Assembly: GCA_964364455.1 (NCBI GenBank) | Contig: CAYIMR010000001.1 | Span: 2,403 to 66,402 of the forward strand | Origin: an uncultured Planctomycetales bacterium | GTDB taxonomy: Bacteria; Omnitrophota; Gorgyraeia; Zapsychrales; Zapsychraceae | Direction of reading: 5' to 3' | Length of the DNA stretch: 64,000 nucleotides | In this document: positions 1 through 64,000 of the stretch, one piece after another | Position numbering within the stretch: position 1 is the stretch's first letter | Layout of the letters: each line of letters begins with the position of its first letter | Notes under the pieces: model-generated | Told to the model about the DNA's origin: nothing | The model's input: the letters and a program-made list of their open reading frames with translations, nothing else | The model's database searches: none | Translations under genes and position numbers: made by a program

Positions 1-1000
1 GATTGCGGAAATACTCCCTGCCGAATGCGAAACTCGCATTAGTCTCACCACCCATCCACGAATGTTTTTGAGGGGCGGCCGTCAGGCGTGCTTGGTTGAT
101 GATCTTACTGCGCAATTCCTTGATCTCGCTGTCTTCGGAGAGCCCTGGCAGGCCTGCCAGGATTGCCAACACAGCGAGGTAAGCGACGGCGAACCTAGTA
201 TTTCCATCCAATGACCAGCCCGTTCCAGAAATATATTCTGCCTGACGTTGGAATATCACCTGGGCGCGCTCCCGCAGCACTGCAGAAGGGACTCCTTGCA
301 TCGTCAATAAATCAAAAATCGCTGTATCATCTGATTCTAAATTGCCAAAGAACCACTGATTCAGCCGTATCAGCAACCCAGCGTTTTGACGCAGCATCCT
401 CAGTGAAGCGGTGTCACCACGGCCAGCCAGCCAAGTGATAATCTTAATCACATCCTGAGCATTTGGCGTTTCGCTCGCCAAGGTCGTGAGCTGTTCTGTC
501 GCCTCGAGTTCCTGTAACGCTTCGATGGCCAACTCAGATTTCGTCGCATGGCGGCCCAACTGAACCAGTTCAGGAAGCGCGTGGAGTTGTTGTAATGCTC
601 TCAACGCCTTGAAATCATCGAGGCGGTCGGGGGCGTCTGAAGAGAATGGAATGTCGGCTCCTGCCCTCTGAGCCAACTGTTTCACCAAGGCATCGTCGTT
701 TGCAAACTGCGCAAGCACGGATGGAAGGCGTCTAATCTCATAATCTACAATGGTGTCGCCAATCGTACGAAGCGACTTAGGATCTCCCGTGCGAGCTTGA
801 GCGAGTAGGCGTTCCAGGGCCACTTCAGGATCCTTCGTTCCATATTGGCCGTACTCGTAGTACCACGGGTTACGTTTGAACCATTCGAGGAGTTCGTTCT
901 TTGGTTCGGTCGGCTGGACTAAAACGGCTGGGTGAACAACGGGAATAACATCTATCGCTGCCTTGCGAGTTGTGTTCTCGTCTTTAGCTCTGCGTTCTGC
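1..1000 (-). other. Module: alpha-helical HEAT/ARM-like repeat region (C-terminal part of ORF-L, continues beyond the window)
   Basis: Translated stretch reads ...PELVQLGRHATKSELAIEALQELEATEQLTTLASETPNAQDVIKIITWLAGRGDTASLRMLRQNAGLL... The segment at 100-180 (AYLAVLAILAGLPGLSEDSEIKELRSKI) was verified by hand. Confidence 0.3.
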
Positions 1001-4000
1001 TTTCACTTCCAGCCAAATAATAATTACAATTTCTGCCAACACAGGCACAAACAAAACCGTAAGCCACCCGAATACATGATATAAAGCATAACCGGCAAGT
1101 CCCACGAAAATTACCATCGCGGTGGTCAATAGCACCATAACACCGTCTACGGCCTTATTCAGTGCCTTCGCTCGCTCAAATACTTTCTTTATCGACTTAA
1201 GCTGTGCCGCGAGCCACGCCGATCCAACCACGGGGCTGGAGGCGCGTAGATGCTTCTCCACCTCATGCAGCCTGATCTCCTTAAATCGCTGCGCCAGTTC
1301 TTCAAAACTTATGTTCAGATTTCCCCGGACAAATTCATACATCTGGCCATATTGTTTGACCAGCCGGATAATGCTGACTTTCTCGTGCCCTATCCTGTAA
1401 GAAGCTTCCATGATGGCCAGCCATCGGGCGTCTTGATGTTCTTGATGTGCGTAATACAATTGCGACACCTCCGTCAAATACTGCGCCAATAATTCCTGGG
1501 ATCTCTTGCGGTAATACTCCACGATCTGCTGTTTCTCCCGATAATGATCCGGCAGTTGCAAGAGCGTCACCACTTCCTCAAAACTGTACCCGCTGTCTTT
1601 AAACACATCCATCAGCCAGCCGTTCACGCCCGTCTCGACATACTCCTTCGGGCCTCCCGTATCCGTCGCGATGTTCGGATGCCCGTTAAACGACGCCCGT
1701 TGATCCGACGTACCCGCGGCCTCCCGCGTTGACCTCGGCATGCTCACCCACACGTCGCTGGCCTGCGTCGCCAGCTTCATGGCCTCCGTGCCTGAACCTT
1801 CCACAAATATAAACTTGCCTTCCAAATCTTCCCTTTTGGCCAAGGCTTTAAATTGCCGCACCCACTCCCGGCCGACGGTATCTCTTCCGACACCGCCGAC
1901 CAATAAATTCATTTCCAATCCGTATTTTCTGCCCAACGGTGTTTCGTATTCCTTGTCCCTGTCTCCTGTAATATACTCGATTAACCCAAACAGGATCCTT
2001 TGCTCCTTATACTCCACCAACCTCCTGACCAATCCGGCCAACGGACGCTCGATATGTCTGAATGCCGTCCCTGTTGTCTTCAGCAAATATTCATTCAACT
2101 TGCCCTTGGCATGCTGGCCGATTTCATACAAGTCAATACCTCTTACCCCTTTCCCGCTTCCCTCCAGATCCATTAGTTCCCCGCTCTTCCACAACCGCGG
2201 ATCCGATCCATTGGTGATCGCCAAGGTCTTTTCTCCGGCCCCCGGCAACACGGCTAACCTCGTCACCTCCCCATGCTCCTGGGCGACCGCGTTGATGACC
2301 GCGACCCGCGGATTCTCCGCCAACCTTCTCGCCAAATCCAAGCTGCCGTCCCGGATAACATAATCCGGCGCCAGACCTTCACCAACATGCATCCTTAACC
2401 AGGAAACACTGTCATACTTCGGCAAAGCCGCCGCCTCCGGTGTGTGCGTGGTGAGGACGACTTTCGTATCCCGGTAAATACTTGCTTCTTTGCGTAGCCT
2501 GAAATAACCATTCTCAAAATACTGAATGTCGTTCTCTACGGCCTGCACCAGGAAAAACAATTGCGGTTCATTCAACCTCAGGATATCCGGCGCGACGCCC
2601 AGCTGTTTGAATAATTCCACATACGTCCTGCCCAAGAACGCCATCTGCCGTAACTTGCCGGGCTCCTCCGGATACAACGCGTAATTAATCTCCGGCTGCC
2701 TGATCATCAATACCGGTGTCCCATGCGTGAGGACCATATACAACCGTACGTTGTACATAGATCCGTTAAATTCGACATCAAACCGGAAGGCCTCTTTCTT
2801 GTGTTCGGCAACAGATAATCTGCCGACCCCGGCCGTATGATCCCAGTCGATCCCGATATAAGTGCCGCCTCCGGCATGGTCCACATAATGTTCATACAAT
2901 GGCATCAAACCCACCACCCTTTGCCCGGTCTGTCCGTACGCGCCGTAGGTTTCGCCGGCGAGGAACCCTAATCCGCCGCTGGCCAACGCCTGTTGTGCCC
3001 GCGGATCCTTGATCTCATCCAGGAACGCCTCCATCGTCGCGTCCACCGCAAACGGCCCTTGCATTAAGTAAGATCGCAGATCCTCAACGCTGCGGATAGA
3101 TCCGGAGCAGATGTCAGTCTTCCGCGCCCCGGCTTGCGTTTGTTCCCTATGACTTTCCGGACTTAAAATCGGGCTGCTGGCCCCGAGCGAAGTCGGGGGG
3201 GAGGCGGTATCCGGGGCTGCCTGCCTTTCTCTTTCGGCTAAAGCCCTGACCGCCTGCAGGAACACTTCCTCGGGATGGTTCCATCCTTCGATAACAATGC
3301 CCGGGTCGATGCGCCGGACTGTTTCCCTGGCCTTCTCCATACTATCAATGCCGGAAAGTCTGTGCAGGCTGTATAAGAAAGATATCAGCAATGACCTCTT
3401 GAACTTCAACTTAAAATACTGGAATTCATCGGGCAGGTTATCCAGCAATGATTTACCGGTGTCACCGATCGGTGCTTCAATGAAATCTTTGATCGTTCCC
3501 TCAAACTGCTTACCGATAAATTCAGAAGTAATCGAAGCTTCGAAATCTTCAAGGTTGGAAACCCTGTCGACAAATTTGCCGATAATCGCACCGGGGCCAA
3601 ACTTGACAATCTCAAACAAGTAATCCGCGGCATCTTTTTTCTTTGTCAAAACCCAGACCAATTCCATCAATCTATCGAGATCAAAAGGTAAACCATGGAT
3701 ATCTTTCCCGATTGCCGCCAGTCCGTCAATGATTTGCGTTTTGATGAGTTCCAGGACCTCTCGCCTTTCTTCATCGCTAACAGGACGCTTGTTTTTATCT
3801 GTAAATTGCGCTCTTCTTTCTTCAGGAGGCAATTTATCATTACGGGCATTCGTAAAATATCGGATAGAATCCTCCACCGCGTCATGCAAAGGCAGCCCCA
3901 GCGCGACAAGAAGATCTCTTCCGGCCCATCTATTGACATACATGGCCAACACCCCCAGGGGATGAGCGATATAAGGGGCGCCACCCTGTCTTATCTGTCC

Positions 4001-7000
4001 GGAATGATGATACTGAGCTATCTTGTAAAAAATTTCAAAAATTTCTCTATCCAAACCCGGCATCAGGCTGCCTGTTCCTGTAAAATCATCGGGGCCGAAG
4101 AAAAGATACCCGGGCAATCCCCGGAGTTTTTCCTGCACAAAACGCTCCACGGTCCCCTCTGCCAGCTTTAAGGAAACCGGCCCCGTTGCTTCATCCATGA
4201 ACGACGCGCGGGCGAAAGCCAAAGCGACATCCTGGCGTTTAATTTTATGAAGCGATTCCAGAACCAATGTAATTCTTGCTTTTCCGTTACTTGATGTTCC
4301 GCTGAAAATCTTCGCGACATTGATTTGAGGGTCGAGCCGCCCGATGGTATCCAGGAGCCAGGAGAGCTGGCCGACCTTGTCAGGAATTTCCACCATAAAT
4401 TCTTCACGGTATATTTTCGTCCACAATAATTTAGGCAGCCACCAGGTTTTTGATACACTCGTTACATCGGCATCCGGAAGGGTACGTAAGGTCTGCGCAA
4501 TAGCTAATGCACGGGCGGCATCAATACCACGGATGGTAAGGTCGACAACGACTTTAACAAATCCTTTCATATTGGCGCGCAGCTCAGCCGGGATCTCTTT
4601 ATCGACATAAACCGTGAAAAAGCGTATATTGCCGCCAAGATTTTTTACCTCGCGGCTTACGGCGCGCAGCATGCCCGGCCTGTCGTGCCGTGCCCAGATT
4701 TGAAGACTAATTTCTCCATCGTAAAATTCTTTTGTGGTCCTGACAAAGATCTTTCTTTTATCCGAAGGCAGTCTTGCCTTGATCTGTTCCGGAGTAATCT
4801 GCTTGCTGCCGGCGGCCGCGATCAGGGAATCGACGTCTTTGAGATGTTCCTTTTCGAAGGTGAGCAAAAGCGTCTCCAGCCGGGCGAAATTATCAGATTT
4901 AGCAAGCTGTTGGCTGTTCTCTAAACTCAGGGCCTGAGCTACAATCTCTTCCCCTTGAATAAGCGCCTCGCGGTGAATATCCTGAACGGACAACAGATCC
5001 AAAGCGACGGCCAGATACAGCGCGTTCCAGTCAGCCAAGTCAAGTTTTCGGGCCAGCGGATCAAGAAAATCCTGCCTGTATGTTTCTAAAGAATGTATAT
5101 AATGGATCCGCATCAGCATCTTGTTCACATTATTGGCCGCATCATCGTTAAGCTTTCTTTTTTCTTCCACGCCCATACCAGCCAATGCCCCGGCAAGTTT
5201 CTCGGACAAATGATTAACCGGCGAGGAAGAAGAAACAGGGCTGGAGGAGGACGGCCCGTTCATCGCGTATTTCGCTCTCTCCAGGTCTTCCTTGATACGC
5301 TTTAACTCCTCCGCGGAAATCCCTTCGGGGTGTTTCAATGTCAACGCGACCGTCGCGAATTTGCCCTCCACTCTCGTTTTAATACTTAAAACATTGATCC
5401 GGGTATCCCTGTCCCAAAGAGCCCGTAACATGTTGACGAGAACCCCCGTTTTGTGTGGAATACGCTCAATTGAAACAGGGACTCTATTGGAATAAATGAA
5501 TTGGGCCATTTTCCGGGTAAAAGCCGGTTCGGGGACTTTGATATCCGGGATCGTTCCCAGGGCTTCCATAATATTATTGATCTTTTCCGGAGTTACGCCT
5601 TCCACCTCCAGGACAATGTTGACTTCTTTTGTCTCATCCGAATCAAAATCGCCAAGATTCGCCCCAAATTCTGAAATAATCTTTGCGACATCCAGAAAGA
5701 TGCCCGGCCAGTCATATCTGCCCGTAACGATGAGCCGCGCGCGGCCATCGCTCACCGCCCCCTCAAGCCTCACCTTGAGGTTGCCCGCTGAAAAGCGTTC
5801 ATTGATAACTTCCGCGTCGATCTGTTTCGTGCCGACCAAGGCATAAAGATCTTCCACGCTCTTTAACCTGAATGACGGGAACGTCCCTAAAAGACGCTCA
5901 AGCATAATGCGCGTATCGGGCAGACTGAAATCAAGCCGTGTCAATCGTTTCTTGAGCATCTGCCCGCCTATTTTGATAGCGCGCTCTTTGATCTGGTCTT
6001 TCGCGATAATTCCAAGCTCTACCGCCATCAATAATTCCCGCGCGTTTTTAAGCCCCAGGTCGAGCGCCATAGGGCCAAGGAATTGATCCGTGCAACTTAT
6101 GATCCCTTCCATCACTTGCGCATGTTCACGCTTGCCAAGACCAAGCATGCCAATGATTAACCGCGCGCGGTTTGTTTTGACCTTGCTGATTATATGCCTG
6201 TCGATGCTCTTGACGGCCTTCCCGCTGACCACCCGTACCGTTAACCCGTTAGATACCGGTTCTGTCGCTGATAACCATTTCTTTTGAGTAACTTCAAAAC
6301 CTTCTTCTCGTTCCACCGCCACAAAAGCCTCTACGCCGGCATATTGGTCATTGAAAAGATCTATATAGCGATGAGCGGCGATATCGGCCGAGATTGAATT
6401 TAAAGGCAGCCGGAGAGGCACAAACTCCCCTTCATTGACGTTGACCGTTACATAAATCCATTGTTTTTCCAGTTTTTGTAACGCTTCAAAATCTTTGGCA
6501 AAATTACCGCTCAATTTTAATTCGGGGATATTCCTGAAGCGCTGCTTGGATAACGTGGGTTCCTTGGATACATTGTAGATCCAATGCGCCCCGCCCGCTT
6601 CCGTGGAGTACTGATAAAGATCAAAATTGGCGGACGTCATGATCTGTATTTCAAAGGGCCTGGTTGAATCATCCCAATAATCTATATGTACCCCTTCGTA
6701 GTGATCCCCTTTTATCCGATTCCTAGGCTTTGCTCCCATCCAATGCCTGCCCGGCATTCTGACAAATTGGTCAATAAGGCCGATAACCTCTCCCATCAAC
6801 ATTTTGTCTTCACTCAAAATGACAAGACGAAATCCGAATAAATCGTTAATGTCATCAAGCGCAACCCCTTTGCGGGTCATCTTGTTCCTTATCGAAGCGG
6901 GGCCTTTAAACCGTCCGGTCACATAGAATTTGTCTGCCGGTATACTGGATTTAAGGTAAATGATCAGGTTCCGGAGTTCCAGGGCAAGGTATTCCTCGGA

Positions 7001-10000
7001 TTGTTCCCTGTTCAAGCCTGTCCGTTTTTTCAAGGCCTCCGCCAACTGCGTATATTCCTCATAATTGGTATAGTAAAACCATTTGTCTCTTAGAAAATCA
7101 GCCATGTCCCGGCGCCCTGACCGTTCAGCCAGCGGAATATAAACTTCCAGGATTTCATAAAGGATCCGCTCGCGCCGTTCCCCGGACGCGCTGGAAAGTG
7201 CCTCTATCTTATCGGCGCAGGCCAACAACAGGACTTTGGCGTTCGCCGCTGTTGTAATAATCATTCCCATCTGGTTGCGCACGACTTCACTTCCCTTAAC
7301 CACCGCCGCGCGTTTCCACAGATCACCAAAGAATGTGTTGATATTTTTAAGTCTCGGCGGATTATATTCAAGATTGCGTAACTCTTTAAGCCCGTTGAGC
7401 AGATCCCAGAGAGCAGTACCTTGGAATTCGGCAATCCCTCGACGGCGAAGTCCTTCCATCTTCGCGGCCTCAAGCAGACTCAACCACGCCGCCGCGACGA
7501 CATCGGCGGACCCGCCAAATGCTTCGACGTGGTTTGCTCTATGTTCCGCGGATTTGTATAATTTTTCATCATATCCTTCCCGGGCAATTTTTTTGGCCTT
7601 TTGAACGATCGGTTCTTCGTTATTTTCATTGACCACCGGACTGCTGGAAGAAAGCTTATCCCCTGCCGGAGAACTCGCATCATCAAGCATCAATGTCTTG
7701 GCCAGTATTCTGAAGTATTCCTGCCGTCCCATGGTGTATTTGAACAGGGCCTCGACGCTTTCGGATGTTTTTTCCCAGCTATTATCCGACATCAGCGCGT
7801 GTGCCCTGAGCGTATCCCACTGATCGTTCTCATTTCTGGCTTTCCACGCGGCGTATAACCGGTCAAAGGCGAACATGATATAGTCCACCGTCCTGTCCAC
7901 TCTGTATTCATCGACAGGGAATCTCGCTCCGTTGAAATCAGGTTCATTGTCATTGATACGGGTGATCCGCGCGAGTTCCGGAACATAGATCGATCTTATC
8001 GTAGATTTATGTCCCTGTTTGTCCGATACCAGCCCGGGGACACCAAAGGCCAAAGCTTCCATAGGTGATATTCCGCCCGGTTCCCACATGGAGAAAGAAT
8101 TGTAGAAATCGCCGATCCCGTAAACGTGATAATAGAGAGGCTTTTGATTGGAAACAAAATCGTTGTTGTATCCAACTCTCCCGGGAAACTCATAGATCAA
8201 CGCGTTGAGTTGCCCCATGAGAAGAGGATCTCCCACCCCGGCAAAGACAAACGACACATCCGGATACCGGCCGCTATACATGACCCTGCGGACAAACGGC
8301 ACCACATACTGAATGCCTTTTTGATCCGTAATACGTGAGACCAGATTACCGACGAAATAATTTTCATTGATATATTCCGATCTGCCGCCGGAGGCCGGCC
8401 AGAATTGAGGATATTCTTCGGCCATGATTATCCTCGACTCGATCTGCTTCTTGCGCTGGATTTTGAGGAACTTCTGCAAATCCTCCGGCGTATGGACGTC
8501 GAACATGGTCATGCCGAAGCGACCGCGCTGACGCTCCCGCAACGGGATACCGTTGGTCACCGAGAATAATCTGCGCGCCTGTTTCTTTTCAATGAACACA
8601 TGACGGAAGCCTTCGGCGCCGCCTTTGTCATCGGTCTGCACATAGTCCCTCAATTGTCCGGGGCTTACCGGCACAATGATGCCGGCGTGCCGGATAAAGG
8701 CGTGCATGAAATTGATCAAATCACTCCTGTGAGGATCAATAAACCATCCGTAATCTTCCGGCGCCAATCCCAGATTGCCCAAAAGATCAACGCCATTCTG
8801 ATAGCGTCCCACCTTGAACTGATAATCCTGCCCGTTGTTATGGATCCATCCGATCGTGCGCGCTTGTGAAAAATGCGGATCTCGCTTATATAAAGACCTG
8901 TCGGAATTAAGATGGGCCATCAGCGGCGCCGTCATCCAGTCGTTCCCGATAATGATGCTCGGATGGATATTAAGCGCCTTCATCGCTTCCAAAGCTCCCA
9001 GGGAGAGGAAGGCGGCGCGCAACGACTCGTGTTCCTTGCTGGATTGTCCGTATAAAGCATCCGCGAAATATGGATTGTCCAGAAAAACATAATCCACATC
9101 TTCAAAATATTTTTCCGCTATGGATCCGGCGACATGCCCGTGCCGCCCTAAGAAGATTTGCGCGACCTTTCCGGTGTACTGGACGGTGGACTTATCAAGA
9201 TTCTGATACTGCGGTAAAACGACATATACCTTTAATCCTGACTTAGCTAATACCATCGCCAACTCTCCAACCACATTGGCCATGCCCCCGGCCTTAAAGT
9301 ACGGCACCGCCTCGGGCGAAACGAAAACCGCCGCCCCGACATCCATCCAGCGGCGGACTTTCTGGGCCGCCTCCCTTACCAATTCATCTTCCGTGCGTTT
9401 CGTCAGGCTCTCCAGCATCCTTTTCATTTTGTCCGCTTCTTTAGGATGTTTAACTGCCATATCATGCATGATCACCGTCAGATCCGTCGTATTAAGCTGG
9501 CCTCGGGTTGCCCGACTCTCGACGATACGCGCTAAATAGGAAAATCGTTCATGGAAAAAGGCATAACTGCGGTGCAGGACGGCTTTTTCAAGCCATCGAA
9601 ACGCGTTATTGACCTTGATCCTTCGCGGCCGATACTGCTCGCTGTAGCGCTTGAGCGCGTCCCGCAGCGCCCGGCCGCGGGCATTCGTCGTAAGACTTCC
9701 GACACCATCGCTTAAATCATCTTTAAGCCCACGGACCTTCCTGACCGCCAGCACGGCCGGCTGATAAGATCCCAGCGTCAATCTTATCCCTTCGGCCAGC
9801 AACTCTTTCCCCGTAAAGACTTCCTCTCTGCCGTTTTCCAGATCCGTTACCATATAGAATTGTTTTGAAGAAGACTCTATCTCCAATTGCTTTTGCAACG
9901 GCGCAAGATCGATACCGGCGAAAGCCGTCTCCCACCATTCGTTGATAACAAATATCAATTTCTCTTTTTTGTTAAACCGCGCGATGGCAAAGATACGGTC

Positions 10001-13000
10001 GTGATGTGTATTGATGAGATATTCATTGCCCGTATGCAAGGATCCATACCGGCGATACGTATTTAACGCGCGCTGATAAAATTGCTGGACCGTTTCCTTG
10101 TAAAGGTTCTCGAATTCCAGTTGAGCGTAATAGCGCTGCCGGTCGGCCTCCGCGTAATTATGCCAGGTATAGTTATCGATACGAACGCGATGCACCTCGC
10201 CTTCTTCCTGGCGGTTATAAATCATGATCGGCCCGCGGGTCGTGGCCAGCCAGGTCCATATCGCCGCCTTGAGCCGGCGCGGCCCGTAATGCTGCCATCT
10301 GTCCATCACGCGGAAGAAGTCATGCGTCTCCAGCGCCCCGACCATTTGCGATCCTTTTGGCAATTCATTCGACAACCACCGGAAATGTCCGTTTAATATC
10401 GTCTGCGTGCTGCCGCCTTCCATAATGACCTTCTGCAGATCCGAATACGTCCCTGTCTCCATCGGCATAACACCGGACTTAAGCAGTTGAATGTCCTTCC
10501 CGTAATTTTCACCCACAAAAATGAAATCGGGATAATCTTTGGTGATGTGGGAAACCAGATACACCAAAAGCGGATTGCCTTCGCCGCCATGCCAATGGTT
10601 AACGACCTTGAATCCACCGTCTTGTTTGCGCTCCCAGGAAGTGACGTGACCGAATAATTTCTGCTTGCCGTTCAATGATCTTTCGGCCGGCAGCATGACA
10701 CCGAAATGATGCGCCACGTCGATGCGTGCCCCTTTAATACCATTTTTGGCCAAGCGCCGGATCAGCGTTTCATAGGCGTATAACACCCGGATATCCCGCC
10801 AGTTGATCACCACCGAATCGTGCCATTCAACCGGAAGCCCGTCCTCGTGGTTAACACTGCCATCGGTCGCCAATCGCCGGATGATCTTACCGAAGGATCT
10901 GGCCTTGACGATCGACCATTCAGGCAGCTGCTTAAAGTTCTGGTTCACGTGGGGGATGAGGTCGACCAAAATTTCTATGCCGTATTTTTCTTTAGCCTTT
11001 TTCACGAGTCTGCTCAATCCTTCTTCACCGCCCAATTCCTTGCTGATATTAAATTCCAGCGGCGAGAATAGCGACGCGTCCGGGCCAACCTGACCGATAA
11101 TGTTTTCCGGCCGATCGAGCTGGTAAACGCCCATCACATAAACGTACGCGAACCCTTGCGCATGGAGATACGGCAGTTTCTCTTCGATCGTCTTGAATGT
11201 CCCGGGAATGGCCCTGCCGTTCTCATCGTGAATAATCTTGCCGTCTTCTCCGTAAACACCCAAATACGCCGGCCAGCCTTGATAGATCATCTTCCCTCTC
11301 AAGTCGGGCTGGGCAAAAATCGTCACATTGGCTTGATCATTTTCAACGTACTGCCAGTCCATGCGCCCGTTATCCTGCAGTTGAACGGCGAGGTGGATAA
11401 CTCCTTTACGCGCCCTGAGAACACGGCTGCCTTCCGAAAAACTTAACCGTATGGAATTGTCCGTCTCCGGCACCACATTCAGCTTCCGGTATCTTTTTTG
11501 CCCGGAATAATTCGTTGCCGTGACCAGCCGCGCGTTGAATGTCTTTAATCTTTTCTTGTTCTTGAAGGGATTAAATCCCGCGTCAATGACCATATCACTG
11601 AACTCGACCGCTTCTCCCAGCTTCGCCATGCGTGTCTCGTGGGCCGCGGGGAATTCTTGCGGCCGGCCGCTATATAAATTGTTCAGGATCTTCTGCGTCA
11701 TCACCTGAATGTGATCGTCCTCAACGCCCAGCGCCGCGTTCAAGATGCGTTTGGCTTCTTCTCCCGCTTTGGGATGATGGACAAGTCCTTCCAGCTGCCG
11801 CACGGCATCGACCATTCTCTGGTGGTCTCCGGAATTTAACTCGTAGACGATCTTGTAAAGGGCGGGATGATTTTGGTAGCGCGCGAGGTCTTCGCGCATA
11901 TCGGAGACTTCCCGGGGATCGGTGATGACATCAACGCGCTGGCCATGCCCGAAGAATGACCGGATGTGGCGCGTATCCGTCAGATAATCCACAAAATGAG
12001 CAGGGGCGATCCTGACGATGGCCTGCTCATCTTTGTTCCATTTGTAATAAAGGTCAATATGCTCATCTTCAAAAAAGACCTCTTTAAATTGTTCGATCCT
12101 TTTACCGACGGCCTTCGGTATGTCCGCCCGCGGCAGGATCTGGCGCAGGATCGTTTGGATACGCGCTCTTCTGTCCACGCCCCGGCGCGCGGTTCTTGCC
12201 TCATAAATTTTCCGTATTAATTTTCGTTCAGCCAACATACGCCAAAACTCGAGGAAAAGCTGTTGCTTGCGGTCCCGTTCCCGCGCGTCCGTGCTCTCAA
12301 TCGGGGAGGAGCTGCGGCTGGAGGCGGAGTCGGCTGAGGTGAGCTCTCGACGGCGAAGTCCTTCCATCTTCGCGGCCTCAAGCAGACTCAACCACGCCGC
12401 CGCGACGACATCGGCGGACCCGCCAAATGCTTCGACGTGGTTTGCTCTATGTTCCGCGGATTTGTATAATTTTTCATCATATCCTTCCCGGGCAATTTTT
12501 TTGGCCTTTTGAACGATCGGTTCTTCGTTATTTTCATTGACCACCGGACTGCTGGAAGAATCATTCTGCCTCTTTAAAATAAGCATGCCCAGCGGCGGAA
12601 GTGTGAGATTCAGCGAATAAGGCCGGCCGTGCGTGGAGACAGGTTGCGCCATAACACCGCCGGAGTTTCCGATGTTGCCACCGCCGTAAATGTCCGCGTC
12701 GCTATTGAGGATTTTCTGCCAATATCCGCCCTGCGGCACGCCGATACGGTAATCCTGCCGGAGCAGGGGTGTGAAGTTCATAACCACCACGACGTTGCCT
12801 TGAGGATTTCGACCCCGGCGTATGAAGCTGATTACACTTTGCTCCCAATCACTAAAATCGATCCACTCAAAACCATGCCCTTCGAAATCCACCTCATGAA
12901 GGGCGGACTCGCGGCGGTAGAGACCGTTGAGATCCCGCACCCATCTCTGCGTCCCTTGATGGCCGGGATAATTCCGAAGATGCCATTCAATTGCTGTATT

Positions 13001-16000
13001 CGCGTCCCACTCTTTCGCCTGCCCGAATTCCCCGCCCATAAACAACAACTTCTTGCCGGGCATGGTAAACTGCAGACCGAAAAGTAATCTCAAGTTGGCA
13101 AAGACCTGCCGCTCGTCGCCAGGCATTCTTTCTTTCAGCGAGCGCTTGCCGTGAACGACTTCATCATGCGAAAGCGGAAGAACAAAATTCTCGGTAGAAG
13201 CGTAGACCAGATAAAATGTCAAAAGATGCTGGTTGAATTTCCGATAAATGGGATCGAGCTTCATATATTCCAGGGTATCGTGCATCCAGCCCATGGACCA
13301 TTTCATCGAAAAGCCGAGACCACCCATATCCGCCGGGCGGGAGACCATCGGCCAGGAAGTCGATTCTTCGGCGATGGTCAAAATGCCCGGATATTGCCCA
13401 TGCGCAGCGATGTTGAAATCTTTCAGAAACGCGACGGCTTCGAGGTTCTCCCTTCCGCCATAAACGTTGGGAATCCATTCGCCGTCTTTACGCGAATAAT
13501 CGCGGTAGAGCATTGATGCCACCGCGTCCACCCGCAGGCCGTCGATATGATACTTCTCAAGCCAGAAGAGAGCGTTGGCGATCAGAAAACTGCGCACCTC
13601 ATGGCGGCTGTAATTAAAGGTGTTTGTGCCCCAGTCCGGATGATCCCGTTCGCGCGCGTCGCTGTAGGAGAAAAGATGCGTGCCGTCAAAATTGTAAAGC
13701 CCGACTTCATCCTTCGGGAAATGCGCCGGCACCCAATCAACAAGGACTCCAATGCCCTGCTGATGCAGATGATCCACCAGATACATGAAATCCTGCGGCG
13801 TGCCGTAACGCGACGTCGGGGCATAGAAATTGCTGACCTGATAACCCCAGGAAGGATAATAAAGATGTTCCGCGACAGGCATAAATTCAACGTGGGTAAA
13901 GTTCATGTCTTTGACATATTGGGCCAGACGCGGCGCGATCTCGCGATAAGTTAACCATCGGTTGTTCTCCCCGCGCAGCCAGGATCCGAGGTGAATTTCA
14001 TAAACGGAAACCGGCGCGTCCAAGGCCTGCTTTCGGGCGCGCTCACCCATCCACTGCGCGTCTTGCCATTCGTAGTCCAGACCCCAGATAATCGAAGCGT
14101 TACTGGCGGGCTGTTCGCTCGTCGGGAACTGATTAAATGAAGCGCAGGGATCAGATTTCATGCGCGTTATACCATCCGCGCCCTTCACGGCGAATTTATA
14201 AACCGTGCCCGCGCCGATATTCGGGACAAAGATAGCCCAGATACCGGCGTCCAGACGCCAGAGGCAATGCGCACCCTGATCCCATTCATTGAAATCACCG
14301 ACCAGAGAAATTGCCTGCGCGTTGGGCGCCCACACGGCAAAATACGTGCCGATCGTCCGGCCGTCGGCCTGAATCAGATGCGCCCCAAGCTTCTCATAAA
14401 TACGGTAATGCGTCCCTTGGCCGACCAAAAGTTGTCTGTCGAAATCACTTAAATGGAGCTTTTGAATCTCTTTTAGAACCGCCGGATAAGACAGTTCTAC
14501 AATCCTGTTCTCGCGCTCCACAGAGGCAAGGAAGTTATTCAATTCCCGTGGATGAACCGCGTAATAAACATACATGATTTCCAACGCCGAAACCGGACTG
14601 GAAGAGGCTTCCGCAATAATCACCCGGCCGTTTTTGCCGAATCTGCTCACTAAGTTTAAATTTTTGCGTGGGGCAGGATCACCGGTAATGAAGACTTCTT
14701 CCCGATCCGTTTGAATCATCCCGGCCACATAGGAATCATGGCGGATATTCCCGGTTTCTAACGGCCGCCCATTAACTTCTATATTCTTAAGAAGAGTCTG
14801 CATGGCCCGGAGTTCATCCATAGAACTAGTGTCATCGGACAATTTTCTCCCGATCTTTTGCGCTATGGAAGCCAACCAATTAAGACCTGTGCTTCCAACA
14901 CCCTTACCCTGCAATTTTGCATCGACAAAATGATTTAGCACCAAAATACTGTTTTTTGAGACGAAGAACTCAAGAACGCCGATGGGCACGGATTTCTCTC
15001 CCATGGAATAATTGTAGGCGTAATATTGCACTCCATCACAAGAGGGCCTCTTTGCGCCGCGGCCTTGGATGGTAATCTTTTTAATCGAAGAATCTCCTTC
15101 AATGTTGTCCAATACCATGCGCGCGGGCAAAATAACCAAGCCCTTCCCGCTTCCTTGTACCGGTGAAGAGGAATACTTCCGTTCTCCCTTGGCCTGGACT
15201 TCGGCGACAACGGCGCGCGCGGGTATGGATCGATCGAGCGGAATGTTGATGAAGATCGACTCTTCCGCCGGTTTGGCATGAACTTCTTTAAATCGCTGGA
15301 CAACGCCTTGTGCGGAGTCACCAGACACACTCCGGGCACCGAACAGACCTCTGGAACCTGACATTGTCAAAATCGATTCTTCACCAGGAATTGTGCCGAT
15401 CGCAGGCGGATCGCGGAAGCTTAACTTGTGGCCGCGTCTGTTTTCAGCGAGGAGATAATTCCCGCCGTACCCAAGATAGCCGGCAATAGCCAGCCGGACA
15501 GCGGATGCGTCATGATGAGCTGGATTATCGATGGCAAGCCAGAGACCATACCATTGACCATTGACCATTGACCATTGACCATAAACTGATACCGGGATCA
15601 CGGCCGGAGTCTGCGGCAACGCCGCCGGTACCGCCGGAACGTTCGTTGTTGTATGGGCGGCTTTGAAGCTGAATTTCTTGGCATTGACCGCCATCTGTCC
15701 GGCCATATCCGCGATTACCTTGAGATCTTTGACGGAAACGATCTTTGTGCCGGCTGTGTTATGAGCGCGGACATATTCCGCCCAGACAAGATCATTGACA
15801 TCAACAACAGGCGAAGAAGAAGAGGCGACCACCGCGCCGACGGGCGAATTCGTTATTTCGTCTTTCGTCTTTCGTCCTTCGTCCGTCATTTCCTGTTCAC
15901 TGTACCCTGTCCCTGCACCAAGGGATACCCTGTCCCCTGCATCCATTGCTTCCTTCAGACTCAAAACAACCAGACCCTTCTTCTTGCGCTTAGGCTGGGT

Positions 16001-16039
16001 CTTCGCCCATTCGTCATAGCGCGGAAACCACAACGCCAT
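1..16039 (-). CDS. Giant multidomain fusion ORF (ORF-L). The C-terminal part continues past window position 1. The start is provisionally the ATG at 16037-16039 (MALWFPRYDEWAKTQ...), but the true start could lie as far up as about 16200.
   Basis: Hand translation of the reverse strand gives continuous protein-like sequence with the recognisable domains listed below. No stops were met in the followed frame, but continuity between anchors was not exhaustively checked. Plus-strand ORFs over this span in the track (e.g. 12629..13087, 13547..13954) look like antisense artefacts. Confidence 0.45.
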   Translation of the reverse strand, partial: MALWFPRYDEWAKTQPKRKKKGLVVLSLKEAMDAGDRVSLGAGTGYSEQEMTDEGRKTKDEITNSPVGAVVASSSSPVVDVNDLVWAEYVRAHNTAGTKIVSVKDLKVIADMAGQMAVNAKKFSFKAAHTTTNVPAVPAALPQTPAVIPVSVYGQWSMVNGQWYGLWLAIDNPAHHDASAVRLAIAGYLGYGGNYLLAENRRGHKLSFRDPPAIGTIPGEESILTMSGSRGLFGARSVSGDSAQGVVQRFKEVHAKPAEESIFINIPLDRSIPARAVVAEVQAKGERKYSSSPVQGSGKGLVILPARMVLDNIEGDSSIKKITIQGRGAKRPSCDGVQYYAYNYSMGEKSVPIGVLEFFVSKNSILVLNHFVDAKLQGKGVGSTGLNWLASIAQKIGRKLSDDTSSMDELRAMQTLLKNIEVNGRPLETGNIRHDSYVAGMIQTDREEVFITGDPAPRKNLNLVSRFGKNGRVIIAEASSSPVSALEIMYVYYAVHPRELNNFLASVERENRIVELSYPAVLKEIQKLHLSDFDRQLLVGQGTHYRIYEKLGAHLIQADGRTIGTYFAVWAPNAQAISLVGDFNEWDQGAHCLWRLDAGIWAIFVPNIGAGTVYKFAVKGADGITRMKSDPCASFNQFPTSEQPASNASIIWGLDYEWQDAQWMGERARKQALDAPVSVYEIHLGSWLRGENNRWLTYREIAPRLAQYVKDMNFTHVEFMPVAEHLYYPSWGYQVSNFYAPTSRYGTPQDFMYLVDHLHQQGIGVLVDWVPAHFPKDEVGLYNFDGTHLFSYSDARERDHPDWGTNTFNYSRHEVRSFLIANALFWLEKYHIDGLRVDAVASMLYRDYSRKDGEWIPNVYGGRENLEAVAFLKDFNIAAHGQYPGILTIAEESTSWPMVSRPADMGGLGFSMKWSMGWMHDTLEYMKLDPIYRKFNQHLLTFYLVYASTENFVLPLSHDEVVHGKRSLKERMPGDERQVFANLRLLFGLQFTMPGKKLLFMGGEFGQAKEWDANTAIEWHLRNYPGHQGTQRWVRDLNGLYRRESALHEVDFEGHGFEWIDFSDWEQSVISFIRRGRNPQGNVVVVMNFTPLLRQDYRIGVPQGGYWQKILNSDADIYGGGNIGNSGGVMAQPVSTHGRPYSLNLTLPPLGMLILKRQNDSSSSPVVNENNEEPIVQKAKKIAREGYDEKLYKSAEHRANHVEAFGGSADVVAAAWLSLLEAAKMEGLRRRELTSADSASSRSSSPIESTDARERDRKQQLFLEFWRMLAERKLIRKIYEARTARRGVDRRARIQTILRQILPRADIPKAVGKRIEQFKEVFFEDEHIDLYYKWNKDEQAIVRIAPAHFVDYLTDTRHIRSFFGHGQRVDVITDPREVSDMREDLARYQNHPALYKIVYELNSGDHQRMVDAVRQLEGLVHHPKAGEEAKRILNAALGVEDDHIQVMTQKILNNLYSGRPQEFPAAHETRMAKLGEAVEFSDMVIDAGFNPFKNKKRLKTFNARLVTATNYSGQKRYRKLNVVPETDNSIRLSFSEGSRVLRARKGVIHLAVQLQDNGRMDWQYVENDQANVTIFAQPDLRGKMIYQGWPAYLGVYGEDGKIIHDENGRAIPGTFKTIEEKLPYLHAQGFAYVYVMGVYQLDRPENIIGQVGPDASLFSPLEFNISKELGGEEGLSRLVKKAKEKYGIEILVDLIPHVNQNFKQLPEWSIVKARSFGKIIRRLATDGSVNHEDGLPVEWHDSVVINWRDIRVLYAYETLIRRLAKNGIKGARIDVAHHFGVMLPAERSLNGKQKLFGHVTSWERKQDGGFKVVNHWHGGEGNPLLVYLVSHITKDYPDFIFVGENYGKDIQLLKSGVMPMETGTYSDLQKVIMEGGSTQTILNGHFRWLSNELPKGSQMVGALETHDFFRVMDRWQHYGPRRLKAAIWTWLATTRGPIMIYNRQEEGEVHRVRIDNYTWHNYAEADRQRYYAQLEFENLYKETVQQFYQRALNTYRRYGSLHTGNEYLINTHHDRIFAIARFNKKEKLIFVINEWWETAFAGIDLAPLQKQLEIESSSKQFYMVTDLENGREEVFTGKELLAEGIRLTLGSYQPAVLAVRKVRGLKDDLSDGVGSLTTNARGRALRDALKRYSEQYRPRRIKVNNAFRWLEKAVLHRSYAFFHERFSYLARIVESRATRGQLNTTDLTVIMHDMAVKHPKEADKMKRMLESLTKRTEDELVREAAQKVRRWMDVGAAVFVSPEAVPYFKAGGMANVVGELAMVLAKSGLKVYVVLPQYQNLDKSTVQYTGKVAQIFLGRHGHVAGSIAEKYFEDVDYVFLDNPYFADALYGQSSKEHESLRAAFLSLGALEAMKALNIHPSIIIGNDWMTAPLMAHLNSDRSLYKRDPHFSQARTIGWIHNNGQDYQFKVGRYQNGVDLLGNLGLAPEDYGWFIDPHRSDLINFMHAFIRHAGIIVPVSPGQLRDYVQTDDKGGAEGFRHVFIEKKQARRLFSVTNGIPLRERQRGRFGMTMFDVHTPEDLQKFLKIQRKKQIESRIIMAEEYPQFWPASGGRSEYINENYFVGNLVSRITDQKGIQYVVPFVRRVMYSGRYPDVSFVFAGVGDPLLMGQLNALIYEFPGRVGYNNDFVSNQKPLYYHVYGIGDFYNSFSMWEPGGISPMEALAFGVPGLVSDKQGHKSTIRSIYVPELARITRINDNEPDFNGARFPVDEYRVDRTVDYIMFAFDRLYAAWKARNENDQWDTLRAHALMSDNSWEKTSESVEALFKYTMGRQEYFRILAKTLMLDDASSPAGDKLSSSSPVVNENNEEPIVQKAKKIAREGYDEKLYKSAEHRANHVEAFGGSADVVAAAWLSLLEAAKMEGLRRRGIAEFQGTALWDLLNGLKELRNLEYNPPRLKNINTFFGDLWKRAAVVKGSEVVRNQMGMIITTAANAKVLLLACADKIEALSSASGERRERILYEILEVYIPLAERSGRRDMADFLRDKWFYYTNYEEYTQLAEALKKRTGLNREQSEEYLALELRNLIIYLKSSIPADKFYVTGRFKGPASIRNKMTRKGVALDDINDLFGFRLVILSEDKMLMGEVIGLIDQFVRMPGRHWMGAKPRNRIKGDHYEGVHIDYWDDSTRPFEIQIMTSANFDLYQYSTEAGGAHWIYNVSKEPTLSKQRFRNIPELKLSGNFAKDFEALQKLEKQWIYVTVNVNEGEFVPLRLPLNSISADIAAHRYIDLFNDQYAGVEAFVAVEREEGFEVTQKKWLSATEPVSNGLTVRVVSGKAVKSIDRHIISKVKTNRARLIIGMLGLGKREHAQVMEGIISCTDQFLGPMALDLGLKNARELLMAVELGIIAKDQIKERAIKIGGQMLKKRLTRLDFSLPDTRIMLERLLGTFPSFRLKSVEDLYALVGTKQIDAEVINERFSAGNLKVRLEGAVSDGRARLIVTGRYDWPGIFLDVAKIISEFGANLGDFDSDETKEVNIVLEVEGVTPEKINNIMEALGTIPDIKVPEPAFTRKMAQFIYSNRVPVSIERIPHKTGVLVNMLRALWDRDTRINVLSIKTRVEGKFATVALTLKHPEGISAEELKRIKEDLERAKYAMNGPSSSSPVSSSSPVNHLSEKLAGALAGMGVEEKRKLNDDAANNVNKMLMRIHYIHSLETYRQDFLDPLARKLDLADWNALYLAVALDLLSVQDIHREALIQGEEIVAQALSLENSQQLAKSDNFARLETLLLTFEKEHLKDVDSLIAAAGSKQITPEQIKARLPSDKRKIFVRTTKEFYDGEISLQIWARHDRPGMLRAVSREVKNLGGNIRFFTVYVDKEIPAELRANMKGFVKVVVDLTIRGIDAARALAIAQTLRTLPDADVTSVSKTWWLPKLLWTKIYREEFMVEIPDKVGQLSWLLDTIGRLDPQINVAKIFSGTSSNGKARITLVLESLHKIKRQDVALAFARASFMDEATGPVSLKLAEGTVERFVQEKLRGLPGYLFFGPDDFTGTGSLMPGLDREIFEIFYKIAQYHHSGQIRQGGAPYIAHPLGVLAMYVNRWAGRDLLVALGLPLHDAVEDSIRYFTNARNDKLPPEERRAQFTDKNKRPVSDEERREVLELIKTQIIDGLAAIGKDIHGLPFDLDRLMELVWVLTKKKDAADYLFEIVKFGPGAIIGKFVDRVSNLEDFEASITSEFIGKQFEGTIKDFIEAPIGDTGKSLLDNLPDEFQYFKLKFKRSLLISFLYSLHRLSGIDSMEKARETVRRIDPGIVIEGWNHPEEVFLQAVRALAERERQAAPDTASPPTSLGASSPILSPESHREQTQAGARKTDICSGSIRSVEDLRSYLMQGPFAVDATMEAFLDEIKDPRAQQALASGGLGFLAGETYGAYGQTGQRVVGLMPLYEHYVDHAGGGTYIGIDWDHTAGVGRLSVAEHKKEAFRFDVEFNGSMYNVRLYMVLTHGTPVLMIRQPEINYALYPEEPGKLRQMAFLGRTYVELFKQLGVAPDILRLNEPQLFFLVQAVENDIQYFENGYFRLRKEASIYRDTKVVLTTHTPEAAALPKYDSVSWLRMHVGEGLAPDYVIRDGSLDLARRLAENPRVAVINAVAQEHGEVTRLAVLPGAGEKTLAITNGSDPRLWKSGELMDLEGSGKGVRGIDLYEIGQHAKGKLNEYLLKTTGTAFRHIERPLAGLVRRLVEYKEQRILFGLIEYITGDRDKEYETPLGRKYGLEMNLLVGGVGRDTVGREWVRQFKALAKREDLEGKFIFVEGSGTEAMKLATQASDVWVSMPRSTREAAGTSDQRASFNGHPNIATDTGGPKEYVETGVNGWLMDVFKDSGYSFEEVVTLLQLPDHYREKQQIVEYYRKRSQELLAQYLTEVSQLYYAHQEHQDARWLAIMEASYRIGHEKVSIIRLVKQYGQMYEFVRGNLNISFEELAQRFKEIRLHEVEKHLRASSPVVGSAWLAAQLKSIKKVFERAKALNKAVDGVMVLLTTAMVIFVGLAGYALYHVFGWLTVLFVPVLAEIVIIIWLEVKAERRAKDENTTRKAAIDVIPVVHPAVLVQPTEPKNELLEWFKRNPWYYEYGQYGTKDPEVALERLLAQARTGDPKSLRTIGDTIVDYEIRRLPSVLAQFANDDALVKQLAQRAGADIPFSSDAPDRLDDFKALRALQQLHALPELVQLGRHATKSELAIEALQELEATEQLTTLASETPNAQDVIKIITWLAGRGDTASLRMLRQNAGLLIRLNQWFFGNLESDDTAIFDLLTMQGVPSAVLRERAQVIFQRQAEYISGTGWSLDGNTRFAVAYLAVLAILAGLPGLSEDSEIKELRSKIINQARLTAAPQKHSWMGGETNASFAFGREYFRN
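1000..1200 (-). other. Module: two predicted transmembrane helices
   Basis: Translation reads VDGVMVLLTTAMVIFVGLAGYALYHVFGWLTVLFVPVLAEIVIIIWLEVKAERR. Confidence 0.4.
1500..3100 (-). other. Module: GT35-family alpha-glucan (glycogen/maltodextrin) phosphorylase-like
   Basis: Motifs ASGGLGFLAGETYG (verified at 2941-3000), VVLTTHTPEAAALPKYD (verified at 2401-2460), and a C-terminal ...SMPRSTREAAGTSDQRASFNGHPNIATDTGGPKEYVETGVNGWLM (EASGTSGMK-like, Lys not conserved). Confidence 0.55.
3200..4100 (-). other. Module: HD-superfamily (RelA/SpoT-type) hydrolase domain
   Basis: HHSGQIRQGGAPYIAHPLGVLAMYV...LHDAVEDS verified against plus-strand 3901-4020. A downstream ...KFVDRVSNLED matches the ADRLHNMRT-like motif. 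Confidence 0.6.
4100..5230 (-). other. Module: two ACT-like regulatory domains
   Basis: ISLQIWARHDRPGMLRAVSREVKNLGGNIRFFTV and MVEIPDKVGQLSWLLDTIGRLDPQINVAKIF.... Confidence 0.4.
5250..7440 (-). other. Module: RelA/SpoT-homologue (RSH) block containing a (p)ppGpp-synthetase-like domain, a TGS-like domain and an ACT domain, preceded by an HD-like helical segment
   Basis: Synthetase motif EIQIMTSANFDLYQYSTEAGGAHWIYN verified at about 6560-6680, and GRFKGPASIRNKMTRKG upstream. TGS-like at about 6370-6470. ACT GRARLIVTGRYDWPGIFLDVAKIISEFGANL at about 5300-5560. KVLLLACADKIEAL...ILYEILEVYIPLAERSG at about 7300-7420. Confidence 0.55.
7438..7655. repeat. Exact 216-bp direct repeat, copy A. It lies inside ORF-L coding sequence and encodes ...RRRLGEMKAAELLSLWAAAVVDASGGFAEVHNARHEASKYLKEDYGERAIKKAKQVIPEENNENVVPSSSS on the minus strand (given C- to N-terminus, i.e. 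in plus-strand coordinate order).
   Basis: Base-for-base identical to 12344-12561 by direct comparison. The flanks diverge immediately on both sides. Confidence 0.85.
7700..9600 (-). other. Module: GT5/GT4 glycogen(starch)-synthase-like glycosyltransferase
   Basis: AAVFVSPEAVPYFKAGGMANVVGELAMVLAKSGLKVYVVLP and ...SMWEPGGISPMEALAFGVPGLVSDKQG, matching the KTGGLADV and SxFEPCGLxQ motif positions. Confidence 0.45.
9700..12290 (-). other. Module: GH13 alpha-amylase-family catalytic domain with an N-terminal extension (GlgE/amylosucrase-like)
   Basis: Region I ILVDLIPHVNQN verified at 10931-10965. Region II GARIDVAHHFG verified at 10693-10731. Region III FIFVGENYG. Region IV GALETHDFF. Confidence 0.55.
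12344..12561. repeat. Exact 216-bp direct repeat, copy B
   Basis: Identical to 7438-7655. The upstream context differs (ELTSADSASSRSSSPI...). Confidence 0.85.
12600..14580 (-). other. glgB: Module: 1,4-alpha-glucan branching enzyme (GlgB, GH13_9)-like
   Basis: YEKLGAHL, VWAPNAQAISLVGDFNEWD, VYEIHLGSW, LRVDAVASMLY, HDEVVHGK. ...PGILTIAEESTSWPMVSRP verified at 13321-13380. Confidence 0.6.
14620..15160 (-). other. Module: GNAT-type N-acetyltransferase-like
   Basis: VDAKLQGKGVGSTGLNWLASIAQKIGRK matches GNAT motif A. The module is flanked by SSSPVQ (verified at about 15165-15185) and SSSPVS (about 14590). Confidence 0.4.
15553..15585. repeat. Tandem repeat (CCATTGAC)x4 inside coding sequence. 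It encodes a Gly-Gln-Trp repeat (YGQWSMVNGQWYGLW).
   Basis: Directly visible: ccattgaccattgaccattgaccattgacca. Confidence 0.8.
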
Positions 16040-16287
16040 CTGGAATTCCTTATCGGACAACTTGATCTTGACGGAATTCAACGCGGCGGACGCGCGGCCG
16101 CTGAAGTAAGCCCAAGCATCAACTAGGCTCAATTGAATCTTACCGTCGAAGCCGGGCACCAGAACGATTTCGGCAATCTTGACAATCCTGAAAGGCGCGA
16201 CTATACTTGGGATGAATATGAAAGGATTCTTTACTAATCGCAGGCGTGAACTGGTCGGCAAAAGTTTTGTGACTACCGAGGAATAAA

Positions 16288-16380
16288 ATGTTTTTAGCAG
16301 GCCTATTAGCGGTAGCCGCCATAGCCGTGGTAATTGCCGTGTGGTTTGGAATCGATCAATACCGCGCCCATCACCACTAA
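16288..16380 (+). CDS. Small hydrophobic peptide 1 (30 aa): MFLAGLLAVAAIAVVIAVWFGIDQYRAHHH
   Basis: ATG 16288 is preceded by GAGGA 7 nt upstream. One predicted TM helix followed by DQYR and a His3 tail. Paralogous to the next two peptides. Confidence 0.5.
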   Translation: MFLAGLLAVAAIAVVIAVWFGIDQYRAHHH

Positions 16381-16437
16381 TCATTGCCCCTAAAGGCGCC
16401 GCCCCACCCGGTATTCTCGGTTGCCCGGAAAGGAGTG

Positions 16438-16539
16438 ATGAATAAAATGTTATTCGTACTGGTAACGTTCTTGATGATCGGCCTGGCTTTCTTGATCTGG
16501 ATTGCCATCGACCAATACCGCCTGAAACATCATCATTGA
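16438..16539 (+). CDS. Small hydrophobic peptide 2 (33 aa): MNKMLFVLVTFLMIGLAFLIWIAIDQYRLKHHH
   Basis: AAAGGAG Shine-Dalgarno 3-9 nt upstream of the ATG. Same TM helix plus IDQYR plus HHH pattern. Confidence 0.5.
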   Translation: MNKMLFVLVTFLMIGLAFLIWIAIDQYRLKHHH

Positions 16540-16741
16540 CCGGGTCTGCTTCGTCCCTCGCCCCTCGTCCCTCGTCCTTCATGGCCTCAAAATTCGGCGC
16601 GTTGGTCTTTCGGGCCAGATCTTCCTGAATGCCGCCCTGCGCCAAGACGCCCAAAGAAGCCGTTCGGATTGAGCCGAAGGTTAAGTTGACGAGAGACCGC
16701 GGATATGTTATAGCTACACTGTTAAATCGGGAGGTGGGATA

Positions 16742-16843
16742 ATGGGAATATATATTTTGCTCGGCGGGTTTCTTATCTTCGCGCTTATTATCGCCGAGAT
16801 CGTGATCCGTCAGGACAGGGGCCGCCATCATCACGGAGCTTGA
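16742..16843 (+). CDS. Small hydrophobic peptide 3 (33 aa): MGIYILLGGFLIFALIIAEIVIRQDRGRHHHGA
   Basis: GGGAGG upstream of the ATG. Third paralogue, with a more diverged tail (RQDRGRHHH). Confidence 0.45.
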   Translation: MGIYILLGGFLIFALIIAEIVIRQDRGRHHHGA

Positions 16844-16967
16844 TCCGCGCGATCCTTCTCCGATCGAGGCCTTCTGCGGCTTAAATATAATTCCGCCTTG
16901 ACCATATCTCTCAGACATGTTAGGATTTGACGATAATTTAGAGTAATCTTTAAAAGGAACAGAAAAG

Positions 16968-17207
16968 ATGAAACGATTAAAAGTCTTTAATAATGACCAA
17001 TGGCTGACTAAGCACTTTAAAGAATTAGTAGATAAATACGCTGGTGGATTCATTATCGCGGTTAACGGCAAGATCGTATATACCAACAAAGACGGCTCAC
17101 CGCGCGATTTAGGGAAACGCGTCAAAAGAGAATTCCCTGATGCTACGCCCTTGTTTTTCCGAGTCCCATATCCCCATGAATTTATATGCGCTCTAATCAT
17201 TCTATAA
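16968..17207 (+). CDS. DUF5678-like small protein
   Basis: In the ORF track: MKRLKVFNNDQWLTKHFKELVDKYAGGFIIAVNGKIVYTNKDGSPRDLGKRVKREF.... AAGGAACAG sits upstream of the ATG. From memory this family is typically paired with a retropepsin-like protease. Confidence 0.6.
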   Translation: MKRLKVFNNDQWLTKHFKELVDKYAGGFIIAVNGKIVYTNKDGSPRDLGKRVKREFPDATPLFFRVPYPHEFICALIIL

Positions 17208-17587
17208 AATTCCCCTACAAAACCTACAATAACATACCCTGTCCGATCATCACTCTTGATATCCGCAAAACGGCCATTGACGCCTATATCGATTCCGGAG
17301 CTTTCTACTCTATTTTCTCCATCAAGGAGGCTGAATGGCTCGGCATAGACTACACCAAAGGCAGGCAAGGCGGCGCTATGGTAGGGGACGGAAATATAAT
17401 TCCAGTATATTTTCATATCCTCCCTATAAGTATCGGCGGGATTTCCCTCAACGCCACGATAGGATTTTCCCCCAAACTTAATATCGGCTTCAACCTTTTG
17501 GGCAGAAAAGACATCTTCAACCGTTTTGTCATTATCTTCGATGACGCCAAAAGAAGTGTCACGTTGATTCCCCGCAAACACCAATAA
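17186..17587 (+). CDS. Retropepsin-like (retroviral-type) aspartic protease
   Basis: In the ORF track: ...IITLDIRKTAIDAYIDSGAFYSIF... carries the D-S-G-A catalytic motif. The ORF overlaps the DUF5678 ORF by 22 nt in a different frame, suggesting translational coupling. Confidence 0.65.
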   Translation: MRSNHSIKFPYKTYNNIPCPIITLDIRKTAIDAYIDSGAFYSIFSIKEAEWLGIDYTKGRQGGAMVGDGNIIPVYFHILPISIGGISLNATIGFSPKLNIGFNLLGRKDIFNRFVIIFDDAKRSVTLIPRKHQ

Positions 17588-17599
17588 TTCTTCAGCGCC

Positions 17600-20500
17600 G
17601 GCGAAACCTGCATTATTTCCATTCGGCGCGTTGGTCAGACGCTCCAAAGCTTCTTTATTACCAATTTGCGCCAAGACACCCAATTGCTTGGCCGCGACAT
17701 AAACGATCCCCGCCGCCGCGACGAATGTTCCGGCAACCGCGTACGCTCCAACGCCGATGGCCGCCGTCGCAACAGCCGCAACACCCAGGCCGAGCAGGGT
17801 TTCAATCGTACCGAAGCCGGATTGCCGGGGGTCAATAACTGGGCTGGAACTCTTGCCGAAATTGTTGCTCTTAGCAGAATTTTCCCTTTTTTGTTTCAGG
17901 GTTTTTAAGGTTTCTTCATCCATGCCCATCTCAAACGACGGGTCATCCACAGGGGGGGAGGTTTTCTTTTCTGTGCCGATAAGGCCCAGGACTCTTTGCA
18001 GGTTGTTTTTCCAATTTTCAACCGCCCCATCCACAACATCCTGAGAAACATTTTTTATCGTAAAGAAATCATCAATGTCCGCCATCTGCCCTAGGATATC
18101 TAAATTGCCGATCGACCCATGCTGACCTTGCAAAATACCGGCCTTGAGGATAGCGTCCAAATTCCGGAGGTAATTGCCTCGCAACAACGAGGCGTACGCA
18201 TCCGGCGGCATACCCAATTCAGCGACGACGCCCCTTAGGATTTCCGGCCGCCCTTTATCATACGCGTCGAAGAACAGCGACAAACGGCGGTAATCCCCGA
18301 CCGGCAGGCGCATGACCACCCCGTATCGGTCAAACAGCGGCAAAACGCCGATCGTGTGCCGCGTTAACCGCCCGCCGCGTGAAAGCACCCGGCGTTCCCT
18401 TTCCATCATCCGCGAGATGCCTTGCGGGGTTTCCAACCCGACAGGTGTCCCGGATTGAAGCTGATGTTCCCAATCAAGGAATATCCCCGGTTTGCCGACG
18501 TGTTCTTTAAAAACAGTCGGCTCAAAGGTATCATTGAGATTATGCTTCGCGTAGCCTGGCGTCCCGGCGCCTTTAAACTCCAGGCCAAAGGCTTTGTGTT
18601 CTTTAGTCCCTGAGCCTTTGAGTTCTTCCCCTCTCGTGACAATAGCCCCTTCCTTATTGACACGGATCACCGCCGGCACCGGCAATAAAATCGACCGCCC
18701 GGCGATGCCCAGCATCGGCATCGTAAATGGCCGTTGTTGGGCGTCCACAACCCTCTTGAGCCCGAATCTTTTATACATCTCCTCGTCATTTAAGGCTCGT
18801 ATATACCGGGCCTGATGTAATAACGGCGCGCCTTTTTCGATTTCATAAGCCGGGCCAGCCAAAAACACAAACGATCCATTTTCATTATCAAGGACCCCGC
18901 TGAACTCCTCCGGCAACTGAACACCGGCGGGAATATTCCACCTTGACCCTTTTTTAACATAAACGTCGGCATCCAGATGCAAGAACGGCCTGCCGTGTTT
19001 GTAATATTTCCGCCCTCCTGTTTCTGGATCTGTAAATATGCCGGCCGCCTGATTTGTCAGGGCCTCATCCCGATACCGCCCTGCCACCTTTTGAAGGCAC
19101 GACAACTTTTCAAGATCAAACACCGGGCTGGAGGACTTAGACTTTCGGGCAACAACGTAATAATCAGAGTCATTGAAAAGCTCTACGCTGTATCGCGCGA
19201 ATAATGGATGCATCATCCGGTGGATCCGTTCTTCTGTCTGGAAGAATGTCCTAAACCACCCTCGTTCGGCAAAATGCTTAACAACCGCCGGTGCCAACAG
19301 CCCCTTCCTCCATAACCCCTGCAGAATCAAGAAAGCGGAAACCTTGTAAACGCCCCTCACATAACCGTTCGTCCTTGTGTAATGGCTCCAGGCTTTCTCC
19401 CTGGCCAGGAAGTTGCCGATAAACGTGCCGCCCGGCGCCAGCCTCCCTGCCATCATGCCCACCGCTTTGTCTAAATCAGAAAGGTGGAATAACGTGTCAA
19501 GCGAAACAACAACATCCACACCGCTGATAAGCTGAAGGACCCTGGAATCATAAATATCCATATTTAAGACAGTCACCTTGCCGGCATTGGGGCCTTGGAT
19601 CCTCTGGCGCAACCGCACCAATGCCTCGGCGTTGACATCCACCGCGTATATCGCTTTCACATTTTCTAACGCCGCCACCTTTTTGGTGAGCCCGCCGGCG
19701 CCGGATCCAAAATCAGCGACAACCAGCTTATCCCCGGCTTTTCTCACCTCTTCCACGGTTCTGTCTTCAAGTTTTGTGTGCATGCTAAAAATACTCTTTT
19801 CCGGCGTCACATCAAAAACACGATGTCCTTTACGCTCAATCCAATGAAGAATAGTATGCTTCGGCAAATCCTTAACCGGACTGCTGGTTACAGACACCTC
19901 TTTGATTAATTGAGCAAGTTTCTCCTTAACTTGAGAATCAGAAGCTGCCGGCGGATGAATATGGTCTATTTCCTCTTGGAGCAGGATAGTATACCCTGAC
20001 ATCTCGTTAACACCATAACCGCCTAGCATCTCATCGGGTTTCCTCTTGGACCTCGGGAATAAATGCGCACGCACCTGTCCATTCCCGATATCGACCCATT
20101 TGATATCGATCATGTTTTCCGTAATTCCACCGGAGAGCAATTGTTTAATCTTCTTGCTGGCATTATAGATAACCTCTCCCATCATGCCGCTGTAGACAAA
20201 ATTCACCGCAGGCCAATTAGGTACCTGCTGGCCGGCCTCAGAAACTAAGTCGACAACCTCCCTTTTATCAATGGGGAAGCGCCCTAAGAACCCTTGGAAA
20301 TGGGCATGATGTTTAATAGAACGCCCGGGGCCGTTCCAGTAAATGGTAGCATGAGGCATCACCACGGCAAGAAGCGCGCCAAGGCCCATAACCTTATTTA
20401 ATGATGGCTGAATGCCGTGTTTCCGATAGGCGATTACAAAACTCGGCGTTTTCCTTGCCTCATCTGTCCCCCAGAAAAATGGATTGATATACATTGCCCA

Positions 20501-23500
20501 ATCCTTCAATCCGGAATGGAACCGGCTTAGATCAATACCGCGTTCGGCCAACGGCATATAAGCCGCGCAGAGATTACATTTGCCATCTCCTTTAAAACGA
20601 AGATTAAATACCGATTTTAAGACCAAATCTCTCCATATCTGTTTAGCCGCCAAATAGGTCCCGTAAACAGTTTGCCCCCTGATATTGTTAAAAATATTTA
20701 AGATACCTAATGGGTTCTCAACAGATAAACCCTTTGCGTAATCAGCTCCACGATGTGCGGCATAAACGATTTGATAATCGTCACCGACAGGATAGACTGT
20801 AATACCATTTTCTAATTGCTCTTTTGCAATAAATCCTGCCGCAAGCTGCTGGCGGACCAGGTCCCTAAACTTTTCTTCTATCGTATTCCCTTTAAGGGGC
20901 CTTATCGCATTCCATAATAGAACCAAATTGTTTTTACTAAATATATTTAACGGGCTTGAGGTGTTATCATTTAATATCGGCGAGCTTATGACAGCTTCGG
21001 CATTATTGTTGTTTTGATGATCAAGTTCCTTACTTAACCAAGCATACACATTCATGTAATATCCCAAGCTTCGGTCCCAGCGATTGTCTGCCTGCATGGC
21101 ATTGGTGATCCTCTTATCCCAATTCCTAGGATTGTTTTTGTAAATATTAACTGCCCTCTCAATCGTTACATAAAGCTGACCCGTATTAATAGCCCGGCGA
21201 CGGATGTCTTCTTCGGGTGTGGCAAACGTTCGGCTGACCCCGGCAAAAACAAATCCCGTCGGCTTAGAACCAAGCTCAGCAACCGTATCGGCTAAGCCAC
21301 CGGTTTTGCGGACCAACGGAAGCGTCCCATAACGCATCGCTATCTGCTGATTGATACCGCTGGGCTCATAATCCGAGGGTACAAGAAGCATATCTGCCCC
21401 AGCATAAATCATCCGTGCCAGTTTGTCGCTAAAGGCCTTCACATAAACAGTCCGTTCCAGAGAATCTTTGCCCGCTAATTCAGCCAAATCGTCCTCAAGC
21501 CACTTTTCTCCCGTCCCTAAAATAACCAGATCAATACCTAAGCGTTCTTTTCGCCCGCGATGGATATCATCAATCATGTCGGCAAGGATATCGAACTGTT
21601 TCTGGTCGACCAGCCTTGAAACAACTCCAACCAGTATCCTATCAGGATGGCCATGGCCTAAGTGGCCGTATTGTTTATCCGTAACAAGGCCGATTTCCTG
21701 AATCCCGCCTCTCTTGGATAAAAGTTTCTTTAACACATCCTTGTTGATATTCTTGGCCTTTCGGATATCCTCAATAGCGTCTTTACTGATATCATAATTT
21801 TCCGCAAGCGCCGTGTCTGTCGCGGGGTTCCAAACCTCAAAATCAATCCCATTTAAGATCCCGCCAAAACGGTTGGAGACATCCTGTAGAAGCCTATCGA
21901 TTTCAAAATAGGTACCCCTGATTTCCTTGGCATAGGTTTCACTGACCGTGTTGATATAATTGCCCTTGCCTCCCAAACGCAATATCACCTCAGGGACTGT
22001 TGCCATAAAATTCAATCTCCCCGACTTGACGATAAAAGGCTCTATATTACTCAACCCGATCTCCGGCAACCATTCCACGGGATACTCGCCTTGGTATCCA
22101 ATATTATGAATGGTGAAGATACTCCCTGTCCGCGCGAAATAATCGCCAAATCCCGACCGCATATAAAGGGAAGCGAGGGCGGTATGGTGGTCGTTTGTAT
22201 GGATAATCTCCGGTCTTATCCCCAGTTGTTTAAATAATTCCAAGGCCCCGCGCGATAACAAGATCGATTCATAAAATTCTGTTTCCTTCCCGGAATATGG
22301 ATTAACAAACATATCTTCACTCTGAGCCACAAGCATATACACCGTAATGCCGTCTATGGCAGTCTTTTTAACCCTGAGAATTTCATCTTTCCTCCTATTA
22401 AACGGTATTTTTATTTCAACCCCCTCAACATCTTCAGCCTCATACCTCTCTAATTTCTCGACCATTGAGGCAAAATATGGCATAACAACACTCACATCCT
22501 TGCCTGCCTTGGCAAAGGCTTTAAATAATTCATGCATAACATCACCTTGGCCGCCTACTTTCACTAAAGGTCCAAATTCCATGCCGATGGCGGCAATGCT
22601 TCCCTCATATTGCTGCATAATTCCAACAAAACCATTACCGCTTTGTAAATCAGCCCATTCCAACTCTCCGTCAATTCCTTTAAAGGCAACCGTGTAATCA
22701 AAACTATCCGCGGAATTCATTTTAAGTTCATAGACTGCACGGCCATCCTCACGGTTTTCCACAAACTCAAACGGCGTTTCAAAGAATTTCCACGGGCCCT
22801 CTTCATTGCTTAACTTATACCAAAGCCTCACATCCCTATTGCCGTCAACATCCCCTCGATTGGCAATGGTCCGTAAAGTAATATTACCGCCTGCCGCACT
22901 CTGCCACACACGGCTTGCCTCTTCGATATATCCACCCCTTAATTCATCCGGCAGTACCACACCCAGACTTTTCGTCAACTCCTTATTTCCGATCATCAAG
23001 CTCCGCTTAACATTTTCCTGCAACACATAATTTAAGGATTGTTTAAGGCCGTAATCCTCCTGTATTTTTCGATAGAGTATCCGGCGGGCATCTTCCTCGT
23101 CCAAATGCGATAAAATCAAATGGCTGATTTCGTCAAACATAACCATTTTTAAAGCATTGAGCAGATGAGATGCGTATTGAATGTCCTTTTGTAGCTCATC
23201 AGGGATTTGAAGAAGCCGGTAAGATAAATAGATCACGCCTTCCTTGATATGGGCCGCATGCTCGGCCCGGCCGTGAAGCCGTATTGATACTGTCCTTTCT
23301 GATTTTCCTTCATCGTCTCCTTCAAAGAACATTTCTTTATGGCCCGGAAGCTGCTGGTCAAGGGCATATATCAGCGCCGATTCAACAGCCTCTTTAATCT
23401 TCGGCGTACTATCGCCTTCCACTTTGACTGTTATTTCCCCCGCCTCATTCATCTCAACCATTGCCTCTAGCGATACCCTCCTCTTTCCTGGCCACCTCTT

Positions 23501-26500
23501 CGCTTTCATCGGAAAAACGCCTTTTTCTTTCTTCGAAGAAATCTTTTGAACCGGTGAGGAGGTTTCTGCTTGTGGCAGGCCTTTGGACTGGACCAAAACA
23601 ATGTTGGAAATATAGCTGAAAGATCCTCCCGTCCATCCCATAGTGGTGGTTAGCTTATCAGTTTTAAATCCTAGTTTTTCACCATAGTCTGCCAATGTTT
23701 CAAAATCAACCCTGTGCGTGATATCGACCGAGGAAACTTGGCGGCCGAAAAGGCGTGTTAACGGCAAACTGATATTATAAACATAAACACTGGGCTGTCC
23801 GGGTTGCGTATAAACGTCTTCGCGCTTGAGCTCTCCGTAATCCAGCGTAATAACGTAACCGCGCCGCAAGGCACGGGAAACCTCTTTATTCCATCGCAGG
23901 GCCTCTAAATTAACCGCAAATTCCGTCCCTTCAGGAGGGATGACCTTATCCGCCCAGTTCGCAAAATACGCGGCAATGGTTTGATCGGAGATTCCTCCCT
24001 CAACTTCTTTATAAGTGCCATCTCTGTAATCGACATAAATTTCTTTTAGCCTACCTTGCCGGACAACCACGCGGTGGACAGGGAACGTATCCAAGAGCTC
24101 GTTGGAAAGGAAGATCCCCTCAACGCTTTCATCCTCAAACGGCAAATTCCTGGCTGAACCATTAAGAAGAGTGACCTTTTCTTTATAATCTTTTGCCTGT
24201 AGTTTTTCTTCGACTGTCTTAAGAAGTTCGGGGCTGATTTCCACATCGACGCACTTGATAGCGTTCCATAGATCTCTGTAACGGGCCTCCCCTTCCAGGG
24301 CCTCCATGAAATTCACCATAAGACTCCCGTCACCGCCGCCCATTTCGACAACTGTAAATTCATCAGGGCTCCCCATGTTCTTCCAATATTCAAAGATCTT
24401 AGCCACAACGCTTCTTATCCTTTCTTTATGCTTCGAATCTGTTTCAAAAGATATGTCCCTGTGGCCTGTGTAATAAGCACCTTCTGCGTAAAGAACTTCT
24501 TCCTGGAATTTGTCAAAGGTCATTACCTCGCGTCTCTTGACCTGAAGTGCGGCCTCTTTGGCCCTTTCCACCGGAGAAGAAGAGCCTTGCCGAAGGTTAT
24601 CTGCGTTATTTTCTATGATAATTTTCGTATCACGAAGGAATAACCTTCCATTTACTTTTCTGAACTCCCCTCTTTCGATGACGACAACGATATCTTGTCC
24701 TTCAGAGAGCGTGTTCAAATCCACTTCCATGCCTGTGTTGTTCTCAATTTCTATCTCTCCTTCCAACTCGGCATCCTTTAAGTGCACCACACCCTTAATC
24801 TCTATTCCCTTTAATTTCGCCACGCTGGCCCGGCCAAAGGCATTGATGACATGCATTGCATCCAAATAGAACTTGTCATGCAAATTAAACAGCGGCGGCG
24901 CGTGCCCGGCATACCTGTCCTCCAGCATCCACTTCCTCCGATTCAATTGATAATAATCACTATAGGCCTGCAGCCAGAAGTCAATGGCAAACTTAATCGG
25001 CGTAAAGAATTGCGTTCTTCGGGTGACATCAACATTGACAATTCTTAAAATTTTATCCACCTGGTATCTCTCTAAGATCGCTCTTACCATTGGGTTCTTG
25101 CTCGTCATAAAATAGTTGTGAACGTTCAAAAAGACAGTCCCAATTGGCCCTTCTAATTGAATATAATCCTTACCATCTTTTCCTTTTTTATCCGCAACAA
25201 TGAGGTCTGGCGCGAATATCTTTTGCAGCTCCTCCATGTTGCCTTCAAATACTTCGCTTCGTAAATCTTGTAAAATCTTGGCCAATAAACTGTAATTGAT
25301 AAGCGCGATGTTGGTATTGAAGTACTGCGCGCCTTCCTCTCCTTCTCCGCCTTTTAAGCCCACTTCCTGGAAAACCGTTTCTTGTTGATTATTCTTCGCT
25401 GAATTCAACTCTAACATCCTCACCGTTACTTTCCCGTCCGCTAAAAATTCAACGCCGATCATGCCTCCCTTGCGATCAATACCTGTCTTGGTAGTGGAGA
25501 CCATCACCAAGGGGACATTGCGCTTCAACATCCATTCCACAATATATCGGTCCGGCATATTGTTGGTGCCATCGCCATTATAAAACGCCACCACGATATT
25601 ACTCTCTTCAGACGCATAATCATGATCCAATGCCCCTCTTAAATACTTGAATCCCCATTCTCCGTGACTGGCCGAAGATTCTCTCGCGTAGGTCGCTTCC
25701 TTTGTCTGCGCATCCAGCGAGGGATAAAATGGCGCCACCTGCATCCTTACCTCTATACCTGACTCATCAAGGATCTGTTTATAACTGCGTTCCTCCGCGA
25801 TCAGTTTGCCCTCTAGCAGATCCGGCAAATACGGCCGTTCTAACAACGTTTCGTAGGATGGCTTGGAATCGTCGCTGACAATCGGCTGGAATACCACTTT
25901 CCCGTGATACTCTCTTCTTTGAACTTCTTGAATTAATCGCAATAACTTCACTTCTGCGACGCTTACGATCTTCTCCCCATAGATCCCTTCAAATCCAAGA
26001 TCCGTACCCTTGGCCCCCAGTTCGTTTCTTCCCCAGAATTTTTTTACATAACTCTCGCGTTCAAGGCTTGTTCCTAATCCGGCATCTAAATTCCCCAGCC
26101 TGATCTCGTAAACTCTTTTGGCTTCATCTGCTCTCATTTCCTCGACAATAGTTTCATAATCCTGGGCCCCTAACAAATCCCTGCGCTGATCTTCCGTCAA
26201 CAATGCCGAAGGATAAAAATTCCCCTGGTTATTTCTGGTTTTAATGATCAATTTCGGACGGTCAGCGGACGGGTTCCGATACAATCGCAAGAATGTCTTC
26301 CACAGATCCCTGCTGTAGTTATCCAATCCCCGTTGATCAAAAATTCTTTCAAGAGATTCATCGTCTTGCGCGTCCTCAACCGGTGAACTCGCGGCCGGCC
26401 CCATCAAATCAGCCAATAACCTCTTCACCTCGTCTCTGGCCTCGCCGGCAAGCCATTTCTGAATTCCTTGTTTGACCAATTCTTCGATGTTGGCCGTTCC

Positions 26501-29500
26501 GACGCCCGGGACACTGCGGATGACATTGACCTTGTGATCGTAAATATGGGTGATATTGACTCCCGTTTCCTGCAAGCTGTTGACCAACGCTCTTTCCAAC
26601 TCATCGAGCCTGTGGGCGGCGGCCATAATCCTGTCGCTGGCCCCCTCGCCAAAGTGGATATGCATGTCGATGTCACTGCCCTCAACCGCTTCGCCGCTTG
26701 GCACGGAACCGGCCGCGTATCCGCCGCGGATAAGGTCAGAACCGAACTCCTCTTGTAATTTTTTGACAAGGGCAAAACCTGACAGGGAGAGAACAACCGG
26801 ATAAATTCTTTGCCCCCACGCGGTGACGGCAGATTTTCTGATACTCTGGATGCCGGAGGCGTCGTCGTAGAGCTTGATGATTTCTTCTTCACCCGCCTTG
26901 GCGGCGATCATTTCTTTGATAACGCGGGCAACCTGATTGAAGTTGATCGGAGAGGAAGATTCTGCGGAAATATTCTTCTCTGTCCCCTGTGCTCCGTTGA
27001 AGCTGTAAACGACACCTTGATGGCGGGCGACTTCGGAATGCCAGAATGCCTTGGATTCTTCGACGAGCTCGGCGACCCTGCCCTTGAACTTGATCCTGGC
27101 CCGCTTCATCTGTTCCATGGCCTCATGATTGAGGCTCACGTTGACCGGCACGTATTTTCCATCCTGGGTGTAGAGAGGCAGGGCGTTGTAAAGGAGTCCG
27201 GCTTCCTGATGAACGCGCTTCTTGATGACTTCTTTGCGGTCCAGATCGCCCTGCGGAATGCCGAAGCTGTTTTCAACCAAATCTGAAAGCGCATTTTCCG
27301 CGAATTCCGCGACCAATTCAGCGCGGATATCCGTGTCGATAGTGATATGGAGCCGGTTCTCCACGCGGGCGATCAGCCAGTCGACCTGTTCGGCCGACAA
27401 GCGGACCGGCGAGGAAGACATTATCATCTTATTTATCCTATCAATTGTTTCCGGTATCCATATTGTCAACTCAGCGGCATTCAGGGGCAACTCACGTGTT
27501 TTTGTGCTTTCTAAAAAAGCCATAAGTTCTAATTCCAAACTTGTTGATTTACTCTCTGACGCTTGTAGTAACGCTCCGGGGAATCTCCTGTCATCCTGTC
27601 CGATAATATCCCCGTCTTTGCTCTTGACCAAAAATTTCCCGCTTTGATAATCGGTAACTACGACCAATTCTTGACCTGTGACGATAATCGTCCTGTTTCT
27701 TTCTTGCCCCTCATAATTTCTATCGACATTAACCGCAACTTTGATGCCTCCATAGTTAAATGTAGCCTTTGCTCTTTCCCCATTAGAATTCATTTCTGCC
27801 GCAAGCCGTGTCGGACTTCTGGTCCCCACCAAAACTTGAAGTACGCTTAAAAGATGCGGCAAAAGGTCCTGCACCACACTGACCGTTAGGTCTAATTTTC
27901 TTCCCTCCAGTGGATTTAACATGTTCAATTCTATTTCTTTGATTTTGCCAAAATTGGCACTGTGGATTGCCTGCTTAAGCATAGTAATAATCGGGTCATA
28001 CATGTACTCATACCCTACCGCTAGGAGGCGGCCACGTTGACGCGCCAATTCAACTAATTCTGCGGATTGTCCTTGTGTCGCGGCTAGAGGCTTCTCAACC
28101 AATACATCTTTGCCGGCTAAAAGCGCCTGTCTGGCCAATTCATAATGTGATGTTGATTCTGTGGTAATAATCACCACCTGACTATCGGGATTCTCTAATA
28201 CTTCTGTCCTGTAATCTTGGACATTGTGGATTCGAACGTTGCTTGGCAAGTCTTTGTGCTCCTCCCATTGAGGATAGTTGGATCGGGCGAAACCACGAAC
28301 AATAGAATATGGGAAACTCTTGGATAACACATTCAACATCACCCCACCGCCCCAACGGCCAAGACCCACTAAAGCAATTTGTTTGATTCCAAAATATCTT
28401 ATAGCAAGGCGGTCAAGAGCCGCAGGCTCGTTGATATCTCTTGCTCCCTCTAATAGCGGCTCGATTAATGCGTTCAAATTAAATTCAAAACGCGTACAAT
28501 CCGGACACTGGCTAACATCATGCTGCCATTTTCTCTGATCGCGCCAAATGCCCCAGAAATCAAAATTATCATTATTAATATCTCCCATCCCAAAGTGCTT
28601 AAAGTCTTCAATAGAAACCGACGTACATGGATAAACCTGGCCCCTTGCGCCAATCACGGGGATAAACTTGCAATGCTGGCATTGCGTAAACGGTTTCTCC
28701 GGCTGGTGAACATCGTCTTGCCGGATAAGGATATTGATTTTTCTCCGGCTGAATTCACGGGCAATGCCATTAATTTTGGCAATCATAATATCGGCAACAT
28801 TCTCATCGAGATCAAACTCTTTATTCTGGTGTGAGGGTTTAAGCGGCGCGCTAAAACGAATAGCATCAACACCAGCATTATCCGCCCATTGGATAATCGA
28901 GCGTAACTCATCCCCACCGCTGTTCCTTTCATTAAAAAGGTAAGTAATTTCTACGCCTAGCGGTGTGTTCCTGGCCTGACGTAATTTTAGCAACTGCTCC
29001 ATGTTTTGAATAATCTTAATGAAAGCCTTTGGATCAACAGGACGATGTGTCTTCTGATAAGACTCAACCGTTCCTGCGTCCAAGCTGATTCTAACCAAAT
29101 CACCTTTGGCAGCCAAAGAGGTGGCCACATCAAAAACTTTCTCCCCATAATAAAAATTACTGAACAACTTAAAGATCATCCCGGATTGCTTTATAGCCGC
29201 AATGACTTCTTGTATCCTTGGATAAACTAAAGGCTCTGTAGAATTACCAGATATAATGATACGCTTGATACCTTTGCCTTTCAGCGAACATATAAAGGCA
29301 ATTAATTTATCAGGTTCAATGCCTCTTTCTTGATTCTTCTGTAATGCAACTTTATCCTGCAGCCTCGTACACCACACGCAATAATTGTTGCACCCCATTT
29401 TTTGGGAAGCGTAATAAGGGTGAATTTCAATCTGTAACGGTTTCTCCGGTGTCTTGCCCTGGAGAATATCCAACAGGCCATCGCGGTAATCATGCATAAG

Positions 29501-32500
29501 CCACTTTAAGCGAATCGTCTGTTCATCAAGCCTATCTATTGGGGATGAGACCCTTGAGTTGCGATTATAATCTTCTGCTTTCATCTTCGGCAGATGAGAC
29601 ATTTGGGCATCGTAGGTACTGAATTGTATATAACTATTCTCATCCGGGATGGCTTTGCCATCTTTATCCTTAACAACTAATAAATCATTCACATGAACAT
29701 CGGAATCCTTAACATCCGGCACGAGGATCCAAAGCAGTCCGTTTGCCCAAGCCTTAAGTTCACTTTTCAATTTCTTCTGTCGATCTTTAAGCGCGGGTAA
29801 TCCTTCGCGTGGAGATTTCAGCCCTTCCGGCAAGCCATCTTCTATTTGGCTAATAATATTATCAGCGTCTCGCATAAAATTATTCCTAAGAAGCATCTCA
29901 ATTTCTTTCTGCGTTAATTCAATATCTTTCTGAGGTCTGAAACTATTACGCTGAACAGCAATCTTTCGGATAAACCGCTCATAATCATCCGGGGATGCCT
30001 TAATAAAATGCTCCAAAACGGTTTTATCGGAACCAAGCCCAAGCATACGCGCCAACAGGCTGTTGGGTGTAGTCAACATGCCCCAATCATAGAAGCCGCC
30101 GTTAATCATGCGCATGACCGGCCAGTGCGTTAGTTTCCGCAACATCTTTCGTACGGCCCTATCGGATATGCGCTCCTTATCCCCTAACATATTGAGTTTC
30201 CTCAATACATTACTTACCACCTCAACCCATTTGCCTTCCTTCATATCAAGCATTTTTGCCAGTTGGTCTTCGGTAAAGGTATAAATCCTATCCTTATTCT
30301 CTTTATCGGTAAGGAATGCTAAAAACTCATCTGAAGCGGCAATACCATATTCTTTAAACTTGCTGCGCAACTCATCAACTGTATATTCATGCAACGGCTT
30401 TTGCACATATCCTTGCGCGGCATCCTTGACCATAAGCAAATCGAAGAGTTTTCTTCGGGCTTTTTTCCGGGCACCGAAGCCATTGTTTGCCGCTATTTCA
30501 ATCAGCTCCACACCAACTATCACGCCCAGCCCGAGAATGAAGCACCAAAGCATGTTGATATAAATACCAGCCAGCACGGAAACCAACCCAATGCCTCTTA
30601 CGGCATTCTTGGCAATTCCTTGCTTCCATAACGGCACGATCATGTCCCTGGCAGACCATAACCACGACCGGACAAAGCCGCCACCGACATCCTTGGCCAC
30701 GGCACGATAATTCCTGTCAGATATAAATTTGATCAACAACGGCAGAAGCATCGTGACATCACCCAAGAAGAAGAACAGGAACAGGACAGCCGTCATGTGC
30801 CTTTCGAACGTCTTCTGCGCGAAGAACCGGGACATCTGGACCCTTGGTGTCCTGTTAAACCTATTGCGCAGGCCAAGCACTGTGAACCCGGCGTGAACCA
30901 CAATTAACCCCTTAAGAAGCCATACGGGAACAAGACTAAAGCCAGACCACAGTAAAAAGCCGAGACTTAGAACTGTTAGTAAATTGGCCCCCCAGTTCGT
31001 CATAGGTATATTGTAAACCGCCCTTGGCCTAAATAGATGCGGACCTATAATATATGCGAATACAAGCATCAAATAGAGAAATGCGCTAGCAAGGAATACT
31101 ATTGGATGATACGGCGCGAAAAATAAGATCAACGGTATAAGGACCGTGCCAATCTTTGGCCCCAACGTAAAGGTCTGATAGACATCTTTCGTGAACCGCC
31201 GGTCAGCTGGTGTCAAACGTTCAGCCGGGAGGAACACATCTTTACCTTGCACCGTATCCCTGGCAACGGACCAACCATAAAGCGGGTGCACGGATGTTGA
31301 AAAGATGGCGGCAGCGGGCTTAAAGAACAAGGCATTAAGGAATTTAAGGAATCCCCAAGGTGCTCCATACTTGGCATTCATCAATGTAATCAGATTTTGT
31401 ACAATGGAAAGAGCCAGGACAAACCCGGATGTCACAAAGGCGCCGGCAAACGGGAAGGAGTGAGCTGGATCGATAAACAGCACGACCTGCAATAAGACGA
31501 ATGTAATGACATTCACAAGAACCAAAGTCTTGAGCCCCCAGAAAGCGCCCGTGTTAAATAAATGCGTCCACTTCCATGATGTCGGCCCCTTATTGCTTAA
31601 ATTGAATAATTGTCCCAAGGTGTCATGTATCATTTCATAGTTATCCGCTGCGTATTTACTCTCAGTTCCCAAATCAGATTTATAATCCGTAACCTTAGCC
31701 CCACCGATAAACATCGCGTGGTTATACTTCACGTGGATGCCCTGGCCAAGCCCCAACAATGTCAGCGTTAAATCTTCGGCGTTTCTCGATAGAGGCGCAA
31801 TCCCGTAATTAAGCTCGTACTCTTCTTTGTGCATGTATTTGCCATATTCACCCACCTGCCCTGTGGCATTCATGAAGGATTGAACCATCATCGTCCAATT
31901 GGATTCGTTAAGATCTTTCGTGCGCGCCACATCGCTTAAGTATTTATCTGCGACATACATGGGGAAAATAAGCCCCATCGTATTGGATTTAGAAAGCTCA
32001 TCAATATCGTTGACAATCCACATACCTTCTTCCGGCTTGACCTCCATGATGGCGTCCATGCGCATGGAAACGTCAAACCGGTACCTTGAGAAGTTCGCAA
32101 TCGTCGTAGCCTTAAACGCGCCCGTCATCTCCGGCATACTTGCCGGCCCTAAGAGCCACGTTGCATCAGGCGCTCCCCTAAGTCCATCATTCCCAACCTG
32201 GGAGATTAAAATTCTGTTTTCCGGACGTGCAATATAGGCCGGGGCTCTGGAATCCGGGGCCGGAACAATGACGGTAAAGGCAAAGAATTTCTCGGCTACC
32301 CGCCGATCATAAAAGAGATCAAATTGCACAAATTCTTTTGCACGTTTATACTTAGCCAATAAGCCAGACTGAAGGACAACCGTTCGTTCATCCTTTGTTA
32401 ATAACATTAATGGCAACCATCCTGTTCTTGATATAACACCCTGAAGTTCTTTTAATCTGTCTTCCTTAAATATGTTTGAATTCCTGAGAACATTCAGCAT

Positions 32501-35500
32501 ATTCAAGGCTAATTTTCTTCTCGCATTTCCTTTAGACAAAGGCCCGTAGAACCGCTTCAATTGCTGATAGCGTGCGTTATAGAAACTGTATTCCGCCACG
32601 CTGCGGAAACCGGCAACTTCTTCTTTGATTCCCTCAAACGTCCGGTACAAAGTATTAAGATGCATATTCGCCCAATGGATCATTTGTTCCTTAACATGCT
32701 CCGCTCTTTCTTTTGAATCTAATTTTTTCTTAAGAGTTTCTATAAGCGCTGCCCCTTCAAAGGGAGTCTCGAATCTGGCGTGTCGCACGATATCCCTTAT
32801 TTCTTTTTGTGTTTCCGAAGAGATGGCCGGGCCCACCACTCTCTCGATGTCAAAAGTATCCGCGAATTTATGCCACCCATCATAAAAGAGATTAACCACA
32901 AGATTGTTCATCTCAGTTGGATATGCCTTTAAAATCCTGTCCCATTCTTTCTCCAGTTCTAATGAATTATTCAAGCCCTTTAATTTTGCTTTTAAGTCTT
33001 TGATGTCTTGCCCCTCTTCTCCACCCTTTTGCTTTAATTCATCCTCAGCCTTTTTAAGATCATCTATGGCTTGCTTAATCTCAGATGCAATCTTTTTTGC
33101 CTTACGCTCATCTTTATATTTAAAAGCTGTCCAACCGGTCATTTCTTCGTAAGACCAATCATGCCTCTCCTGATACCCAGCATGATAAAGTGTCGTAACT
33201 GGCCTTTCGGTCCATTCCCTGAAAAGCTCTGGCGTGTCTAAGTTGTAGAAGGATCCCAAAATACGTCGTATGCTGTCATGGAACTTCTCTTCATATCCTT
33301 TCGGCTTAACGTATTCGAATTTCAATAAGTTCTGCATGGCGATAGTATCGATAGTATTGTTACCCACTTTCGCCATAGACTTAATACGGTAATTCCATGA
33401 TTCCAGGGCACGTTCCCGTATCATCTCCGCATTTAGGCCATGTTCCGCAACCTTGTAGTGGAGCACATGAATGTTGTTGTAGAGCTCAAAAATACGGGTC
33501 AACCGCCACGTCCAATAACTTAATAAGACGATAAGGACAATCGGGCCGATAAGCGGTAGCATAACGGAATAGAGTGTAGCCATAAAGAACAGGCCGTTTA
33601 TTCCGATCTGGGTAAGGAGAGCAAGCTGAGGAGCGACAGAAAGAACATACCAAGCAGCGGTAGCTAGGGTCGTAACGCCGGAGACTATCGCGAGCCATCT
33701 GTAGAGATGCCGGTTAAACCATGCTTTGACCTTTGGATCATTTAATGACTTAGTGTCAGTTTCTTTGTTTAACTCAGCTTTGATGGCTTCCAGGGCATGT
33801 TTGATCTCGAAGTTGTGCCTGATGTAAAATCTCCGTTTTTTCTCAATCTCGCGTTTGTTAACGACAACCTGACCTAAATACATACCACCACGGAGCAAGA
33901 AGATAAAAGATAATCCTAATACAAAATGTGCAGGCAAGGCAACAAAGGTAAAGAATAATGTCAAATCAAAATAACCAGCGGTCAAACCAGCCACCTGCGA
34001 TAACACCGGCATGCTAAAGACCCACGATAACAATGGCACAATAATGTTGATCAAGGCTGGCCAGGACAGTGACGCCCTAGTTGTCCTTGCTGCCAATTGA
34101 TAAACGAATATGGCCGAAATGGCCGCCACTCCTGTGAACCATAGCGGCCATCCCAATGCCGCGTTCAAGCCGTAAAATATGATCCCGGCTAGTCCGACAG
34201 CAAGGATTTCTCTGGGCCATGGTACAATGCGGCCGTATTTGTAGTAATGTTTGACGCCAAAATCATCTTTTTTGACAACATCATCAGACCATGCCTTCTT
34301 CTCCTTCTCTGAAGCCGTATACTCCTTCTTAAACGTATTCAATAACTGATCCAACATGCCGTCAAAATAGCCGACCGGCTGTATCTTCCCTTTAGACTTC
34401 CTGAAGTCATAATCCACTTCATCGCCATTCTTTTCGGCTTGCCGTCTTTCGGCCAAAAGTTTCATCTTGGCAATCAACAAGAATAAAGTAATGGCAAACG
34501 GAGGCACCACCGATAAGTAAGAAAGCCCGAGCGGAAGAACGCCGGCAAGTAAGCTTACATACCCCAGGGCAAGGCCTGATCCGATGAAGCCGGTGAGCAA
34601 GACAGCGAAACTGAAGAAGTTTGCCATCAATTTGATAGTCCTTGTGACATTGATATATTTTGTCGGACGCGTGAAGAACGGATACTTGCCCTTCTTCATG
34701 CTCTTGATAAGATAGGGCATAAACTTATTGTCAATGATATTGCGCATAATCAATTTATGCAGGTCGGAGTTGCCCTTTATATTGTATTCATTATGGTGGT
34801 TAGCCCCTTTGGAGACCTGGAGGAAGGCCCGGATAAACGCGTGGCCCGGGAAGGCATGCAGAGCATTTTGACGTCTTGCCTCTTCGTATTGTTCTTTGAT
34901 GTTTTGATCAAGGCCTTCAAATCCATTGGTAATATCGGCTAAATCCTTCCACGTCAGCCCATAAGCGGCGAAAGGTTCATCATAGTCTTTGTGCTGCAAT
35001 AACCGTGTCATGAAGAATTCTTCCAGGTAAATCCTCCATATCCAGTTATCCGCAAGTCCTTTCCGTATTTCAACGGAAATGTTGTCGTATTCGTAATTCA
35101 ACGCATAGAGGACATTGGAGGTCCTGTTAACAACTTCCGGAACGATTTGCTCATATTGTCCCTTCCCTATTTTGTCTTCCGCCAACTTCAACAAGTGCCT
35201 CGTCCAGGCCACCTGTCCCTGCATATTCCCTGTCAGGTAAAGGAACATTTCCCGCAAGAAGAATTCCTCGTAGGAAATTTCAAACCAGCCCTCATAAGCC
35301 TTAGCACCCCTCGCCTCTAAGGCATCAATTTCTTCCTGGATGCGCTGCTTTTTCAGTTCATTCGTTTCCTTTGCTAATCTCTCTTTCAAAGTGGCCAATA
35401 CGGCGGATTCATAACTGCTATCCGAGCGCGCCCGTTCGACTTTCACCCAGAACAGGTCGTCAAAGGGTGAATTCTTAACGTTTCTGTCATCGTGATATCC

Positions 35501-38500
35501 GTAAACTCTCTCACTTGCCTTGGCCTCATCCGCAAAACGGGCAATAAGCTTAGACATGATTCTGTCAGAAATTAAATGCTGCAGGACATCAACACCTTTA
35601 TTCCCTTTGTAGTTAACAAAATTCATATCTTTAACTTTAATTTCCACAGCACCCGTTAACCGGTCCAAAAGCAGCTTTTGCGTAATAAGCCCTTTGAGCT
35701 TTTCTTCTTCGGTTTTTATTTGTGCACCCAAATCCTTGGATCGATCCGATTCCTTGGCCTCTTTACTGAATTCCTCTTTCAGCTCACGCAGCCTTGCACC
35801 AGATTCCTCGACTTGATGGACAATCTGTTTCCAGCGTGCCATCTGTTTATCGCTGCTTGTCCCCTTAAACCTCCAAACATCAATCTCTCTACCATCTAGT
35901 AAGACCTGCGTTGCCTTGTGTGCATCATCCAAACCATATTTCTGCGCCAATTCTTTAAAGATCGGTTCAAAAATGACTTTTGCCACATCTTGATAAATCA
36001 AACGCCCAACGGCATCCAGGTTCATGCTCTTAGGAAGTTCCCCATTGTTCGAACCTTTAACAGTGTTGATAACCTGCCTGAACTGCTCCCTCACCCATTC
36101 GGCATTCTGGTACTTCACCCCGATATTCAAAATATTTACTAGTCCGCTGGCGACATTGGCAATGTAGGAGGGATAACGCTGTTCAATGATCGCCTCAATT
36201 TGCCTGATTGCCTGAACGGCGTCCCCGGTCCGCAAGGCATTTTCAATCTCGGCAAAGAATTCATCGACACTGATTTGCTCCACCGCACCCGCCTGTGAAG
36301 TTTCGGTCTTCTTCTTTAGGGAAGGCGTGAATAACCTCTTTATCAGCTTGCCCATTTTCCAAACGAAAATCAGCACTATCCCTATGCCAAGGGCGATAAA
36401 GGAGGCCCCGACAGGCGAAATTCCATCCTCCGCTGTCATCAGCTTGTATTTCTCAACGAGATGATCCCTGTCTTCTCTCACATCGTTAAATCTCGTCCCC
36501 TCTCCCTCGCCAAAAGGACGATAATCATTATCGACATATCCCGCATTTTTAGGCGCTGATCCCCCGGTATCTCCATTGATCCCCGTGCCGTTATCAAATC
36601 CGTAGAAAGCGCGCACTTTCCAAACCACAAAATCCCAAGCGGAAGAAGCGATCTCTTTGATGTGGCGCACATATTGCGCCGCAAAGTTATTGACCCAGAA
36701 CCGGTCATAAGCTTCAGGACTTAACCTAGAAACAACTTCATCCGTTTCTTTGTTATAGCCCGGAACGGCTTGGGTATCTTTTGTCTCGGAACGATATTTG
36801 TTCCAATAGATCTTCATCAGCTTGCCATTAAAGTAAGTACGGTAAGGGATCCCGGTAAAGTCAAATATCCAATCGGAATTTTCTTCTTTGAATCTGCGGT
36901 AATCTGCCAGGAACTGGAAGGTCTGAGGCGTGGCATCCAGCTCATAAACATCCACGACGCCCTGGACATAGGTGCCATCCGGATTACGTCTTGGGACAGC
37001 AATAGAAATCTTGCTGGGTTTCTCTACGGGCAATTTAACGCCAAGCTCATTCTCTAAGATCATAATTTCGCTTGGTTTGTTGAAGCCATGATCGTATAAA
37101 CGCTGTTTTTGCGGCTCAAATCCGAACCCTCTGTATTCATTGTATAAAAGACGGCCGTCAAATCGCGTGGCCATTGTTGTCAAGGCGCGCTCCCCTTGAC
37201 GAGGCCGTTTGTCGATAACCTTATACTTTATAACAGCTTGGTCATGCGGGCCGTTTTCAATGTTTACATCATAAGAACGGGCAACCCAATCGCCATTGAA
37301 TATCCTTATCTCTTCACCTTTTTCATCAACTCCAAGACGGCTGTAAGCATTGATGTCCTTGATAACCTCGCCTTTTTTGTTAAACTTGACGTTATACGTG
37401 TAGCTTCCTCCGGCGATATCACGCTGTTGCGGGAAGCCGGCCCCGAGAACCGCATCTGCTGGGCCATTATTGAAATCCATGAAGGTGACGGTCCGTGCAA
37501 TGCCCGTGGCGAACTGTGTTTCCTTATCTAAACTATTATGATCTTTTATTCTGGCATATAATCTTCCTGAACCGAGCTCAATCTCCTCCCAAGCATCCAA
37601 GGTAAAGTCAAATTTTATAATACCATTTGTTTTCTGAATAAAATCTTCCAGCAGAATGTGCCATGAATCCTCATCTGTCTTGTTCAAGGCATTCGCTAAC
37701 TCTTTAGAAATATTACCCCGCTTGACAAAGAAGTATAACCGCCGGTCCTCCAAATTCGTATTAGTAGAGAAGGTATAAACTTTATCTTCTCTATCAAACG
37801 CGAATGTCTTGGTTGCTATGTCAAATGATCCGTATTTTAATTTCCCACGTTCGACGCCTATTTCATAAAAACTATAAATGCTCAATTGAATAATAAACTT
37901 ATTCCCTTCAAGATATCCAAAATGCTTTTCACCTACATTACCTTTGCCATCACGGACTTCTTGATAATTAACTCCACTAATAAATTTACCCTCTTTGTCG
38001 TTAAACAAATGTTCCCCTTGGTATCTGATTCTTTTGTTAACGTCAAACAGCTTAGTAATATCCACATTATTGATATCTGTTATGATGCTGCCATCGGCAT
38101 ACGTCAGCCAACTGCGGTCGATCAAAAGGCCTTTAACCCATTTCGTATTCGTCTTTTCGTCAACATACAGGAGATCATCCTTTTTCACTTCTTCAGAGGC
38201 CGATACAATACGGACCAAATAGGTCTCCGAATGGCTGGCCATGTCGATGGCGCCCGGGACGCCCTCGTAAAACGATTTGGTCACTTCGTTGGGGAAGAGG
38301 TTGCCTTGGGCATCCACGCGGCCTTTATAGCTTTCGATAATCCGGCCGCGGCCGTCTTTGACGATGTGCCGGACGATGCCGAGGAAGTCTCTTTCCATCC
38401 GGATACGCAGGGTGCCGTCTTTGATGCCCTGGGTCTCCGACTCGGAATAAAGCGTGTCTTCCCTCGCCCCCCGTTCATTCAGAACGTAGGTTTCTTCCGT

Positions 38501-41500
38501 CGCCGGGACCTCGTAGCGGCTGAAGCCAAAGTTATCGTAACGCGGCTCGGACTCCCTCCGGCGCAGGAATCCTACCTCATATTCCCTCCCCCTGATCTCC
38601 ACCCCGCGGCCGCTCTTATGCAGATCCCCGATCCTCTCGTTCTCCTTCACCGGCACAAGACCGGACGCGCCGGCGGCATCGCCCGTCCGCGTGGATTGAT
38701 AGACCTTTTCCCCGCGCAGGAAGACGCGGATCCCTTCATACTTCTTCACCGGCCTGTCGTCGGCATCCTTCAATCCCTGCCAGACGGGTCCGTTGAGATA
38801 ATCCACGGCCTCATCCGTCACCGCGCCTGTGTCAGGATCGACTTTGAGAACCTCCGTGGCCTTCCAGAGGATGCCCCTGGATCCGGGTTTCTTCGCGTCG
38901 TAGAGATACGTCGAGGCCTCCCAGAGGGGCTTATGATCCAGGCCAAGGACAGGGCTGCGGTAATATTCCGTGACATGGGTGCGCTCGAATCCGCCCGCGG
39001 CATTGACCAATCCGTCGTATTTAAACTCCTTGTTGCCGCCGGCGTCCAGGACCTCCTGCCAGACAAGATTCCTTAAAACACCGTCTGCGCCCAGCACTTT
39101 AAATTTATGGCTGGTGATCTCGGCCGTGACGCTCCCCGTCAGCGGATCATGGCCGAGCGTCCTGCCGGAGGCGATGTGCTCGTCCTTGAGGAGGTCTCCC
39201 GTCTTTGCGTCGCGCCTCATCACCCAGGCCTCGCCATTGTCCGGCTTGCCGTAGCGGGCATTGAACGACCCCTTTTCATTGCCGTAAAAATAATATATCC
39301 TCGTATTTTTGATATCGAAGGTGCCGGCGTCGTTGGCCTGTTCCCACATCTTCTTGGATACGTCCTCTTTCAGATAGGCCTCGCTCCTGGACTTGTAGAC
39401 GCGGCCCTGAGGATTCAGATAATCCTTGCGCACAACGACCGCGGGTTTCCCTGCGACGGCGTCATCCCTTTGCGTCAGCGACCTTGCGATGAGGGCGTCC
39501 GTATCGGGCGACGCATCCTCCTTCATGGGATAAATTCTCGACACGCCCTCGCCCATCACCTGCTCCCAGTCGGAATAAACCATCTCCGTCCCGAGATAAA
39601 TCCTGGCCAGCTTACGGTTCCCCATGCCAAAACGCATGACCTGTTTAGCCTCGGCGCGGATCGAATCCAGATCCAGGGCCATCTCCCTTCCGGTGACGTA
39701 ATAAGAGACGTCGTCTTTTCTCACGACAAGGAAGTTATCTTTCTGGATGCCGCCGAACAATGCCCTGCCCTTGCGGCCGAGTTCCAGGATGCCCTTGACC
39801 TCTGGTCCCACCCCAAGCGCCTTATCTTCAATCGCCTCGGAAAGCCTGCGCGGAATGTCCAGGGAATGCTCAAGCTCGCGGATCTCCACTTTGAGCTTAT
39901 CCATTTGCTTTAACGCCTCTCTCCTTTGCCGCGCGGACCAGCCCTCGGCGAGGTCCTGCTTCGCAGACGGCACTGCCCCGGATTCAGAAACCTTGGACGG
40001 CTCCGTCTGCCGCTTCGCAGGCTCAGGCGCCTCCTTCCCTGTCCACAATTTCCGCAGGGCATAAAAGGCCTCTTTGGGATTGCGGTTGATGTCCACAACG
40101 CCCCACCACTCCTCGTTGACCTCCATGTCCTCGGGGATGGAGAACGCCCGCCCGCTTGTCTCATGGCGATCCGGCCGTCCAGCCTTCCACCACTCGTCGC
40201 TGAACGTCATAAATGTCGCGCCCAGGAAGCTCTTTCCATCCGCATGTGCGACGATCTTCTTCCACGTCCTCTCGACAACGGAGGCCTGCATGGGCTGGCT
40301 CTCGCGGCCCGCCCTGCCGTCAAAGGAATCCGTCCCGGTCTCGGAGATATACCACTGCAGGCTCTCCGGAATATCCTTATCCGCCAGGATCCCCTTCCAT
40401 TCCTCAAAGGCCTTCTCGATATGATCATTCTCGTAGAAATTGACGCCCCAGACGTCGATAAGGGAAACGCCGTCCTTGACGAACCTCTTGACGACCTCTC
40501 TGGACGGCATGCCGCCGTGGGCCGTGGTCACCTTACGGGACGGATCAATCTCCTTAGTCCGCCGGGCGGCCTCTTTCAGGGCCGCGTACCAATTGTCAAC
40601 GTCGTTATCAAACTCCCTCTCAAGGTCGTTATAGTCATTGCCGAAGGACCACATGAGGATCGCGGGATGATCTTTGTGCTTCTTAATATAGTCTATGTAC
40701 CCGCCGCCGAGCATGTCCGGACCGCGGTTGCGCGTATTGTCAAAATACGGGAAGCCCACAATCACCTTGATGCCGTTCTCCGCCAGCTTGTCCAGAAACG
40801 CCTTTGACGTAATCGGATAATAGGTCCTGATGACCCTGACCCCCATTTCCTTCATAAGGTCGATGTCCCGCAGATGGCTGCCCCAGACGGTATGGCTTCT
40901 GAGATCCACGCCCTTTTCCGTCGGAGAATAGGTCAGCCCCCGTATCCGGAGGATCTTGTCCGGCTCCGCGGCGGACAAGGCCTGCGTCTGCCCGCGGGCG
41001 CCTTCGGTCTTTTGCGGCTGTTCAGGCTTATCACCGGCAGGCGCCAGCGCAGCCAGTTCCTGCGCGGCCGGCACGGCAGGCATATCCTTTATCTTCCTCT
41101 CGACTTCCTGCAATTCACCCCAGAGCTGCTTAATCCTCTCCAGCTTCTCTCTCATGGCTTCTCTGTCTTTCTGCGACAGATCATTGCCCTCCAGCCGCTT
41201 CTCAATGGCCTTGATGACCTCTTCCCTGTATCGCGGCATATCCACCGCCACCTGGCTCTTGAGCGGCAGATACCCTTCCAGCCAGGAGGCGTTGGGCTGG
41301 GGCTCATAAATAACAGTATGGCTTTCAACGGCATCCTCATACTTGCCGGACTGATTGAGATCCCTGTAATACGGATAACCCCTGCCCGGGACTTCCTTAT
41401 GGACGTCCGCCAGCTCAAAGCGCTTATCGTAACGGCGCGACGACTCCGTCAGGATTTCTTCCGTCGCCGGGACAGCCGGGGCGTCCTCTTTACGCAGGAC

Positions 41501-44500
41501 GCCGTAACCCTGGGCGAATTCCAGTTCCTGCTTCATGGTCATGAGATTCGGTTCAATGATAAGGGGATACTTGCTGTCGACGGGAACGCTGAGCCTGCCG
41601 AAATCCTCGGGCAGAATCACCATGAATGCGCCTTTCACCGAGGCGCCGGCCTTGTCGAGATAACGGACGGCCTCTCTGACGTGCCCGCTCTCATCCGTGT
41701 AAGAGAACCTGATATAATACCCGCGGCTGTTTTTGTCTATGCCGTACTGCATCAATTTCTCGATGGATATTCGATTGGCCGGCCTGCCGAGGGCATAATC
41801 CTCGGGGGAGAGCTCAACGGACATCCTGCCGTCAAAGAAACGGCCTATGCCGCCGCCCGCAGGGCCGTCTCTAAGAATCTTTATGCCGCCCTGTATCATA
41901 TCAAGCGACGGCATGACGATCCTGCCCTGCGGATCAACCAGCGTCCTGCCCTCGTAAGCATCCTCAGGCACGCCGACCTCAAAACGGGTATACTGCCATT
42001 CGGGCTTTGTCTGGTCGGGAAGGATGCTCTTGTCCTGCTCGGTCAACGGCGCCCTGACAAACGGAATCTCCTTCTTGTTCTCCTTGCTGTCTTTCTTCCA
42101 GAAGGAGATAAAGTCCTTGAAGCCCTTAAAGCTCAGGAGATTATACTTCGCGTAAGCAGAGGGAGTGCCTGACGTCGCGAGATCCGCCCCAACGCTGGTG
42201 CTCTCGGAGACGTCGTACTTTGTGGAAAGCGTGCCCTTATAATTGTCATTTGAGTCTTTGCTGACGCCGATCTTCACGTCTTTGTTGATATTCAGGCCGA
42301 CCCCGTAGGTCTCGGCTCCCTTAACGTTGCTGTAGGAGACATTCAGATTCTTGTAGCGGCCCGTCAGGCTGAAGCGGTTCGATCCGATGGCCTGCTCGGC
42401 CGTGAAATACACAGGCCCGAGATTGACATCCGCGCCGACGGAGGCGTAATATTCCTCGCGCTCCGGCCAGAGGTCGAGGTAGCCTTTCTCGTGCTCCCTG
42501 TTGAGGGAGAAATTCAGCGTGACGTTCTTGTTGAGCTCGTGCTTGAGGGTCAGCTTCTGGAAGTTATAGGCGTCCTTGCTCTTGAATTCGACGTTGCTCT
42601 GATCCGCGACCGTCTTTCCTGTGGCGGTGTCGGTAATAGTGATATTGTCAATGGTCGTCCTCTGGGCATCGGCATAACCTATCTTCAGGACAAGCCGGTT
42701 CTTTTCGCTCGCCTGATAATCCACAACGCCTTCAACGGCCCGCGTCTGCGAATTATCGCCGGCGGCGTTCACCTTGATGAATCCGGCAATCCCCAGATAG
42801 ACGTTGTTGCCCTGAACGCCGATGCTGTCCAGGATAAGGATGGCGTGCTCTGTCTTGGTGACGCCGCCCCCCGTGGCATACTCTTCGTATCTCTCCGACT
42901 TATTGTGCCCCACGGCAATCCTGTGAATAATGCCGTCGTTGTCCACGCCCGTTGTGGTGATATTCGCCAGGAAATAACTGTTGTCCGGGCTGCCGGTGTA
43001 GGAGGCCTTTGACGTCCCGACGTAGAGATCGACCCCAGGCAGGAGGTTCTGCGTGGCGAACTGCTGGAAGGTTGGAACCAGGCCCTTTCCGTCTTCCTTG
43101 ATATCCGTGAGGCTTATCTCAGAAGCCTCTGTGACAGACCTTCCGTTGAGTGCGGCCATGCGGCCGTAAGGCCTGACGTAGACGTAATACTCGTCTCCGA
43201 TTTGGACAACCGCCGGCGGGGCCCGGGTCATCCGCGCCACGTAACTTCTCAAGGCATTGAACCTGTCCGCCGTAAATTCTTGTATCCCGGCCTTCTCAAG
43301 GTTGATCTTCATCAGATGATCCGTCAAGAGAAGCACCCTGCGGTTATAATCACTGGATGCCCCGGCGAGCTCAGCAAGGGCCTTTTTGGCCTTTGTCTTG
43401 GCGTCGTCAAGGGCCTTTCCTGCCTCTTTAATGACCTTGTTTTCACGCAGGCGCGTCTGATTGGTTTCATTCGATGTCCCAAGCGATTTCAGGACATCCT
43501 CGAGCGGATTCTTGCCTGCCCCGGTGAGCGCGTCTATGGTATCAACCGCTTTCAGGAGATTCTTTTCCTCAATATCCATAATGTTCTTGACGCTCTCACC
43601 GACCCCGTCGGCGAAATATTTGCCTGTGGCGACAAGCTGATTGACCGCGTCAACAATCCTGATGCGCTCCTGAACAATCTTGAGATCTTCCCTGGCCAGC
43701 TTGAGCTTGCGTTCGATGACCTGCGCGGGCGTCTCGGAGGCGCCCTTGGACTCGACATATTTATCGTCCAGATCGGCCTGACGATGAACGCCCCAGGCAG
43801 GATTGTCGTGGTATTCTTTCTCCTGGTCAAGCGTCGGGAGCCACTGCGTGATAAGATTCCTGGTTCCCTCGGAAAACATCTTTTTATTCTCGGCCGCGAT
43901 CTTAAGATATTTCCTGTTTTCTTCTATGCGGCTCAACCGGCCCATCACCTTGGTGGTCCTCGGCTCCTTGTCATCTTCATGCCAGTAGCTCCGGACAGCC
44001 TGCCTGTCCTTGAAAATGGGCACCTTATTCTCGTAATCGGGGACGTCGACCGTCAAAGACGCCTTCAACATCTTGATCGTTCTGTCTAAGTAGGGGATTT
44101 CATTGATAAGAACATTCTTGCGCTCATTGAGAATCTCCTGCGGCGTCTGGAAGAACGTGCCTTTATCCTTGGCGTCCCATGCCAGCTTCTGATTCTTCAG
44201 CATGGGCAATCGCGTGTTCTCCAGGGCAAGCCTTTGCTCGCTCAGCGCAAGAAGCTCCTGGACAAAGGACAGCCACTTGGCATTGCCATTGGCCTTCTTG
44301 ATCTCGCCCTGCAAGTACGGGATGGTCTCGGTTCTCAGTTGATTGATGAGTTTGTTGGTATCGGACAGCCATTTCTCGACGTCCGCGCGGGGCAGGAGGA
44401 TAGTAGCATAATCTTTCTCTCGAAGCATCCTGTCGATCTCATCTCTCCCCTTCTCATCCTCCGCCTTCTTTTCCTGCGTATTGCTGATCGCCACGGCAAT

Positions 44501-47500
44501 GGCCCTCTCAACGGGCCGGAGCATATCGCCGTTGGCGTCCTTGGCCCCAAGCTGATAGCCCTCCGCGGCCGTCTTGGTGCCGGGATTGCGCAACATCCCC
44601 TCCATGTCCGCGATGTTCTTGGCAATCTCGGAACGTTTATCCTGCAGTCTGCTTGAATCCGGACCGAATATCGAGGCCGTGGCGCGATCCGCGTAGGCCT
44701 TGATCTCTTCTTTCAGCGCCGCCACAATGCCGCCGTTCTTGGCCTTTTCCCTAAGCTCGCTCATAAATTTCTCGCCGTTGGTGTCCGTGGGATCTTTGTC
44801 GAGCGCAATGGTCCTGAGACCCTTCAGGAGGTAGTTGCCGTTCATCAGCTTCACGTCCATCTTGCTCACGCCGGCCTCTATCAAATTCCCTATGGCCTTA
44901 GTCTCTTTCAGGAAGGCCTCTTTGTCGTTGCTTTTCCTGGCATCCTCCGCCTTCTTGAGGCCTTCGTACAACTCACGGGCCAGTTTCTCCTCCTTTTTAT
45001 AATCGGCTTCTTTTTGGCTCATGTTGAGATTCTCCTTCTGAACGTCGGAAAGCATCTTCTCATATGCCTTGTCCGTCTTTAATCCCGCGCCTTTCAGGAA
45101 TCCTGTGAGATCGTCGACCGAGGCCTTCATGCCGTACCTGGCCTCCGGCGAAAGCCTGTCGGCAGGCTGTTTGTCTTTTTGAACCTCATATTCAACCTCT
45201 TCCACAGGAGGCATATATCCGTCCGGCAGCCGCCTGGAAGATCCGTTCTTTTCCTGCACAAGCGCGGCAGCGGGATCGTTTTTCTGCTTGTCGGGATAAT
45301 TGGCGCCGAACCCAAGGATACGGGCCTCTCCACTGAAGCTGTCTATGTCAGGGCCTTCCACGATGATGTTGGCCGGCTGCCTGCTGCCCTGAGGCGCCGC
45401 AATAATTTTATGGGCCACAAGCGTCCCGTCGGGTTTACGCCACATGAACTTCACGTCCTTGCCTTCCTCCTGCGGCCATGTCACGTAATCGGCAACATCT
45501 TTTTCGGTAAAGAGATACCGCGAGCCTGTTCCCAAATCAGCGGCAATCGGAATCCTTTGCAACCTCTTCTCAAAGATGGCCACCTCACCCTCAACGGCCT
45601 TGGCGTCCGTATCCTTGTCCTTGCCGCTGTTCCTGATGCCCCAGACATAGGGGAGGTCCTTTGCCTTAACGTCACCCGCATCGACAACCCTGCCTTCGAT
45701 GCCGGCAATGCCCGTGACCATAACCGTGCCCTCCGGCAGCGGCGTTTCGTTGATTATCGTATCAGCCGCGCTCTTGATAATGCCTGCTTCAAACCGCGAG
45801 AACCTCTTAAAGTCGTCGCCATTTAACTCGCGCACCGGTGCCGGCCCGTTAAAATTCGCTGCCGTCTTATTAATCTCCCTGGGATTATTCATGTCAGGAA
45901 TATCGGCCCTGACCACCAGGACTGTCCGGTCTTTAATCTCCGCGGCCCAATCCTCTATCTTGACCGGCCCCTTCGACGTCCCGGCCTTTATCTTGACGAT
46001 CATGACAGGCTCGGTCATCGTCTCTGACTGGTCGACGACAACCATGTCAATCCCTGTCCTCTGCTCTTCTGGAATTGCCGCCAGGATCTTCTGCGTCTGC
46101 CACGAGCTCAAATGAAGCTCATCGGCGTTAAACATCACGGTCTGAGCGGCCTTGCCTTCCCCGTCCTTAATGTCGACGGACTCTATCCTGTTGGGCACCG
46201 GCACAAGGACTGTCTTCTTCTCTCTGATGCCGTCTTTGTTCTTCAGCCATTTCAACCGGAAGGCCTCCTTTTCAACGTCTTCCGGCCTGCCGGTATAGGG
46301 CATGGTGCGCAGATATTCGCCGCGGCTGTTGAGCACAATAAGATGCCCCGTGACGTCCGAAGGATTGACGCTTGACCGCAGGTCTTCAGGGACAAGCGGA
46401 TTCTCAAACCAGTAATGAAGTCTGGCCCCCTCGCGGCTGACGATGACAATCGGATGAACATAGCGGGCATCTCCGTCTTTCAATTCGCCTGAAATAACGC
46501 CGGGATTAACGGGGACCTTCACCTTGTTCCTTCCAAAATAAACCGTCATGCCGTCGCGCTCATATCCCCTTGAGGGGATAGTCAGCGGCATGCCCTCCCA
46601 GTCATAATGCCTGATAAATTTAAACGCTGCCGGATCCCATGTCGCGCCCAATATGATGCCGTTCTGATCTTTTCCGGAGCGGATTTCATGCAGCTCCCTC
46701 AGCCGCGGGACATCCGCCTTGGAAGGCATGATGTACTCCTGGCCTTCCGTCATCATCTGGCCGACGTCTTCAAGGTATTCCTTGGCCGCCGGCTCGGTCT
46801 CGCCCTCAAGTGTATAAAAATGGGGAACGGCGAACCGGACGCGTTTCTCCCAGATGCCGTCCTGGCCGCGGACATATTGATAGCCAAAGAGGAACCATTC
46901 GGGATGCTCTGTGTTTTTGCCATCAACCTCTATCTTGTCCCCTTCGCGGCCTCTGTATAGGGCATAAACTTTGTTCGGATCCTCATTCTCCCTTGCATCA
47001 GTCATGAAGACGACCTGCTGCGCCCCAGGAATCGGCACCGCGCCGTACTTATGCCCTCTTAACACAGAGCTGTCTTTTGGCTTACCGACAATATCGCCGA
47101 GAACCGGCAGATCGCCAAACAGGGAACTCAGCAGATCCGCAGGGAGGTCCTCCAGGATCTGGGCGGGCGTAATGACTATCTCCCTGGCCTTCTTCATGTC
47201 GGTGAAACGGTATTCGCCGGTTGTCTCATCCTTGACCATGGGCAGGGCGCTCATCTTAAGCGTCGTGGCGTCGACAAAGACCCTCGCGGCATCCAATGGC
47301 CCCTGCCATTTATCCACCCGCCAGAACGGATGTTTGCGCGTGATCACAAGGCCGCCTCTCAACGGCCACTCAAGCTGTTTGGCGCGCAGCTCATTGTAAA
47401 TCTTGGCCAGGACCTGGACGTAGGCCAGATACCCCAGGGTCATGGTGGCCGGCGAGGCCTTCGAGAGATCGTTCAAACCAATGCTCTGGACAATCAGGTC

Positions 47501-50500
47501 GAAATAGAGGCTGTAGCTGTTATCTATGCCGACGTTAAAATCTATGGAAAGATCGTTGACCTTGTTGAGGTATTTTCTGAAATTGTAAATGCTGTTGCCG
47601 GGTTTCCAGTTGAGGCCGACGCCGGCGAAGAGCCGGGTCTTGTCCTTTTCTGACAACTCCTCGTATTGCCTGAAAAGGTTGTCGATAAACGAGTACGGAT
47701 CCGTATGAATGGCCTCTGCCGATGCCTTGATAAGGCCGTAACGGGCCTCTTGCTCAAAACGCTTCTGGTCGGCATCGCCGCCCTTGGCCTGGTTGAGTTT
47801 TTTCTCTGCCTTGGCCAGATCTTTATGAAGCCTGGCTATATCCTTGATGATGCGGGCTTCTTTATGCAGGGTTGCCAGCAGCCGGGCAACCTCCGGGCGT
47901 CTGACCACATCCGCGGTCTCAGGCGCGGCCTTCGCCAACTCTTCCATGCTCTTAAATGCCCCTGCATTGCCGTCTCTGAGACGATCGATGTCCTCGGAAA
48001 TCTTGTTGATCTCTGCCTCGAAAAGTCCGGCCTCCTGGGCCCCCTGCAATAAGACCTCCCTGATTGTTGAAACGCCGACAGATTCAAGAACATCAATGGC
48101 CTTAAGCTCAGCGGACGCTTCGGCGAACCGGCCCGTCTCCTTGAGGAAATTATCGTATAAACCGCCGTAGACGCGGCCCATGACGTCCGCGGCAGCCGCC
48201 TTCGATTTCAATAACCGCGCCTCATAGGCCTCGCCGCTCGCCTCGCCCAAATCAGAATCCGTAAGCTTTAACCTGAACAGATAATGCGCCCCTCTCTTTT
48301 CTGCCCCGGCAAATGCCCCGGCTGTTCCGAGAACCGCGCCCGGCTTGATCTCGCCGCCCTGCGTGATCTCAACCGCGCCCAGATGGCCGAAGACCTGTTT
48401 AATCTTGATGCCCTCCTGGCTGGTTGACTCGACGGTAATTTCATAACCGCGCGGCCCGCGCTCGACGGCCGTGACCCTGCCGTCCAGGATGCTGCGCACG
48501 CGTGTCCCTTCCGGCACCACGTGCTCGCGGATGCCTTTCTCATAAGGAATAATCTTATAATCCGGGGAATCGCGCACCGCCATCGTCTCTGAGGTCTGTG
48601 ATTCCAGGAACCTCGGCAGGTCCACTTTTTCCTTGTCGCCGCCTTCCAGGAACGGACTCACCGGATGCCTAGAGAAGATAACGAGACTGCTTGTCATGCT
48701 GTCCGTCCCTGTGGCCTTATTCACAGTCCTAAAGAATCCTTTAAGGATCCGGCCAAGGGCATCGTTGTCTTTGATAATATCCTTGTCCGATATCACGAGG
48801 ACCAGACCCTTTCGGGCGCCTTCCTGATCTTTCAGTCCCTTCCTGGCTAAAATGTCCTCAATGCTGGCCTTTAATGCCCCGGGCAGATGATCAGCCGGCT
48901 CAATGCCTTTGTCTGTGAGCTTCATCAGGCCGCCGTCTTTTCCTTTGAACACCAAATACGGTTCCGGCATATTCAGGCCGGGCTCGCCGGAGAGGCGCAG
49001 GGCCTTGCCCTCAACCATCAATGTCTCAACAACAGGGAATATAACCTCTTTGCCGGACTCCTTCCTGGTCAGCCTGACCCTCTCTTCAATCGGCAGTTTA
49101 TATCCCGCCTCGGACGGGACATCGGCCGGCGCAACCGGACGTTTGCCCTCGGCAGCCATCTTGCGCTCAGCCACGCTGAATTCGCCCGTCCCTGACAAAT
49201 ACTCCGTGTAGCCTGCGGCTTTATCCTGGACAAAGAGCCGGCCGAGCTTGTCCTTGTCAATGTTTTTATACATGGCGATGATCTTCCTGACGTAATCCGG
49301 CGTTTCGTGGTTGCCGCTGATCTGGCCGTTAACCACCTTTGGATAATAGCTGTCGGAATGATCCGGCCCTGCGTTATATCCGGCCAGGCTGTACTGCAGC
49401 AGCTCTTTAAGCGTAGCCTTGGGATACCTGCGGCTCATCTTTTCCATAACCTCCGCCAGATAACTCACGCCTACGGTCACGTTCTTGCGCGGGTCAAAGA
49501 CATCCGGTTCGTACGGCCAGGCCTCGGGGATAACGCCCTCGCGCGCGAGACGCTGGACCGTCGCCTCCCACGTCGTGGCAATAATCTGCATGAGCCCCCT
49601 GGCGCCCTTGGGGCTGACGGCCTTCGGGTTAAACCGGCTTTCCGCGTAAACCGTCGCAAGGACCAATTTGTTAAAATCATCAAAGCTGAAGCCGAATTTC
49701 TTCTCCATGTGCCGGAATATGGCGTACCTGCCCCAGGCCTGCTTCTTAATGGGCATGAGGATATCTTCTTCAAACGACTCGGCGCTCATGACCTCATTCT
49801 CCGCCGCAGCCTTCTTGGCCTTTTCTGCGTCGGATTTCCGGGTGTTCATGCGCTCTATGTCTGCGTCCATACTGTTGAGCGCCTGACGGACGGCGAATTC
49901 CTGGGTCTTCATATCCCAGCGGCCCGTCTCCTCGATCCCAAGGTTTTTCTGCATCTCTTTCACGCGCTGTTTCAGGGCTTCCGTGTAAACGTCCGCGTTG
50001 GCCTCGGCGTCATGCTTAAACGCCATCATCTGCGCCATGTTTTGATAAACGGCCTTTTCATCGCCGGCCGGTTTGTTCGCCTCGGCGAGCCTTACGATCT
50101 GGCGGATGTGACGGACCTGCCAGCCTTTGTCACCCGCGTCAAACGTCTTTGTGTTGCGCCGGCCGAACTCCTCGGTCTCTTTCTTCATGCCCTCAAGACC
50201 AAGCATCTCCTGCTGATCGGCCAGGCTTTGCAACTGCTCTTTGATCCGCTCTTTCTCCCGCGCGTTCTCCGCCAGTTCCATCTGGGCGTTGAGCTTTTGC
50301 CGTTGTAAATCCATCCTTGCCTTGTCCTGTTCCCCGGCGGAGACCTTGCTCACCTCTGCCTCCAAATCCTTCTCGGCAAGATGAATGGCAGCTAAGTAAA
50401 ATTCTTTCTCTTTTCTTTGCAGCGTATTCCGCGCTTGTTTGAGCTGTTCCTTCGCGGCGGTGGAATCTTCCTTTTGCTGTTGAATGCGGTTGACTTCGAG

Positions 50501-53500
50501 TCCGGCCTCGATGATCGCTTTGCGAAGATCCCTTAACTCCGGCTGGACGTCTTTGAGCCTGGCCATCGCGGCTAAAAGCGCCTTTCTTTCTTTCATGGAA
50601 GGATCTGTCCGGCCTTCATATTTTGCTATGATCTCTTTTTCCACGAGGATCTGACGGTCTTCCTTCGTAAAGACATTCGCGTTCTCATCCCTGCCATGCG
50701 TCCTGAAGAAAATTTTGGTCACGTCCCTTAAAGGCATCTCATCGACCGGATAATCCGCTTCCCTTAACATCTCTTTGAGCTGCTTGATATCTTTCCCGTA
50801 TCCGAGGGCGAGGTTAAACCGGCCGAGGGAAATTTCCTCTTCTGCCGAGGCAAGCGCCCGGGCCGAGTCAAGGATTTTCTTCTGAAGCGCCCCTGTCTTT
50901 TCTGTCAGCGCCGCGGCCTTTTGTTCCGAATCCCTGGCATCCTTTTCCGCCGCTTTGAGTGCCCTGGCCTTTGCCTCGAAAGACGTCTTCAGGCTCCACT
51001 GTATTTCCCGCAAGCGGCGGTCTTCCGCTTCGTCTTTGTCGGCTTTCTTCTCACGCGCCGCCGCGCTTTCTTCCACGGCGGTAATGATCTCCTCATGGAG
51101 GCTTCGAAGCTCCTGCTCTTTCTGGTGAATTTCCTCCCGGACCTTAATCATCGCGTCCTCTGCCGGAGTTTCTGCTGACTGGGCGGCGCCTTGAACAGGC
51201 AAGGATGCGTAAGATTTCTTATACAATTCACTGAGCTCTTTAGTGACGCGCTCCGCCTGCATCTGTTTTAAGACAATCGTCTCATCGGGCGTTCTGTCCG
51301 GCTTATTCTGTAATTTCTCGATTTTCTTCACTAAGTCATTCTGTGTAACAGCTTCCATCATGCGGGACAGCTCGCCCTGCATCTCCATCAGCCTGCCTTT
51401 ATGCTCAACATCCAGCGTCTTGCCGTTCTCCAGCTCCTGCATCTGACGGATAATGTTCCTTGCCTTGGATCTTTGATCATAAGGCAGCGCATCCACCAGC
51501 CCCTCGACGCCCTGCCGGTTCTGCCCGCCGGAGGCGAGAGAAGCCATCGATCCTTCGCGCATCTGAGGAAGCTCAACGCCAAACCGGCTTAAGGCATGCT
51601 CATTGGCAAAAGACGTTGCCTGGCCCGCGGCCTCCTCGGCCACGCCAAAGATATCCTTGCCGATGTTCAAGATGCCTTTCGGACCTTCGAGGGCCTGCGT
51701 CCAGACATGGAACGGCCCGCCTATCAATTCGCCGGCAACGGTCACCGCGTGAATCTCTGCGCTGATGAGCCACAGGCCAAGAACACCTTCCCAGAACCGC
51801 CTCGCGATTCTAAGGTTAAACCAGATGTCTGCGGAAACAGATTCGCCGCTGCGATACGCGTCATAAATGCGGATGAGATTGGCAAAAAGACCGACGGAGA
51901 TAAGGTATAACGTCTTTGCCACGGCCTGCGGATAATACCGGAGGGTTGTTTTAAGGCGGGCGATTCTTCTTTTTGCCGCCGGAGGCGCCCTTGGCTGCTC
52001 AACGCGCATTTGAGCGCTCAGGGCATTGAATTCCTCCTCAAGGATGTACCGCAGGTGCCTGCCGGTCGTATAGAAAATTTTTCCTTCCCCTGCGTAAAGA
52101 ACCTTGAATACAGATTTGACATAATTTTCTCCTTGACCGCTCAACTCTGCCCCTGTCTTTCTAAACGCTCTTAATTGGGTAATAACCGCCCCTGCGTCAA
52201 TATCCATACTCGTGCGTTTCTGCAGTGTCTGTTTGTAAACTTCTTTGATCAAAGGACGCAGATTCATGAGCAGGGCTATGACAATCGTATGGAAAATCCC
52301 ACCGATCGTGAAAGAAAGTTTCAAACCGCCCTCGCCGACAAAATGGGCAGCCTGGACTGCCTTCAGCGGCGATACGAACAGCCTCAAGAGATGTTCCAGG
52401 ACATCCCATTGAATAAACACCCCGCCCAAGAGGTATGCGCCGGCGCCGGCGGCGAGGATACCGCTAACGATATACAGTGTCAGACGGGACGCTGTAAAGT
52501 CGACCATGCTGGCCAGCATGGGCACCTGCCACCACAGCGCGCGTAGCCGCCGGCTGAGCCAGCCAATCACTCCGGCTTTCATCCATCCGGATCCGCTCCT
52601 GACCTCAGCCACAACGCCTCGAATATGGTCTTGCGCGGATACCTTCTGCCTTGTGGTTCTTTGCCATGAATCGACCAGTTTCTCGAACCAGTTATCCTGT
52701 AATTTCAGTGCCACAAAGCCAAATCTGCCGGACGGTTTCATGGCAAAGAACCACCAGAAACTATGCAACAACATCTCCCCTGCGCCCGTCAACACGGCCA
52801 GCGGCATAGAAATCGTTCCGTACCGGGAATAAAGCCTGCGGGTGTATTTGATTTTGGATTCACCTTGCTGCGATTTCTTAAACATCTTATAAGATTCTTT
52901 AATCAATCTTAATTCGACCTCTTCCTGTTCTGCCGCGGAAAGGCCTGCGAGCAAATGAGCGTTCTTACCGGAAACCGCCGGCTTGACCTTTTCCTTCCAG
53001 GAAGCCGTCTCGCCACTCCACAGCCTCCAGCCGAGGACCGTGATAATGCCCATGAAGGAAAACAGAACCATGCCCAGCGCTATAAGCGATGTGACCTCAA
53101 AAGAGAATATGGAAAAGAGCACTGCCGGAAGCCATGAAAAACCGACAGCGGCGGTCATAATACCCGCAAGGAGCCCTGCTGATAAGATGCTGACGGCCTC
53201 TCTTGAAAGAAATCTTTCCTTCAAATGTCTCCATCGCCCGGTCTCTTGTGCCCCCTGCACTTCCACAGGACTTGAAACGCGCATCCCTGCGGCTTTCTTC
53301 TCTCGTCCCTCGTCCTTCATCCTTTGTTCCCCAACCGGGCTGGAAGCAAAAAGCCGTGGTGCTGGATTTGCAAACTCCCCGCCGTCTTTATCCAAACGTA
53401 TCTTCTCAAATCCTCTTCTTCTTAAAATACTGGCTATATCGTAGGCAGTCTGCGCGCATTCGTTATCGACAGAGAATCTGACCGCGTCGACATAATAAAT

Positions 53501-56500
53501 CACACTGTCTAACAGACTCGTAAATATGCCCTGTCCTTCGACATTGTATTGCCTCATATCAAAGCCGCCCAAATCAAGAATATTCCTTCCTTCTTCACTT
53601 CTTAGGCCAAAAAGTATATATGGATGCTCCGGCAGGGTACTTTCTTCCGGAAGTCGTGTATAAAGTTCCTCTTCGACAGAAACAGCCTCAAGATAAATCA
53701 CTTTTTCATTTCCCCATAACTGGATGGAAACAATGACGTTATATTCCCTCCCATCCTTTGCCGTAAACCTTGCGCCTTCGAAATATTTTTGGATCATCTC
53801 TTCGGTTATTCTTGCTTTTTCTGCTGAAGTTCGTTTTCTCACGGGGCTGGAACTCTTCACCGGCGAGGAGGCCTTGTCTTCTTGATGATCTTTCTTTTCT
53901 GCCGTATCCTGCATCTTGAACAATGCGCCTTCTTGCGTCTCCTTGGAACCCCGTCTTTCTAACACGAAAAGAACTGCCTTGGATACAACAGTAAAGACAA
54001 CAAAGACGAATCCGTAATAGGCGCGCGGATACAGGGACCGCAATGCCCTGAAGGCCGCTCCCGCCACAATGACTGAAACCCCCGTCCCAAACATCCCTTC
54101 TGTAAAGAAATAGCCCCCGGCCAAAAGGCTGGTCAGGCTGAAACCCCCTCCATAAACGCGCAATAGGATCTTCAGGCCCGCAAGAGCTGAAATCACAGGC
54201 AAAGACAAAAGTCCGAGGATAATCAAGAACGCCGCCGCTGCTGCCTGAAGCCTGTTGGCAATCAGGCTCTTCCATACGCCGGCCACGCGGCCTATCCCGC
54301 GGCGAGAGGCGCCTTTCGAATCAACAGGGCTGGAGGCGTTTTCAACGATAGACAAAGGATGAGGGATAAAAGATACGGCCATCCCTCGTCCCTCATCCTT
54401 CGTCCCTCGTCCTTCGTTAATTGAGCGCGCTGGTTGAGGTTCGGTAGCGCGGAATTCGCTTGTCACTAAAAGCTTCACAGACAAGTTGCTGGATACGGCT
54501 TTCGCTGAAGCCATCGAGTTCTTCCCAGGTTTGGTTGATACCATTGCGTTGGTACGCACGGTTCTCACCGGTGAGAACAAGATAGACCTTAAGGCGGTTA
54601 TGATCTTTGTCTTTTGCTGTAACAATGACGCAATTCGACGTGGGAACGTAGACAAAATGCTTGACTTCAAGGTTTGCACAGCTTGTGTTAAGTCGGACCA
54701 TGACAGACCTCCTTTGTTTTCGTCGCTCGTCGCTCGTATTTCGTATTTCGTAACGGGACGAACAACAGAAAGGGCATGATCAGTCCCAACCAAAACACCG
54801 GGACCAACCAGACCCTTTCGATTAACCACTTGATTTAATTTATCCTGTGCCCAAATAACTAAACGAGATACGAGATACGAGATACGAGATACGGCATTAG
54901 GTAAGCGGGCAAAGTAAGCAGCAAGCAGCACGGATAATAAGGCGATCAGGATCGTATTATTATCCATATTGCCTTTTAAAGCGGAGACAGACGGAATAAT
55001 ACTGAAGAGGGCGGTTAAACCCCTGGCGGTATTCGCGTTAACTCCTTCGGACACACGACGAGAAACATCCGAACGCTCACGCGAATCTTGAAGCGGTAAT
55101 CCAATCGGACTTGCGGCTGCACTAAACCAGCTCTCCCTGGACTCGCGGCTTCCAGCTACACCTTCAGAAGCTTCACGTGCTCCAAGGACGTTTCTGTATT
55201 GATCAACAAGGCCTACATTCGTAGAACCTTGATTGTATCCAACCCTATCAGCAGCATTGCCGTTGATTCCAATAGTCCTTACATCTATAACTACGGACCA
55301 GAGAACCTCAACAGCTTCGTTCCTGGTTAAGGCCTGCCCTACTTCTAATCCAGCAGACACTCCAAGAACTCGAACGATCCTATACCCATCATTTCTGATG
55401 GACACAGACCGCGCACTGCTTTTTCCACTTATAAGAACCACATACTGAGCTAATCCAGACCCAACTGTCGCAGGGCCAGATTCAGAATTCTTCTTATCAG
55501 CCAATTCTGAAATGGCTTCAACTTCACCAGCTGTCCTATATTCACGAGATCCCTTCCTGTTAACCAGGACGAATTCGTGTCCATAGTACTTCAGCACTTG
55601 CGCTACTAACTCCGCTACTTCTGCCAACCGTCCTCTAACATATATATATATCAGAGTAGATTGGGTACTTCTGCTGCTATTCACTCCATTCGCCACTCTT
55701 ACTGCCTGAGACACACTTCGAGAATCAGCTACTCCTTCATTTTGACCATTATGGCTTAACCCATTATGATCTGATGAGTTAGAAACATACACTTCTGACT
55801 TCTCTACTGCAAACACCACTTCTACTGTATTCTTTATCCGCTCTCCTGCCTTTTGCACTGCCTGATCCACTGCGGAAGTGGACGGCAGCTTCCAAATGCC
55901 CGGACTAGGACCGCTTCTGCCAAAGTTTGTACTAGTGTCCTGAGAAACCTGCCTGATTGGGTTATGTGCCCTGGAAACTTCTTCCTTTATATCAGGAGCC
56001 TCACCAATGCTGTTTTTCTTAATCTGGGCATACCAATCATTATGACTTGGGGCCTTTTTCACCACCTGGACTATCGGAACATCCCCAACAACACGACTGG
56101 GCGGAATGCCACCGACCGCTATTGCGGGGATGGCGGTAGCAGGCCGATCATCCCGGCCAAATGGTAACGCATCTGTTCTGGTTCCCGTATCCGCCTTGGT
56201 CGTCATAGACCCACGATCAAGCTCGTAGGTTCCCTTGATATTGCCTTTCTGATCGATCTTAAAAGGTGTCTTTCGGTCACGAGCGAGGCCAAGCTGCATA
56301 ACAGGCAATGACAGGATAGGTGCGATAACTGGCGTTCCAGGACCAAAATCTGGCGGCATAATAATAATAGGTGTTGGCGGAACAGGCAGTATGGCCTTCT
56401 CTGGGGCTAAAGAAGGTGTCATGGTCTTGAGTGCCGGCTGACCGTCAGCGGCTGTTGTTGCGGATGATTCCACCGCCGCTGACTCTTTATTCTTGCCCGA

Positions 56501-59500
56501 GAAAAACTGTTTCAAATCTTCGAAGAATTGCCCCACCCCGCGCAAGAGCGCCGGCACAGCGTATAATTCCTTCATGCGTTGCGCCGTTTCCGCGGCTTTT
56601 CCGGAAACTACCGGCGAAGAGGCGCCGCCTTCAGCCTCAACCAGCGAGCTGGCTACCTTGTTTCCATCAACCTGCAATTCCCCAATTTCAGAATCGAATT
56701 CAATTATCCTGGTTGCGAGGCGGCCCTCGTTCATGTATTCCGCGTAATTCCCTCCTACCTCCTTTAGCTCATCCCTAACTACATTGACAAACTTATCAAA
56801 GCCGTAATCTTCGCTGGTTTCATTTAAAACCAACCGTACCTTTAAATTATTAAGGCCAGCCCCTGAACCTTTAAATTTATTTAACATCACGCCATTAATA
56901 AAATTCTTCGTATATTTTTGCATCTCGGCCGCAGAAGCCATCGAAAGAGGAGGGGTTAAATGCCCTAAAACCGCAACTTTATTATTGAGATCATATACAA
57001 GAACTCCCAAGCTTCCGGCTAAATTCCGTGTGGTTAATTTCCCCTTGCCTGTTTCGGCACCCCCGACAGGAACCTCAACGGGGAGAAAAGGAGTCACCTC
57101 ATTTACCGCCTGCTGAATCTTTTGATTAAATTCCCGGATCTCTTCTTTAGTGATGTTTCCTTCCTCCGCGCGTAAGCGCCGCTTGCGAATATCCTCTTCG
57201 GAGTCAAACTTGATTTGTTTTGTTCCAATGTCATCAATGACCCTTCTTACCAGCATCGCGGCGGCCACAGATGCCTTGATGCCATCTCGCAAGAAACTTT
57301 GTTTTTCACGGCCATCCAACAAACCCACATACAGTTGTTCATTCGCCTCAATGTTCTGTAAGGAATCTCTATAGCTCGCCTCAACCCGCCTGTTGGCCTG
57401 CTGGAGCATGCCTTCATAAAAATCCTTTGACCGCGTTTTCACATCCACCAAACCCAACAGATCAGATACGACATTCTCCCTTTGAGCAAACAACTCTTCG
57501 CTGCCGATGTATAAGAAAGCGAGGGCGTTCATTAACCTATCCTTATCCTTCTGCTCAATCTTACCGATATCTTTTCTCTCCTGATAATAAGTCCTATTAA
57601 TAACCTTGTAATCAACCGGCCCTAAGTCTGTTTCCCATCTGCCGTTTATAAGACCGCGCGTATCATCGGGCAGTTCCGCGACAATAACAACATCAACATC
57701 TTTCCACAGGCTGCTTCCATGGGCCGCGGCATACACAATTTCTGCCTTTTCACCTAATTCCGCGCGCACATTATTCGGGACAATTTCTTTCAACCTTCTC
57801 TTTTCAGCTTCGGTCATCGGGCTGGAGGCGCCCTTGGACTGGGCCAAAACAATTCTTCTTTGCGCCGCGCTGGTATTTTGCGCCTGACGAATCATCCATT
57901 CTCCAATGGCTTGCTCAGGGGCCGTCATCTCTTTGCCGGGTAAACTTTGGATTTCCGTCGGCGTGAAAGGTTCAGCCTCGGCCACCATGCGGTTGAGAGG
58001 GATCTTTCCCTCATTTAATAACTGATAAGGCTTAACCTCCTTATTTTTAACCTCTTCCCCTTTGGCATCAGCGCGTCCTTGACCATAGGCAATGTCCCTA
58101 TTATCAATTAACTCAGCTGGCACACCTTTTAGCGGTATGCGCACAAAACCACCTGTGACAGCCGGCAATGTTTCCGTATGACTTGTTAATTGGGAAAGGT
58201 TGAAATTCCCCTGGGACCTGATCTTCTGATATTGCTGCGAAGAAATCTTCAATATATTCGCGTCCCGGGCTTCCACTTTAATTTCATAATCATTCACCCG
58301 TTCTGCCTTAAGGCCTATTGCTGTTGCCTGGATATTTCTCCCCTTGGCATCCTTGATCACCGGAACAGGGATATCCGCGTATTCGCTATTAATCCTTTGA
58401 CTATCAAAGGCAACCTCATAAAGATCGCCGGTAACACGGTCAACGAGATGGATTTCAGGAGCCCCCGCCTGAGGAGATACCTTTGATCGGCGCGGCATTC
58501 GCACAACCACTTCCGGCTGTGCAATGGCATATTCAACAGGTGTTAAATTATCCGGATGATCAAATTCCTGCCGCATAACCCTTGGCAAATTATGTTGAAT
58601 GTATGCGCCCACATCCATTGATGTCTGCCCAATAGCCTCTTGAGCGACTAAATCAGCCACCGTTAACTGACGGTCAATGATCTCATCACCGGCCTGACGG
58701 CCATGAACATTTGAGATGGCCCCGATATTATTGCCATCCAGGCGATAAACCAGGATATCCTGGTTAGCGGCATCCCAAACAACAATGCCATATTCGTCCG
58801 AACCCGGCCCCATCCTTGAAACAATGGCCAAATTCTCCGCAGGGCGTGTACGGGCCACCATATTGATGAAGGCCTTATAGTTATCATTACCGACAAAAAT
58901 ATTCTGTTTACCGGGTATTCGAGAGCTTGTATAACTCGCCTGGCTGGCAATCATCGAATCAATAATTTTCTTTGCCCCGGGGATATCCCCAAAATCAACC
59001 GCATCATAAAACGCTTCTTCTGTCTCTCCGGGGATCTGTCCTGAATACCCTTGCGAGAGAGTATCAAACCCGAAGTCCTCTATGCCGATAACCTTTGCCT
59101 CACGGATCGCTTGTTGCATATCCGGCGTATACGTCGCAACCGCGCTCATCGGCGCCGTCTTGGATTCTTTCAATAATGGTTCTCGAATTTTTATTAACCG
59201 TTGGTTCACTGTCTTATCTGTTCCCGGAGCGTCCGGCCTTTTTAGCGCCTCCTCGACAATCGCCTGCCGCGTTTGCGGCAATTTGTTGCTGAATTCACTT
59301 AATTGGACATACTTCCCTGCCTGGAGAGCCTCGCTATAAAGATTATCGGCTATTTGCTTGGCTTCTGTTAAATTGACTTCTGCCCCACCGGTATAAACCG
59401 GTGAAATACCCGCGTAAAAATTCAAATCCCCTGCCCCAAAGGCATCCACCTTCTCTTTTAATTCCGGATGCTCTTCCGCGATCTCTGTTTTAATACGGTT

Positions 59501-62500
59501 AACAATTTTATTCCTGAAATTATCGGTCACCGCGTCTGTCCTCAAGAGAACATTGCTTAAAACATCCTCGGTGAAACTAACCCCTCTTTCCGCGCGGGCA
59601 TTTCTTTCTCTATACCCGGCTACTTGTGCCTGCCGCGGGACCATTACTTGAGGAGCGCCCTCGAAAACAACAGCATAATTAGGCCCGGCCTTATAGATAT
59701 CAAAATCAATATCTTCTTCATTTAACGGTGCCTCGCCCTCTTTAACCGTTTGATTGTAACTCTTGACCGTCTCGCGAATGGCTTCTCGAATCGCACCATT
59801 TATCTCAGGGCCGGTATACGCCAGGACCTTATCCCCTATTTCATGGCCAACCCCTAATTCTTCACCCAGGGTATTAAGCCATTTCAGATCCTGAAGTTTG
59901 ATCATTGAAATACTAACGGCCTCCTTCCCCTTCTTCACTCGCGATATTAAATCCTCCTGGAGTTTAGAATAACTCTTGACTCCACCCGTTCTCGTAAATC
60001 TTTGTTGAAGGCTCTCAAATGTTTTGACAACGCCGCTAATAGCTGACTTGTCAACCGGGGATCTGGCCTTGACCGGCGAACTGGACGCCTGAGGGTTCAA
60101 AACATCTTTGATCTTCGGCGAAATGGTGATTTTCATATCGCGGGCCGGTTCCACCGGGCTGCTGGACGACGGGCCTTGAACCAATTCGGGCGGCGCCGCC
60201 TGAATTGACTGTCCCATGACCGGCGAGCTGGAAAGTTTAATAGTGACAAGACTTCCTTCCGCCCAACCCCGGGCATTGAAAGACCCAAAGGATCCGTCGT
60301 CAAACTTCACGTGAACGACAAACGTGTTAATACCGTATCCCCTCGGCATAAATCTGAAACTATGAATCGTGCCTAACCCCTGAGCGGTGTGCTTAACTCT
60401 TGCGCCTTTCACAACACCCTTTTCTCTCAGAGAGCCCAGCAATTCCCGTGCCCCCTCTTTTTCCTCTGGAGTCAACTTCACCGGCGAGGCCGCGGATTGA
60501 GGTTCCCTGCGCCCGATCACCACTGCACCCCAATTGGGCCCTCTCGAAATGGGCACATTTGCTACAACTTTTAACCCGGATTCTTCCATTTCAGAGACAG
60601 AATCAAAATGCCTCGTCTCTCCGCGTCCACCACTATTCATCACAACATGCCCGCCCGGGCGCAGATTCGAAACAACTTTTTTGAAAAGATCCCCGCCTAA
60701 GAAAGGAGAATAACTCACATATAAAACATCATAACCGCTGGCACCGTCGAGAGAATCGCTGGTAACTTCAGGAGGCACAAATGACGCAGCGTCTTTGTTG
60801 ACATAGTAAATGATCTCACGATTTTTTATCCTGCCATCTGTCGCCGGAAGGCCGAACGTAAAGACGGCCCTGGAGGCATCGCTCAAATCCATATTCAAAT
60901 CAACGGCTCCTACCCCTCGCAGTTGTTTCTCGATGGCCGTGAAGTTATCCAGTCCGTTCGTATCTCCCATGAACTGCCGGGAGAGATCTACAAATACATA
61001 ACGCGAGGCATCTGTTGCGGCCAAAGGTCCAAGCACATCAAATCCAGCGCCGGGATAATAAACCGTGATATCCCTGCTGCCATCAGGATTGATTGCCGAA
61101 GGGCCGATCCTCCCCAGCATCTCAATCTCAAACGCCCTAACGGGCCGTGTCTCTTCGGTCAGCTCAGGCCCAAAATTCACGCCGCCTTTTAGACGTTCAA
61201 TAAAATGTTTCCTATTCCCAGGTTGCCCCACAGGGCTGCTGGAAGCGATAAGGTCACGGGCCGCGGCTGCATAATCTCTCTCTTTTGCAGGAAGCCTTAC
61301 AAGATACGCCTCATCAATGCTTGCGGCCAACTGCTTAATAAACGTTTCAGAAACATGCCCGCCCCAGGGACTGTTCTGCCTAATACTTGCCATAAGGGCA
61401 TCCGTGCCCTCAATCTTTTCAACCGTCTGAGAGGTATAATCCGGGCTGACGTCAAGCAGAACAACCTTGTCCACCGTAACAAACTCGGGCCTCTGATTCA
61501 CATCTGCTCTGATAAGCTTGCCGTTCTGCTCCCTGTCCCTGTAAGGCAATCTCCCAGCACCTTTAACATAGTTGGGGCCGGCAATAAAAGTTTCATCAAA
61601 GAAAAATCCGACAGGGATGTCATCAATTACCAGGGCATAATCGCGTGGGTTCAAGTCAAAAATTTCACGGCTCAAAGTAGATTTGCCGCTTTCCGGAACG
61701 CCCAGAATCAGCACCCCTCCATTTGTCCGATTGTCAACGAGGACATTGCCGTGTATCGAATAGACATCCGCATCTTTCAATCCAAGGTCACGCAGCTCCT
61801 GCTTTAATGCCACAGGGAGACTGACATTCTTCAAATTATCCAAGCCGGTTTTAACCTTTTTGTATATCCGGTTGGAAAGATTCAGCACATCTTTCAGGGT
61901 CACCGGCGAGGAGGCGGCAAGATAGGCCGCGGCGGCCGCGTAATCCTTCTTTTCTTCATTTTCAGGAAATTTCACAAGGTACGCTTCATCAATGCTCGCG
62001 GCCAACTGCTTAAGAAATTCCTCAGAGACATGCCCGCCCCAGGGACTGTTCCGCCTGATGATTTCTATAATAGCCTCGGGTGAATTAATTTTCTCAACTG
62101 TCTGGGAGGTGTACGCGGGGCTGACTTCAAGCAAAACAACCTTCTTAACCCTTACAAATTCAGGCATCCGATTTACGTCCGCATCATTTATGAGTTTTCC
62201 TGTCCGATCTCTGTAAGGCAACGTCCGCGCCCCTTTGACATAGTTAGGACCGGCGATGAATGTCTTCTCATCAAAGAAGAACCCAACAGGAATATCGTCA
62301 ACAACCAGGGCGTGGCGGCGGCTCAAATTCAGAATCTCATGGCTCAGTAAGGATTTTCCACTTTCCGGGGCCCCCAAAATCAGAACACCCTTGTCTGTCT
62401 GAGTGTCAACGAGAACATTGCCATGCATCGGATACACCTTCCGATGGAGTTTTTCCTCTAATGTCGTTGGGAGGCTGACATTTCTTAGATCATCTAATCC

Positions 62501-64000
62501 CTCCTTTATTTCTTTATATGTTGTATCGGCCGTATTGAGGACTTCTCGCAATTGGGATTTGAATCCGTCATCGTCTCGACGGCCTGAGGACAGCCTGCCA
62601 GCTTTTCTGAAATAATAACTATTCTCACCCAGCGGCTTGAATCCTAATCCCTTGAAGAATCCTTCCCAGGCCGCTTGCGCTCCCGATTCTTCTCCTAAAT
62701 AGACAAGATTCGTACCCAAAGAATAGTCTGTGCCAAATTCTTGAACAAATTTACGTACCAGCTCTCTGCCGTACCCATTACCGCCCGCTTGCGTCCCGAC
62801 CTCGACATGATACAAATTGAGGAACTTGTCATTGTCCGGATTAGGCTGAATGGCCACAAGGACGGCGTCGGGACGTTTGCTGTCTCCCATGTAGAGAACT
62901 TCTACTTTTGTATTTTGCTTAAAGGCTTCTAAAATATTTTGATCATTGCTGCCGACCTTTCTTTCTAACCGGCTAAAGGCTTTAAAATTATCCAGGATAT
63001 TCTTGACGTCATTTTGATCCGCGGCTCTATTCACAACAGGGCTGCTGGAGATTTCCATATTTGTAGTAACTGAACTCTCATAATACTTATCAATGAGGCT
63101 TGCCAACTGGCCCAATGTGCTGTCATTATTGTCCTCAACGACAGCGGCGGGCATGAATTCGGCAAATTCTTTCTTATAATCAACAACATCCAGCGTCTGC
63201 GCGTCCTTAGAACTAAACGCCAGCGCGCGGAGAGAATTGATGATCTTCTCACCCGCGAGATCCACAATGTTCTTTTGCTCGTCGCGTACGGCTTGAGTAT
63301 CGGCCGTCGCGGAAAGAATTTCCGCCTGCCTGGTCCATTGAGGATTGATGGCGATCCGCGCCTCGAGGCCTTCTCCCTGGATATACGCGTCGGAACTGAC
63401 AATAAGCGCGTGGCTTTCTGTGCCATCCGCCAACGGTGTGCTGACAATAATCGCTCTCTGCAAACGGGCGCGCGACACATCGACATTGCCGCTGCCGGAA
63501 ATCTTCTCCAAGATCGTATTAAATTGACCCGGGCTGACGCGCTTGACCTGCCCTTCGGCGATCGTGATCCCCTGCTTGATCCCGATGTTCAGGGCGACCG
63601 CGTAATCCCTGTCTCCTTGCGGAAGATTAAATTTGCTGTTTTCCTTCCACGCGTCCACGGGAAGCGCCCTGGCAAGGATGCGCGATCGCCAATCGGACGG
63701 GATCCGGATGTCCGGTTCGCCGACAAGAACCGCCGCGTTTTTCTCAACTTCATCAAACGTCACTTCGTTGCCCCCGGTATCGTAAAACACCTGGCGCGTG
63801 ATCGTCTTCTGGACCTTATGGATACTGCCCGCTTCGTCTTTCTGTTCTTCCACCACGGTTTCCAGGACGATCTTCCCCGTGAAGATCTTCCGGCTGTCGA
63901 CCCCTATCGACCCGATATAATCTCTGACGGCCTCTGCCGTCTGGTTATCCGGGACAGGGACAAGGGTCAGCCGGCCGGTCCTGCCGAGGGTAACCGCTTT
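17600..64000 (-). CDS. Giant multidomain fusion ORF (ORF-R). The N-terminus lies beyond window end 64000. An in-frame ATG at 54380-54382 has an open frame upstream of it. One apparent frame discontinuity was verified at about 40735-40745, and at least one more is implied. The C-terminal end near 17600-17840 is unresolved.
   Basis: Hand translation of the reverse strand gives continuous protein with the modules listed below, and many motifs were verified against the plus strand. Not in the supplied ORF track. Confidence 0.45.
17640..17830 (-). other. Module: Gly/Ala-rich hydrophobic segment (possible C-terminal membrane anchor), following SSSPVID
   Basis: GTIETLLGLGVAAVATAAIGVGAYAVAGTFVAAAGIVYVAAKQLGVL verified at 17701-17840. 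Confidence 0.35.
19140..19860 (-). other. Module: class I SAM-dependent methyltransferase
   Basis: VVADFGSGAGGLT (motif I, verified at 19686-19724) and GVDVVVSLDTLFHL. Confidence 0.55.
19900..20950 (-). other. Module: HIT-superfamily GalT-like nucleotidyltransferase
   Basis: YWNGPGRSIKHHAHFQGFLGRFPIDKREVVDL verified at 20221-20340 (His-phi-His-phi-His HIT signature). An upstream Cys pair GDGKCNLCAAY is present. Confidence 0.5.
21000..22600 (-). other. glgA: Module: glycogen synthase (GlgA, GT5)-like
   Basis: MEFGPLVKVGGQGDVMHELFKAFAKAGKDVSVVMPYF, IIHTNDHHTALA, NGIDFEVWNPATD. ...AMRYGTLPLVRKTGGLADTV verified at 21281-21340. Confidence 0.6.
23560..24570 (-). other. Module: MidA/NDUFAF7-like (DUF185) SAM-dependent methyltransferase
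   Basis: VVEMGGGDGSLMVNFMEAL and SNELLDTFPVHRVV. Preceded by RQGSSSPVE (verified at 24575-24595). Confidence 0.4.
24600..26370 (-). other. Module: UDPGP-family UDP-sugar pyrophosphorylase (UGPase/UAP-like)
   Basis: LGNLDAGLGTSLERESYVK verified at 26041-26100 (LNGGLGTSMG signature position). Confidence 0.5.
26400..27400 (-). other. Module: Pol-beta-superfamily nucleotidyltransferase
   Basis: GGYAAGSVPSGEAVEGSDIDMHIHFGEG verified at 26641-26700 (GS...DxD motif). Confidence 0.5.
27430..28420 (-). other. Module: Gfo/Idh/MocA-family NAD(P)-dependent oxidoreductase
   Basis: IALVGLGRWGGGVMLNVL (verified at 28322-28390) and HYELARQALLAGKDVLVEKPLA. Confidence 0.5.
28450..29600 (-). other. Module: radical SAM domain with a C-terminal Cys-rich (SPASM/twitch-like) extension
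   Basis: MGCNNYCVWCTRL (CxxxCxxC) verified at 29371-29400. Downstream Cys clusters: FTQCQHCKF...YPCTSVS and QCPDCTRF. Confidence 0.55.
30500..34700 (-). other. Module: polytopic integral-membrane blocks (many predicted TM helices; possible GT-C or transporter-like fold)
   Basis: Long runs of hydrophobic helices, e.g. MANFFSFAVLLTGFIGSGLALGYVSLLAGVLPLGLSYLSVVPPFAITLFLLIA and LVLVNVITFVLLQVVLFIDPAHSFPFAGAFVTSGFVLALSIV. No fold could be assigned by eye. Confidence 0.4.
39950..40900 (-). other. Module: TIM-barrel glycoside-hydrolase-like domain (clan GH-A-like). The frame breaks inside it.
   Basis: HLRDIDLMKEMGVRVIRTYYPITSKAFLDKLAENGIKVIVGFPYF (frame A, verified 40741-40920), then DNTRNRGPDMLGGGYIDYIKKHKDHPAILMWSFGNDYNDL (frame B, verified 40621-40740). 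The NE-type catalytic position reads ND. Confidence 0.45.
42200..43100 (-). other. Module: beta-barrel-like segment with alternating hydrophobic pattern (porin/OMP-like)
   Basis: ...NVTLNFSLNREHEKGYLDLW...YFTAEQAIGSNRFSLTGRYKNLNVSYSNVKGAETYGVGLNINKDVKIGVSKD...YAKYNLLSF. Based on composition and pattern only. Confidence 0.3.
48250..48650 (-). other. Module: LytM/M23-like beta-fold domain (catalytic motifs degenerate)
   Basis: GTRVRSILDGRVTAVERGPRGYEITVESTSQEGIKIKQVFGHLGAVEI...GAHYLFRLKL verified at 48181-48300. Confidence 0.4.
49350..49900 (-). other. Module: soluble lytic transglycosylase (SLT) domain
   Basis: AESRFNPKAVSPKGARGLMQIIATTW verified at 49561-49680 (ES...GLMQI signature), and ...LAGYNAGP downstream. 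Confidence 0.65.
50000..51900 (-). other. Module: long coiled-coil region
   Basis: About 600 residues of E/K/R/A/Q/L-rich heptad-like sequence (e.g. ELRSLHEEIITAVEESAAAREKKADKDEAEDRRLREIQ...). Confidence 0.4.
52200..54382 (-). other. N-terminal region after the in-frame ATG at 54380-54382. It contains clustered SSPV motifs and two blocks of TM helices.
   Basis: MAVSFIPHPLSIVENASSPVDSK..., TM helices (FLIILGLLSLPVISALAGLKILL, LSAGLLAGIMTAAVGFSWLPAVLFSIF). ASSPVKSSSPV verified at 53843-53870. Confidence 0.4.
54385..54420 (-). promoter_or_regulatory. Purine-rich GGACGAGG-type tandem repeats immediately upstream of the in-frame ATG at 54382 (Shine-Dalgarno-like)
   Basis: Minus strand reads aacgaaggacgagggacgaaggatgagggacgagggATG. 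The same repeat family occurs at 15845-15885, 16545-16580, 53295-53325 and 54721-54750. Confidence 0.3.
54417..54701 (-). CDS. Small ORF (94 aa, MVRLNTSCANLEVKHFVYVPTSNCVIVTAKDKDHNRLKVYLVLTGENRAYQRNGINQTWEELDGFSESRIQQLVCEAFSDK...). It overlaps the giant reading frame in a +1 frame.
   Basis: In the ORF track. The AAAGGAGG Shine-Dalgarno sits 6 nt upstream of the ATG (verified at 54702-54716). The sequence is globular-looking, whereas the giant frame is low-complexity over the same span. Confidence 0.4.
   Translation of the reverse strand: MVRLNTSCANLEVKHFVYVPTSNCVIVTAKDKDHNRLKVYLVLTGENRAYQRNGINQTWEELDGFSESRIQQLVCEAFSDKRIPRYRTSTSALN
54858..54890. repeat. Tandem heptamer repeat (GAGATAC)x4
   Basis: Directly visible: gagatacgagatacgagatacgagatacgg. 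It encodes (SRISYLV)-like residues in the giant frame. Confidence 0.8.
56640..57820 (-). other. Module: unassigned alpha/beta module between ASSPMT (about 57815-57835) and ASSPVV (verified 56610-56635)
   Basis: Protein-like translation (…VDVVIVAELPDDTRGLINGRWETDLGPVDYKVINRTYYQ…VEVPVGGAETGKGKLTTRNLAGSLGVLVYD…). No confident family assignment. Confidence 0.25.
60480..61220 (-). other. Module: Rossmann-fold methyltransferase-like
   Basis: ITVYYPGAGFDVLGPLAATDASRYVFVDLS...GYDVLYVSYSPF. Assignment is tentative. Confidence 0.3.
61240..61890 (-). other. Module: HprK-C-like P-loop kinase/phosphorylase domain, copy 2
   Basis: NGGVLILGVPESGKSTLSREIFDL verified at 61653-61705. Confidence 0.5.
61900..62600 (-). 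other. Module: HprK-C-like P-loop domain, copy 1 (tandem paralogue, about 80% nt identity to copy 2)
   Basis: KGVLILGAPESGKSLLSHEILNL verified at 62326-62378. The duplication is visible at DNA level when 61261-61400 is compared with 61921-62070. Confidence 0.5.
62640..63030 (-). other. Module: GNAT-type acetyltransferase-like
   Basis: HVEVGTQAGGNGYGRELVRKFVQE verified at 62761-62815. It follows MEISSSPVVN (63038-63058). Confidence 0.4.

Follow-up and report, generated by a model that had tools for sequence, protein, structure and literature searches.

α-Glucan and RelA/SpoT-type enzyme modules within a single giant reading frame of Omnitrophota type punctuated by a recurrent peptide motif

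Two basic questions about giant Omnitrophota genes run through the literature, namely whether their product stays one chain or is cut, and why enzymes of a housekeeping type are embedded in it. The locus studied here bears on the first. Within a stretch of 64,000 nucleotides (the window), positions 1..16039 had been described in the original prediction as a second giant fusion gene in which enzymes of α-glucan metabolism are strung together with two RelA/SpoT-type blocks. The core of this description holds, as α-glucan enzymes and two such blocks are encoded in one polypeptide with no stop codons between them; its gene boundaries and several of its module assignments do not. We asked how far the reading frame extends, what separates its modules, which of the modules retain the features of working enzymes and how such a protein is best explained.

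One reading frame and its punctuation

A single frame of the minus strand is free of stop codons across the window and open at both window ends. It holds 0 stops in 21,333 codons, versus 531-1358 stops in each of the other five frames, and chance is thus excluded as the origin of the open frame. The stretch 1..16039 (-) makes up the final ~5,350 visible codons of an ORF of at least 21,333 codons that is cut by both window edges, and position 16039 is an internal in-frame ATG (context ..SDKEFQ-M-ALWFPRY..). Since no stop codon occurs from 64000 to 2 in the shared frame, the predicted ‘ORF-L’ and ‘ORF-R’ are one ORF, and a second giant gene bounded at 16039 has to be given up. A scan of the whole window for Rfam families and tRNAs returned no Rfam family and no tRNA. 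The features that frame the enzyme array are the following:

2..64000, minus strand: whole ORF, 21,333 codons, stop-free, containing both ‘ORF-L’ and ‘ORF-R’
17690..17806, minus strand: hydrophobic hairpin ahead of the enzyme array, with two predicted TM helices (Kyte-Doolittle peaks 1.89 and 1.81)
15824..17689, minus strand: 622-aa module including the ATG at 16039, no Pfam match at E<=1 or E<=0.1
15167..15805, minus strand: module M2, 213 aa, delimited by the joint motif, no Pfam or NCBIfam match
14600..15154, minus strand: module M3, 185 aa, delimited by the joint motif, claimed to be a GNAT, sub-threshold Pfam matches only
1010..1153, minus strand: second hydrophobic hairpin of two predicted TM helices that closes the enzyme array (Kyte-Doolittle peaks 2.18 and 2.47)
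2..1009, minus strand: helical region with an extra hydrophobic segment near 193; the ORF runs past the window edge

About 40 modules are visible in the ORF. Some 17 Pfam families above cut-off tile the whole frame without any of them dominating, among them P-loop kinase-like, SLT, M23, GH2, radical SAM, GFO_IDH_MocA, UDPGP, MTases, GT5, GH13, RSH and ACT. The window also contains 27 hydrophobic segments in 6 clusters, as found by a Kyte-Doolittle scan with a 19-residue window, a crude hydropathy measure whose segment parity gives no consistent in/out assignment.

The modules are set apart by a short peptide motif, [AS]SSP[VI] (SSP[VI]), which occurs 32 times in the frame where ~0.39 occurrences are expected. 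None of the 32 falls inside a domain match (P about 5e-6), and the spacings of 189-800 aa correspond to normal protein sizes. The motif follows natural C-termini by 7-34 residues, namely 7 for GlgB, 30 for the GT5 and 34 for the GT35-like module. It also accompanies the hairpins, with an SSSPV joint ~10 residues upstream of the first and an ASSPV joint preceding the second. The sites use many synonymous codons amid variable flanks and no DNA repeat family covers them, which leads us to reject a DNA-level origin; the motif is selected at the level of the peptide. We infer that it is a recognised hinge or processing site, and it may mark the joints or cut points of giant proteins. The translation-verified sites in the array are these:

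15806-15820, minus strand: joint SSSPV
15158-15172, 14591-14605 and 12542-12556, minus strand: joints
12299-12313, minus strand: joint SSSPI
7634-7648, 5234-5248 and 5216-5230, minus strand: joints
3167-3181, minus strand: joint ASSPI
1229-1243, minus strand: joint ASSPV

Enzyme modules of the array

Between the two hairpins, the modules follow one another as two to three unassigned modules, GlgB, a GH13+GT5 block, a RelA-like long RSH, an ACT/HD block and a GT35-like GT-B. The Pfam matches expected for 1..16039, to GH13, GT5 and RelA_SpoT, all lie above the curated cut-offs, as do those to CBM_48, Alpha-amylase_C, HD_4, ACT_4 and ACT and the two of the last GT-B. The assigned modules and their parts are:

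12551..14587, minus strand: full-length GlgB with SSSPV joints on both sides (NCBIfam NF003811, PDB 5gqw)
11321..12295, minus strand: 325-aa region preceding the second GH13 in the chain, without a significant match in Pfam or NCBIfam
9731..11221, minus strand: divergent GH13 (Pfam Alpha-amylase 46 bits versus a cut-off of 22)
7733..9328, minus strand: GlgA-like GT5 (Glyco_transf_5 127 bits and Glycos_transf_1 33 bits)
5243..7633, minus strand: block 1, RelA-like long RSH of 797 aa (Pfam HD_4, RelA_SpoT, ACT_4)
7115-7588, minus strand: degenerate HD of block 1
6572-6916, minus strand: synthetase of block 1
6251-6463, minus strand: TGS-like stretch of block 1
5537-5728, minus strand: ACT_4 of block 1
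3173..5215, minus strand: block 2, second RSH-type block of 681 aa (Pfam ACT; PDB alignments)
4592-4705, minus strand: ACT of block 2 (Pfam)
3446-4066, minus strand: HD hydrolase of block 2 with intact motifs (PDB alignments)
1235..3163, minus strand: GT35-like GT-B of 643 aa without the PLP-binding lysine (TIGR02094, 9l6i alignment)

What had been called GlgB-like is a bona fide GlgB. The module scores 919 bits against the NCBIfam equivalog NF003811 (cut-off 741) and 768 bits against PDB 5gqw, contains the Pfam domains CBM_48 (72.6 bits), Alpha-amylase (68.6 bits) and Alpha-amylase_C (93.9 bits), and keeps the catalytic Asp/Glu/Asp and the four GH13 regions (DWVPAHF, GLRVDAVASM, IAEEST and LSHDEVVHGK). 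AF2 models it with confidence over residues ~66-707, and this confidence collapses 3 residues before the downstream joint motif. Among GTDB species-representative genomes, free-standing glgB genes (49-58% identical) are the sole kind of match, and its best large matches, P0002 and P0007, are fragments that fill their contigs and bear the name Omnitrophica.

The second GH13 belongs to its family by the Pfam score listed above, yet the predicted GlgE/amylosucrase-like character was not borne out: no such model matched, and the best NCBIfam models, MalA, TreC and TreY, reach at most 31 bits. Its four regions (ILVDLIPH, GARIDVAHH, FVGENYG and ETHDF) were read by eye; region I is the only one covered by a computed alignment, with TreY 5zcr (E 0.002), obtained using a shorter query in a PDB search at E<=10, and a PDB search with a longer query spanning the whole block gave nothing at E<=1e-3. 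We consider it a generic GH13 with no assignable specificity. The prediction of a GlgA-like GT5 is supported by its Glyco_transf_5 match and by the alignment to starch synthase 4hln, in which the synthase motifs K-x-GG, R..QKG and E-P-x-G are kept; against NCBIfam TIGR02095 the module scores 150 bits, under the cut-off of 328.

For the last module, proposed to be GT35 phosphorylase-like, the fold assignment stands and the catalytic one does not. The α-glucan phosphorylase model TIGR02094 is its best NCBIfam fit (86 bits, under the cut-off of 191.7), with Pfam matches to Glycos_transf_1 (35 bits) and Glyco_transf_5 (23 bits), and alignment to α-glucan phosphorylase 9l6i sets EASGTSGEK of the phosphorylase against EAAGTSDQR and, likewise, SGGLGMLAGD against SGGLGFLAGE. 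However, the lysine that binds PLP in all phosphorylases is replaced by Arg, as it is in the orthologue on metagenome contig L026. Just upstream of the array, UDPGP-like and second GlgA-like modules lie in the same ORF. The GalT/HIT module claimed for ‘ORF-R’ was negative in Pfam (E<=0.1) and PDB (E<=1) searches, an HAHFQ motif near 20308 being its sole trace. GlgC, GlgX, PGM and GH77 are not in the window, so that a ‘complete’ make-and-break toolkit is too strong a description; the ‘break’ arm in particular is weak, given the Arg at the PLP-lysine position of the GT35-like module and a second GH13 to which no specificity can be assigned.

Both predicted RSH blocks are found, block 1 as pseudo-HD, synthetase, TGS-like, AH/RIS and ACT, and block 2 as AH/RIS-like, ACT and HD. 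The Pfam scores are 35 bits for HD_4, 41 bits for RelA_SpoT, 35.5 bits for ACT_4 and 41.7 bits for ACT. The AH/RIS match of block 1 is weak, and the TGS part of the prediction was not recovered by Pfam, which returned no TGS match; the alignment to B. subtilis Rel 6yxa extends weakly into this stretch, and this is its only trace. Against NCBIfam TIGR00691, block 1 scores 113 bits (under the cut-off of 499). Aligned to Rel 6yxa and 7oiw, it keeps RFKGPASIRNKM, DLFGFR, YEGVH, FEIQI(M)T and AHWIY, with Met in place of the Arg of EVQIRT (EIQIMT) and neither an RxKD nor an ExDD motif. Its hydrolase signature is lost, LSLLEAA standing where LHDxVED is expected. Block 1 thus reads as RelA-like, with a hydrolase domain that is dead and a synthetase that is largely intact, as judged from its motifs.

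Aligned to Rel and to the small alarmone hydrolases Lmo0812 and MESH1, block 2 keeps HPL and LHDAVEDS, and KFVDRVSNL can be read directly from the sequence; the (p)ppGpp hydrolase signature H..HD..ED..D..N is accordingly recognisable in block 2 and not in block 1. The N-terminal part of block 2 scores 32 bits against TIGR00691 and is a paralogue of the AH/RIS+ACT part of block 1 (aa 19307-19489 versus 19645-19846, E 6e-14). Taking the modules together, the catalytic residues looked for are kept in GlgB, GT5, largely in the RSH synthetase and in the HD of block 2, and lost in the HD of block 1 and, for the cofactor lysine, in the GT35-like module. Furthermore, of the 20 best RSH matches in a set of 1.84 billion representatives, about half are embedded in proteins 1,860-5,805 aa long. 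A RelA-like synthetase and a separate hydrolase thus belong to a recurrent module repertoire of giant proteins, which hints that alarmone signalling is wired into them.

For the modules preceding GlgB, the assignment of M3 as a GNAT was not confirmed: Acetyltransf_CG (E 0.07) and Acetyltransf_1 (E 0.17) are both far below cut-off and no GNAT is among the PDB matches. M3 has a Q-x-x-G-x-G-like stretch, LQGKGVGSTG, and its single-sequence AF2 model (pLDDT 33) gives no usable fold. A homologue search with M2+M3 gave one match, 39% identical over 34% of the query. DPP10, the only PDB match returned for M3, was discarded as spurious.

Module exchange and competing explanations

The closest relatives of the array are ORF fragments that are 74-86% identical to it. 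The RSH module shares 86% identity with P0010, annotated as ‘HD domain-containing protein, partial [Candidatus Omnitrophica bacterium]’ (GCA_016201705.1; locus L025), and contig L026 is 74-85% identical. Relative to L025 and L026, dN/dS is 0.2-0.4 (about 0.3 for RSH and about 0.2 for the GT35-like module), pointing to purifying selection on the modules, and the joint motif is kept at orthologous sites in both. In L025, exactly the motif-to-motif 4,908-nt GH13+GT5 block is missing and the GlgB module directly precedes the RSH module; in L026, the GT35-like module lies in a different neighbourhood and homology stops at the joint motif. The missing block is bounded in the window by a perfect direct repeat, whose copies are 4908 nt, that is 1636 codons, apart:

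12346..12560, minus strand: copy 1 of the 215-nt repeat (100% identity), encoding SSSSPV and the first ~65 residues of the RSH module; start of the block missing from L025
7438..7652, minus strand: copy 2 of the 215-nt repeat (100% identity), true start of the RSH module

In these comparisons, modules come, go and change places as whole units, and the breaks fall at the joint motif. One-enzyme modules are set apart by this motif, too, in a giant fragment of unrelated content (P0121). Other fragments have other joints, namely ASSA[VL] in P0019 and, in the Omnitrophica fragment P0002, LGCFFGLPVMA, ~14 residues past the natural GlgB C-terminus, and the relatives P0003-P0009 are without a recurrent motif. 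We also considered LGCFFGLP in P0002 as a lipobox and rejected this on inspection; a preceding hydrophobic h-region is lacking, and the position three residues before Cys, normally Leu in a lipobox, is variable.

Altogether, we consider it likely that the locus is a single giant Omnitrophota multi-enzyme ORF with joint-separated modules, in which the glucan-storage and alarmone array would act as a cytoplasmic metabolon. Together with the upstream UDPGP-like and second GlgA-like modules, the array would build and branch an α-1,4/1,6-glucan store, and it would bring along an alarmone synthetase and hydrolase of its own, fitted with ligand-sensing ACT domains. As glucan enzymes and alarmone pair share one chain, storage polymer and starvation signal would be held at fixed stoichiometry and made from one transcript. 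This coupling is suggested by domain content. Some observations fit less easily: the GT5, RSH and GT35-like modules score below their family cut-offs, the GT35-like module is without its lysine, the synthetase has Met for Arg and neither RxKD nor ExDD, and a preprint argues from DeepTMHMM that the multi-Pfam content of its 147-kaa giant is on the periplasmic or extracellular face (10.64898/2026.06.07.730766).

The joint motif itself invites a different explanation, which we regard as possible, if rather doubtful: that the giant chain is cut at [AS]SSP[VI], during or after translation, to release free enzymes of ordinary size along with small membrane peptides, the ORF replacing an operon. The joints and their LGCFFGLPVMA-like counterparts would then be processing sites at which new modules are spliced in and out, and giants would be operon-scale bacterial polyproteins cut into dozens of proteins. 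A tight five-residue signature with variable flanks and peptide-level selection, found only between domains, shortly past natural C-termini and, for GlgB, in a low-confidence linker of the AF2 model, agrees with this. Different lineages have equally sharp joints (P0002 and P0019), as co-evolution of site and protease would give, and P0016, an RSH-bearing fragment of 5,805 aa labelled Omnitrophota, repeats four times a ~75-aa unit that includes HExxH and matches no Pfam family. Moreover, West-Roberts et al. (bioRxiv 10.1101/2023.11.21.568195) proposed cleavage of giants by C39/S8 domains, with the cleavage points stated to be unknown. However, the window holds no fitting protease, its sole peptidase being M23, and neither a unit like that of P0016 nor an HExxH motif anywhere. 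The motif also precedes the TM hairpins, where a cut would detach the chain from its tether and produce orphaned membrane stubs, the relatives P0003-P0009 do without a recurrent motif, and a hinge or a modification site would explain a short Ser/Pro motif just as well. Either way, the motif is a concrete handle, by which cut-or-not becomes decidable by proteomics and giants can be split rationally for structure prediction.

Could the array instead lie outside the membrane, as part of a predatory coat whose modules act on or bind prey or cell-surface glucans while nucleotide-dependent activities are vestigial? Such an extracytoplasmic scaffold finds some footing in the same ORF, where PG_binding_1, SLT, M23 and a GH2 TIM barrel are located between TM clusters, in the loss of the cofactor lysine from the GT35-like module, and in a Cys content of only 0.1% of the residues of the 21,333-codon frame, which in our own judgement would fit an exported protein. 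Published giants have been read as degraders of prey cell walls (10.1101/2023.11.21.568195), and the enzymes of the largest giant were placed outside the membrane (10.64898/2026.06.07.730766). Yet catalytic residues are kept in GlgB, GT5, the RSH synthetase and the HD of block 2, the modules appear to be under purifying selection, and ATP/GTP, NDP-sugars or SAM, on which the RSH, GT5, radical-SAM, SAM-methyltransferase and UDPGP modules depend, are unavailable outside the cell. Furthermore, the peptidoglycan-attacking region is separate, being bounded by TM clusters, of different GC and free of the joint motif. Hence, we find an extracytoplasmic location of the array unlikely.

Far less probable still is an assembly chimera, or a phage or conjugative-element ‘polyvalent protein’ in place of a chromosomal giant gene. 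The 4.9-kb block flanked by the 215-nt perfect repeat and a GC content that ranges from 43% to 58% along the ORF could be taken to indicate one, as could the combination of SLT, M23 and methyltransferase, which Iyer et al. reportedly described in polyvalent proteins in 2017. A chimera, however, would not leave one frame open over 64 kb, and the module junctions are reproduced in the independent assemblies L025, L026 and P0012 (99% identity). The flanks of giant genes are rich in mobile elements (10.64898/2026.06.07.730766), but near-identity DNA searches of 50,697 phage and 72,556 plasmid records with the 16-kb region as query came back empty, two protein-guided scans of IMG/VR found no relative, and those relatives that have a name carry the label of Omnitrophica or Omnitrophota MAGs. 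Finally, the sequence itself refutes a pair of giant fusion genes in which ‘ORF-L’ covers 1..16039 and ‘ORF-R’ lies upstream of it: an in-frame ATG at 16039 would suit such a pair, but it sits within the 622-aa module that begins after the TM hairpin 17690-17806, the frame lacks any stop codon, and terminator-like sites in the window are at chance level (22 versus 20.1 +/- 5) rather than in excess.

Relation to known systems

Enzymes concatenated in one frame are known from viral polyproteins, from eukaryotic AROM, CAD and FAS, and from the polyvalent proteins of phages and conjugative elements. With polyproteins and multi-enzyme fusions, the locus shares whole enzymes in one frame, short defined junctions and modules shuffled as units; it differs in its size of at least 21,333 aa, its ~40 visible modules and its membrane-anchoring clusters, and in that cleavage is putative only. 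Polyvalent proteins typically carry MuF, relaxase or anti-restriction modules and reside in a phage or conjugative element. Pfam scans of the window found no MuF, relaxase or anti-restriction domain, the phage, plasmid and IMG/VR searches gave no relative, and by these features the ORF is not a member of this group.

Compared with the classical glycogen pathway (GlgC, GlgA, GlgB, GlgP, GlgX), the array is similar in that its GlgB passes the equivalog cut-off and its GlgA-like modules keep K-x-GG and E-P-x-G. It is unlike it in that the enzymes are fused and not arranged in an operon, a UDPGP-like module takes the place of GlgC, and GlgX and GH77 are absent from the window. GlgB is joined to two GT5 modules and GH77 in related complete proteins of ~4,050 aa, and a fusion of glycogen enzymes is in itself unsurprising for the giant-gene class. 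Block 1 resembles long RSHs (Rel, RelA, SpoT) in its order of HD, synthetase, TGS-like stretch, AH/RIS and ACT and in its free-RSH size of 797 aa, and RelA in its degenerate hydrolase; block 2 shares the H..HD..ED..D..N signature with SpoT and Mesh1/SAH. Unlike free RSHs, to which they are only ~30% identical, both blocks are part of a giant chain, block 1 has EIQIMT for EVQIRT and no RxKD/ExDD, and the order AH/RIS-like, ACT, HD of block 2 is unusual.

The closest parallel is found among the giant genes themselves, and by its features the locus appears to belong to the published Omnitrophota ‘giant gene, multi-enzyme’ class, a kind already known from tiny Omnitrophota bacteria. This class is recognised by one ORF longer than 10,000 codons, and typically longer than 30,000, by numerous TM segments and by many distinct Pfam families of which none dominates; the present ORF has at least 21,333 codons, its 27 hydrophobic segments, clustered and called by hydropathy, and ~17 tiled families that include sugar and regulatory modules. 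West-Roberts et al. (10.1101/2023.11.21.568195) reported GT5 glycogen-synthase-like modules as the second most common domain of ‘Archaeovorins’, and a 2026 preprint (10.64898/2026.06.07.730766) described a ‘multi-enzyme metabolic cluster’ class with a sugar-metabolism and a regulatory module. As in Archaeovorins and the multi-enzyme class, an ORF of tens of thousands of codons combines many TM segments with unrelated, tiled Pfam families. GT5 starch-synthase, GT1, radical SAM, methyltransferase, HD and peptidoglycan- or glycan-attacking domains are likewise shared with Omnitrophota giants, and the nearest named relatives are labelled Omnitrophica/Omnitrophota. Secretion-system genes typically precede giant genes (10.1101/2023.11.21.568195), and T2SS E/F/G genes follow one relative (P0001); flanking T2SS/Tad and carbohydrate genes are not in the window, outside which the ORF ends and flanks lie. 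Unlike the described giants, the window, which holds only part of the ORF, shows no SecA-DEAD, C39/S8 or dockerin domain. RelA/SpoT or alarmone modules, a full GlgB and a recurrent joint motif are mentioned in neither giant-gene paper, as searched. What the present locus would add to the class is thus a peptide-level punctuation motif that delimits enzyme-sized modules, and RSH modules that recur in related giant proteins.

Extent of the frame and order of its modules

The original prediction placed a giant "ORF-L" at 1-16039, alongside an upstream "ORF-R". Six-frame translation of the window finds no stop in the 21,333 codons of one minus-strand frame from 64000 down to base 2, and 531 to 1,358 stops in each of the five remaining frames. 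Position 16039 is merely an in-frame ATG within the giant frame (context ..SDKEFQ-M-ALWFPRY..), and since no stop lies upstream of it, the two form a single ORF, open at both ends. ORF-L as a separate ORF is thus given up, and the expectation that no stop codons separate its modules holds along the whole frame. Cysteine is extremely depleted, at 0.1% of the frame's residues. Scanning the window returned no Rfam family and no tRNA, and terminator-like sites occur at chance level. The complete ORFs listed in the window lie on the plus strand only (333-432 aa, 37886-50308), antisense to the GC-rich part of the giant frame, and are most likely shadow ORFs, not genes.

Features of the giant frame; on the minus strand, N- to C-terminal order runs from high to low window coordinates
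Upstream of the finding, minus: P-loop and HPr-kinase-like modules
Upstream of the finding, minus: cluster of about 7 hydrophobic segments
Upstream of the finding, minus: ~5,300-aa territory with PG_binding_1, SLT, M23 and a GH2 barrel, then further TM clusters
Upstream of the finding, minus: enzyme run with radical SAM/SPASM and GFO_IDH_MocA, Pol-beta-type nucleotidyltransferase, UDPGP
Upstream of the finding, minus: enzyme run, further, with Methyltransf_28, second GlgA-like GT5, class I methyltransferase
17690-17806, minus: hydrophobic hairpin 1 (hydropathy scan), opening the enzyme array
After hairpin 1, minus: 622-aa region with no domain matches
Next, minus: two joint-delimited modules (213 aa, then 185 aa), neither with a significant match
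12551-14587, minus: GlgB, complete enzyme (NCBIfam equivalog, PDB alignment)
9731-11221, minus: second GH13 (Pfam)
7733-9328, minus: GlgA-like GT5
5243-7633, minus: first RelA/SpoT homologue (RSH) block, matching a long RSH in length and domain order
3173-5215, minus: second RSH block (alignments to Rel and small alarmone hydrolases)
1235-3163, minus: last GT-B, GT35-like
1010-1153, minus: hydrophobic hairpin 2 (hydropathy scan); a helical region follows and the ORF leaves the window
15806-15820, 15158-15172, 14591-14605, 12542-12556, 12299-12313, minus: joints in the upper part of the finding
7634-7648, 5216-5248, 3167-3181, 1229-1243, minus: joints in the lower part of the finding

Further upstream, in the territory bounded by hydrophobic clusters (36400-55000), PG_binding_1 lies at ~50.0 kb, SLT at 49.3-49.7 kb, M23 at ~48.5 kb and the GH2 TIM barrel at ~40.6 kb, with no further Pfam matches. 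GC content is 55-58% at 38-52 kb versus 43-47% at 20-38 kb, a contrast that suggests a mosaic origin. At 61281-62182, a ~225-aa module with a P-loop/HPr-kinase-C-like region is tandemly duplicated; identity between the two copies is 65% at the protein level and 77% at the DNA level, and both close with ..DYAAAA..ASS(S)PV. The GalT/HIT-like module ascribed to ORF-R comes down, at best, to a HAHFQ (HxHxQ) motif at ~20308 (aa 14565) in a 362-aa module (19886-20971) that gave no Pfam or PDB match.

Alpha-glucan and alarmone modules

The claim of a GlgB-like module holds: the module reaches 919 bits with the NCBIfam GlgB equivalog model (cut-off 741) and 768 bits with the cyanobacterial GlgB 5gqw, conserves the catalytic Asp/Glu/Asp and each of the four GH13 regions, and shares 49-58% identity with free-standing glgB genes from many phyla. 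The second GH13 is recognized as such by Pfam (46 bits); NCBIfam and PDB searches assigned no subfamily, and the suggested GlgE/amylosucrase affinity is left without support. A GlgA-like GT5 was rightly called, its motifs K-x-GG, R..QKG and E-P-x-G being kept, though it scores under the cut-off of the GlgA model. The last GT-B module indeed comes closest to alpha-glucan phosphorylases (family TIGR02094, 86 bits, under cut-off) and contains SGGLGFLAGE, but its PLP-binding Lys is replaced by Arg, in the window and in one orthologue. As to the proposed GNAT, the 185-aa module carries a Q-x-x-G-x-G-like stretch; Pfam gave E-values of only 0.07 and 0.17, GNAT was absent among the PDB matches, and the single-sequence AF2 model reached a pLDDT of 33, so that this assignment is unconfirmed.

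Both predicted RelA/SpoT-type blocks, one with synthetase and ACT and one with HD and ACT, are found, with TGS seen as a TGS-like stretch only. In the first, the HD domain lacks the HD and ED motifs (LSLLEAA stands in their place) and is degenerate as in RelA; the synthetase retains RFKGPASIRNKM, DLFGFR, YEGVH, FEIQI(M)T and AHWIY, and is followed by the TGS-like stretch, a weak AH/RIS match and an ACT_4 domain. The N-terminal part of the second block is a paralogue of the AH/RIS and ACT region of the first; the block also has an ACT domain, and its C-terminal HD, with HPL, LHDAVEDS and DRxxN intact, aligns to Rel and small alarmone hydrolases. Among 1.84 billion representatives, about half of the best 20 RSH-block matches lie within proteins of 1,860-5,805 aa, and from about E 1e-16 onwards the matches are mostly ordinary RSHs of ~700-750 aa; judged by these matches, RSH modules recur in this giant-protein class.

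Altogether, the original observation is partly confirmed, in that the modules are present; no confirmation was obtained for the boundaries of the ORFs, the GNAT, a GlgE-like character or a "complete" make-and-break toolkit. Its interpretation is partly supported.

Joints and the exchange of modules

The modules are separated by a short peptide motif, [AS]SSP[VI], which we call the joint. SSP[VI] occurs 32 times in the giant frame against 0.39 expected, and SSSP[VI] 19 times against 0.02. Ser, Pro and Val codons vary widely from joint to joint; hence the joint is selected as a peptide, and a DNA repeat is ruled out. The flanking sequence is variable. None of the 32 joints falls inside a domain match (P about 5e-6), and their spacings in the finding (189, 217, 682, 800, 685 and 646 aa) are ordinary protein sizes; joints also precede TM hairpins. 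Only 7 residues separate the end of the GlgB profile from the next joint, and when GlgB and its flanks are modelled with AF2 from an MSA, the model is confident over residues ~66-707 and collapses 3 residues ahead of the joint, for which the end of the alignment is partly responsible. No joint occurs at aa 3,576-11,485 (window 53275-29548), a stretch that contains the TM clusters and the peptidoglycan-attacking region and whose centre (about 38-52 kb) is of higher GC.

The joints are real and selected. They are conserved at orthologous positions in L025 (JACQCG010000054.1, an Omnitrophica MAG contig) and L026 (metagenome contig CXWL01119936.1). P0121, an otherwise different giant fragment, has 13 copies of [AS]SSP[VIA] delimiting one-enzyme modules (LMW phosphatase, HAD, PGK). 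In the related giant P0019 the joint is ASSA[VL] (5 copies), and in P0002 it is the longer LGCFFGLP(V/I)MA(V/M)T (9 copies, residues 440-3896, spacing 251-665 aa), once ~14 residues past the natural GlgB C-terminus 'LPPLSVVIFK'.

Whole modules are the units of exchange. Two perfectly matching direct copies of a 215-nt sequence (7438-7652 and 12346-12560), which begins exactly at SSSSPV, enclose a 4,908-nt (1,636-codon) in-frame block with the divergent second GH13 and the GT5. In L025 the RSH module directly follows the GlgB module; hence this block is lacking there, through either a recent module insertion or else a deletion. In L026 the GT35-like module has another neighbourhood, and homology to the window stops at an ASSPV joint, beyond which the contig sequence is similar to another of the window's joints. 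With dN/dS of 0.2-0.4 against the L025 and L026 orthologues, the modules are therefore maintained by purifying selection.

As further observations, L026 (1-19208) carries the same modules as the window in a different order, its GT35-like module having relatives of window aa 2460-3227 on one side and an SLT/M23-like region on the other. The reading frame of L026 apparently changes at ~3.4 kb and ~14.9 kb, and there is a stop at ~16.8 kb. L025 has two frame changes (~2555 and ~3300), and its GlgB misses ~146 residues of the catalytic core, regions I and II among them, which reflects either an assembly error or decay of the module in this relative.

It is conceivable, if rather doubtful, that the product is a polyprotein cut at its joints; alternatively, the uncut product would work as one tethered chain. 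A literature search returned no paper linking Omnitrophota with polyproteins.

Proposed function and place among giant proteins

With moderate confidence, we propose that the array between the two hairpins would face the cytoplasm, since nucleotide substrates are required by GT5, RSH, UDPGP, radical-SAM and SAM-dependent modules and since hairpins, here placed by hydropathy scan, preserve sidedness. With similar confidence, it would build and branch alpha-glucan and bear a RelA-like synthetase as well as a separate hydrolase, with ACT sensor domains. In view of the conserved catalytic residues, it is less likely that the modules instead lie outside the cytoplasm and are largely non-catalytic, even though a 2026 preprint (10.64898/2026.06.07.730766) argues for an outside location of the multi-enzyme content in its largest giant.

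The proteins recovered by homology are all very large and multi-domain, and searches for phage, plasmid or IMG/VR relatives of the locus found none. P0002 (4,682 aa on a 14,046-nt contig) and P0007 (5,799 aa on 17,399 nt), both named "[Candidatus Omnitrophica bacterium]", are fragments filling their contigs. P0010, encoded on L025 (Omnitrophica MAG GCA_016201705.1), shares 86% identity with the RSH block, a 282-aa fragment on a 911-nt JGI contig is 99% identical, and the GT35-like module reaches 74-85% identity on L026. P0001 (2,949 aa, GlgB and GT5) is followed by T2SS E/F/G genes.

Cysteine is likewise at 0.0-0.1% in many giant relatives (P0001, P0003, P0004, P0006, P0008, P0013, P0019-P0021, P0025, P0060) and is not depleted in P0002, P0007 and P0016. 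P0004 and its relatives P0003 and P0006 (L022-L024) are complete ~4,030-4,050-aa fusions of GlgB, two GT5 and GH77 (4-alpha-glucanotransferase), and represent a smaller, self-contained alpha-glucan enzyme fusion; P0004 was found on 18 contigs, the longest of 764 kb, adjoining a dockerin-bearing protein. The Omnitrophota fragment P0016 (5,805 aa) contains a ~75-aa unit four times (~1-110, 2370-2480, 3137-3250, 4198-4310; ..GRAPPELSSW..GNVAAC..VYLHPYFF..ILYHELISHI..), which carries an HExxH motif and is a possible small internal metalloprotease; it belongs to no Pfam family, and the window lacks it.

Omnitrophota giant proteins of up to 85,804 aa, with a GT5 glycogen-synthase-like domain as the second most common "Archaeovorins" domain, were described by West-Roberts et al. 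(bioRxiv 10.1101/2023.11.21.568195). The 2026 preprint (10.64898/2026.06.07.730766) defined "multi-enzyme metabolic clusters" of up to 147,155 aa, with a sugar-metabolism Pfam module (PF08323, GT1, PGM, radical SAM) and a regulatory one (methyltransferase, GNAT, HAD, HD). Neither mentions such joint motifs. Since this phenotype is described, the finding belongs among the known Omnitrophota giant multi-enzyme genes, to which the locus adds the joint motif with module-wise indels, recurrent RSH modules and a cofactor-less phosphorylase-like module. The glucan-making array proposed here extends the suggestion of West-Roberts et al. (10.1101/2023.11.21.568195) that GT5 domains might turn prey-derived sugars into storage compounds.

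Follow-up and report, generated by a model that had tools for sequence, protein, structure and literature searches.

A recurrent Ser-Ser-Pro-hydrophobic peptide at the module junctions of a giant Omnitrophota-type protein, a candidate site of processing

A single giant gene fills the window

The window, by which we mean the whole 64,000-nt stretch of DNA analysed here, lies entirely inside a single giant gene of a probable Omnitrophota bacterium. When read on the minus strand from base 64000, the frame that also sets our amino acid numbering (site coordinates are window positions), it contains no stop in 21,333 codons, compared with 531-1,358 stops in each of the 5 other frames. This frame also had the best coding score in every one of 424 sliding 150-codon windows, and a different frame slightly outscored it in a single 100-codon window near aa 15826. 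The separate polyproteins and the island of a preliminary description of this DNA consequently merge into one ORF.

1..64000, minus strand: partial giant ORF of the Omnitrophota multi-enzyme type, recognised by its stop-free course with both ends open, coding signal, domain content and homologues

At 21,333 codons the ORF exceeds the length expected of a giant protein (at least 10,000 aa in a single ORF), and it is tiled by enzyme Pfams that match the published catalogue (PF08323, PF00534, PF04055, methyltransferases and many others). Membrane anchors are indicated by 23 clustered hydrophobic 19-mers, as counted by a crude Kyte-Doolittle scan that is not a topology predictor. The only homologues of a private module come from MAGs that bear the name Candidatus Omnitrophota, and 2 have the label Planctomycetia. 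A false giant ORF or an assembly artefact was ruled out by two ENA contigs (L015 and L016) that agree with the window at 99.3-99.9% identity and by the nature of their frame breaks, which are 1-nt deletions, mostly in homopolymers; because these deletions disrupt Pfam domains (e.g. UDPGP), the intact frame is that of the window.

A short motif is selected as peptide

The ORF has 27 copies of SSPV, against ~0.2 expected, and 17 of SSSPV; in 500 residue shuffles SSPV averaged 0.24 and peaked at 3, and SSSPV peaked at 1. No other 4-mer comes close to the over-representation of SSPV, the next unrelated one having 6 copies. Allowing SSP[VILM] brings the total to 34 sites (Table 1), in which the last position is V in 27, I in 5 and L and M in 1 each, and the residue preceding SSPV is S in 17, A in 7, T in 2 and V in 1. 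The recurrence that the preliminary description reported is real, as all 30 positions that it listed match an actual site within about 20 nt (26 SSPV, 2 SSPI at 3167 and 12299, 1 SSPM at 57815 and 1 AASPV variant at 60479), and the frequency that it wished to see checked against composition is far above chance. Missing from its list were the site at 5216, which is the second copy of a tandem pair, and those at 29537, 26945, 20975 and 20948.

Table 1. SSP[VILM] sites from a scan of the translated ORF (window coordinates, strand, site).
63035..63046, minus: SSPV aa 319, context MEIS-SSPV-V
61901..61912, minus: SSPV aa 697, closes tandem module copy A; breakpoint of ENA variant L016
61229..61240, minus: SSPV aa 921, closes tandem module copy B
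60218..60229, minus: SSPV aa 1258, first in a cluster of three
60152..60163, minus: SSPV aa 1280
60071..60082, minus: SSPV aa 1307
57815..57826, minus: SSPM variant aa 2059
56609..56620, minus: SSPV aa 2461
54323..54334, minus: SSPV aa 3223, loop adjoining a TM helix
53858..53869, minus: SSPV aa 3378, first of tandem pair ASSPVKSSSPV
53840..53851, minus: SSPV aa 3384, second of that pair
53333..53344, minus: SSPV aa 3553
53264..53275, minus: SSPV aa 3576, final site ahead of the motif-free zone
29537..29548, minus: SSPI variant aa 11485, directly ahead of a radical-SAM + Gfo/Idh segment
27404..27415, minus: SSPV aa 12196, context MIMS-SSPV-R
26945..26956, minus: SSPI variant aa 12349
26378..26389, minus: SSPV aa 12538
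24569..24580, minus: SSPV aa 13141, between UDPGP-like and Methyltransf_28 modules
23549..23560, minus: SSPV aa 13481, past Methyltransf_28
20975..20986, minus: SSPI variant aa 14339, 17 aa beyond the end of full-length GlgA
20948..20959, minus: SSPL variant aa 14348
19874..19885, minus: SSPV aa 14706, ahead of a class-I methyltransferase
19121..19132, minus: SSPV aa 14957, start point of alignments to homologous modules of other Omnitrophota proteins
17837..17848, minus: SSPV aa 15385, within a tail predicted to be disordered (pLDDT <40), ahead of a hydrophobic hairpin
15806..15817, minus: SSPV aa 16062
15158..15169, minus: SSPV aa 16278
14591..14602, minus: SSPV aa 16467, opens the GlgB segment
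12542..12553, minus: SSPV aa 17150, about 6 aa past the GlgB C-terminus; the 215-nt exact repeat begins at SSSSPV here
12299..12310, minus: SSPI variant aa 17231
7634..7645, minus: SSPV aa 18786, 15 aa ahead of the RelA/SpoT HD domain; start of the second copy of the 215-nt repeat
5234..5245, minus: SSPV aa 19586, first of tandem pair SSSSPVSSSSPV
5216..5227, minus: SSPV aa 19592, second of tandem pair SSSSPVSSSSPV
3167..3178, minus: SSPI variant aa 20275
1229..1240, minus: SSPV aa 20921, ahead of a TM hairpin

The motif is selected as a peptide and not as DNA: the 27 SSPV sites are encoded by 23 distinct 12-mers, their Ser, Pro and Val codons resemble those in the rest of the ORF, and both Ser codon families (TCN and AGY) occur. 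The DNA consensus offered earlier, AACCGGRCTGCTG, has a single exact match and did not hold up. Since SP[VILM] lacking the double Ser stays at background (11 observed vs 11.4 expected), the double Ser is essential. That the motif has no function as a peptide and arose as a repeat in the DNA, from composition or through misassembly is barely credible; although one exact 215-nt repeat in the window begins at a motif, no nucleotide sequence is conserved among the freely varying codons, the window has no Rfam family, and an independent assembly (ENA ERZ2470813) overlaps 18 sites and is identical over the 12-nt motif core at 18/18. The shuffles, the SP[VILM] background and about 8,000 aa of the same ORF that are free of the motif rule out composition as the cause.

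Flanks of the motif (10-14 residues on each side) are less hydrophobic than background (0.25 vs 0.34), linker composition is symmetric about it, and its sequence contexts are diverse and not S/T/P-rich. The consensus is A/S-S-S-P-V, with I, L or M less often in the last place, and it forms a peptide-level junction mark in short hydrophilic linkers. Tandem clusters of 2-4 copies within 6-40 aa are present at about a quarter of the junctions, an arrangement more often associated with multi-site modification or avidity motifs than with protease cleavage and to that extent a point against processing. We also considered Met before the motif as a relic of start codons and rejected it, as the 5 upstream positions of the 27 sites hold 4 Met vs about 3 expected.

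Sites separate complete modules, presumably on one side of the membrane

None of the 34 sites falls within a Pfam or NCBIfam envelope, even though such envelopes account for 34% of the sequence that bears the motif (P about 8e-7), so that the motif is restricted to inter-module linkers. This upholds the earlier claim of a fixed short peptide at the boundaries of otherwise unrelated modules. As that description also held, the peptide looks like a specific recognition or processing site and not a generic linker. Segments between sites correspond to whole enzymes, including GlgB, a full-length GlgA (profile positions 3-475/477) and a RelA/SpoT-family module, and the 150-860 aa from one site to the next are a usual size for a single protein. 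A conserved short motif is in this way found at the junctions of complete functional units.

12554..14590, minus strand: complete GlgB between two motif sites, aa 16471-17149 (NF003811, 919 bits against a cut-off of 741, profile 4-618/619)
29549..53263, minus strand: motif-free zone, aa 3580-11484, with two TM clusters and, between them, a TM-free stretch of about 5,500 residues that bears PG_binding, SLT, M23 and GH2-like domains

The linkers that hold the sites are very short, and the motif is sometimes only 3-8 aa from a domain end. That it would always abut the N-terminus of the next module was rejected: this is true at aa 14957, 697 and 921 and at residue 549 of a second giant protein (L007, see below), and distances are otherwise variable. 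Because linker composition is symmetric around the motif, a rule that modules start right after Val fits only some junctions.

Zero SSPV were found in the ~8,000 residues of aa 3580-11484 (P about 9e-7). Since TM clusters flank a TM-free stretch with cell-wall-type domains (PG_binding, SLT, M23 and GH2-like), this zone is probably extracytoplasmic, and the motif would then occur only in the presumably cytoplasmic parts of a giant membrane-anchored protein.

Rearrangements also coincide with the motif. Tandem duplicate units terminate exactly at V700 and V924, the exact 215-nt repeat starts at SSSSPV, and in the ENA variant L016 the upstream module is a different one, identity to the window begins exactly at ASSPV-697 and the junction has four motif copies. 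Two structural variants break exactly at a motif. Module rearrangements therefore break at the motif, and module shuffling between strains happens at these joints.

No cognate protease is recognised in the window

The preliminary description had assigned a retropepsin-like protease to positions 17186-17587 and proposed that it cleaves S-S-S|P-V. These positions correspond to aa 15472-15605 of the same giant ORF, downstream of the hydrophobic hairpin, and no trace of such an enzyme emerged there. Pfam at E<=10 over aa 15418-15667 returned no aspartic protease and as its sole match Imm5 (E=0.29), phmmer against PDB found nothing for aa 15472-15605, and this stretch lacks D-[TS]-G-[AS], of which the only instance in the protein is DTGA at aa 8390. 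Retroviral proteases accept Pro at P1', and this together with the location of the motif at module boundaries speaks for the idea. Retropepsin sites nonetheless want a hydrophobic or aromatic P1, and a Ser|Pro cut would place Ser at P1 at 34/34 sites. We judge cleavage by a retropepsin encoded at this location very improbable.

Searches of the window with Pfam, NCBIfam, PDB phmmer and catalytic-motif regexes recovered no cognate site-specific protease. The only protease domain in the 21,333 aa is a peptidoglycan-type M23 within the motif-free part, and among S8/S1 signatures the window has no GTSxA and no HGT, with its single GNSGG falling inside GlgB. Because the gene continues past both window ends, the protease may lie outside the window. 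The lack of a candidate protease within the window counts against processing, as does the scarcity of the motif among other giant proteins described next.

The motif in other giant proteins

In searches for orthologues (word-index protein search, exhaustive HMMER, and genome, metagenome and viral contigs), all that came up were near-identical ENA fragments and distant homologues of a single module. Among the latter, L007 carries the motif, and our comparative sample for motif conservation consists of one near-identical strain and this one distant giant protein. L007 represents a second, distant Omnitrophota giant gene with 44% identity in the sole shared module, and its order is M54, SSPL, LMW-PTP, SSPL, aldose epimerase, SGSPL, which puts an S-S-P-(V/L/I)-type motif at three consecutive domain junctions (5 SSP[VLIM] vs 0.16 expected). 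The P-loop strand of its LMW-PTP begins immediately past SSPL, and therefore a cut past the hydrophobic residue would leave a near-native N-terminus.

Most other Omnitrophota giant or multi-domain proteins that we sampled lack the motif, and so it is not a general requirement of giant proteins; no junction k-mer of their own was evident in them either. We also looked at the module at aa 14946-15400, for which an AF2 model (pLDDT 63) gave weak kinase-like Foldseek matches (E = 0.016, TM 0.22-0.33). Matches of this strength to a low-confidence model were insufficient to name the module, and it recurs in about 20 protein families without the motif.

Processing and the alternatives to it

Our tentative preference is that the motif serves as a recognition site at which the cytoplasmic enzyme modules are processed by proteolysis. 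A factor acting in trans would read it, most likely a site-specific endopeptidase encoded outside the window, in another part of the gene or of the genome, which would cut the giant precursor into individual enzymes at a scissile bond past the hydrophobic residue (P4-P1 = S/A-S-P-V). With small P4 and P3, Pro at P2 and a hydrophobic P1, the motif has the makeup of an AAPV-like site, and this small-small-Pro-hydrophobic shape suits a putative cut after Val better than one between Ser and Pro. A bolder and more speculative extension would see here an operon in one ORF, in which a dedicated endopeptidase, guided by an S-S-P-hydrophobic code, would cut a precursor of >21,000 aa that contains at least 25 complete cytoplasmic enzymes, among them GlgA, GlgB, RelA/SpoT, methyltransferases and a radical-SAM enzyme. 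In this view the motif might also act as an in-frame joint for module exchange between strains. If true, this would be the cellular counterpart of the polyprotein systems of RNA viruses.

One alternative is that the motif is never cut and that SSPV is a minimal protease-resistant hinge or domain insulator in a tethered multi-enzyme assembly, where Ser gives flexibility, Pro breaks secondary structure and a shared joint permits in-frame module swaps. The very short linkers, the coincidence of rearrangement breakpoints with the motif and the absence of a recognised protease from the window all agree with a hinge, as do a GC3 that ranges over 0.385-0.69 among modules and whose steps are in weak excess at junctions (P = 0.035), and the published topology surveys that view such proteins as membrane-anchored arrays of cytoplasmic enzymes. 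Generic hinges are, however, composition-biased yet variable in sequence, whereas here an exact tetra- or pentapeptide is kept despite synonymous and TCN/AGY changes, the motif demands both a double Ser and a hydrophobic residue in last place, other giant proteins dispense with it, and the sites, with 23 different 12-mers, share too little DNA microhomology for a pure recombination aid. We thus regard an uncleaved joint as unlikely.

More doubtful still is a modification or docking site, at which the Ser before Pro would be phosphorylated or glycosylated, or a reader domain would bind, to regulate or assemble the cytoplasmic modules. Ser-Pro is a classic context for kinases and glycosyltransferases, and the protein contains HPr-kinase-like P-loop modules, several glycosyltransferase modules and the one module with weak structural similarity to protein kinases; the tandem clusters and the LMW phosphotyrosine phosphatase module of L007 point the same way. 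Against this, we know of no proline-directed Ser kinase or matching sequon established in bacteria, the kinase-like fold match is weak and belongs to a module also found in families without the motif, and such a site would have no need to sit solely between modules.

Relation to known systems

Omnitrophota giant proteins reach up to about 147,000 aa, the Nielsen & Lui catalogue comprises roughly 5,800 of 10 kaa or more, and the question is whether they act as a single chain or are cut into many products. West-Roberts et al. (2023 bioRxiv 10.1101/2023.11.21.568195) proposed that they are processed, drew attention to S8 and C39 peptidase domains and described the cleavage points as unknown. The present ORF resembles the giant "multi-enzyme metabolic cluster" proteins of that work and of Nielsen & Lui (2026 bioRxiv 10.64898/2026.06.07.730766) in its >21 kaa with TM clusters, in its starch-synthase (PF08323), GT1, radical-SAM and methyltransferase modules and in its SLT and M23 cell-wall hydrolase domains, but differs in the recurring junction peptide, which neither paper mentions. 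No description of the SSPV motif was found in the literature searched, and SSPV would be the first candidate, concrete and open to test, for the points at which giant proteins might be cut or recognised. It specifies which exact termini to seek in metaproteomes, offers rational cut points for the structure prediction of modules and could serve as bait for the reader enzyme, while SSP-hydrophobic enrichment provides a simple sequence test to sort giant proteins into classes. Module shuffling at the joints also bears on how giant genes are assembled.

Complete units in one ORF, separated by a short near-invariant peptide in unrelated contexts, are likewise a feature of viral polyproteins (picornavirus 3C, Q|G; coronavirus Mpro, LQ|S/A/G). 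The present case differs in its bacterial host, an ORF >3 times longer, cleavage that is only a candidate, no in-cis protease found in the window, and a motif that stays on one membrane side and is often in tandem. MARTX toxins are, as here, giant modular bacterial proteins with unrelated enzyme modules and short linkers, which hold processing sites in MARTX and putative ones in our protein. In MARTX an internal cysteine protease domain (CPD), acting in cis, releases effector modules by cutting after Leu at P1 of a minimal site, whereas here we found no CPD/C80, the enzymes are of housekeeping type and the motif is defined over four or five residues.

Subtilisin- and elastase-type substrates include Suc-AAPF/AAPV/AAPL-pNA, and the NisP site in the nisin leader is ASPR|I. 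By pattern alone, the motif is like these in its small-small-Pro-(hydrophobic P1) order and in the confinement of its variability to a V/I/L/M last residue, and unlike them in that the window is devoid of any S8/S1 domain or catalytic signature. Ser and Pro in linkers between catalytic modules also recall the Ser/Thr/Pro-rich linkers of secreted glycoside hydrolases and cellulosomal proteins, which are often O-glycosylated. Those linkers are long, low-complexity, variable and extracytoplasmic, whereas the motif here is exact and short, sits in diverse contexts and is absent from the presumed extracytoplasmic part of the protein.

An internal part of one giant gene

The minus-strand frame read from window base 64000, from which residues (aa) are numbered here, runs through 21,333 codons without a stop and is open at both ends, the other five frames holding 531-1,358 stops each. 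In a scan with sliding windows of 150 codons it also scores best for coding in 424 of 424, and the window is therefore an internal part of a single giant gene. Unrelated, mostly complete enzymes are strung along this ORF, an architecture that agrees with the Omnitrophota giant proteins classed as 'multi-enzyme metabolic cluster'.

Modules of the window ORF (minus strand; Pfam and NCBIfam)
aa 525-787: HPr-kinase-like P-loop modules
aa 4669-7869: peptidoglycan-binding, SLT, M23 and GH2-like block
Radical-SAM and Gfo/Idh oxidoreductase segment
UDPGP-like module
Methyltransf_28
GlgA: two clear matches, one of them full-length and above cut-off
Third GT5/GT1 module, besides the two GlgA matches
GlgB, full-length
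RelA/SpoT-family module with ACT domains

Transmembrane (TM) clusters, located by a crude hydropathy scan, span aa 3016-3657 and 9194-11171, with ~5,500 TM-free residues between them in which the cell-wall hydrolase domains are located. Cysteine is very scarce (22/21,333 aa, 0.1%), and 9 of the 22 belong to a radical-SAM/SPASM-like module (aa 11537-11835). Two stop-free patches, at window ~16150-16675 (aa ~15776-15950) and ~54400-54775 (aa ~3076-3200), have codon usage far under that normal for the ORF (frame margins of -0.13 and 0.03 vs 0.53 +/- 0.13) and R/S/L/P-rich translations containing Cys, Trp and His. Next to both lies another recurring peptide, [MT]KDEGRG (aa 3201, 3562, 15808 and 16039), and the patches may be one-time intergenic DNA taken up into the ORF.

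A conserved peptide between complete enzymes

All 30 positions given in the preliminary description for a recurrent SSSPV peptide lie within ~20 nt of a true site, and 5 further sites were found. There are 27 copies of SSPV and 17 of SSSPV, far above the expectation from composition (residue shuffles: SSPV mean 0.24, maximum 3; SSSPV maximum 1), and SSPV leads the over-represented 4-mers of the ORF by a wide margin. Allowing I, L or M as last residue gives 34 sites. Since SP[VILM] lacking a second Ser before it stays at background (11 vs 11.4 expected), the core is S-S-P-hydrophobic, in most cases with Ser or Ala ahead of it. The nucleotide consensus proposed earlier did not hold, with a single exact match: the 27 SSPV sites comprise 23 different 12-mers and use both Ser codon families in background proportions, so that conservation lies at the peptide level, surviving TCN/AGY switches, which points to selection rather than DNA-cassette copying. 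At all 18 sites overlapped by an independent ENA assembly, the motif core agrees to the nucleotide.

The proposed location at module boundaries was likewise borne out, as 0/34 sites fell within Pfam/NCBIfam envelopes, which make up 34% of the motif-bearing sequence (P ~8e-7). Stretches between consecutive sites are whole proteins: segment 16471-17153 (683 aa) matches the GlgB equivalog (919 bits, profile positions 4-618 of 619), segment 13485-14342 holds GlgA covering 3-475 of 477, and the spacing of ~150-860 aa is typical of single proteins. Flanks of 10-14 residues on each side are below average in hydrophobicity, and an AlphaFold model puts the site at aa 15385 in a tail where pLDDT is <40. 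No site occurs in aa 3580-11484, the part with membrane clusters, SLT, M23 and GH2 (P ~9e-7); the motif therefore belongs to enzyme modules using ATP and NDP-sugar, which must be cytoplasmic.

The motif as a module boundary in evolution

Both units of a tandem duplication (aa 484-700 vs 702-924, 65% identity) end exactly on the Val of SSPV. Similarly, two identical 215-nt direct copies, 4,908 nt apart at window 7438-7652 and 12346-12560 (aa 17148-17218 = 18784-18854), each open with the first Ser codon of SSSSPV and code for residues 1-71 of the RelA/SpoT module. The upstream copy is a remnant, truncated at SSPI-17231, and the repeat is a recent segmental event, gene conversion or assembly collapse. 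Contig L016, one of two near-identical contigs from ENA assembly ERZ2470813, shares 99.9% identity with the window from aa 695 downstream and carries a different module upstream, switching exactly at ASSPV-697. Its nt 1-782 (vs window ~61913-62700) place this other module, ~33% identical to window aa 1189-1302, before the 'TLKDVLNL' module, and the junction (...ASASSPVALPGSSPIAGFESFSSPVTPPAPLPSASSPV|TLKD...) consists of four motif copies. Strains, or else paralogous loci, have here swapped a module, the join being made by four tandem SSP[VI], and the boundaries of evolving modules fall at the motif. GC3 varies between modules from 0.385 to 0.69, with steps weakly in excess at junctions (P = 0.035); together with large compositional blocks within one ORF, this range suggests a mosaic origin. 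GC is 0.55-0.58 and GC3 0.62-0.75 in the presumed extracytoplasmic SLT/M23/GH2 part (window 38000-52000), and GC is 0.43-0.47 in the neighbouring TM cluster and first enzyme modules (20000-38000).

Both ENA contigs (L015 and L016) match window 15324-29032 and 54515-61917 at 99.3-99.9% identity, with 21 + 7 small indels, mostly 1-nt deletions in short homopolymers, in patches. These break the giant frame, which the gene caller splits into 180-1,600-aa 'genes'. The breaks lie within Pfam domains and hence seem to reflect misassembly or decay of the ENA contig; the few in-frame indels, of 3 and 9 nt, seem to be true polymorphism.

A second giant protein

A distant Omnitrophota MAG contig, L007, carries a stop-free ORF fragment of 4,896 codons that has a single module in common with the window (44% identity). 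It too is enriched in the motif (VSSP 4 vs 0.04 expected; SSP[VLIM] 5 vs 0.16), which is present at three domain junctions in succession.

Domains and motif sites of L007
aa 436-530 (nt 1307-1591): Peptidase_M54
SSPL-549: between Peptidase_M54 and LMW-PTP
aa 554-667: LMW-PTP
SSPL-709: between LMW-PTP and aldose 1-epimerase
aa 733-1023: aldose 1-epimerase
SGSPL-1031: after aldose 1-epimerase

Other recovered giant or multi-domain Omnitrophota proteins contained neither the motif nor an alternative junction k-mer; the motif is lineage-restricted. The archaemetzincin-like M54 module of L007, between two SSP[VL] sites, is the sole protease-like domain beside the motif in either protein and could be a candidate reader enzyme; neither an M54 domain nor HExxH was found in the window. 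RAPP, a tetrapeptide known as the core of bacterial translation-arrest peptides, recurs at aa 4004 and 6926 of the window protein, within its motif-free part, and in another giant ORF, L010 (aa 1203, 3245 and 3849; 3 vs 0.04 expected).

What may read the motif

That a peptide so exact, selected and compartment-specific sits only between complete enzymes implies a reader. The earlier suggestion of a recognition or processing site keeps its fixed peptide at module joints and loses its cutter, a supposed retropepsin at window 17186-17587. That interval (aa 15472-15605) lies inside the same giant ORF and has no Pfam match at E<=10, no D-[TS]-G-[AS] and no PDB homologue; besides, Ser at P1 makes a poor retropepsin site, leaving the mechanism unsupported. 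The surrounding stretch (aa 15441-15805) is flanked by a 63-nt direct repeat of 75% identity (window 16592-16654 and 17621-17683) encoding LGVLAQ.G...L.R.TNAPN.

Site-specific proteolytic processing is tentatively the most likely reading of the motif. A site-specific endopeptidase would cut there, with the hydrophobic last residue as P1. Serine proteases of the subtilisin and elastase type classically prefer small-small-Pro-hydrophobic at P4-P1, as in AAPV and AAPF substrates and ASPR|I in the nisin leader, and the motif resembles these in pattern. Restriction of the last position to V, I, L or M suits a hydrophobic S1 pocket, and the next module begins right after it at several junctions (aa 14958, 701 and 925), as does the LMW-PTP P-loop strand of L007 directly behind SSPL. 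Against processing, the window encodes no matching protease (its sole peptidase is the M23 domain, within the motif-free part, and no S8, S1, HExxH or C39-like signature occurs across it), most sampled giant proteins lack the motif, and about a quarter of junctions bear tandem clusters. For these reasons we also consider an uncleaved hinge that doubles as an in-frame recombination joint, which seems rather unlikely, and a modification or docking motif, which we rate lower still even though multi-site modification or docking explains the tandem clusters at least as well as processing.

Processing of Omnitrophota giant proteins has already been proposed from the S8/C39 domains of some, their cleavage points being stated as unknown (bioRxiv 10.1101/2023.11.21.568195). 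Full-text literature searches returned no description of the motif in bacteria and no junction peptide for Omnitrophota giant proteins. Inter-module punctuation of the polyprotein and MARTX kind is already known, and the motif is kindred to it, with cutting here a candidate mechanism.

A module almost confined to Omnitrophota

The module at aa 14961-15388 (window 17837-19120; also delimited as aa 14958-15346) matches no family of Pfam or NCBIfam, and its homologues come almost exclusively from MAGs named Candidatus Omnitrophota (20 cluster representatives among 1.84 billion proteins, often with an adjacent CMP-kinase domain). Foldseek matches to its AF2 model (pLDDT 63) are weak and all to protein-kinase domains; conserved elements include FG[LF]EFKGxG and HGSxxNSD...TDxGDF.

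Follow-up and report, generated by a model that had tools for sequence, protein, structure and literature searches.

The 64,000-nucleotide stretch of DNA analysed here (the window) carried two neighbouring RelA/SpoT-homologue (RSH) modules on its minus strand, and we interpret the region from 7633 to 3218 as a split RelA/SpoT system with a synthetase half and a hydrolase half. Module 1 was a complete but divergent long RSH and would belong to the RelA[hS] functional type. In module 2, a unit of one helical and two ACT domains was fused to an HD domain (HD2) of the Mesh1/small-alarmone-hydrolase (SAH) type. According to the proposed model, the module 1 synthetase would transfer pyrophosphate from ATP to GTP or GDP, giving (p)ppGpp or a close analogue, and HD2 would hydrolyse the alarmone. 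Each half would be gated by its own ACT pair, not by the ribosome. The domain identities and the architecture are very probably correct; for the whole model, in which the activities and the product are predicted, we estimate a probability of about 0.55.

A stop scan of the whole window found the minus strand stop-free from position 2 to 64000, corresponding to 21,333 codons. The preliminary description was right that a giant protein contains both a module with a synthetase and, apart from it, an HD hydrolase that has two ACT domains. The frame was still open about 800 bp beyond the window start on a contig (L001) that was 99% identical to window positions 1-4740. The nearest relative (P0152, 86% identity) was incomplete; its record name, 'MAG: HD domain-containing protein, partial [Candidatus Omnitrophica bacterium]', assigns it to a Candidatus Omnitrophica MAG. 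According to a hydropathy scan, which was the only source for the topology of the giant protein, residues 15433-20950 contained no strongly hydrophobic 19-mer. This stretch of about 5,500 residues free of transmembrane (TM) segments held both RSH modules, the branching enzyme, the glycogen-synthase-like modules and UDPGP-like modules. The RSH modules presumably reside in a soluble, enzyme-rich and probably cytoplasmic part of a membrane-anchored giant protein. The coordinates of all features are collected in Table 1.

Table 1. Features of the RSH region and its surroundings, in order along the coding strand (positions refer to the window; aa, residues of the giant frame)
Feature	Position	Strand	Residues (aa)	Basis or remark
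Single open frame, fragment of giant Omnitrophota-type gene	2..64000	-		open at both window ends
GlgB-like branching enzyme (CBM48 + alpha-amylase + alpha-amylase_C), upstream	12569..14392	-		
Perfect 215-bp direct repeat, copy A	12346-12560			4908 bp = 1636 codons from copy B
GT5 starch/glycogen-synthase-like catalytic domain, copy 2, immediately upstream	8609..9328	-		E 1.7e-41
Perfect 215-bp direct repeat, copy B	7438..7652	-		100% identity with copy A
SSSPV linker motif, directly upstream of module 1	7634..7648	-	18785-18789	
Module 1, divergent long RSH	7633-5249	-		profiles, predicted fold
Degenerate (pseudo) HD (HD1)	7115..7588	-	18805-18962	Pfam HD_4, E 1.2e-8
RelA_SpoT synthetase (SYNTH)	6572..6916	-	19029-19143	Pfam RelA_SpoT, E 2e-10
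TGS-like beta-rich domain	6224..6502	-	~19167-19259	alignments, model strands
Alpha-helical (AH-like) region	5792..6199	-	~19268-19403	weak RelA_AH_RIS, 6yxa match, model helices
ACT domain 1a	5558..5785	-	~19406-19481	Pfam ACT_4, E 8.5e-6; model
ACT-like domain 1b	5273..5485	-	~19506-19576	model residues 717-787; duplication alignment with ACT 2b
Double SSSPV linker (SSSSPVSSSSPV), between modules 1 and 2	5216..5248	-		
Module 2, helical + ACT + ACT + HD2	about 5215-3218	-		
Helical lead-in	4772..5038	-	~19655-19743	model helices; BLASTP duplication
ACT domain 2a	4487..4747	-	~19752-19838	Pfam ACT, E 5.4e-6; model residues 153-239
ACT-like domain 2b	4187..4411	-	~19864-19938	model residues 265-339; duplication alignment; Foldseek
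HD2, Mesh1/SAH-like	3218..4150	-	~19951-20261	TIGR00691, PDB, profile, Foldseek
GT5 + Glycos_transf_1, copy 3, immediately downstream of HD2	1556..2983	-		

Module 1 was identified both by profiles and by its predicted fold. The synthetase motifs quoted in the preliminary description, EIQIMT (6652-6635) and AHWIY (6589-6575), were present on the minus strand within the span it had given. The profile and structure matches went far beyond what chance would produce. In Pfam, RelA_SpoT scored 41.4 bits on module 1 (cutoff 27) and HD_4 scored 35.3 bits on its N-terminal HD (cutoff 27.2), whereas ACT_4 (26.8 bits) and ACT (26.5 bits) were slightly below the cutoff of 27 and the TGS profile gave no match on module 1. 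The TIGR00691 (spoT_relA) match had an E-value of 1.5e-32, with a total of 112.8 bits far below the cutoff of 499. PDB Rel and RelA chains also matched, with a best E-value of 2.8e-18. The AlphaFold model (pLDDT 82.9, pTM 0.73) had as its best Foldseek matches full-length SpoT (7qpr), ribosome-bound RelA (5kpv/5iqr) and Bacillus subtilis Rel (6yxa), with E-values of about 5e-16 to 1e-15.

The TGS-like domain was visible only in alignments and in the predicted fold: this region aligned with the beginning of the TGS in B. subtilis Rel, was covered by TIGR00691 up to model position 447 and formed beta strands at model residues 392-470. The helical region that followed had a weak Pfam RelA_AH_RIS match (E 0.022) and was covered by the second stretch of the 6yxa alignment (residues 481-549). 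ACT 1a adopted a beta-alpha-beta-beta-alpha-type fold (model residues 617-692) with Foldseek matches to tandem-ACT regulatory domains. The two ACT domains expected for module 2 were found, but module 1 had two ACT folds as well. The span given in the preliminary description started at 7440 and overlooked the N-terminal degenerate HD, which begins upstream of that span. Since module 1 included this domain, its order was HD(degenerate)-SYNTH-TGS-helical-ACT, the canonical one for long RSHs, and the proposal of a non-canonical arrangement was abandoned.

Similar to the inactive-HD RelA[hS] long RSHs (PMC3153485), module 1 had this domain order, a degenerate HD next to a synthetase that retained its catalytic residues, and Rel, RelA and SpoT as its best sequence and fold matches. 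In contrast to RelA, a free protein of about 740 residues with one ACT fold, it formed part of a polypeptide exceeding 21,000 residues and lacked the zinc-finger/RIS Cys motif (CCxPxPGD, present in the A1 consensus), which was not found in the window sequence. Ribosome-dependent activation of module 1 is implausible.

The catalytic residues of module 1 were numbered as in RelSeq through the 1vj7 alignment and a multiple sequence alignment (MSA). The synthetase kept R241, K243, D264, R269, K304, Y308, H312, E323 and Q325, and all nine were identical in the 86% relative. In HD1, the alignments showed S-L in place of H77-D78, A-A in place of E81-D82 and Y in place of R44, together with a deletion of N148; D144 was kept, and the same degeneration was seen across the clade. 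Since the metal-binding and catalytic residues of HD1 were lost and those of the synthetase were kept, module 1 should make the alarmone. However, R327 was replaced by M, and RHWM stood where the RXKD motif was expected, which leaves room for a different substrate or product, or for weak activity.

Toxic small alarmone synthetases (toxSAS) pyrophosphorylate ATP/ADP or tRNA, and Mesh1 acts on NADPH. Module 1 could similarly use another acceptor (ATP/ADP, yielding (p)ppApp, or tRNA), and HD2 could reverse this reaction or act on NADPH. The replacement by RHWM of RXKD/EXDD, the motif governing G-nucleotide preference (PMC3153485), is in line with such chemistry, as is the presence of a Mesh1-NADPH complex and a (p)ppApp hydrolase among the best structural relatives of HD2. 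We nevertheless regard it as quite unlikely: the architecture and the best matches were those of long Rel, RelA and SpoT and not of toxSAS, PADLOC matched the region to neither a defence nor a toxSAS family, and Y308, the base-stacking residue of RelSeq, was kept.

It is also unlikely, if somewhat less so, that the synthetase and perhaps HD2 have no turnover and serve as ligand- or nucleotide-binding regulatory or scaffold elements. HD1 was clearly dead, the synthetase had M in place of R327 and no RXKD motif, and signalling domains co-occurred in relatives of the modules. Moreover, E323 was replaced by S, D or Q in several module 1 relatives from other long proteins (MSA), indicating that the clade tolerates catalytic decay. 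In a comparison with L002, a related Candidatus Omnitrophica contig, module 1 had a dN/dS of 0.31 and the GlgB module had values of 0.17-0.40. Such values show moderate purifying selection, but among core enzymes a dN/dS of about 0.3 counts as relaxed. On the other hand, the Mg2+- and substrate-binding residues of the synthetase were all kept and invariant in the 86% relative, and if the synthetase were dead, it would be difficult to account for the matching hydrolase retained beside it.

That hydrolase, HD2, had a full catalytic set (R20004, H20013, H20039-D20040, E20043-D20044, D20145 and N20149), which was kept throughout the HD2 family. The quoted HD motif HHSGQIRQGGAPYIAHP was located at 4009-3959 (minus strand), again within the span of the preliminary description. 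Pfam did not recognise HD2 (HD_4 gave no match). Positions 2-53 of TIGR00691 did match it (E 5.6e-8), as did PDB chains of Rel, Mesh1 and SAH. The best match of the HD2 family profile was human Mesh1 (3nr1), with an E-value of 9.7e-15 and both domain halves aligned. The predicted model of module 2 (pLDDT 76.3) resembled Mesh1/SAH structures and tandem-ACT regulatory domains; in Foldseek, with normalisation to the target, the TM score of HD2 was 0.63 for Mesh1 and 0.72 for the Pseudomonas aeruginosa SAH. HD2 resembled known Mesh1/SAH proteins (PDB 3nr1, 5vxa, 6yvc, 7p1y) in having one HD domain, no synthetase and a complete set of metal-binding and catalytic residues. Unlike them, it was not a small free protein: the helical-ACT-ACT unit preceded it, about 60 residues were inserted between the domain halves, and a helical C-terminal extension of about 100 residues was present.

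The helical-ACT-ACT units of the two modules were related to each other (BLASTP E 3e-15, 30% identity over 192 columns). The duplicated block covered residues 19367-19540 of module 1 and 19708-19898 of module 2, and took in the last stretch of module 1's helical region as well as residues ~19708-19743 of the module 2 lead-in. The module 2 unit arose by duplication and was joined to an HD of the Mesh1/SAH type. ACT 2b had Foldseek matches to the threonine-dehydratase regulatory domain. The ACT pairs may bind a small molecule, probably an amino acid. The PII uridylyltransferase GlnD has the order NTase-HD-ACT-ACT, and its tandem ACT pair senses an amino acid. The region and GlnD were alike in combining a domain of the nucleotidyltransferase fold with an HD and two ACT domains in tandem, and one relative (P0031) had a GlnD_UR_UTase match elsewhere in its protein. 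However, both sequence and fold assigned the HD and nucleotidyltransferase domains here to the RelA/SpoT type, the ACT pair preceded the HD in module 2, and the window had no GlnD match in Pfam.

SSSPV-type motifs occurred 19 times in the window (0.09 expected). Their codons varied, and they marked the borders of modules, with module 1 flanked on either side. This recurrence leaves room for processing of the giant product at such linkers into a free synthetase of about 800 residues and an ACT-ACT-HD hydrolase of about 680 residues, in which case the fusion would be only genetic. A stand-alone gene of the module 1 clade (P0024, 722 aa) fits this scenario, as does the discussion in a 2023 preprint (10.1101/2023.11.21.568195) of peptidase-like domains and of giant proproteins that might be processed. 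Still, it seems rather improbable, as SSSPV may be merely a flexible or modified linker, was absent from distant relatives and was missing from the part of the window sequence that separates HD2 from the GT5 module after it, where only a looser ASSPI was found.

The glucan enzymes described in the same polypeptide were confirmed, since one uninterrupted frame carried both RSH modules, the GlgB-like enzyme and three GT5/GT1 glycogen-synthase-like modules. Direct wiring of alarmone metabolism to these enzymes, as originally proposed, was not supported. The alarmone or a module conformation would in this case control the GlgB and glycogen-synthase modules of the same polypeptide, coupling starvation sensing to glucan storage without a diffusion or transcription step. 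In Escherichia coli, ppGpp promotes the expression of glycogen genes, and the two processes are thus known to be physiologically connected in another system. The modules also shared their TM-free stretch with GlgB-like, GT5/GT1 and UDPGP-like modules, and the GlgB-RSH adjacency recurred in L002. However, L002 was a close relative (86-94% identity) and therefore not independent evidence, and the GlgB neighbour was shared only by the 86%-identical near relative. L002 also lacked the 4.7-kb segment that was bounded by the 215-bp repeats and contained GT5 copy 2, showing that the GT5-RSH adjacency was evolutionarily labile; repeat copy B comprised the coding sequence for the linker and for the N-terminal ~72 residues of module 1.

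Both module types recurred in other very long proteins (module-1-type units in P0006, P0007, P0011, P0014, P0015 and P0031; HD2-type units in P0019, P0023, P0038 and others). The detectable relatives of either module were located in other complete proteins of 3-7 kaa, where their neighbours were histidine-kinase ATPase, protein-kinase, GlnD-like, PPDK or unannotated regions, and BLAST and Pfam found no GT5 or branching-enzyme domains in these proteins. We know of no alarmone-binding site in GT5 or GH13 enzymes. Direct control in cis is thus very improbable. The domains are real and their arrangement is unusual; any effect of the RSH modules on the neighbouring glycogen enzymes is speculation.

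The glucan fusion may simply reflect mosaic genes, since multi-enzyme giant Omnitrophota proteins rich in GT5/GT1 have already been described (10.1101/2023.11.21.568195; 10.64898/2026.06.07.730766). Similar to these 'Archaeovorins' and related proteins, the window had a huge single frame with clusters of TM segments, GT5/GT1 glycogen-synthase-like, SLT lytic transglycosylase, methyltransferase and radical SAM domains, and its nearest relative in a Candidatus Omnitrophica MAG; their SecA/DEAD domains were not seen in this partial window. Giant GT5/GT1/SLT proteins are thus already published for Omnitrophota, and the texts of both papers mention neither RelA/SpoT nor ppGpp or alarmones, with 'HD-domain regulators' as the sole related listing (10.64898/2026.06.07.730766). 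Under the split-system reading, the starvation signal (p)ppGpp would have one module to make it and one to destroy it, as neighbours in one gene.

A direct six-frame scan found zero stop codons in minus frame 0 from position 2 to 64000, a run of 21,333 codons in which roughly a thousand stops were expected by chance at about 50% G+C. Therefore, the window came from the interior of a giant gene, and its ORF was at least 21,333 codons long with both ends open. An independent ENA contig (L001) was 99% identical to window positions 1-4740, and its frame was still open ~800 bp further out. The sole close relative of the region with the RelA/SpoT homologue (RSH) modules (P0152, 86% identity) was labelled at NCBI as 'MAG: HD domain-containing protein, partial [Candidatus Omnitrophica bacterium]' (assembly GCA_016201705.1). 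There were no marker genes within the window. Along the frame, PG_binding, SLT and M23 domains flanked by two clusters of hydrophobic segments were followed by GH2-like, radical SAM, GFO_IDH_MocA, UDPGP-like and two methyltransferase domains; the rest comprised a GlgB-like branching enzyme and three GT5/GT1 glycogen-synthase-like modules. The GT5/GT1, SLT and related content agreed with that of giant Omnitrophota proteins (10.1101/2023.11.21.568195, Archaeovorins section; 10.64898/2026.06.07.730766), and the ORF size and the many TM segments were those of the giant proteins of this phylum in the West-Roberts et al. 2023 preprint. That class is also characterised by a SecA/DEAD helicase-like domain and by adjacent type II secretion genes; the window covered an interior section of its gene and no flanking DNA, and no SecA/DEAD domain was seen in it.

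The G+C content changed sharply inside this single ORF, from ~0.45 at window 20000-38000 to about 0.55-0.58 at 38000-52000, with a strongly negative AT skew; the pattern suggests segments of mosaic origin. Long stop-free antisense frames of 250-450 codons each lay over the G+C-rich part; they probably result from codon bias and are not genes. Additionally, a diverged tandem duplication of ~490 bp (73% identity) was present in the N-terminal region of the giant protein, in a part with no Pfam matches.

The two modules of interest clearly belonged to the RSH superfamily. The preliminary description had reported RelA/SpoT-type modules at 3200-7440, and the motifs that it quoted were found there on the minus strand, with profile and PDB matches far beyond chance; however, module 1 began at about 7633, outside that range. 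In module 1, two Pfam profiles were above their cutoffs, namely RelA_SpoT (PF04607; 41.4 bits versus a gathering score of 27, E 2e-10) and HD_4 (35.3 bits versus 27.2, E 1.2e-8), and ACT_4 reached 26.8 bits versus a cutoff of 27 (E 8.5e-6), with a tandem pair of ACT folds also predicted. The TGS-like domain described earlier had no Pfam TGS match. This part aligned with the start of the B. subtilis Rel TGS domain and with NCBIfam TIGR00691 up to position 447, and a beta-rich domain was predicted there by AlphaFold. RelA_AH_RIS matched weakly (E 0.022) and only in the helical part. Over the module as a whole, TIGR00691 matched with E 1.5e-32 and 112.8 bits, far below its curated whole-protein cutoff of 499.2, and PDB chains of Rel, RelA and SpoT matched down to E 2.8e-18.

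For both AlphaFold models, the input alignments consisted of homologues collected in this analysis. In Foldseek, the model of module 1 (796 aa, pLDDT 82.9, pTM 0.73) was closest to full-length SpoT (7qpr), ribosome-bound RelA (5kpv/5iqr) and B. subtilis Rel (6yxa), with E about 1e-15; its HD domain resembled Rel N-terminal domains, and its C-terminus matched tandem-ACT regulatory domains. Since the N-terminal HD domain is part of the module, the order HD-SYNTH-TGS-like-helical-ACT was that of canonical long RSHs and not the non-canonical arrangement previously assumed. Nevertheless, the architecture departed from long RSHs and small alarmone hydrolases (SAHs) in several respects: the profile score was below the cutoff, the zinc finger was missing, and the modules were not free proteins. 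Specifically, the motif CCxPxPGD...H...C seen in the consensus of canonical RSHs was absent from the window sequence.

Catalytic residues were read from a HMMER alignment to RelSeq (1vj7) and from a MAFFT alignment with canonical ~730-aa RSHs. The 1vj7 sequence indices reproduced the literature numbering of RelSeq, and we take the aligned positions to be its catalytic residues, as identified in the crystal-structure work on that enzyme. The synthetase of module 1 kept R241 and K243 (GRFKG), D264 and R269 (INDLFGFR), K304, Y308 and H312 (KGDHYEGVH), E323 and Q325 (EIQIMT) and the AHWxY motif. The RXKD motif was not kept: R327 was replaced by Met, and the RXKD/EXDD motif, whose significance was described in PMC3153485, read RHWM. 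All of these retained and altered residues were identical in P0152. An altered chemistry involving (p)ppApp, tRNA or NADPH was a less likely rival account. In HD1, the degenerate HD domain of module 1, H77-D78 had become S-L and E81-D82 had become A-A, R44 and N148 were lost, and only D144 was kept. This decay was common to the whole module-1 clade, and the HD domain of RelA is catalytically degenerate likewise. Because the synthetase residues were kept and the HD1 residues lost, module 1 looks functionally like RelA[hS] in the nomenclature of PMC3153485.

Module 2 had a Pfam ACT match, matched the N-terminal 50 positions of TIGR00691 (E 5.6e-8) and found Rel HD domains, Mesh1 and SAHs in the PDB. 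Its AlphaFold model (671 aa, pLDDT 76.3) matched Mesh1 (3nr1, 5vxa) and bacterial SAHs (6yvc, 7p1y) in Foldseek with TM 0.6-0.7 (0.63-0.72) normalised to the targets, and its middle part matched threonine-dehydratase-type tandem ACT domains. Mesh1 was also the best match of the family profile of its HD domain, HD2 (E 9.7e-15), with both domain halves aligned. This was the separate HD hydrolase domain anticipated from the sequence: HD2 kept its His-Asp pair and the full catalytic set (R20004, H20013, H20039-D20040, E20043-D20044, D20145 and N20149) in the stretches HHSGQIRQGGAPYIAHP, LHDAVEDS and KFVDRVSNL. As every catalytic position was retained, module 2 looks functionally like an SAH. However, Mesh1 and SAHs are free single-domain proteins of ~180-200 aa, whereas HD2 comprised ~310 aa, contained an insert, was extended and was fused to ACT-ACT inside a giant ORF.

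The two ACT-like domains originally assigned to this module were present, but not there alone, since each module had two ACT folds. The helical+ACT+ACT blocks of the two modules were 30% identical (E 3e-15), which, on this comparison, marks them as an internal duplication. Canonical RSHs aligned with HD2 only at their residues 20-90, and their alignment with module 1 did not begin before about residue 115, which raised the idea that the N-terminal half of HD1 and HD2 were halves of one permuted domain. We rejected it because HD_4 spanned positions 11-154 of HD1 and HD2 had its own C-terminal KxxDRxxN half.

Positions of the RSH modules and other features of the giant reading frame
Feature	Window position	Strand	Residues (aa)	Remark
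Module 1	7633-5249	minus		
N-terminal HD domain (HD1)	7588-7115	minus		
Module 2	about 5215-3218	minus		
Helical+ACT+ACT block, module 1		minus	19367-19540	
Helical+ACT+ACT block, module 2		minus	19708-19898	
Perfect direct repeat, 215 bp	7438-7652 and 12346-12560			100%; in frame, 4,908 bp (1,636 codons) apart
SSSPV-type motif	24583	minus	13140	
SSSPV-type motif	14605	minus	16466	
SSSPV-type motif	12556	minus	17149	
SSSPV-type motif	7648	minus	18785	
SSSPV-type motif	5248	minus	19585	
SSSPV-type motif	5230	minus	19591	
Hydrophobic cluster	55000-52200	minus	3016-3911	
Hydrophobic cluster	36400-30400	minus	9194-11171	
Hydrophobic cluster	17800-17700	minus	15399-15433	
Hydrophobic cluster	1150-130	minus	20950-21288	
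Antisense stop-free frames	37841-50305	plus		
Diverged tandem duplication	61281-61765 / 61956-62437			

The best-supported reading was a split synthetase/hydrolase pair in which a tandem ACT sensor of its own would gate each half. Amino acids are the typical ligands of tandem ACT pairs, and in some Rel enzymes the ACT domain binds the branched-chain ones; hence, the most likely input signal would be an amino acid or another metabolite bound by the ACT pairs. Ribosomal activation was argued against by the lack of the zinc finger and by the tethering in a membrane-anchored megaprotein. Weighed with the lost HD1 positions on one side and the retained synthetase and HD2 positions on the other was a less likely rival reading in which the modules would be pseudoenzymes serving as sensors.

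A Kyte-Doolittle scan identified 30 hydrophobic 19-mers, which were clustered, and none of them fell between aa 15433 and 20950. Thus, the RSH modules, GlgB and two GT5 modules would share one compartment, presumably the cytoplasm since these enzymes use nucleotide substrates; a cytoplasmic placement of this protein class was also the reading of the 2026 preprint (10.64898/2026.06.07.730766). The SLT/M23/PG-binding part lay between the first two hydrophobic clusters and all nucleotide-using enzymes after the second, consistent with a predicted outside-then-inside topology.

The frame contained 19 occurrences of SS[SA]P[VIL], mostly SSSPV, versus 0.09 expected from composition. They were encoded by varied codon combinations and sat in linkers at the borders of recognised domains, including both ends of module 1; the table gives six of them as examples. 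None of 19 distant long relatives had the motif. Its role could be that of a linker, of a site for modification or of a processing site in a polyprotein. The last possibility touches a further, less likely rival to the split, ACT-gated pair, namely that the giant ORF would be a polyprotein cleaved into ordinary free enzymes.

One copy of the 215-bp repeat formed the start of module 1, the other directly followed the GlgB-like module, and together they bracketed a 4.7-kb segment with a GT5 module. In the Ca. Omnitrophica contig L002 (JACQCG010000054.1), the order was GlgB, a single repeat copy and RSH without the 4.7-kb segment, which suggests that homologous recombination added or removed a cassette, or that the window or L002 contains an assembly artefact. 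Compared with L002, dN/dS was 0.31 for module 1 (0.20 to 0.68 in its sub-domains) and 0.17-0.40 for the GlgB module; both were under purifying selection, though not strong. Relative to the window, the GlgB-like module of L002 had two frame changes and a 437-bp gap at 2556-3379, representing either a decaying copy or short-read assembly errors. As a result, NCBI annotated just an 825-aa 'partial HD domain-containing protein', which illustrates how such giant genes are fragmented in public annotation.

An exhaustive HMMER search across 1.84 billion representatives yielded 577 matches, and the nearest ones beyond fragments of the same gene were 34-48% identical. Module-1-type units occurred in complete long proteins, among them P0006 (4,971 aa, a complete gene adjoining nuo genes), P0015 (5,131 aa), P0007, P0011, P0014 and P0031. 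Units of the HD2 type were found in P0019 (6,680 aa, with a T2SS-E gene next downstream), P0023, P0038 and others. When the long relatives were compared with the whole 21,333-aa frame, the RSH parts alone matched. Their Pfam content was histidine-kinase ATPase, protein kinase, GlnD-like, DUF294, PPDK_N, HEAT or nothing, and none of the long relatives compared had GT5 or branching-enzyme domains. Elsewhere, an RSH adjoining GlgB was seen only in L002, a near relative. For these reasons, the modules were not consistently paired with glucan enzymes in the course of evolution.

In a word-indexed protein search, the 1,510-aa region gave no match as a query, HD2 alone returned only fragments of the same gene, and the clade alignment returned one close relative and two canonical RSHs. 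No related loci turned up in scans of genome and metagenome collections. A defence-system or toxic-SAS affiliation was rejected because there was no significant PADLOC match. A stand-alone member of the module-1 clade of pseudo-HD RSHs, a 722-aa gene (P0024), was located at 8001-10169 of JGI metagenome contigs L005/L006, between a pstSCAB-phoU phosphate-uptake operon directly upstream and an RF-1-domain gene on its downstream side. This neighbourhood hints that the free form of the clade is linked to phosphate starvation.

The distribution of relatives also bore on the earlier proposal that alarmone metabolism was wired in cis to the glucan enzymes, for which we found nothing beyond adjacency. 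In its fullest form, the modules would be a self-contained, ACT-ligand-gated alarmone switch tethered to a membrane-anchored glucan assembly line (the UDPGP-like domain, three GT5/GT1 modules and the branching enzyme), and local (p)ppGpp or the RSH conformation would control the neighbours in cis. We consider this improbable, with a chance of somewhat under one in ten. If such control were true, a metabolic megaprotein would contain its own hard-wired stringent-response circuit, independent of the ribosome.

Enzymes of the RelA/SpoT family normally occur as free proteins, and their long forms are switched by ribosomes or partner proteins. Here, the putative synthetase and hydrolase functions were on two adjacent modules with duplicated tandem-ACT sensors and no ribosome-binding zinc finger, within a protein of >21,000 residues. 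The texts of 10.1101/2023.11.21.568195 and 10.64898/2026.06.07.730766 did not mention RelA/SpoT, ppGpp or alarmones; the latter listed 'HD-domain regulators' only, and one of its supplement files had no mention of RelA_SpoT or HD_4. A literature search for Omnitrophota and ppGpp found no paper. Putative second-messenger enzymes, on which the published surveys are silent, are therefore part of the 'metabolic' giant proteins of the Omnitrophota type. The practical value of this observation was modest, and the module boundaries, aa 18790-19584 for module 1 and aa 19596-20273 (window about 5215-3182) for a construct with module 2, permit direct cloning and assay. Since both module types recurred in other proteins of 3-7 kaa, giant bacterial proteins may use them as a regulatory cassette more generally. 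If active, they would allow ribosome-independent, ligand-gated setting of alarmone levels in ultra-small, possibly predatory bacteria.

Follow-up and report, generated by a model that had tools for sequence, protein, structure and literature searches.

Giant genes of Omnitrophota have been described as 'Archaeovorins' (West-Roberts et al. 2023, bioRxiv 10.1101/2023.11.21.568195) and as 'multi-enzyme metabolic cluster' giants (Nielsen & Lui 2026, bioRxiv 10.64898/2026.06.07.730766). How giant genes originate and incorporate new domains is explicitly an open question (West-Roberts et al. 2023, 10.1101/2023.11.21.568195), and at the nucleotide level most traces of their repeats have faded (Nielsen & Lui 2026, 10.64898/2026.06.07.730766).

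The window, i.e. the whole stretch of 64,000 nucleotides (64 kb) that was analysed, is a fragment of a multi-enzyme giant gene of the Omnitrophota type. Its minus strand carries a stop-free frame of 21,333 codons that extends past both window ends and predicts a single protein of at least 10,000 residues. Many distinct enzyme families are tiled along this polypeptide; the Pfam matches are SLT, M23, PG_binding, radical SAM, GFO_IDH, UDPGP, methyltransferases, GT5/GT1 (twice), GlgB and HD_4/RelA_SpoT/ACT. A crude hydropathy scan gives about 25 candidate TM helices. The gene resembles the described giants in its single reading frame of more than 21,000 codons, its peptidoglycan-degrading SLT/M23 domains, its glycogen synthase/GT1, radical SAM and methyltransferase modules, its HD-type regulators and its numerous candidate TM helices. 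Furthermore, the gene of one homologue (P0001) is followed by a type II secretion-like locus, in keeping with descriptions of these giants. The window has only two close relatives, a JGI metagenome fragment and an NCBI MAG that bears the label Candidatus Omnitrophica (86% amino-acid and 85–94% nucleotide identity), and homologues of the cassette described below likewise carry the Omnitrophota label. The window contains no marker gene and has no counterpart among the GTDB representative genomes. No Pfam match to SecA or C39 domains is present within the 64 kb, which include neither the ends of the gene nor its neighbours. The locus differs from the described giants by a perfect, dispersed (non-tandem) 215-bp repeat around a cassette that is present here and absent from the relative. 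The features involved are, in gene orientation:

2 to 64000, minus strand: stop-free frame (six-frame scan)
12563 to 14602, minus strand: module A, GlgB-like, with CBM48, alpha-amylase catalytic and alpha-amylase C-terminal domains (Pfam; aa 16467–17146)
12346 to 12560, minus strand: R2, the upstream copy of the repeat (exact match; translation and context)
9761 to 12345, minus strand: first half of cassette B, an N-terminal linker (ELTSADSASSRSSSPIESTDARERDRK) and the GH13-like alpha-amylase-family module X (Pfam; aa 17220–18080)
7653 to 9760, minus strand: second half of cassette B, a GlgA-like GT5/GT1 glycogen synthase and a C-terminal linker (...MLDDASSPAGDKL) (Pfam; aa 18081–18783)
7438 to 7652, minus strand: R1, the downstream copy of the repeat, native linker and N-terminus of a RelA/SpoT-like (RSH) module with a continuous HD domain (Pfam; alignments; MAFFT)
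5243 to 7437, minus strand: module C, the remaining pseudo-HD, synthetase and ACT region (Pfam HD_4, RelA_SpoT, ACT_4)

The two copies of the repeat (R) are identical at 215 of 215 positions and directly oriented. A sequence-only reading of the window had reported an exact duplication of 216 bp at 7438–7655 and 12344–12561. The duplication is real, but these intervals are not identical as written because the second one is displaced by 2 bp; the corrected limits are 7438–7652 and 12346–12560. The same reading correctly placed the copies 4.9 kb apart within one ORF. The start-to-start spacing is 4908 bp (3 × 1636), so both copies are mutually in frame within the stop-free minus-strand frame. Outside both edges of R the identity drops at once to background (~25%). 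A match of this length is far above chance expectation; the next-longest exact direct repeats of the window measure 26 and 24 bp. Copies this alike, sharply bounded and with unrelated flanks, are what a recent duplication or repeat-flanked insertion leaves. In gene orientation each copy begins with SSSSPVVNENNEEP, where the linker had previously been assigned to the end of the copies. R encodes this 'SSSSPVV' inter-module linker and the initial ~59 residues of the RSH module's pseudo-hydrolase (HD) domain. A self-comparison of the window by blastn confirms the R pair and reveals a single other similarity, 61281–61765 versus 61956–62437, with 73% identity (77% over a 227-nt core). The statement that paralogous modules of the window are about 80% identical applies to this pair only; the two glycogen-synthase modules share only ~24–29% protein identity.

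The Pfam HD_4 match covers aa 18805–18962 and model positions 11–154, of which R, besides the linker, spans positions ~11–60. Alignments with RSH modules from five further giant proteins begin at aa 18797–18804, and when canonical Rel proteins are aligned by MAFFT, the boundary between R and module C lies immediately past the 'HD' helix. Therefore, R1 is the native copy and R2 a partial domain. Module C extends as far as aa 19586, the position of the next SSSSPV linker, matches Rel/RelA entries of the PDB at E 1e-14 and has 89.7% nucleotide identity to the relative. The HD fold is followed by the synthetase domain (HD_4 E 6e-10, RelA_SpoT E 1.7e-9, both above the cut-offs). The positions aligned with the catalytic His-Asp dyad read S-L (WLSLLE), which points to a RelA-like pseudo-hydrolase. 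In its combination of HD_4, RelA_SpoT and ACT with a replaced dyad (AAAWLSLLE aligned to xxALLHDxxED) the module resembles RelA-type RSH proteins with a degenerate hydrolase; it differs in residing inside a giant polypeptide, and its activity is only predicted.

Module A shares 50–60% identity with over 100 GlgB proteins, both stand-alone and fused. Its C-terminal end reads '...LPPLGMLILKRQND', and most homologue alignments end at aa 17142–17149. R2 follows directly with the SSSSPVV linker and the first third of the HD domain. No HD continuation is found after R2 in the translation; ELTSADSASSRSSSPIES comes next and then the cassette. R2 is thus an orphan stub, a partial domain running into a linker, and it is the only stub of this type in the 64-kb window.

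Cassette B (~4.7 kb) is self-contained, ends in linkers on both sides and has its own SSSPI and SSPA motifs. Module X is recognized by Pfam as Alpha-amylase (E 1.9e-11; 44 bits, cut-off 22); alignments with its homologues begin at aa 17245–17328, and three of these homologues (P0130–P0132) have PF00128. The glycogen synthase matches Glyco_transf_5 (E 1.7e-41) and contains the KAGGM motif. X and GlgA are contiguous in other giant genes (P0127, P0128, P0129, P0130 and L006–L009), each time with different neighbours; P0127 is 58% identical to the unit over 99% coverage. The GC content, GC3, codon use and tetranucleotides of the cassette are typical of the giant gene. The window contains no donor copy (self-blastn), and the best database match is 62%; no homologue above this identity was found in the protein database, which includes the proteins of the relative's MAG.

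The closest relative is contig JACQCG010000054.1 (L001; GCA_016201705.1, 'Candidatus Omnitrophica bacterium'), which is 85–94% identical at the nucleotide level. It aligns to the window at 15202–13860 (94%), 13423–12346 (85%) and 7647–5299 (89.7%). Its order is GlgB-R-RSH, i.e. a single R joins the two modules and the 4908-bp unit is missing. This one short MAG contig (5.8 kb) represents an empty site. R differs from the relative's R at 28–32 of 215 nucleotides, while R1 and R2 do not differ at all. After GlgB, the relative has two adjacent linker motifs (GAT TCT TCC AGC CCC...45 bp...ACC ACC AGC AGC CCG GTG), which in the window are fused (GAT TCT TCC AGC AGT CCG GTG). A 45-bp deletion between CCAGC repeats could account for the fusion. 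The GlgB-proximal 10 nt (TTCTTCCAGC) match the relative at 10 of 10 positions and lie within both copies of R. Therefore, the duplication is younger than the linker fusion and hence younger than the split from the relative.

Since R brackets a cassette that is missing in a close relative, the locus looks like a fresh trace of in-frame module gain or loss. The two copies of R are best read, with a probability of roughly 55%, as what the recent, in-frame insertion of the 4.7-kb cassette into one giant gene left behind. That both copies contain the 45-bp linker fusion speaks for a recent insertion in this lineage that duplicated its target. The ancestral order would have been GlgB module, linker and RSH module, as still visible in the relative. 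The cassette, with its own linkers, GH13-like domain and GT5 glycogen synthase, would have been placed between GlgB and RSH, and the same event would have made a second copy of the 215 bp with which the RSH module starts, i.e. the SSSSPVV linker and the first ~59 pseudo-hydrolase residues. This would have kept the RSH module intact on the downstream side of the cassette (7438–7652) and left an orphan stub after GlgB (12346–12560). The mechanism would have been illegitimate, a microhomology-guided template switch or break repair. Both novel cassette junctions are in frame, and one edge of R falls exactly on a recurrent linker motif. The DNA of this motif offers microhomology to the 5' end of R: 7 of 33 other motif sites share at least 8 nt (8–13 nt) with it, compared with 0.8% of random windows. 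A return junction within DNA coding for the recurrent SSSP[V/I] motif would explain both the start of R at the motif and the preserved frame. RecA-type excision between the 215-bp repeats could be precise and in frame and would restore GlgB-R-RSH. The repeat and what it encodes, the cassette, the single R of the relative and the sequences of the junctions are directly shown; polarity (insertion here rather than deletion in the relative), mechanism and excisability are inferred. The locus is one case of module gain or loss caught in the act; its polarity is not proven, as it depends on one relative and on the assumption that the 45-bp difference is a deletion here and not an insertion there.

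The sequence-only reading had also suggested a recombination hot spot used for shuffling modules. The trace of a shuffling event is supported by the missing cassette in the relative and its other neighbours elsewhere, whereas the sole stub in the window does not speak for a dedicated or recurrent hot spot.

Somewhat unlikely, though the strongest of the alternatives, is an old structure: GlgB-R-cassette-R-RSH would be ancestral, the relative would have lost one R with the cassette by homologous recombination between the two copies, and gene conversion would have kept the copies identical here or recently made them so. Deletion between the 215-bp direct repeats yields exactly the GlgB-R-RSH order of the relative. 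Loss in that lineage is biologically plausible because the contig itself shows several deletions: 437 bp and 25 bp are missing inside GlgB, which breaks the frame, and ~580 bp farther upstream. In the distant homologue P0001, too, GlgB precedes a GlgA of this type, and the composition of the cassette appears resident, not foreign. On the other hand, more events are needed, namely an ancient duplication, a deletion in the lineage of the relative, a 45-bp linker fusion affecting one copy and a conversion that carried this fusion and roughly at least 28 substitutions across the whole unit. The outermost 5' 10 nt are GlgB-proximal linker DNA, at the homology edge where conversion is hard, and beyond the exact 215 bp no diverged homology is left over, as an older, longer repeat might leave. 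The old structure is thus less parsimonious than the insertion. It is the only scenario in which gene conversion has a possible place. Deletion with gene conversion would still mean module-level presence/absence variation of a giant gene between close strains.

It is improbable that the window or the relative's contig was mis-joined at the repeat. An exact 215-bp repeat exceeds usual short-read k-mers and is a classic site of graph ambiguity, and the contig of the relative could be an assembler path that bypassed the repeat-flanked loop. A 98.6%-identical strain is known only as a 911-bp fragment that begins 38 nt inside R, so such samples assemble poorly here. However, the path GlgB-R-cassette-R-RSH needs reads that link the cassette to R on either side, both novel junctions are in frame (chance ~1 in 9) and within linker sequence, and the 64-kb unbroken ORF argues for a high-quality assembly. 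A collapse, as had been considered earlier, lowers the copy number and cannot create copies. Variants in which the loop was traversed once, in which a GlgB-R-RSH chromosome coexists with a separate circular R-cassette or in which strains were mixed are unlikely; the graph of a circle plus a deleted chromosome itself derives from the integrated form.

Gene conversion between paralogous RSH N-termini, the usual explanation for identical short segments in modular megasynthases and one offered for this window, is contradicted by the data and highly improbable, as is a mobile element with target-site duplication, which direct-repeat-flanked insertions resemble: R2 starts no second RSH module but runs into a linker and the unrelated GH13-like module, homologues of which never carry R; and no transposase, integrase, terminal or other inverted repeat, tRNA or RNA family is found in or beside the cassette, which codes only for the GH13-like and GT5/GT1 enzymes in the host frame, while 215 bp far exceeds any known target-site duplication, those of transposons and insertion sequences being short, at 2–14 bp.

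Segmental insertions and deletions bounded by direct repeats are familiar in bacterial genetics, as is RecA-dependent deletion between such repeats. Here too, identical repeats flank a segment and the state of the relative corresponds to the recombination product. The difference is that everything lies within one frame and the repeat consists of a linker and a partial protein domain, so that long and short forms are both translatable with the downstream module intact. In the giant modular genes for the mycolactone polyketide synthases of Mycobacterium ulcerans, near-identical repeated segments reportedly stem from recent recombination (described by Stinear and colleagues in 2004), and identical DNA stretches likewise betray recent reshuffling of modules. 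There, whole catalytic domains are repeated many times in one assembly line, whereas here a partial-domain stub is repeated once among unrelated stand-alone enzymes (GlgB, GH13-like, GlgA and RSH). Microhomology-mediated template switching of the FoSTeS/MMBIR type and homology-facilitated illegitimate recombination also combine the insertion of foreign or distant DNA with target duplication and have one junction in a short recurring motif; at this locus such a mechanism is only deduced.

For giant bacterial genes of 30,000 to 150,000 codons the locus provides a dated example of module gain or loss at nucleotide resolution. It displays a complete two-enzyme cassette, both junctions, the empty site of a relative and a partial-domain duplication that compensates by leaving the module behind it whole. 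With a long form, a short form and an excised circle to look for, module incorporation becomes testable.

The recurrent SSSP[V/I] linker is a possible guide for in-frame rearrangement. A wider role, in which these motifs supply in-frame microhomology for building and remodelling Omnitrophota giant genes and the glycogen cassette is reversibly excisable, is rather doubtful. If true, the motifs between cytoplasmic modules, which are conserved at the protein level, would let whole cassettes with motifs of their own insert, fuse and excise with the frame unbroken, and a glycogen metabolic module could vary between on and off at the population level. If the motifs were also processing sites, the orphan stub would come free as a peptide of 81 residues and do no harm.

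The exact duplication claimed by the sequence-only reading is present in the giant gene on the minus strand, but the two intervals named for it are non-identical, the second being off by 2 bp. Re-anchored, the exact match is 215 bp long (repeat R; R1 is the copy downstream in the gene and R2 the upstream copy). The copies start 4908 bp (3 x 1636) apart. Outside both edges of R, identity drops at once to the random level (~25%), and within the 64 kb of the window the exact direct repeats next in length have 26 and 24 bp. Thus, R is real in the sequence and far above chance. The only other self-similarity at the DNA level (73–77%) is found between two P-loop modules.

7438–7652, minus strand: R1, aa 18784–18855, running on into the remaining HD_4 domain
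12346–12560, minus strand: R2, aa 17148–17219, beginning at the natural C-terminus of the glycogen branching enzyme module GlgB (...LPPLGMLILKRQND)
12561–12585, minus strand: 45-bp in-frame linker difference to 3374–3460 of the relative's contig (L001), bounded by CCAGC pentamers
61281–61765 and 61956–62437, minus strand: adjacent paralogous P-loop modules with weak HPr-kinase and AAA_29 matches

In gene orientation each copy of R reads SSSSPVVNENNEEPIVQKAKKIAREGYDEKLYKSAEHRANHVEAFGGSADVVAAAWLSLLEAAKMEGLRRR. Positions 11–154 of the Pfam HD_4 model correspond to aa 18805–18962 of the RelA/SpoT-homologue (RSH) module, and the alignments with RSH modules of five other giant proteins start at aa 18797–18804, directly past the linker. 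When aligned with canonical Rel proteins (MAFFT), R comprises the first helices through the 'HD' helix and ends just past it. Judged from these alignments, R is placed within the HD domain. The HD dyad of the RSH module is replaced by S-L in the MAFFT alignment, which points to a pseudo-hydrolase.

A protein search with the whole region gave matches dominated by ordinary GlgB proteins. Most of the >100 GlgB homologues end about at the start of R2, and those that seemed to reach into R2 turned out to be spurious alignment extensions. After RRR, R2 passes into the linker ELTSADSASSRSSSPIES... instead of an HD domain, so that one third of the domain stands there as an orphan. This stub is an 81-residue segment between two linker motifs. 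No other short 'module' of this kind occurs in the window: the remaining pairs of neighbouring motifs are separated by 6–27 residues (double motifs) or by 153 residues and more.

Close relatives of the gene are limited to an NCBI MAG annotated as Candidatus Omnitrophica and a JGI metagenome fragment. Scans of the GTDB representative genomes, and of JGI metagenome contigs with R+RSH, found no closer ones. The MAG protein P0121, with 86% amino-acid identity to R1+RSH, derives from JACQCG010000054.1 of GCA_016201705.1 (L001, 5,844 bp). L001 aligns with the window in three segments (blastn).

L001 1218–2557, window 15202–13860: 94% identity
L001 2557–3654, window 13423–12346: 85% identity, end of GlgB and R
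L001 3445–5844, window 7647–5299: 89.7% identity, R and RSH

Accordingly, L001 has the arrangement GlgB-R-RSH with a single R and lacks the 4908-bp unit of one R plus the cassette (a GH13-like alpha-amylase-family module, X, and a glycogen synthase, GlgA). The window junctions GlgB-R2 and R1-RSH are collinear with L001. The novel junctions are R2-cassette (CGTCGAG / AGCTCACC) and cassette-R1 (GATAAGCT / TTCTTCC). Between window and L001, R differs at 28–32 of 215 nt and at 14 of 71 residues, whereas the two copies of the window show no difference from each other. In the protein collection containing the proteins of the L001 MAG, the cassette homologues found did not exceed 62% identity. The JGI fragment (L005, protein P0150; JGI 3300045502, Ga0494960_01090028) is 98.6–99% identical to the window and begins 38 nt inside R, so that it is silent on the sequence upstream of R. 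Over its last 52 nt, this fragment departs completely from the window; the divergence sets in after position 6614, within the RelA_SpoT synthetase domain, and marks either a further breakpoint of rearrangement or a chimeric end of the contig.

After GlgB, two adjacent linker motifs are present in L001 (QND-SSSPADGGVSGERSRTT-SSPVV) and one in the window (QND-SSSSPVV). The window sequence GAT TCT TCC AGC/AGT CCG GTG equals the L001 sequence minus the 45 bp between two CCAGC pentamers. A microhomology deletion of 45 bp is more likely than the insertion of 45 bp of novel sequence. To the left of the fusion point stand 10 nt (TTCTTCCAGC) that agree with the GlgB-proximal motif of L001 at 10/10 positions and with its R-proximal motif (AACCACCAGC) at only 6/10. 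These 10 nt fall inside both copies of R. The simplest order would be a split from L001, followed by the 45-bp fusion and then by the event in which R was duplicated and the cassette arrived.

Alternatively, R-cassette-R may be ancient. Recombination between the copies would then have deleted one of them along with the cassette in L001, and gene conversion would have homogenised those of the window. In favour of this, L001 is visibly deletion-rich: its GlgB (~2555–3380) carries deletions of 437 bp and 25 bp (sum 462 = 3 x 154), by which the frame is shifted and then restored, and about 580 bp are missing farther upstream. The giant ORF is broken in GlgB and the NCBI-called protein begins with MLILKRQND; the GlgB deletions stem either from glycogen modules decaying in this strain or from errors in the assembly of the MAG. 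L001 is also short, and a loop may have been passed over in this contig. However, the ancient arrangement needs more steps, and conversion would have to transfer the fusion as well as each substitution as far as the limit of homology. Tandem duplication followed by internal deletion was considered as well. It predicts a second cassette, and none is present in the window, which covers 49 kb of the gene on the upstream side and 7 kb on the downstream side. An assembly artefact is improbable: a collapse would lower the copy number, a chimera requires reads linking the cassette to R at both sides, and both novel junctions are in frame, in linker sequence and within a 64-kb unbroken ORF. Placement of R2 into an existing GlgB-cassette-RSH with separate cassette loss in L001 was rejected, as it takes two same-nucleotide events and a 10/10-nt coincidence.

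Between the two copies of R lie residues 17220–18783. These form one unit with its own N-terminal and its own C-terminal linker (...MLDDASSPAGDKL). X has a significant Pfam Alpha-amylase match (E 1.9e-11), and the second module is a GT5/GT1 glycogen synthase bearing the KAGGM motif. Contiguous X+GlgA is found in the homologous proteins P0127 (58% identity, 99% of the query covered), P0128 (61–62%), P0129 (45%) and P0130 (51%); remoter matches are amylase-GlgA fusion proteins of 1,400–1,600 aa. X+GlgA is also contiguous in four metagenomic loci (L006–L009), each itself one giant ORF. The neighbours are different in every homologous case. Thus, X+GlgA acts as a cassette over evolutionary time.

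The giant ORF of L007 (Ga0209201_1000074, 5180–14458) has an RSH-like module and a GT module directly upstream of the cassette homologue. The GT module is 40% identical to aa 20311–20956 of the window, the GT module downstream of RSH. L007 and the window therefore share the same three neighbours in changed order. In P0129 the cassette is followed by HD-type domains, but these do not match the window RSH module. The order in L007 suggests shuffling, and the adjacencies in L007 and P0129 leave the polarity undecided. GC, GC3, codon usage and tetranucleotides of the cassette are typical of the host giant gene; a foreign origin is unsupported, with no compositional signal.

At 7 of the 33 other motif sites, the motif DNA matches the start of R (5' side) over at least 8 nt (8–13 nt; random windows, 0.8%), and the 45-bp fusion indicates that neighbouring motifs do recombine. 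Given this microhomology and the fusion, an illegitimate, microhomology-guided route is proposed, either template switch or break repair. Synthesis would quit the GlgB-R-RSH template where R ends, copy the cassette plus its linkers from a donor and re-anneal at the linker motif ahead of R. R would thereby be copied again, with the frame and the RSH module kept whole, and selection would spare only such outcomes. The stub is tolerated because it is set between two linker motifs. Being perfect direct repeats of 215 bp, the two copies of R would be expected to allow an exact excision that keeps the frame.

Module shuffling, as suggested earlier, holds in part, namely as the trace of a single event (cassette between R copies, empty site in L001). 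A recombination hot spot for modules is not demonstrated by one such trace. Repeat-flanked segmental insertion or deletion is of a known kind; here it acts on whole enzyme modules in one giant frame. With this locus, the gain and loss of modules in giant genes become open to direct tests.

The linker motif is strongly overrepresented. SSP occurs 35 times in the window protein (2.9 expected) and SSPV 27 times (0.21 expected), the latter being the most enriched 4-mer.

aa 319, 697, 921, ... 17150, 17231, 18776, 18786, 19586, 19592, 20275, 20921, minus-strand protein: [A/S]SSP[V/I] sites

By inspection, all SSP[V/I] sites lie between Pfam-defined modules and none within a module. Its serines are encoded by AGC at some positions and by TCN at others, which places the constraint at the protein level. 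The motif may delimit modules or be a site of processing; cleavage points in Omnitrophota giant proteins were stated to be unknown (West-Roberts et al. 2023, bioRxiv 10.1101/2023.11.21.568195). SSP[V/I] is enriched in P0127 too, and other giant proteins seem to use different short motifs (P0152, GARA x5; P0167, ASSA x5). Double motifs 6–27 residues apart occur at six other places in the window and are possibly old cassette joints.

The minus strand has no stops across the window (21,333 codons, both ends open) and the frame contains only 22 cysteines. A crude hydropathy scan gave ~25 candidate TM helices in four clusters. The Pfam modules along the minus-strand protein are as follows.

P-loop
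SLT, peptidase M23 and peptidoglycan-binding domain
radical SAM, GFO/IDH, UDPGP and methyltransferases
two GT5/GT1 glycogen synthases
complete GlgB
HD_4, RelA_SpoT and ACT (RSH)

No SSP motif is present in the 7,900 residues of aa 3577–11484 (window ~29550–53270). This stretch is bounded by and also contains candidate TM-helix clusters (3016–3893, 9194–11137), and the SLT, M23 and peptidoglycan-binding domains all lie within it. Accordingly, the motif seems limited to the presumably cytoplasmic enzyme-module parts. The gene matches the giant genes that West-Roberts et al. 2023 described from Omnitrophota, as well as the class that Nielsen & Lui 2026 (bioRxiv 10.64898/2026.06.07.730766) call 'multi-enzyme metabolic cluster'.

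On the plus strand of the window, only short or unsupported ORFs and no plausible genes were found. Six long antisense ORFs (173–432 aa) stand in a row at 37886–44089, inside the giant ORF. They are without Pfam matches, and the run is probably an effect of codon composition rather than genes. Rfam families gave no match in the window, and promoters and terminators were not above shuffled expectation. At ~15190–16690 (aa ~15770–16270) the giant-frame translation looks atypical (e.g. GRGIDRFQTTRQLPRLWRLPLIG...). Compared with the relative, this region has just 35% identity, numerous gaps and a length difference of ~580 bp. It overlaps a plus-strand ORF (15653–16126) and 7-bp-period repeats at 15550. 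Among 1,564-codon stretches of the one ORF, GC3 ranges from 0.46 to 0.75, a compositional mosaic.
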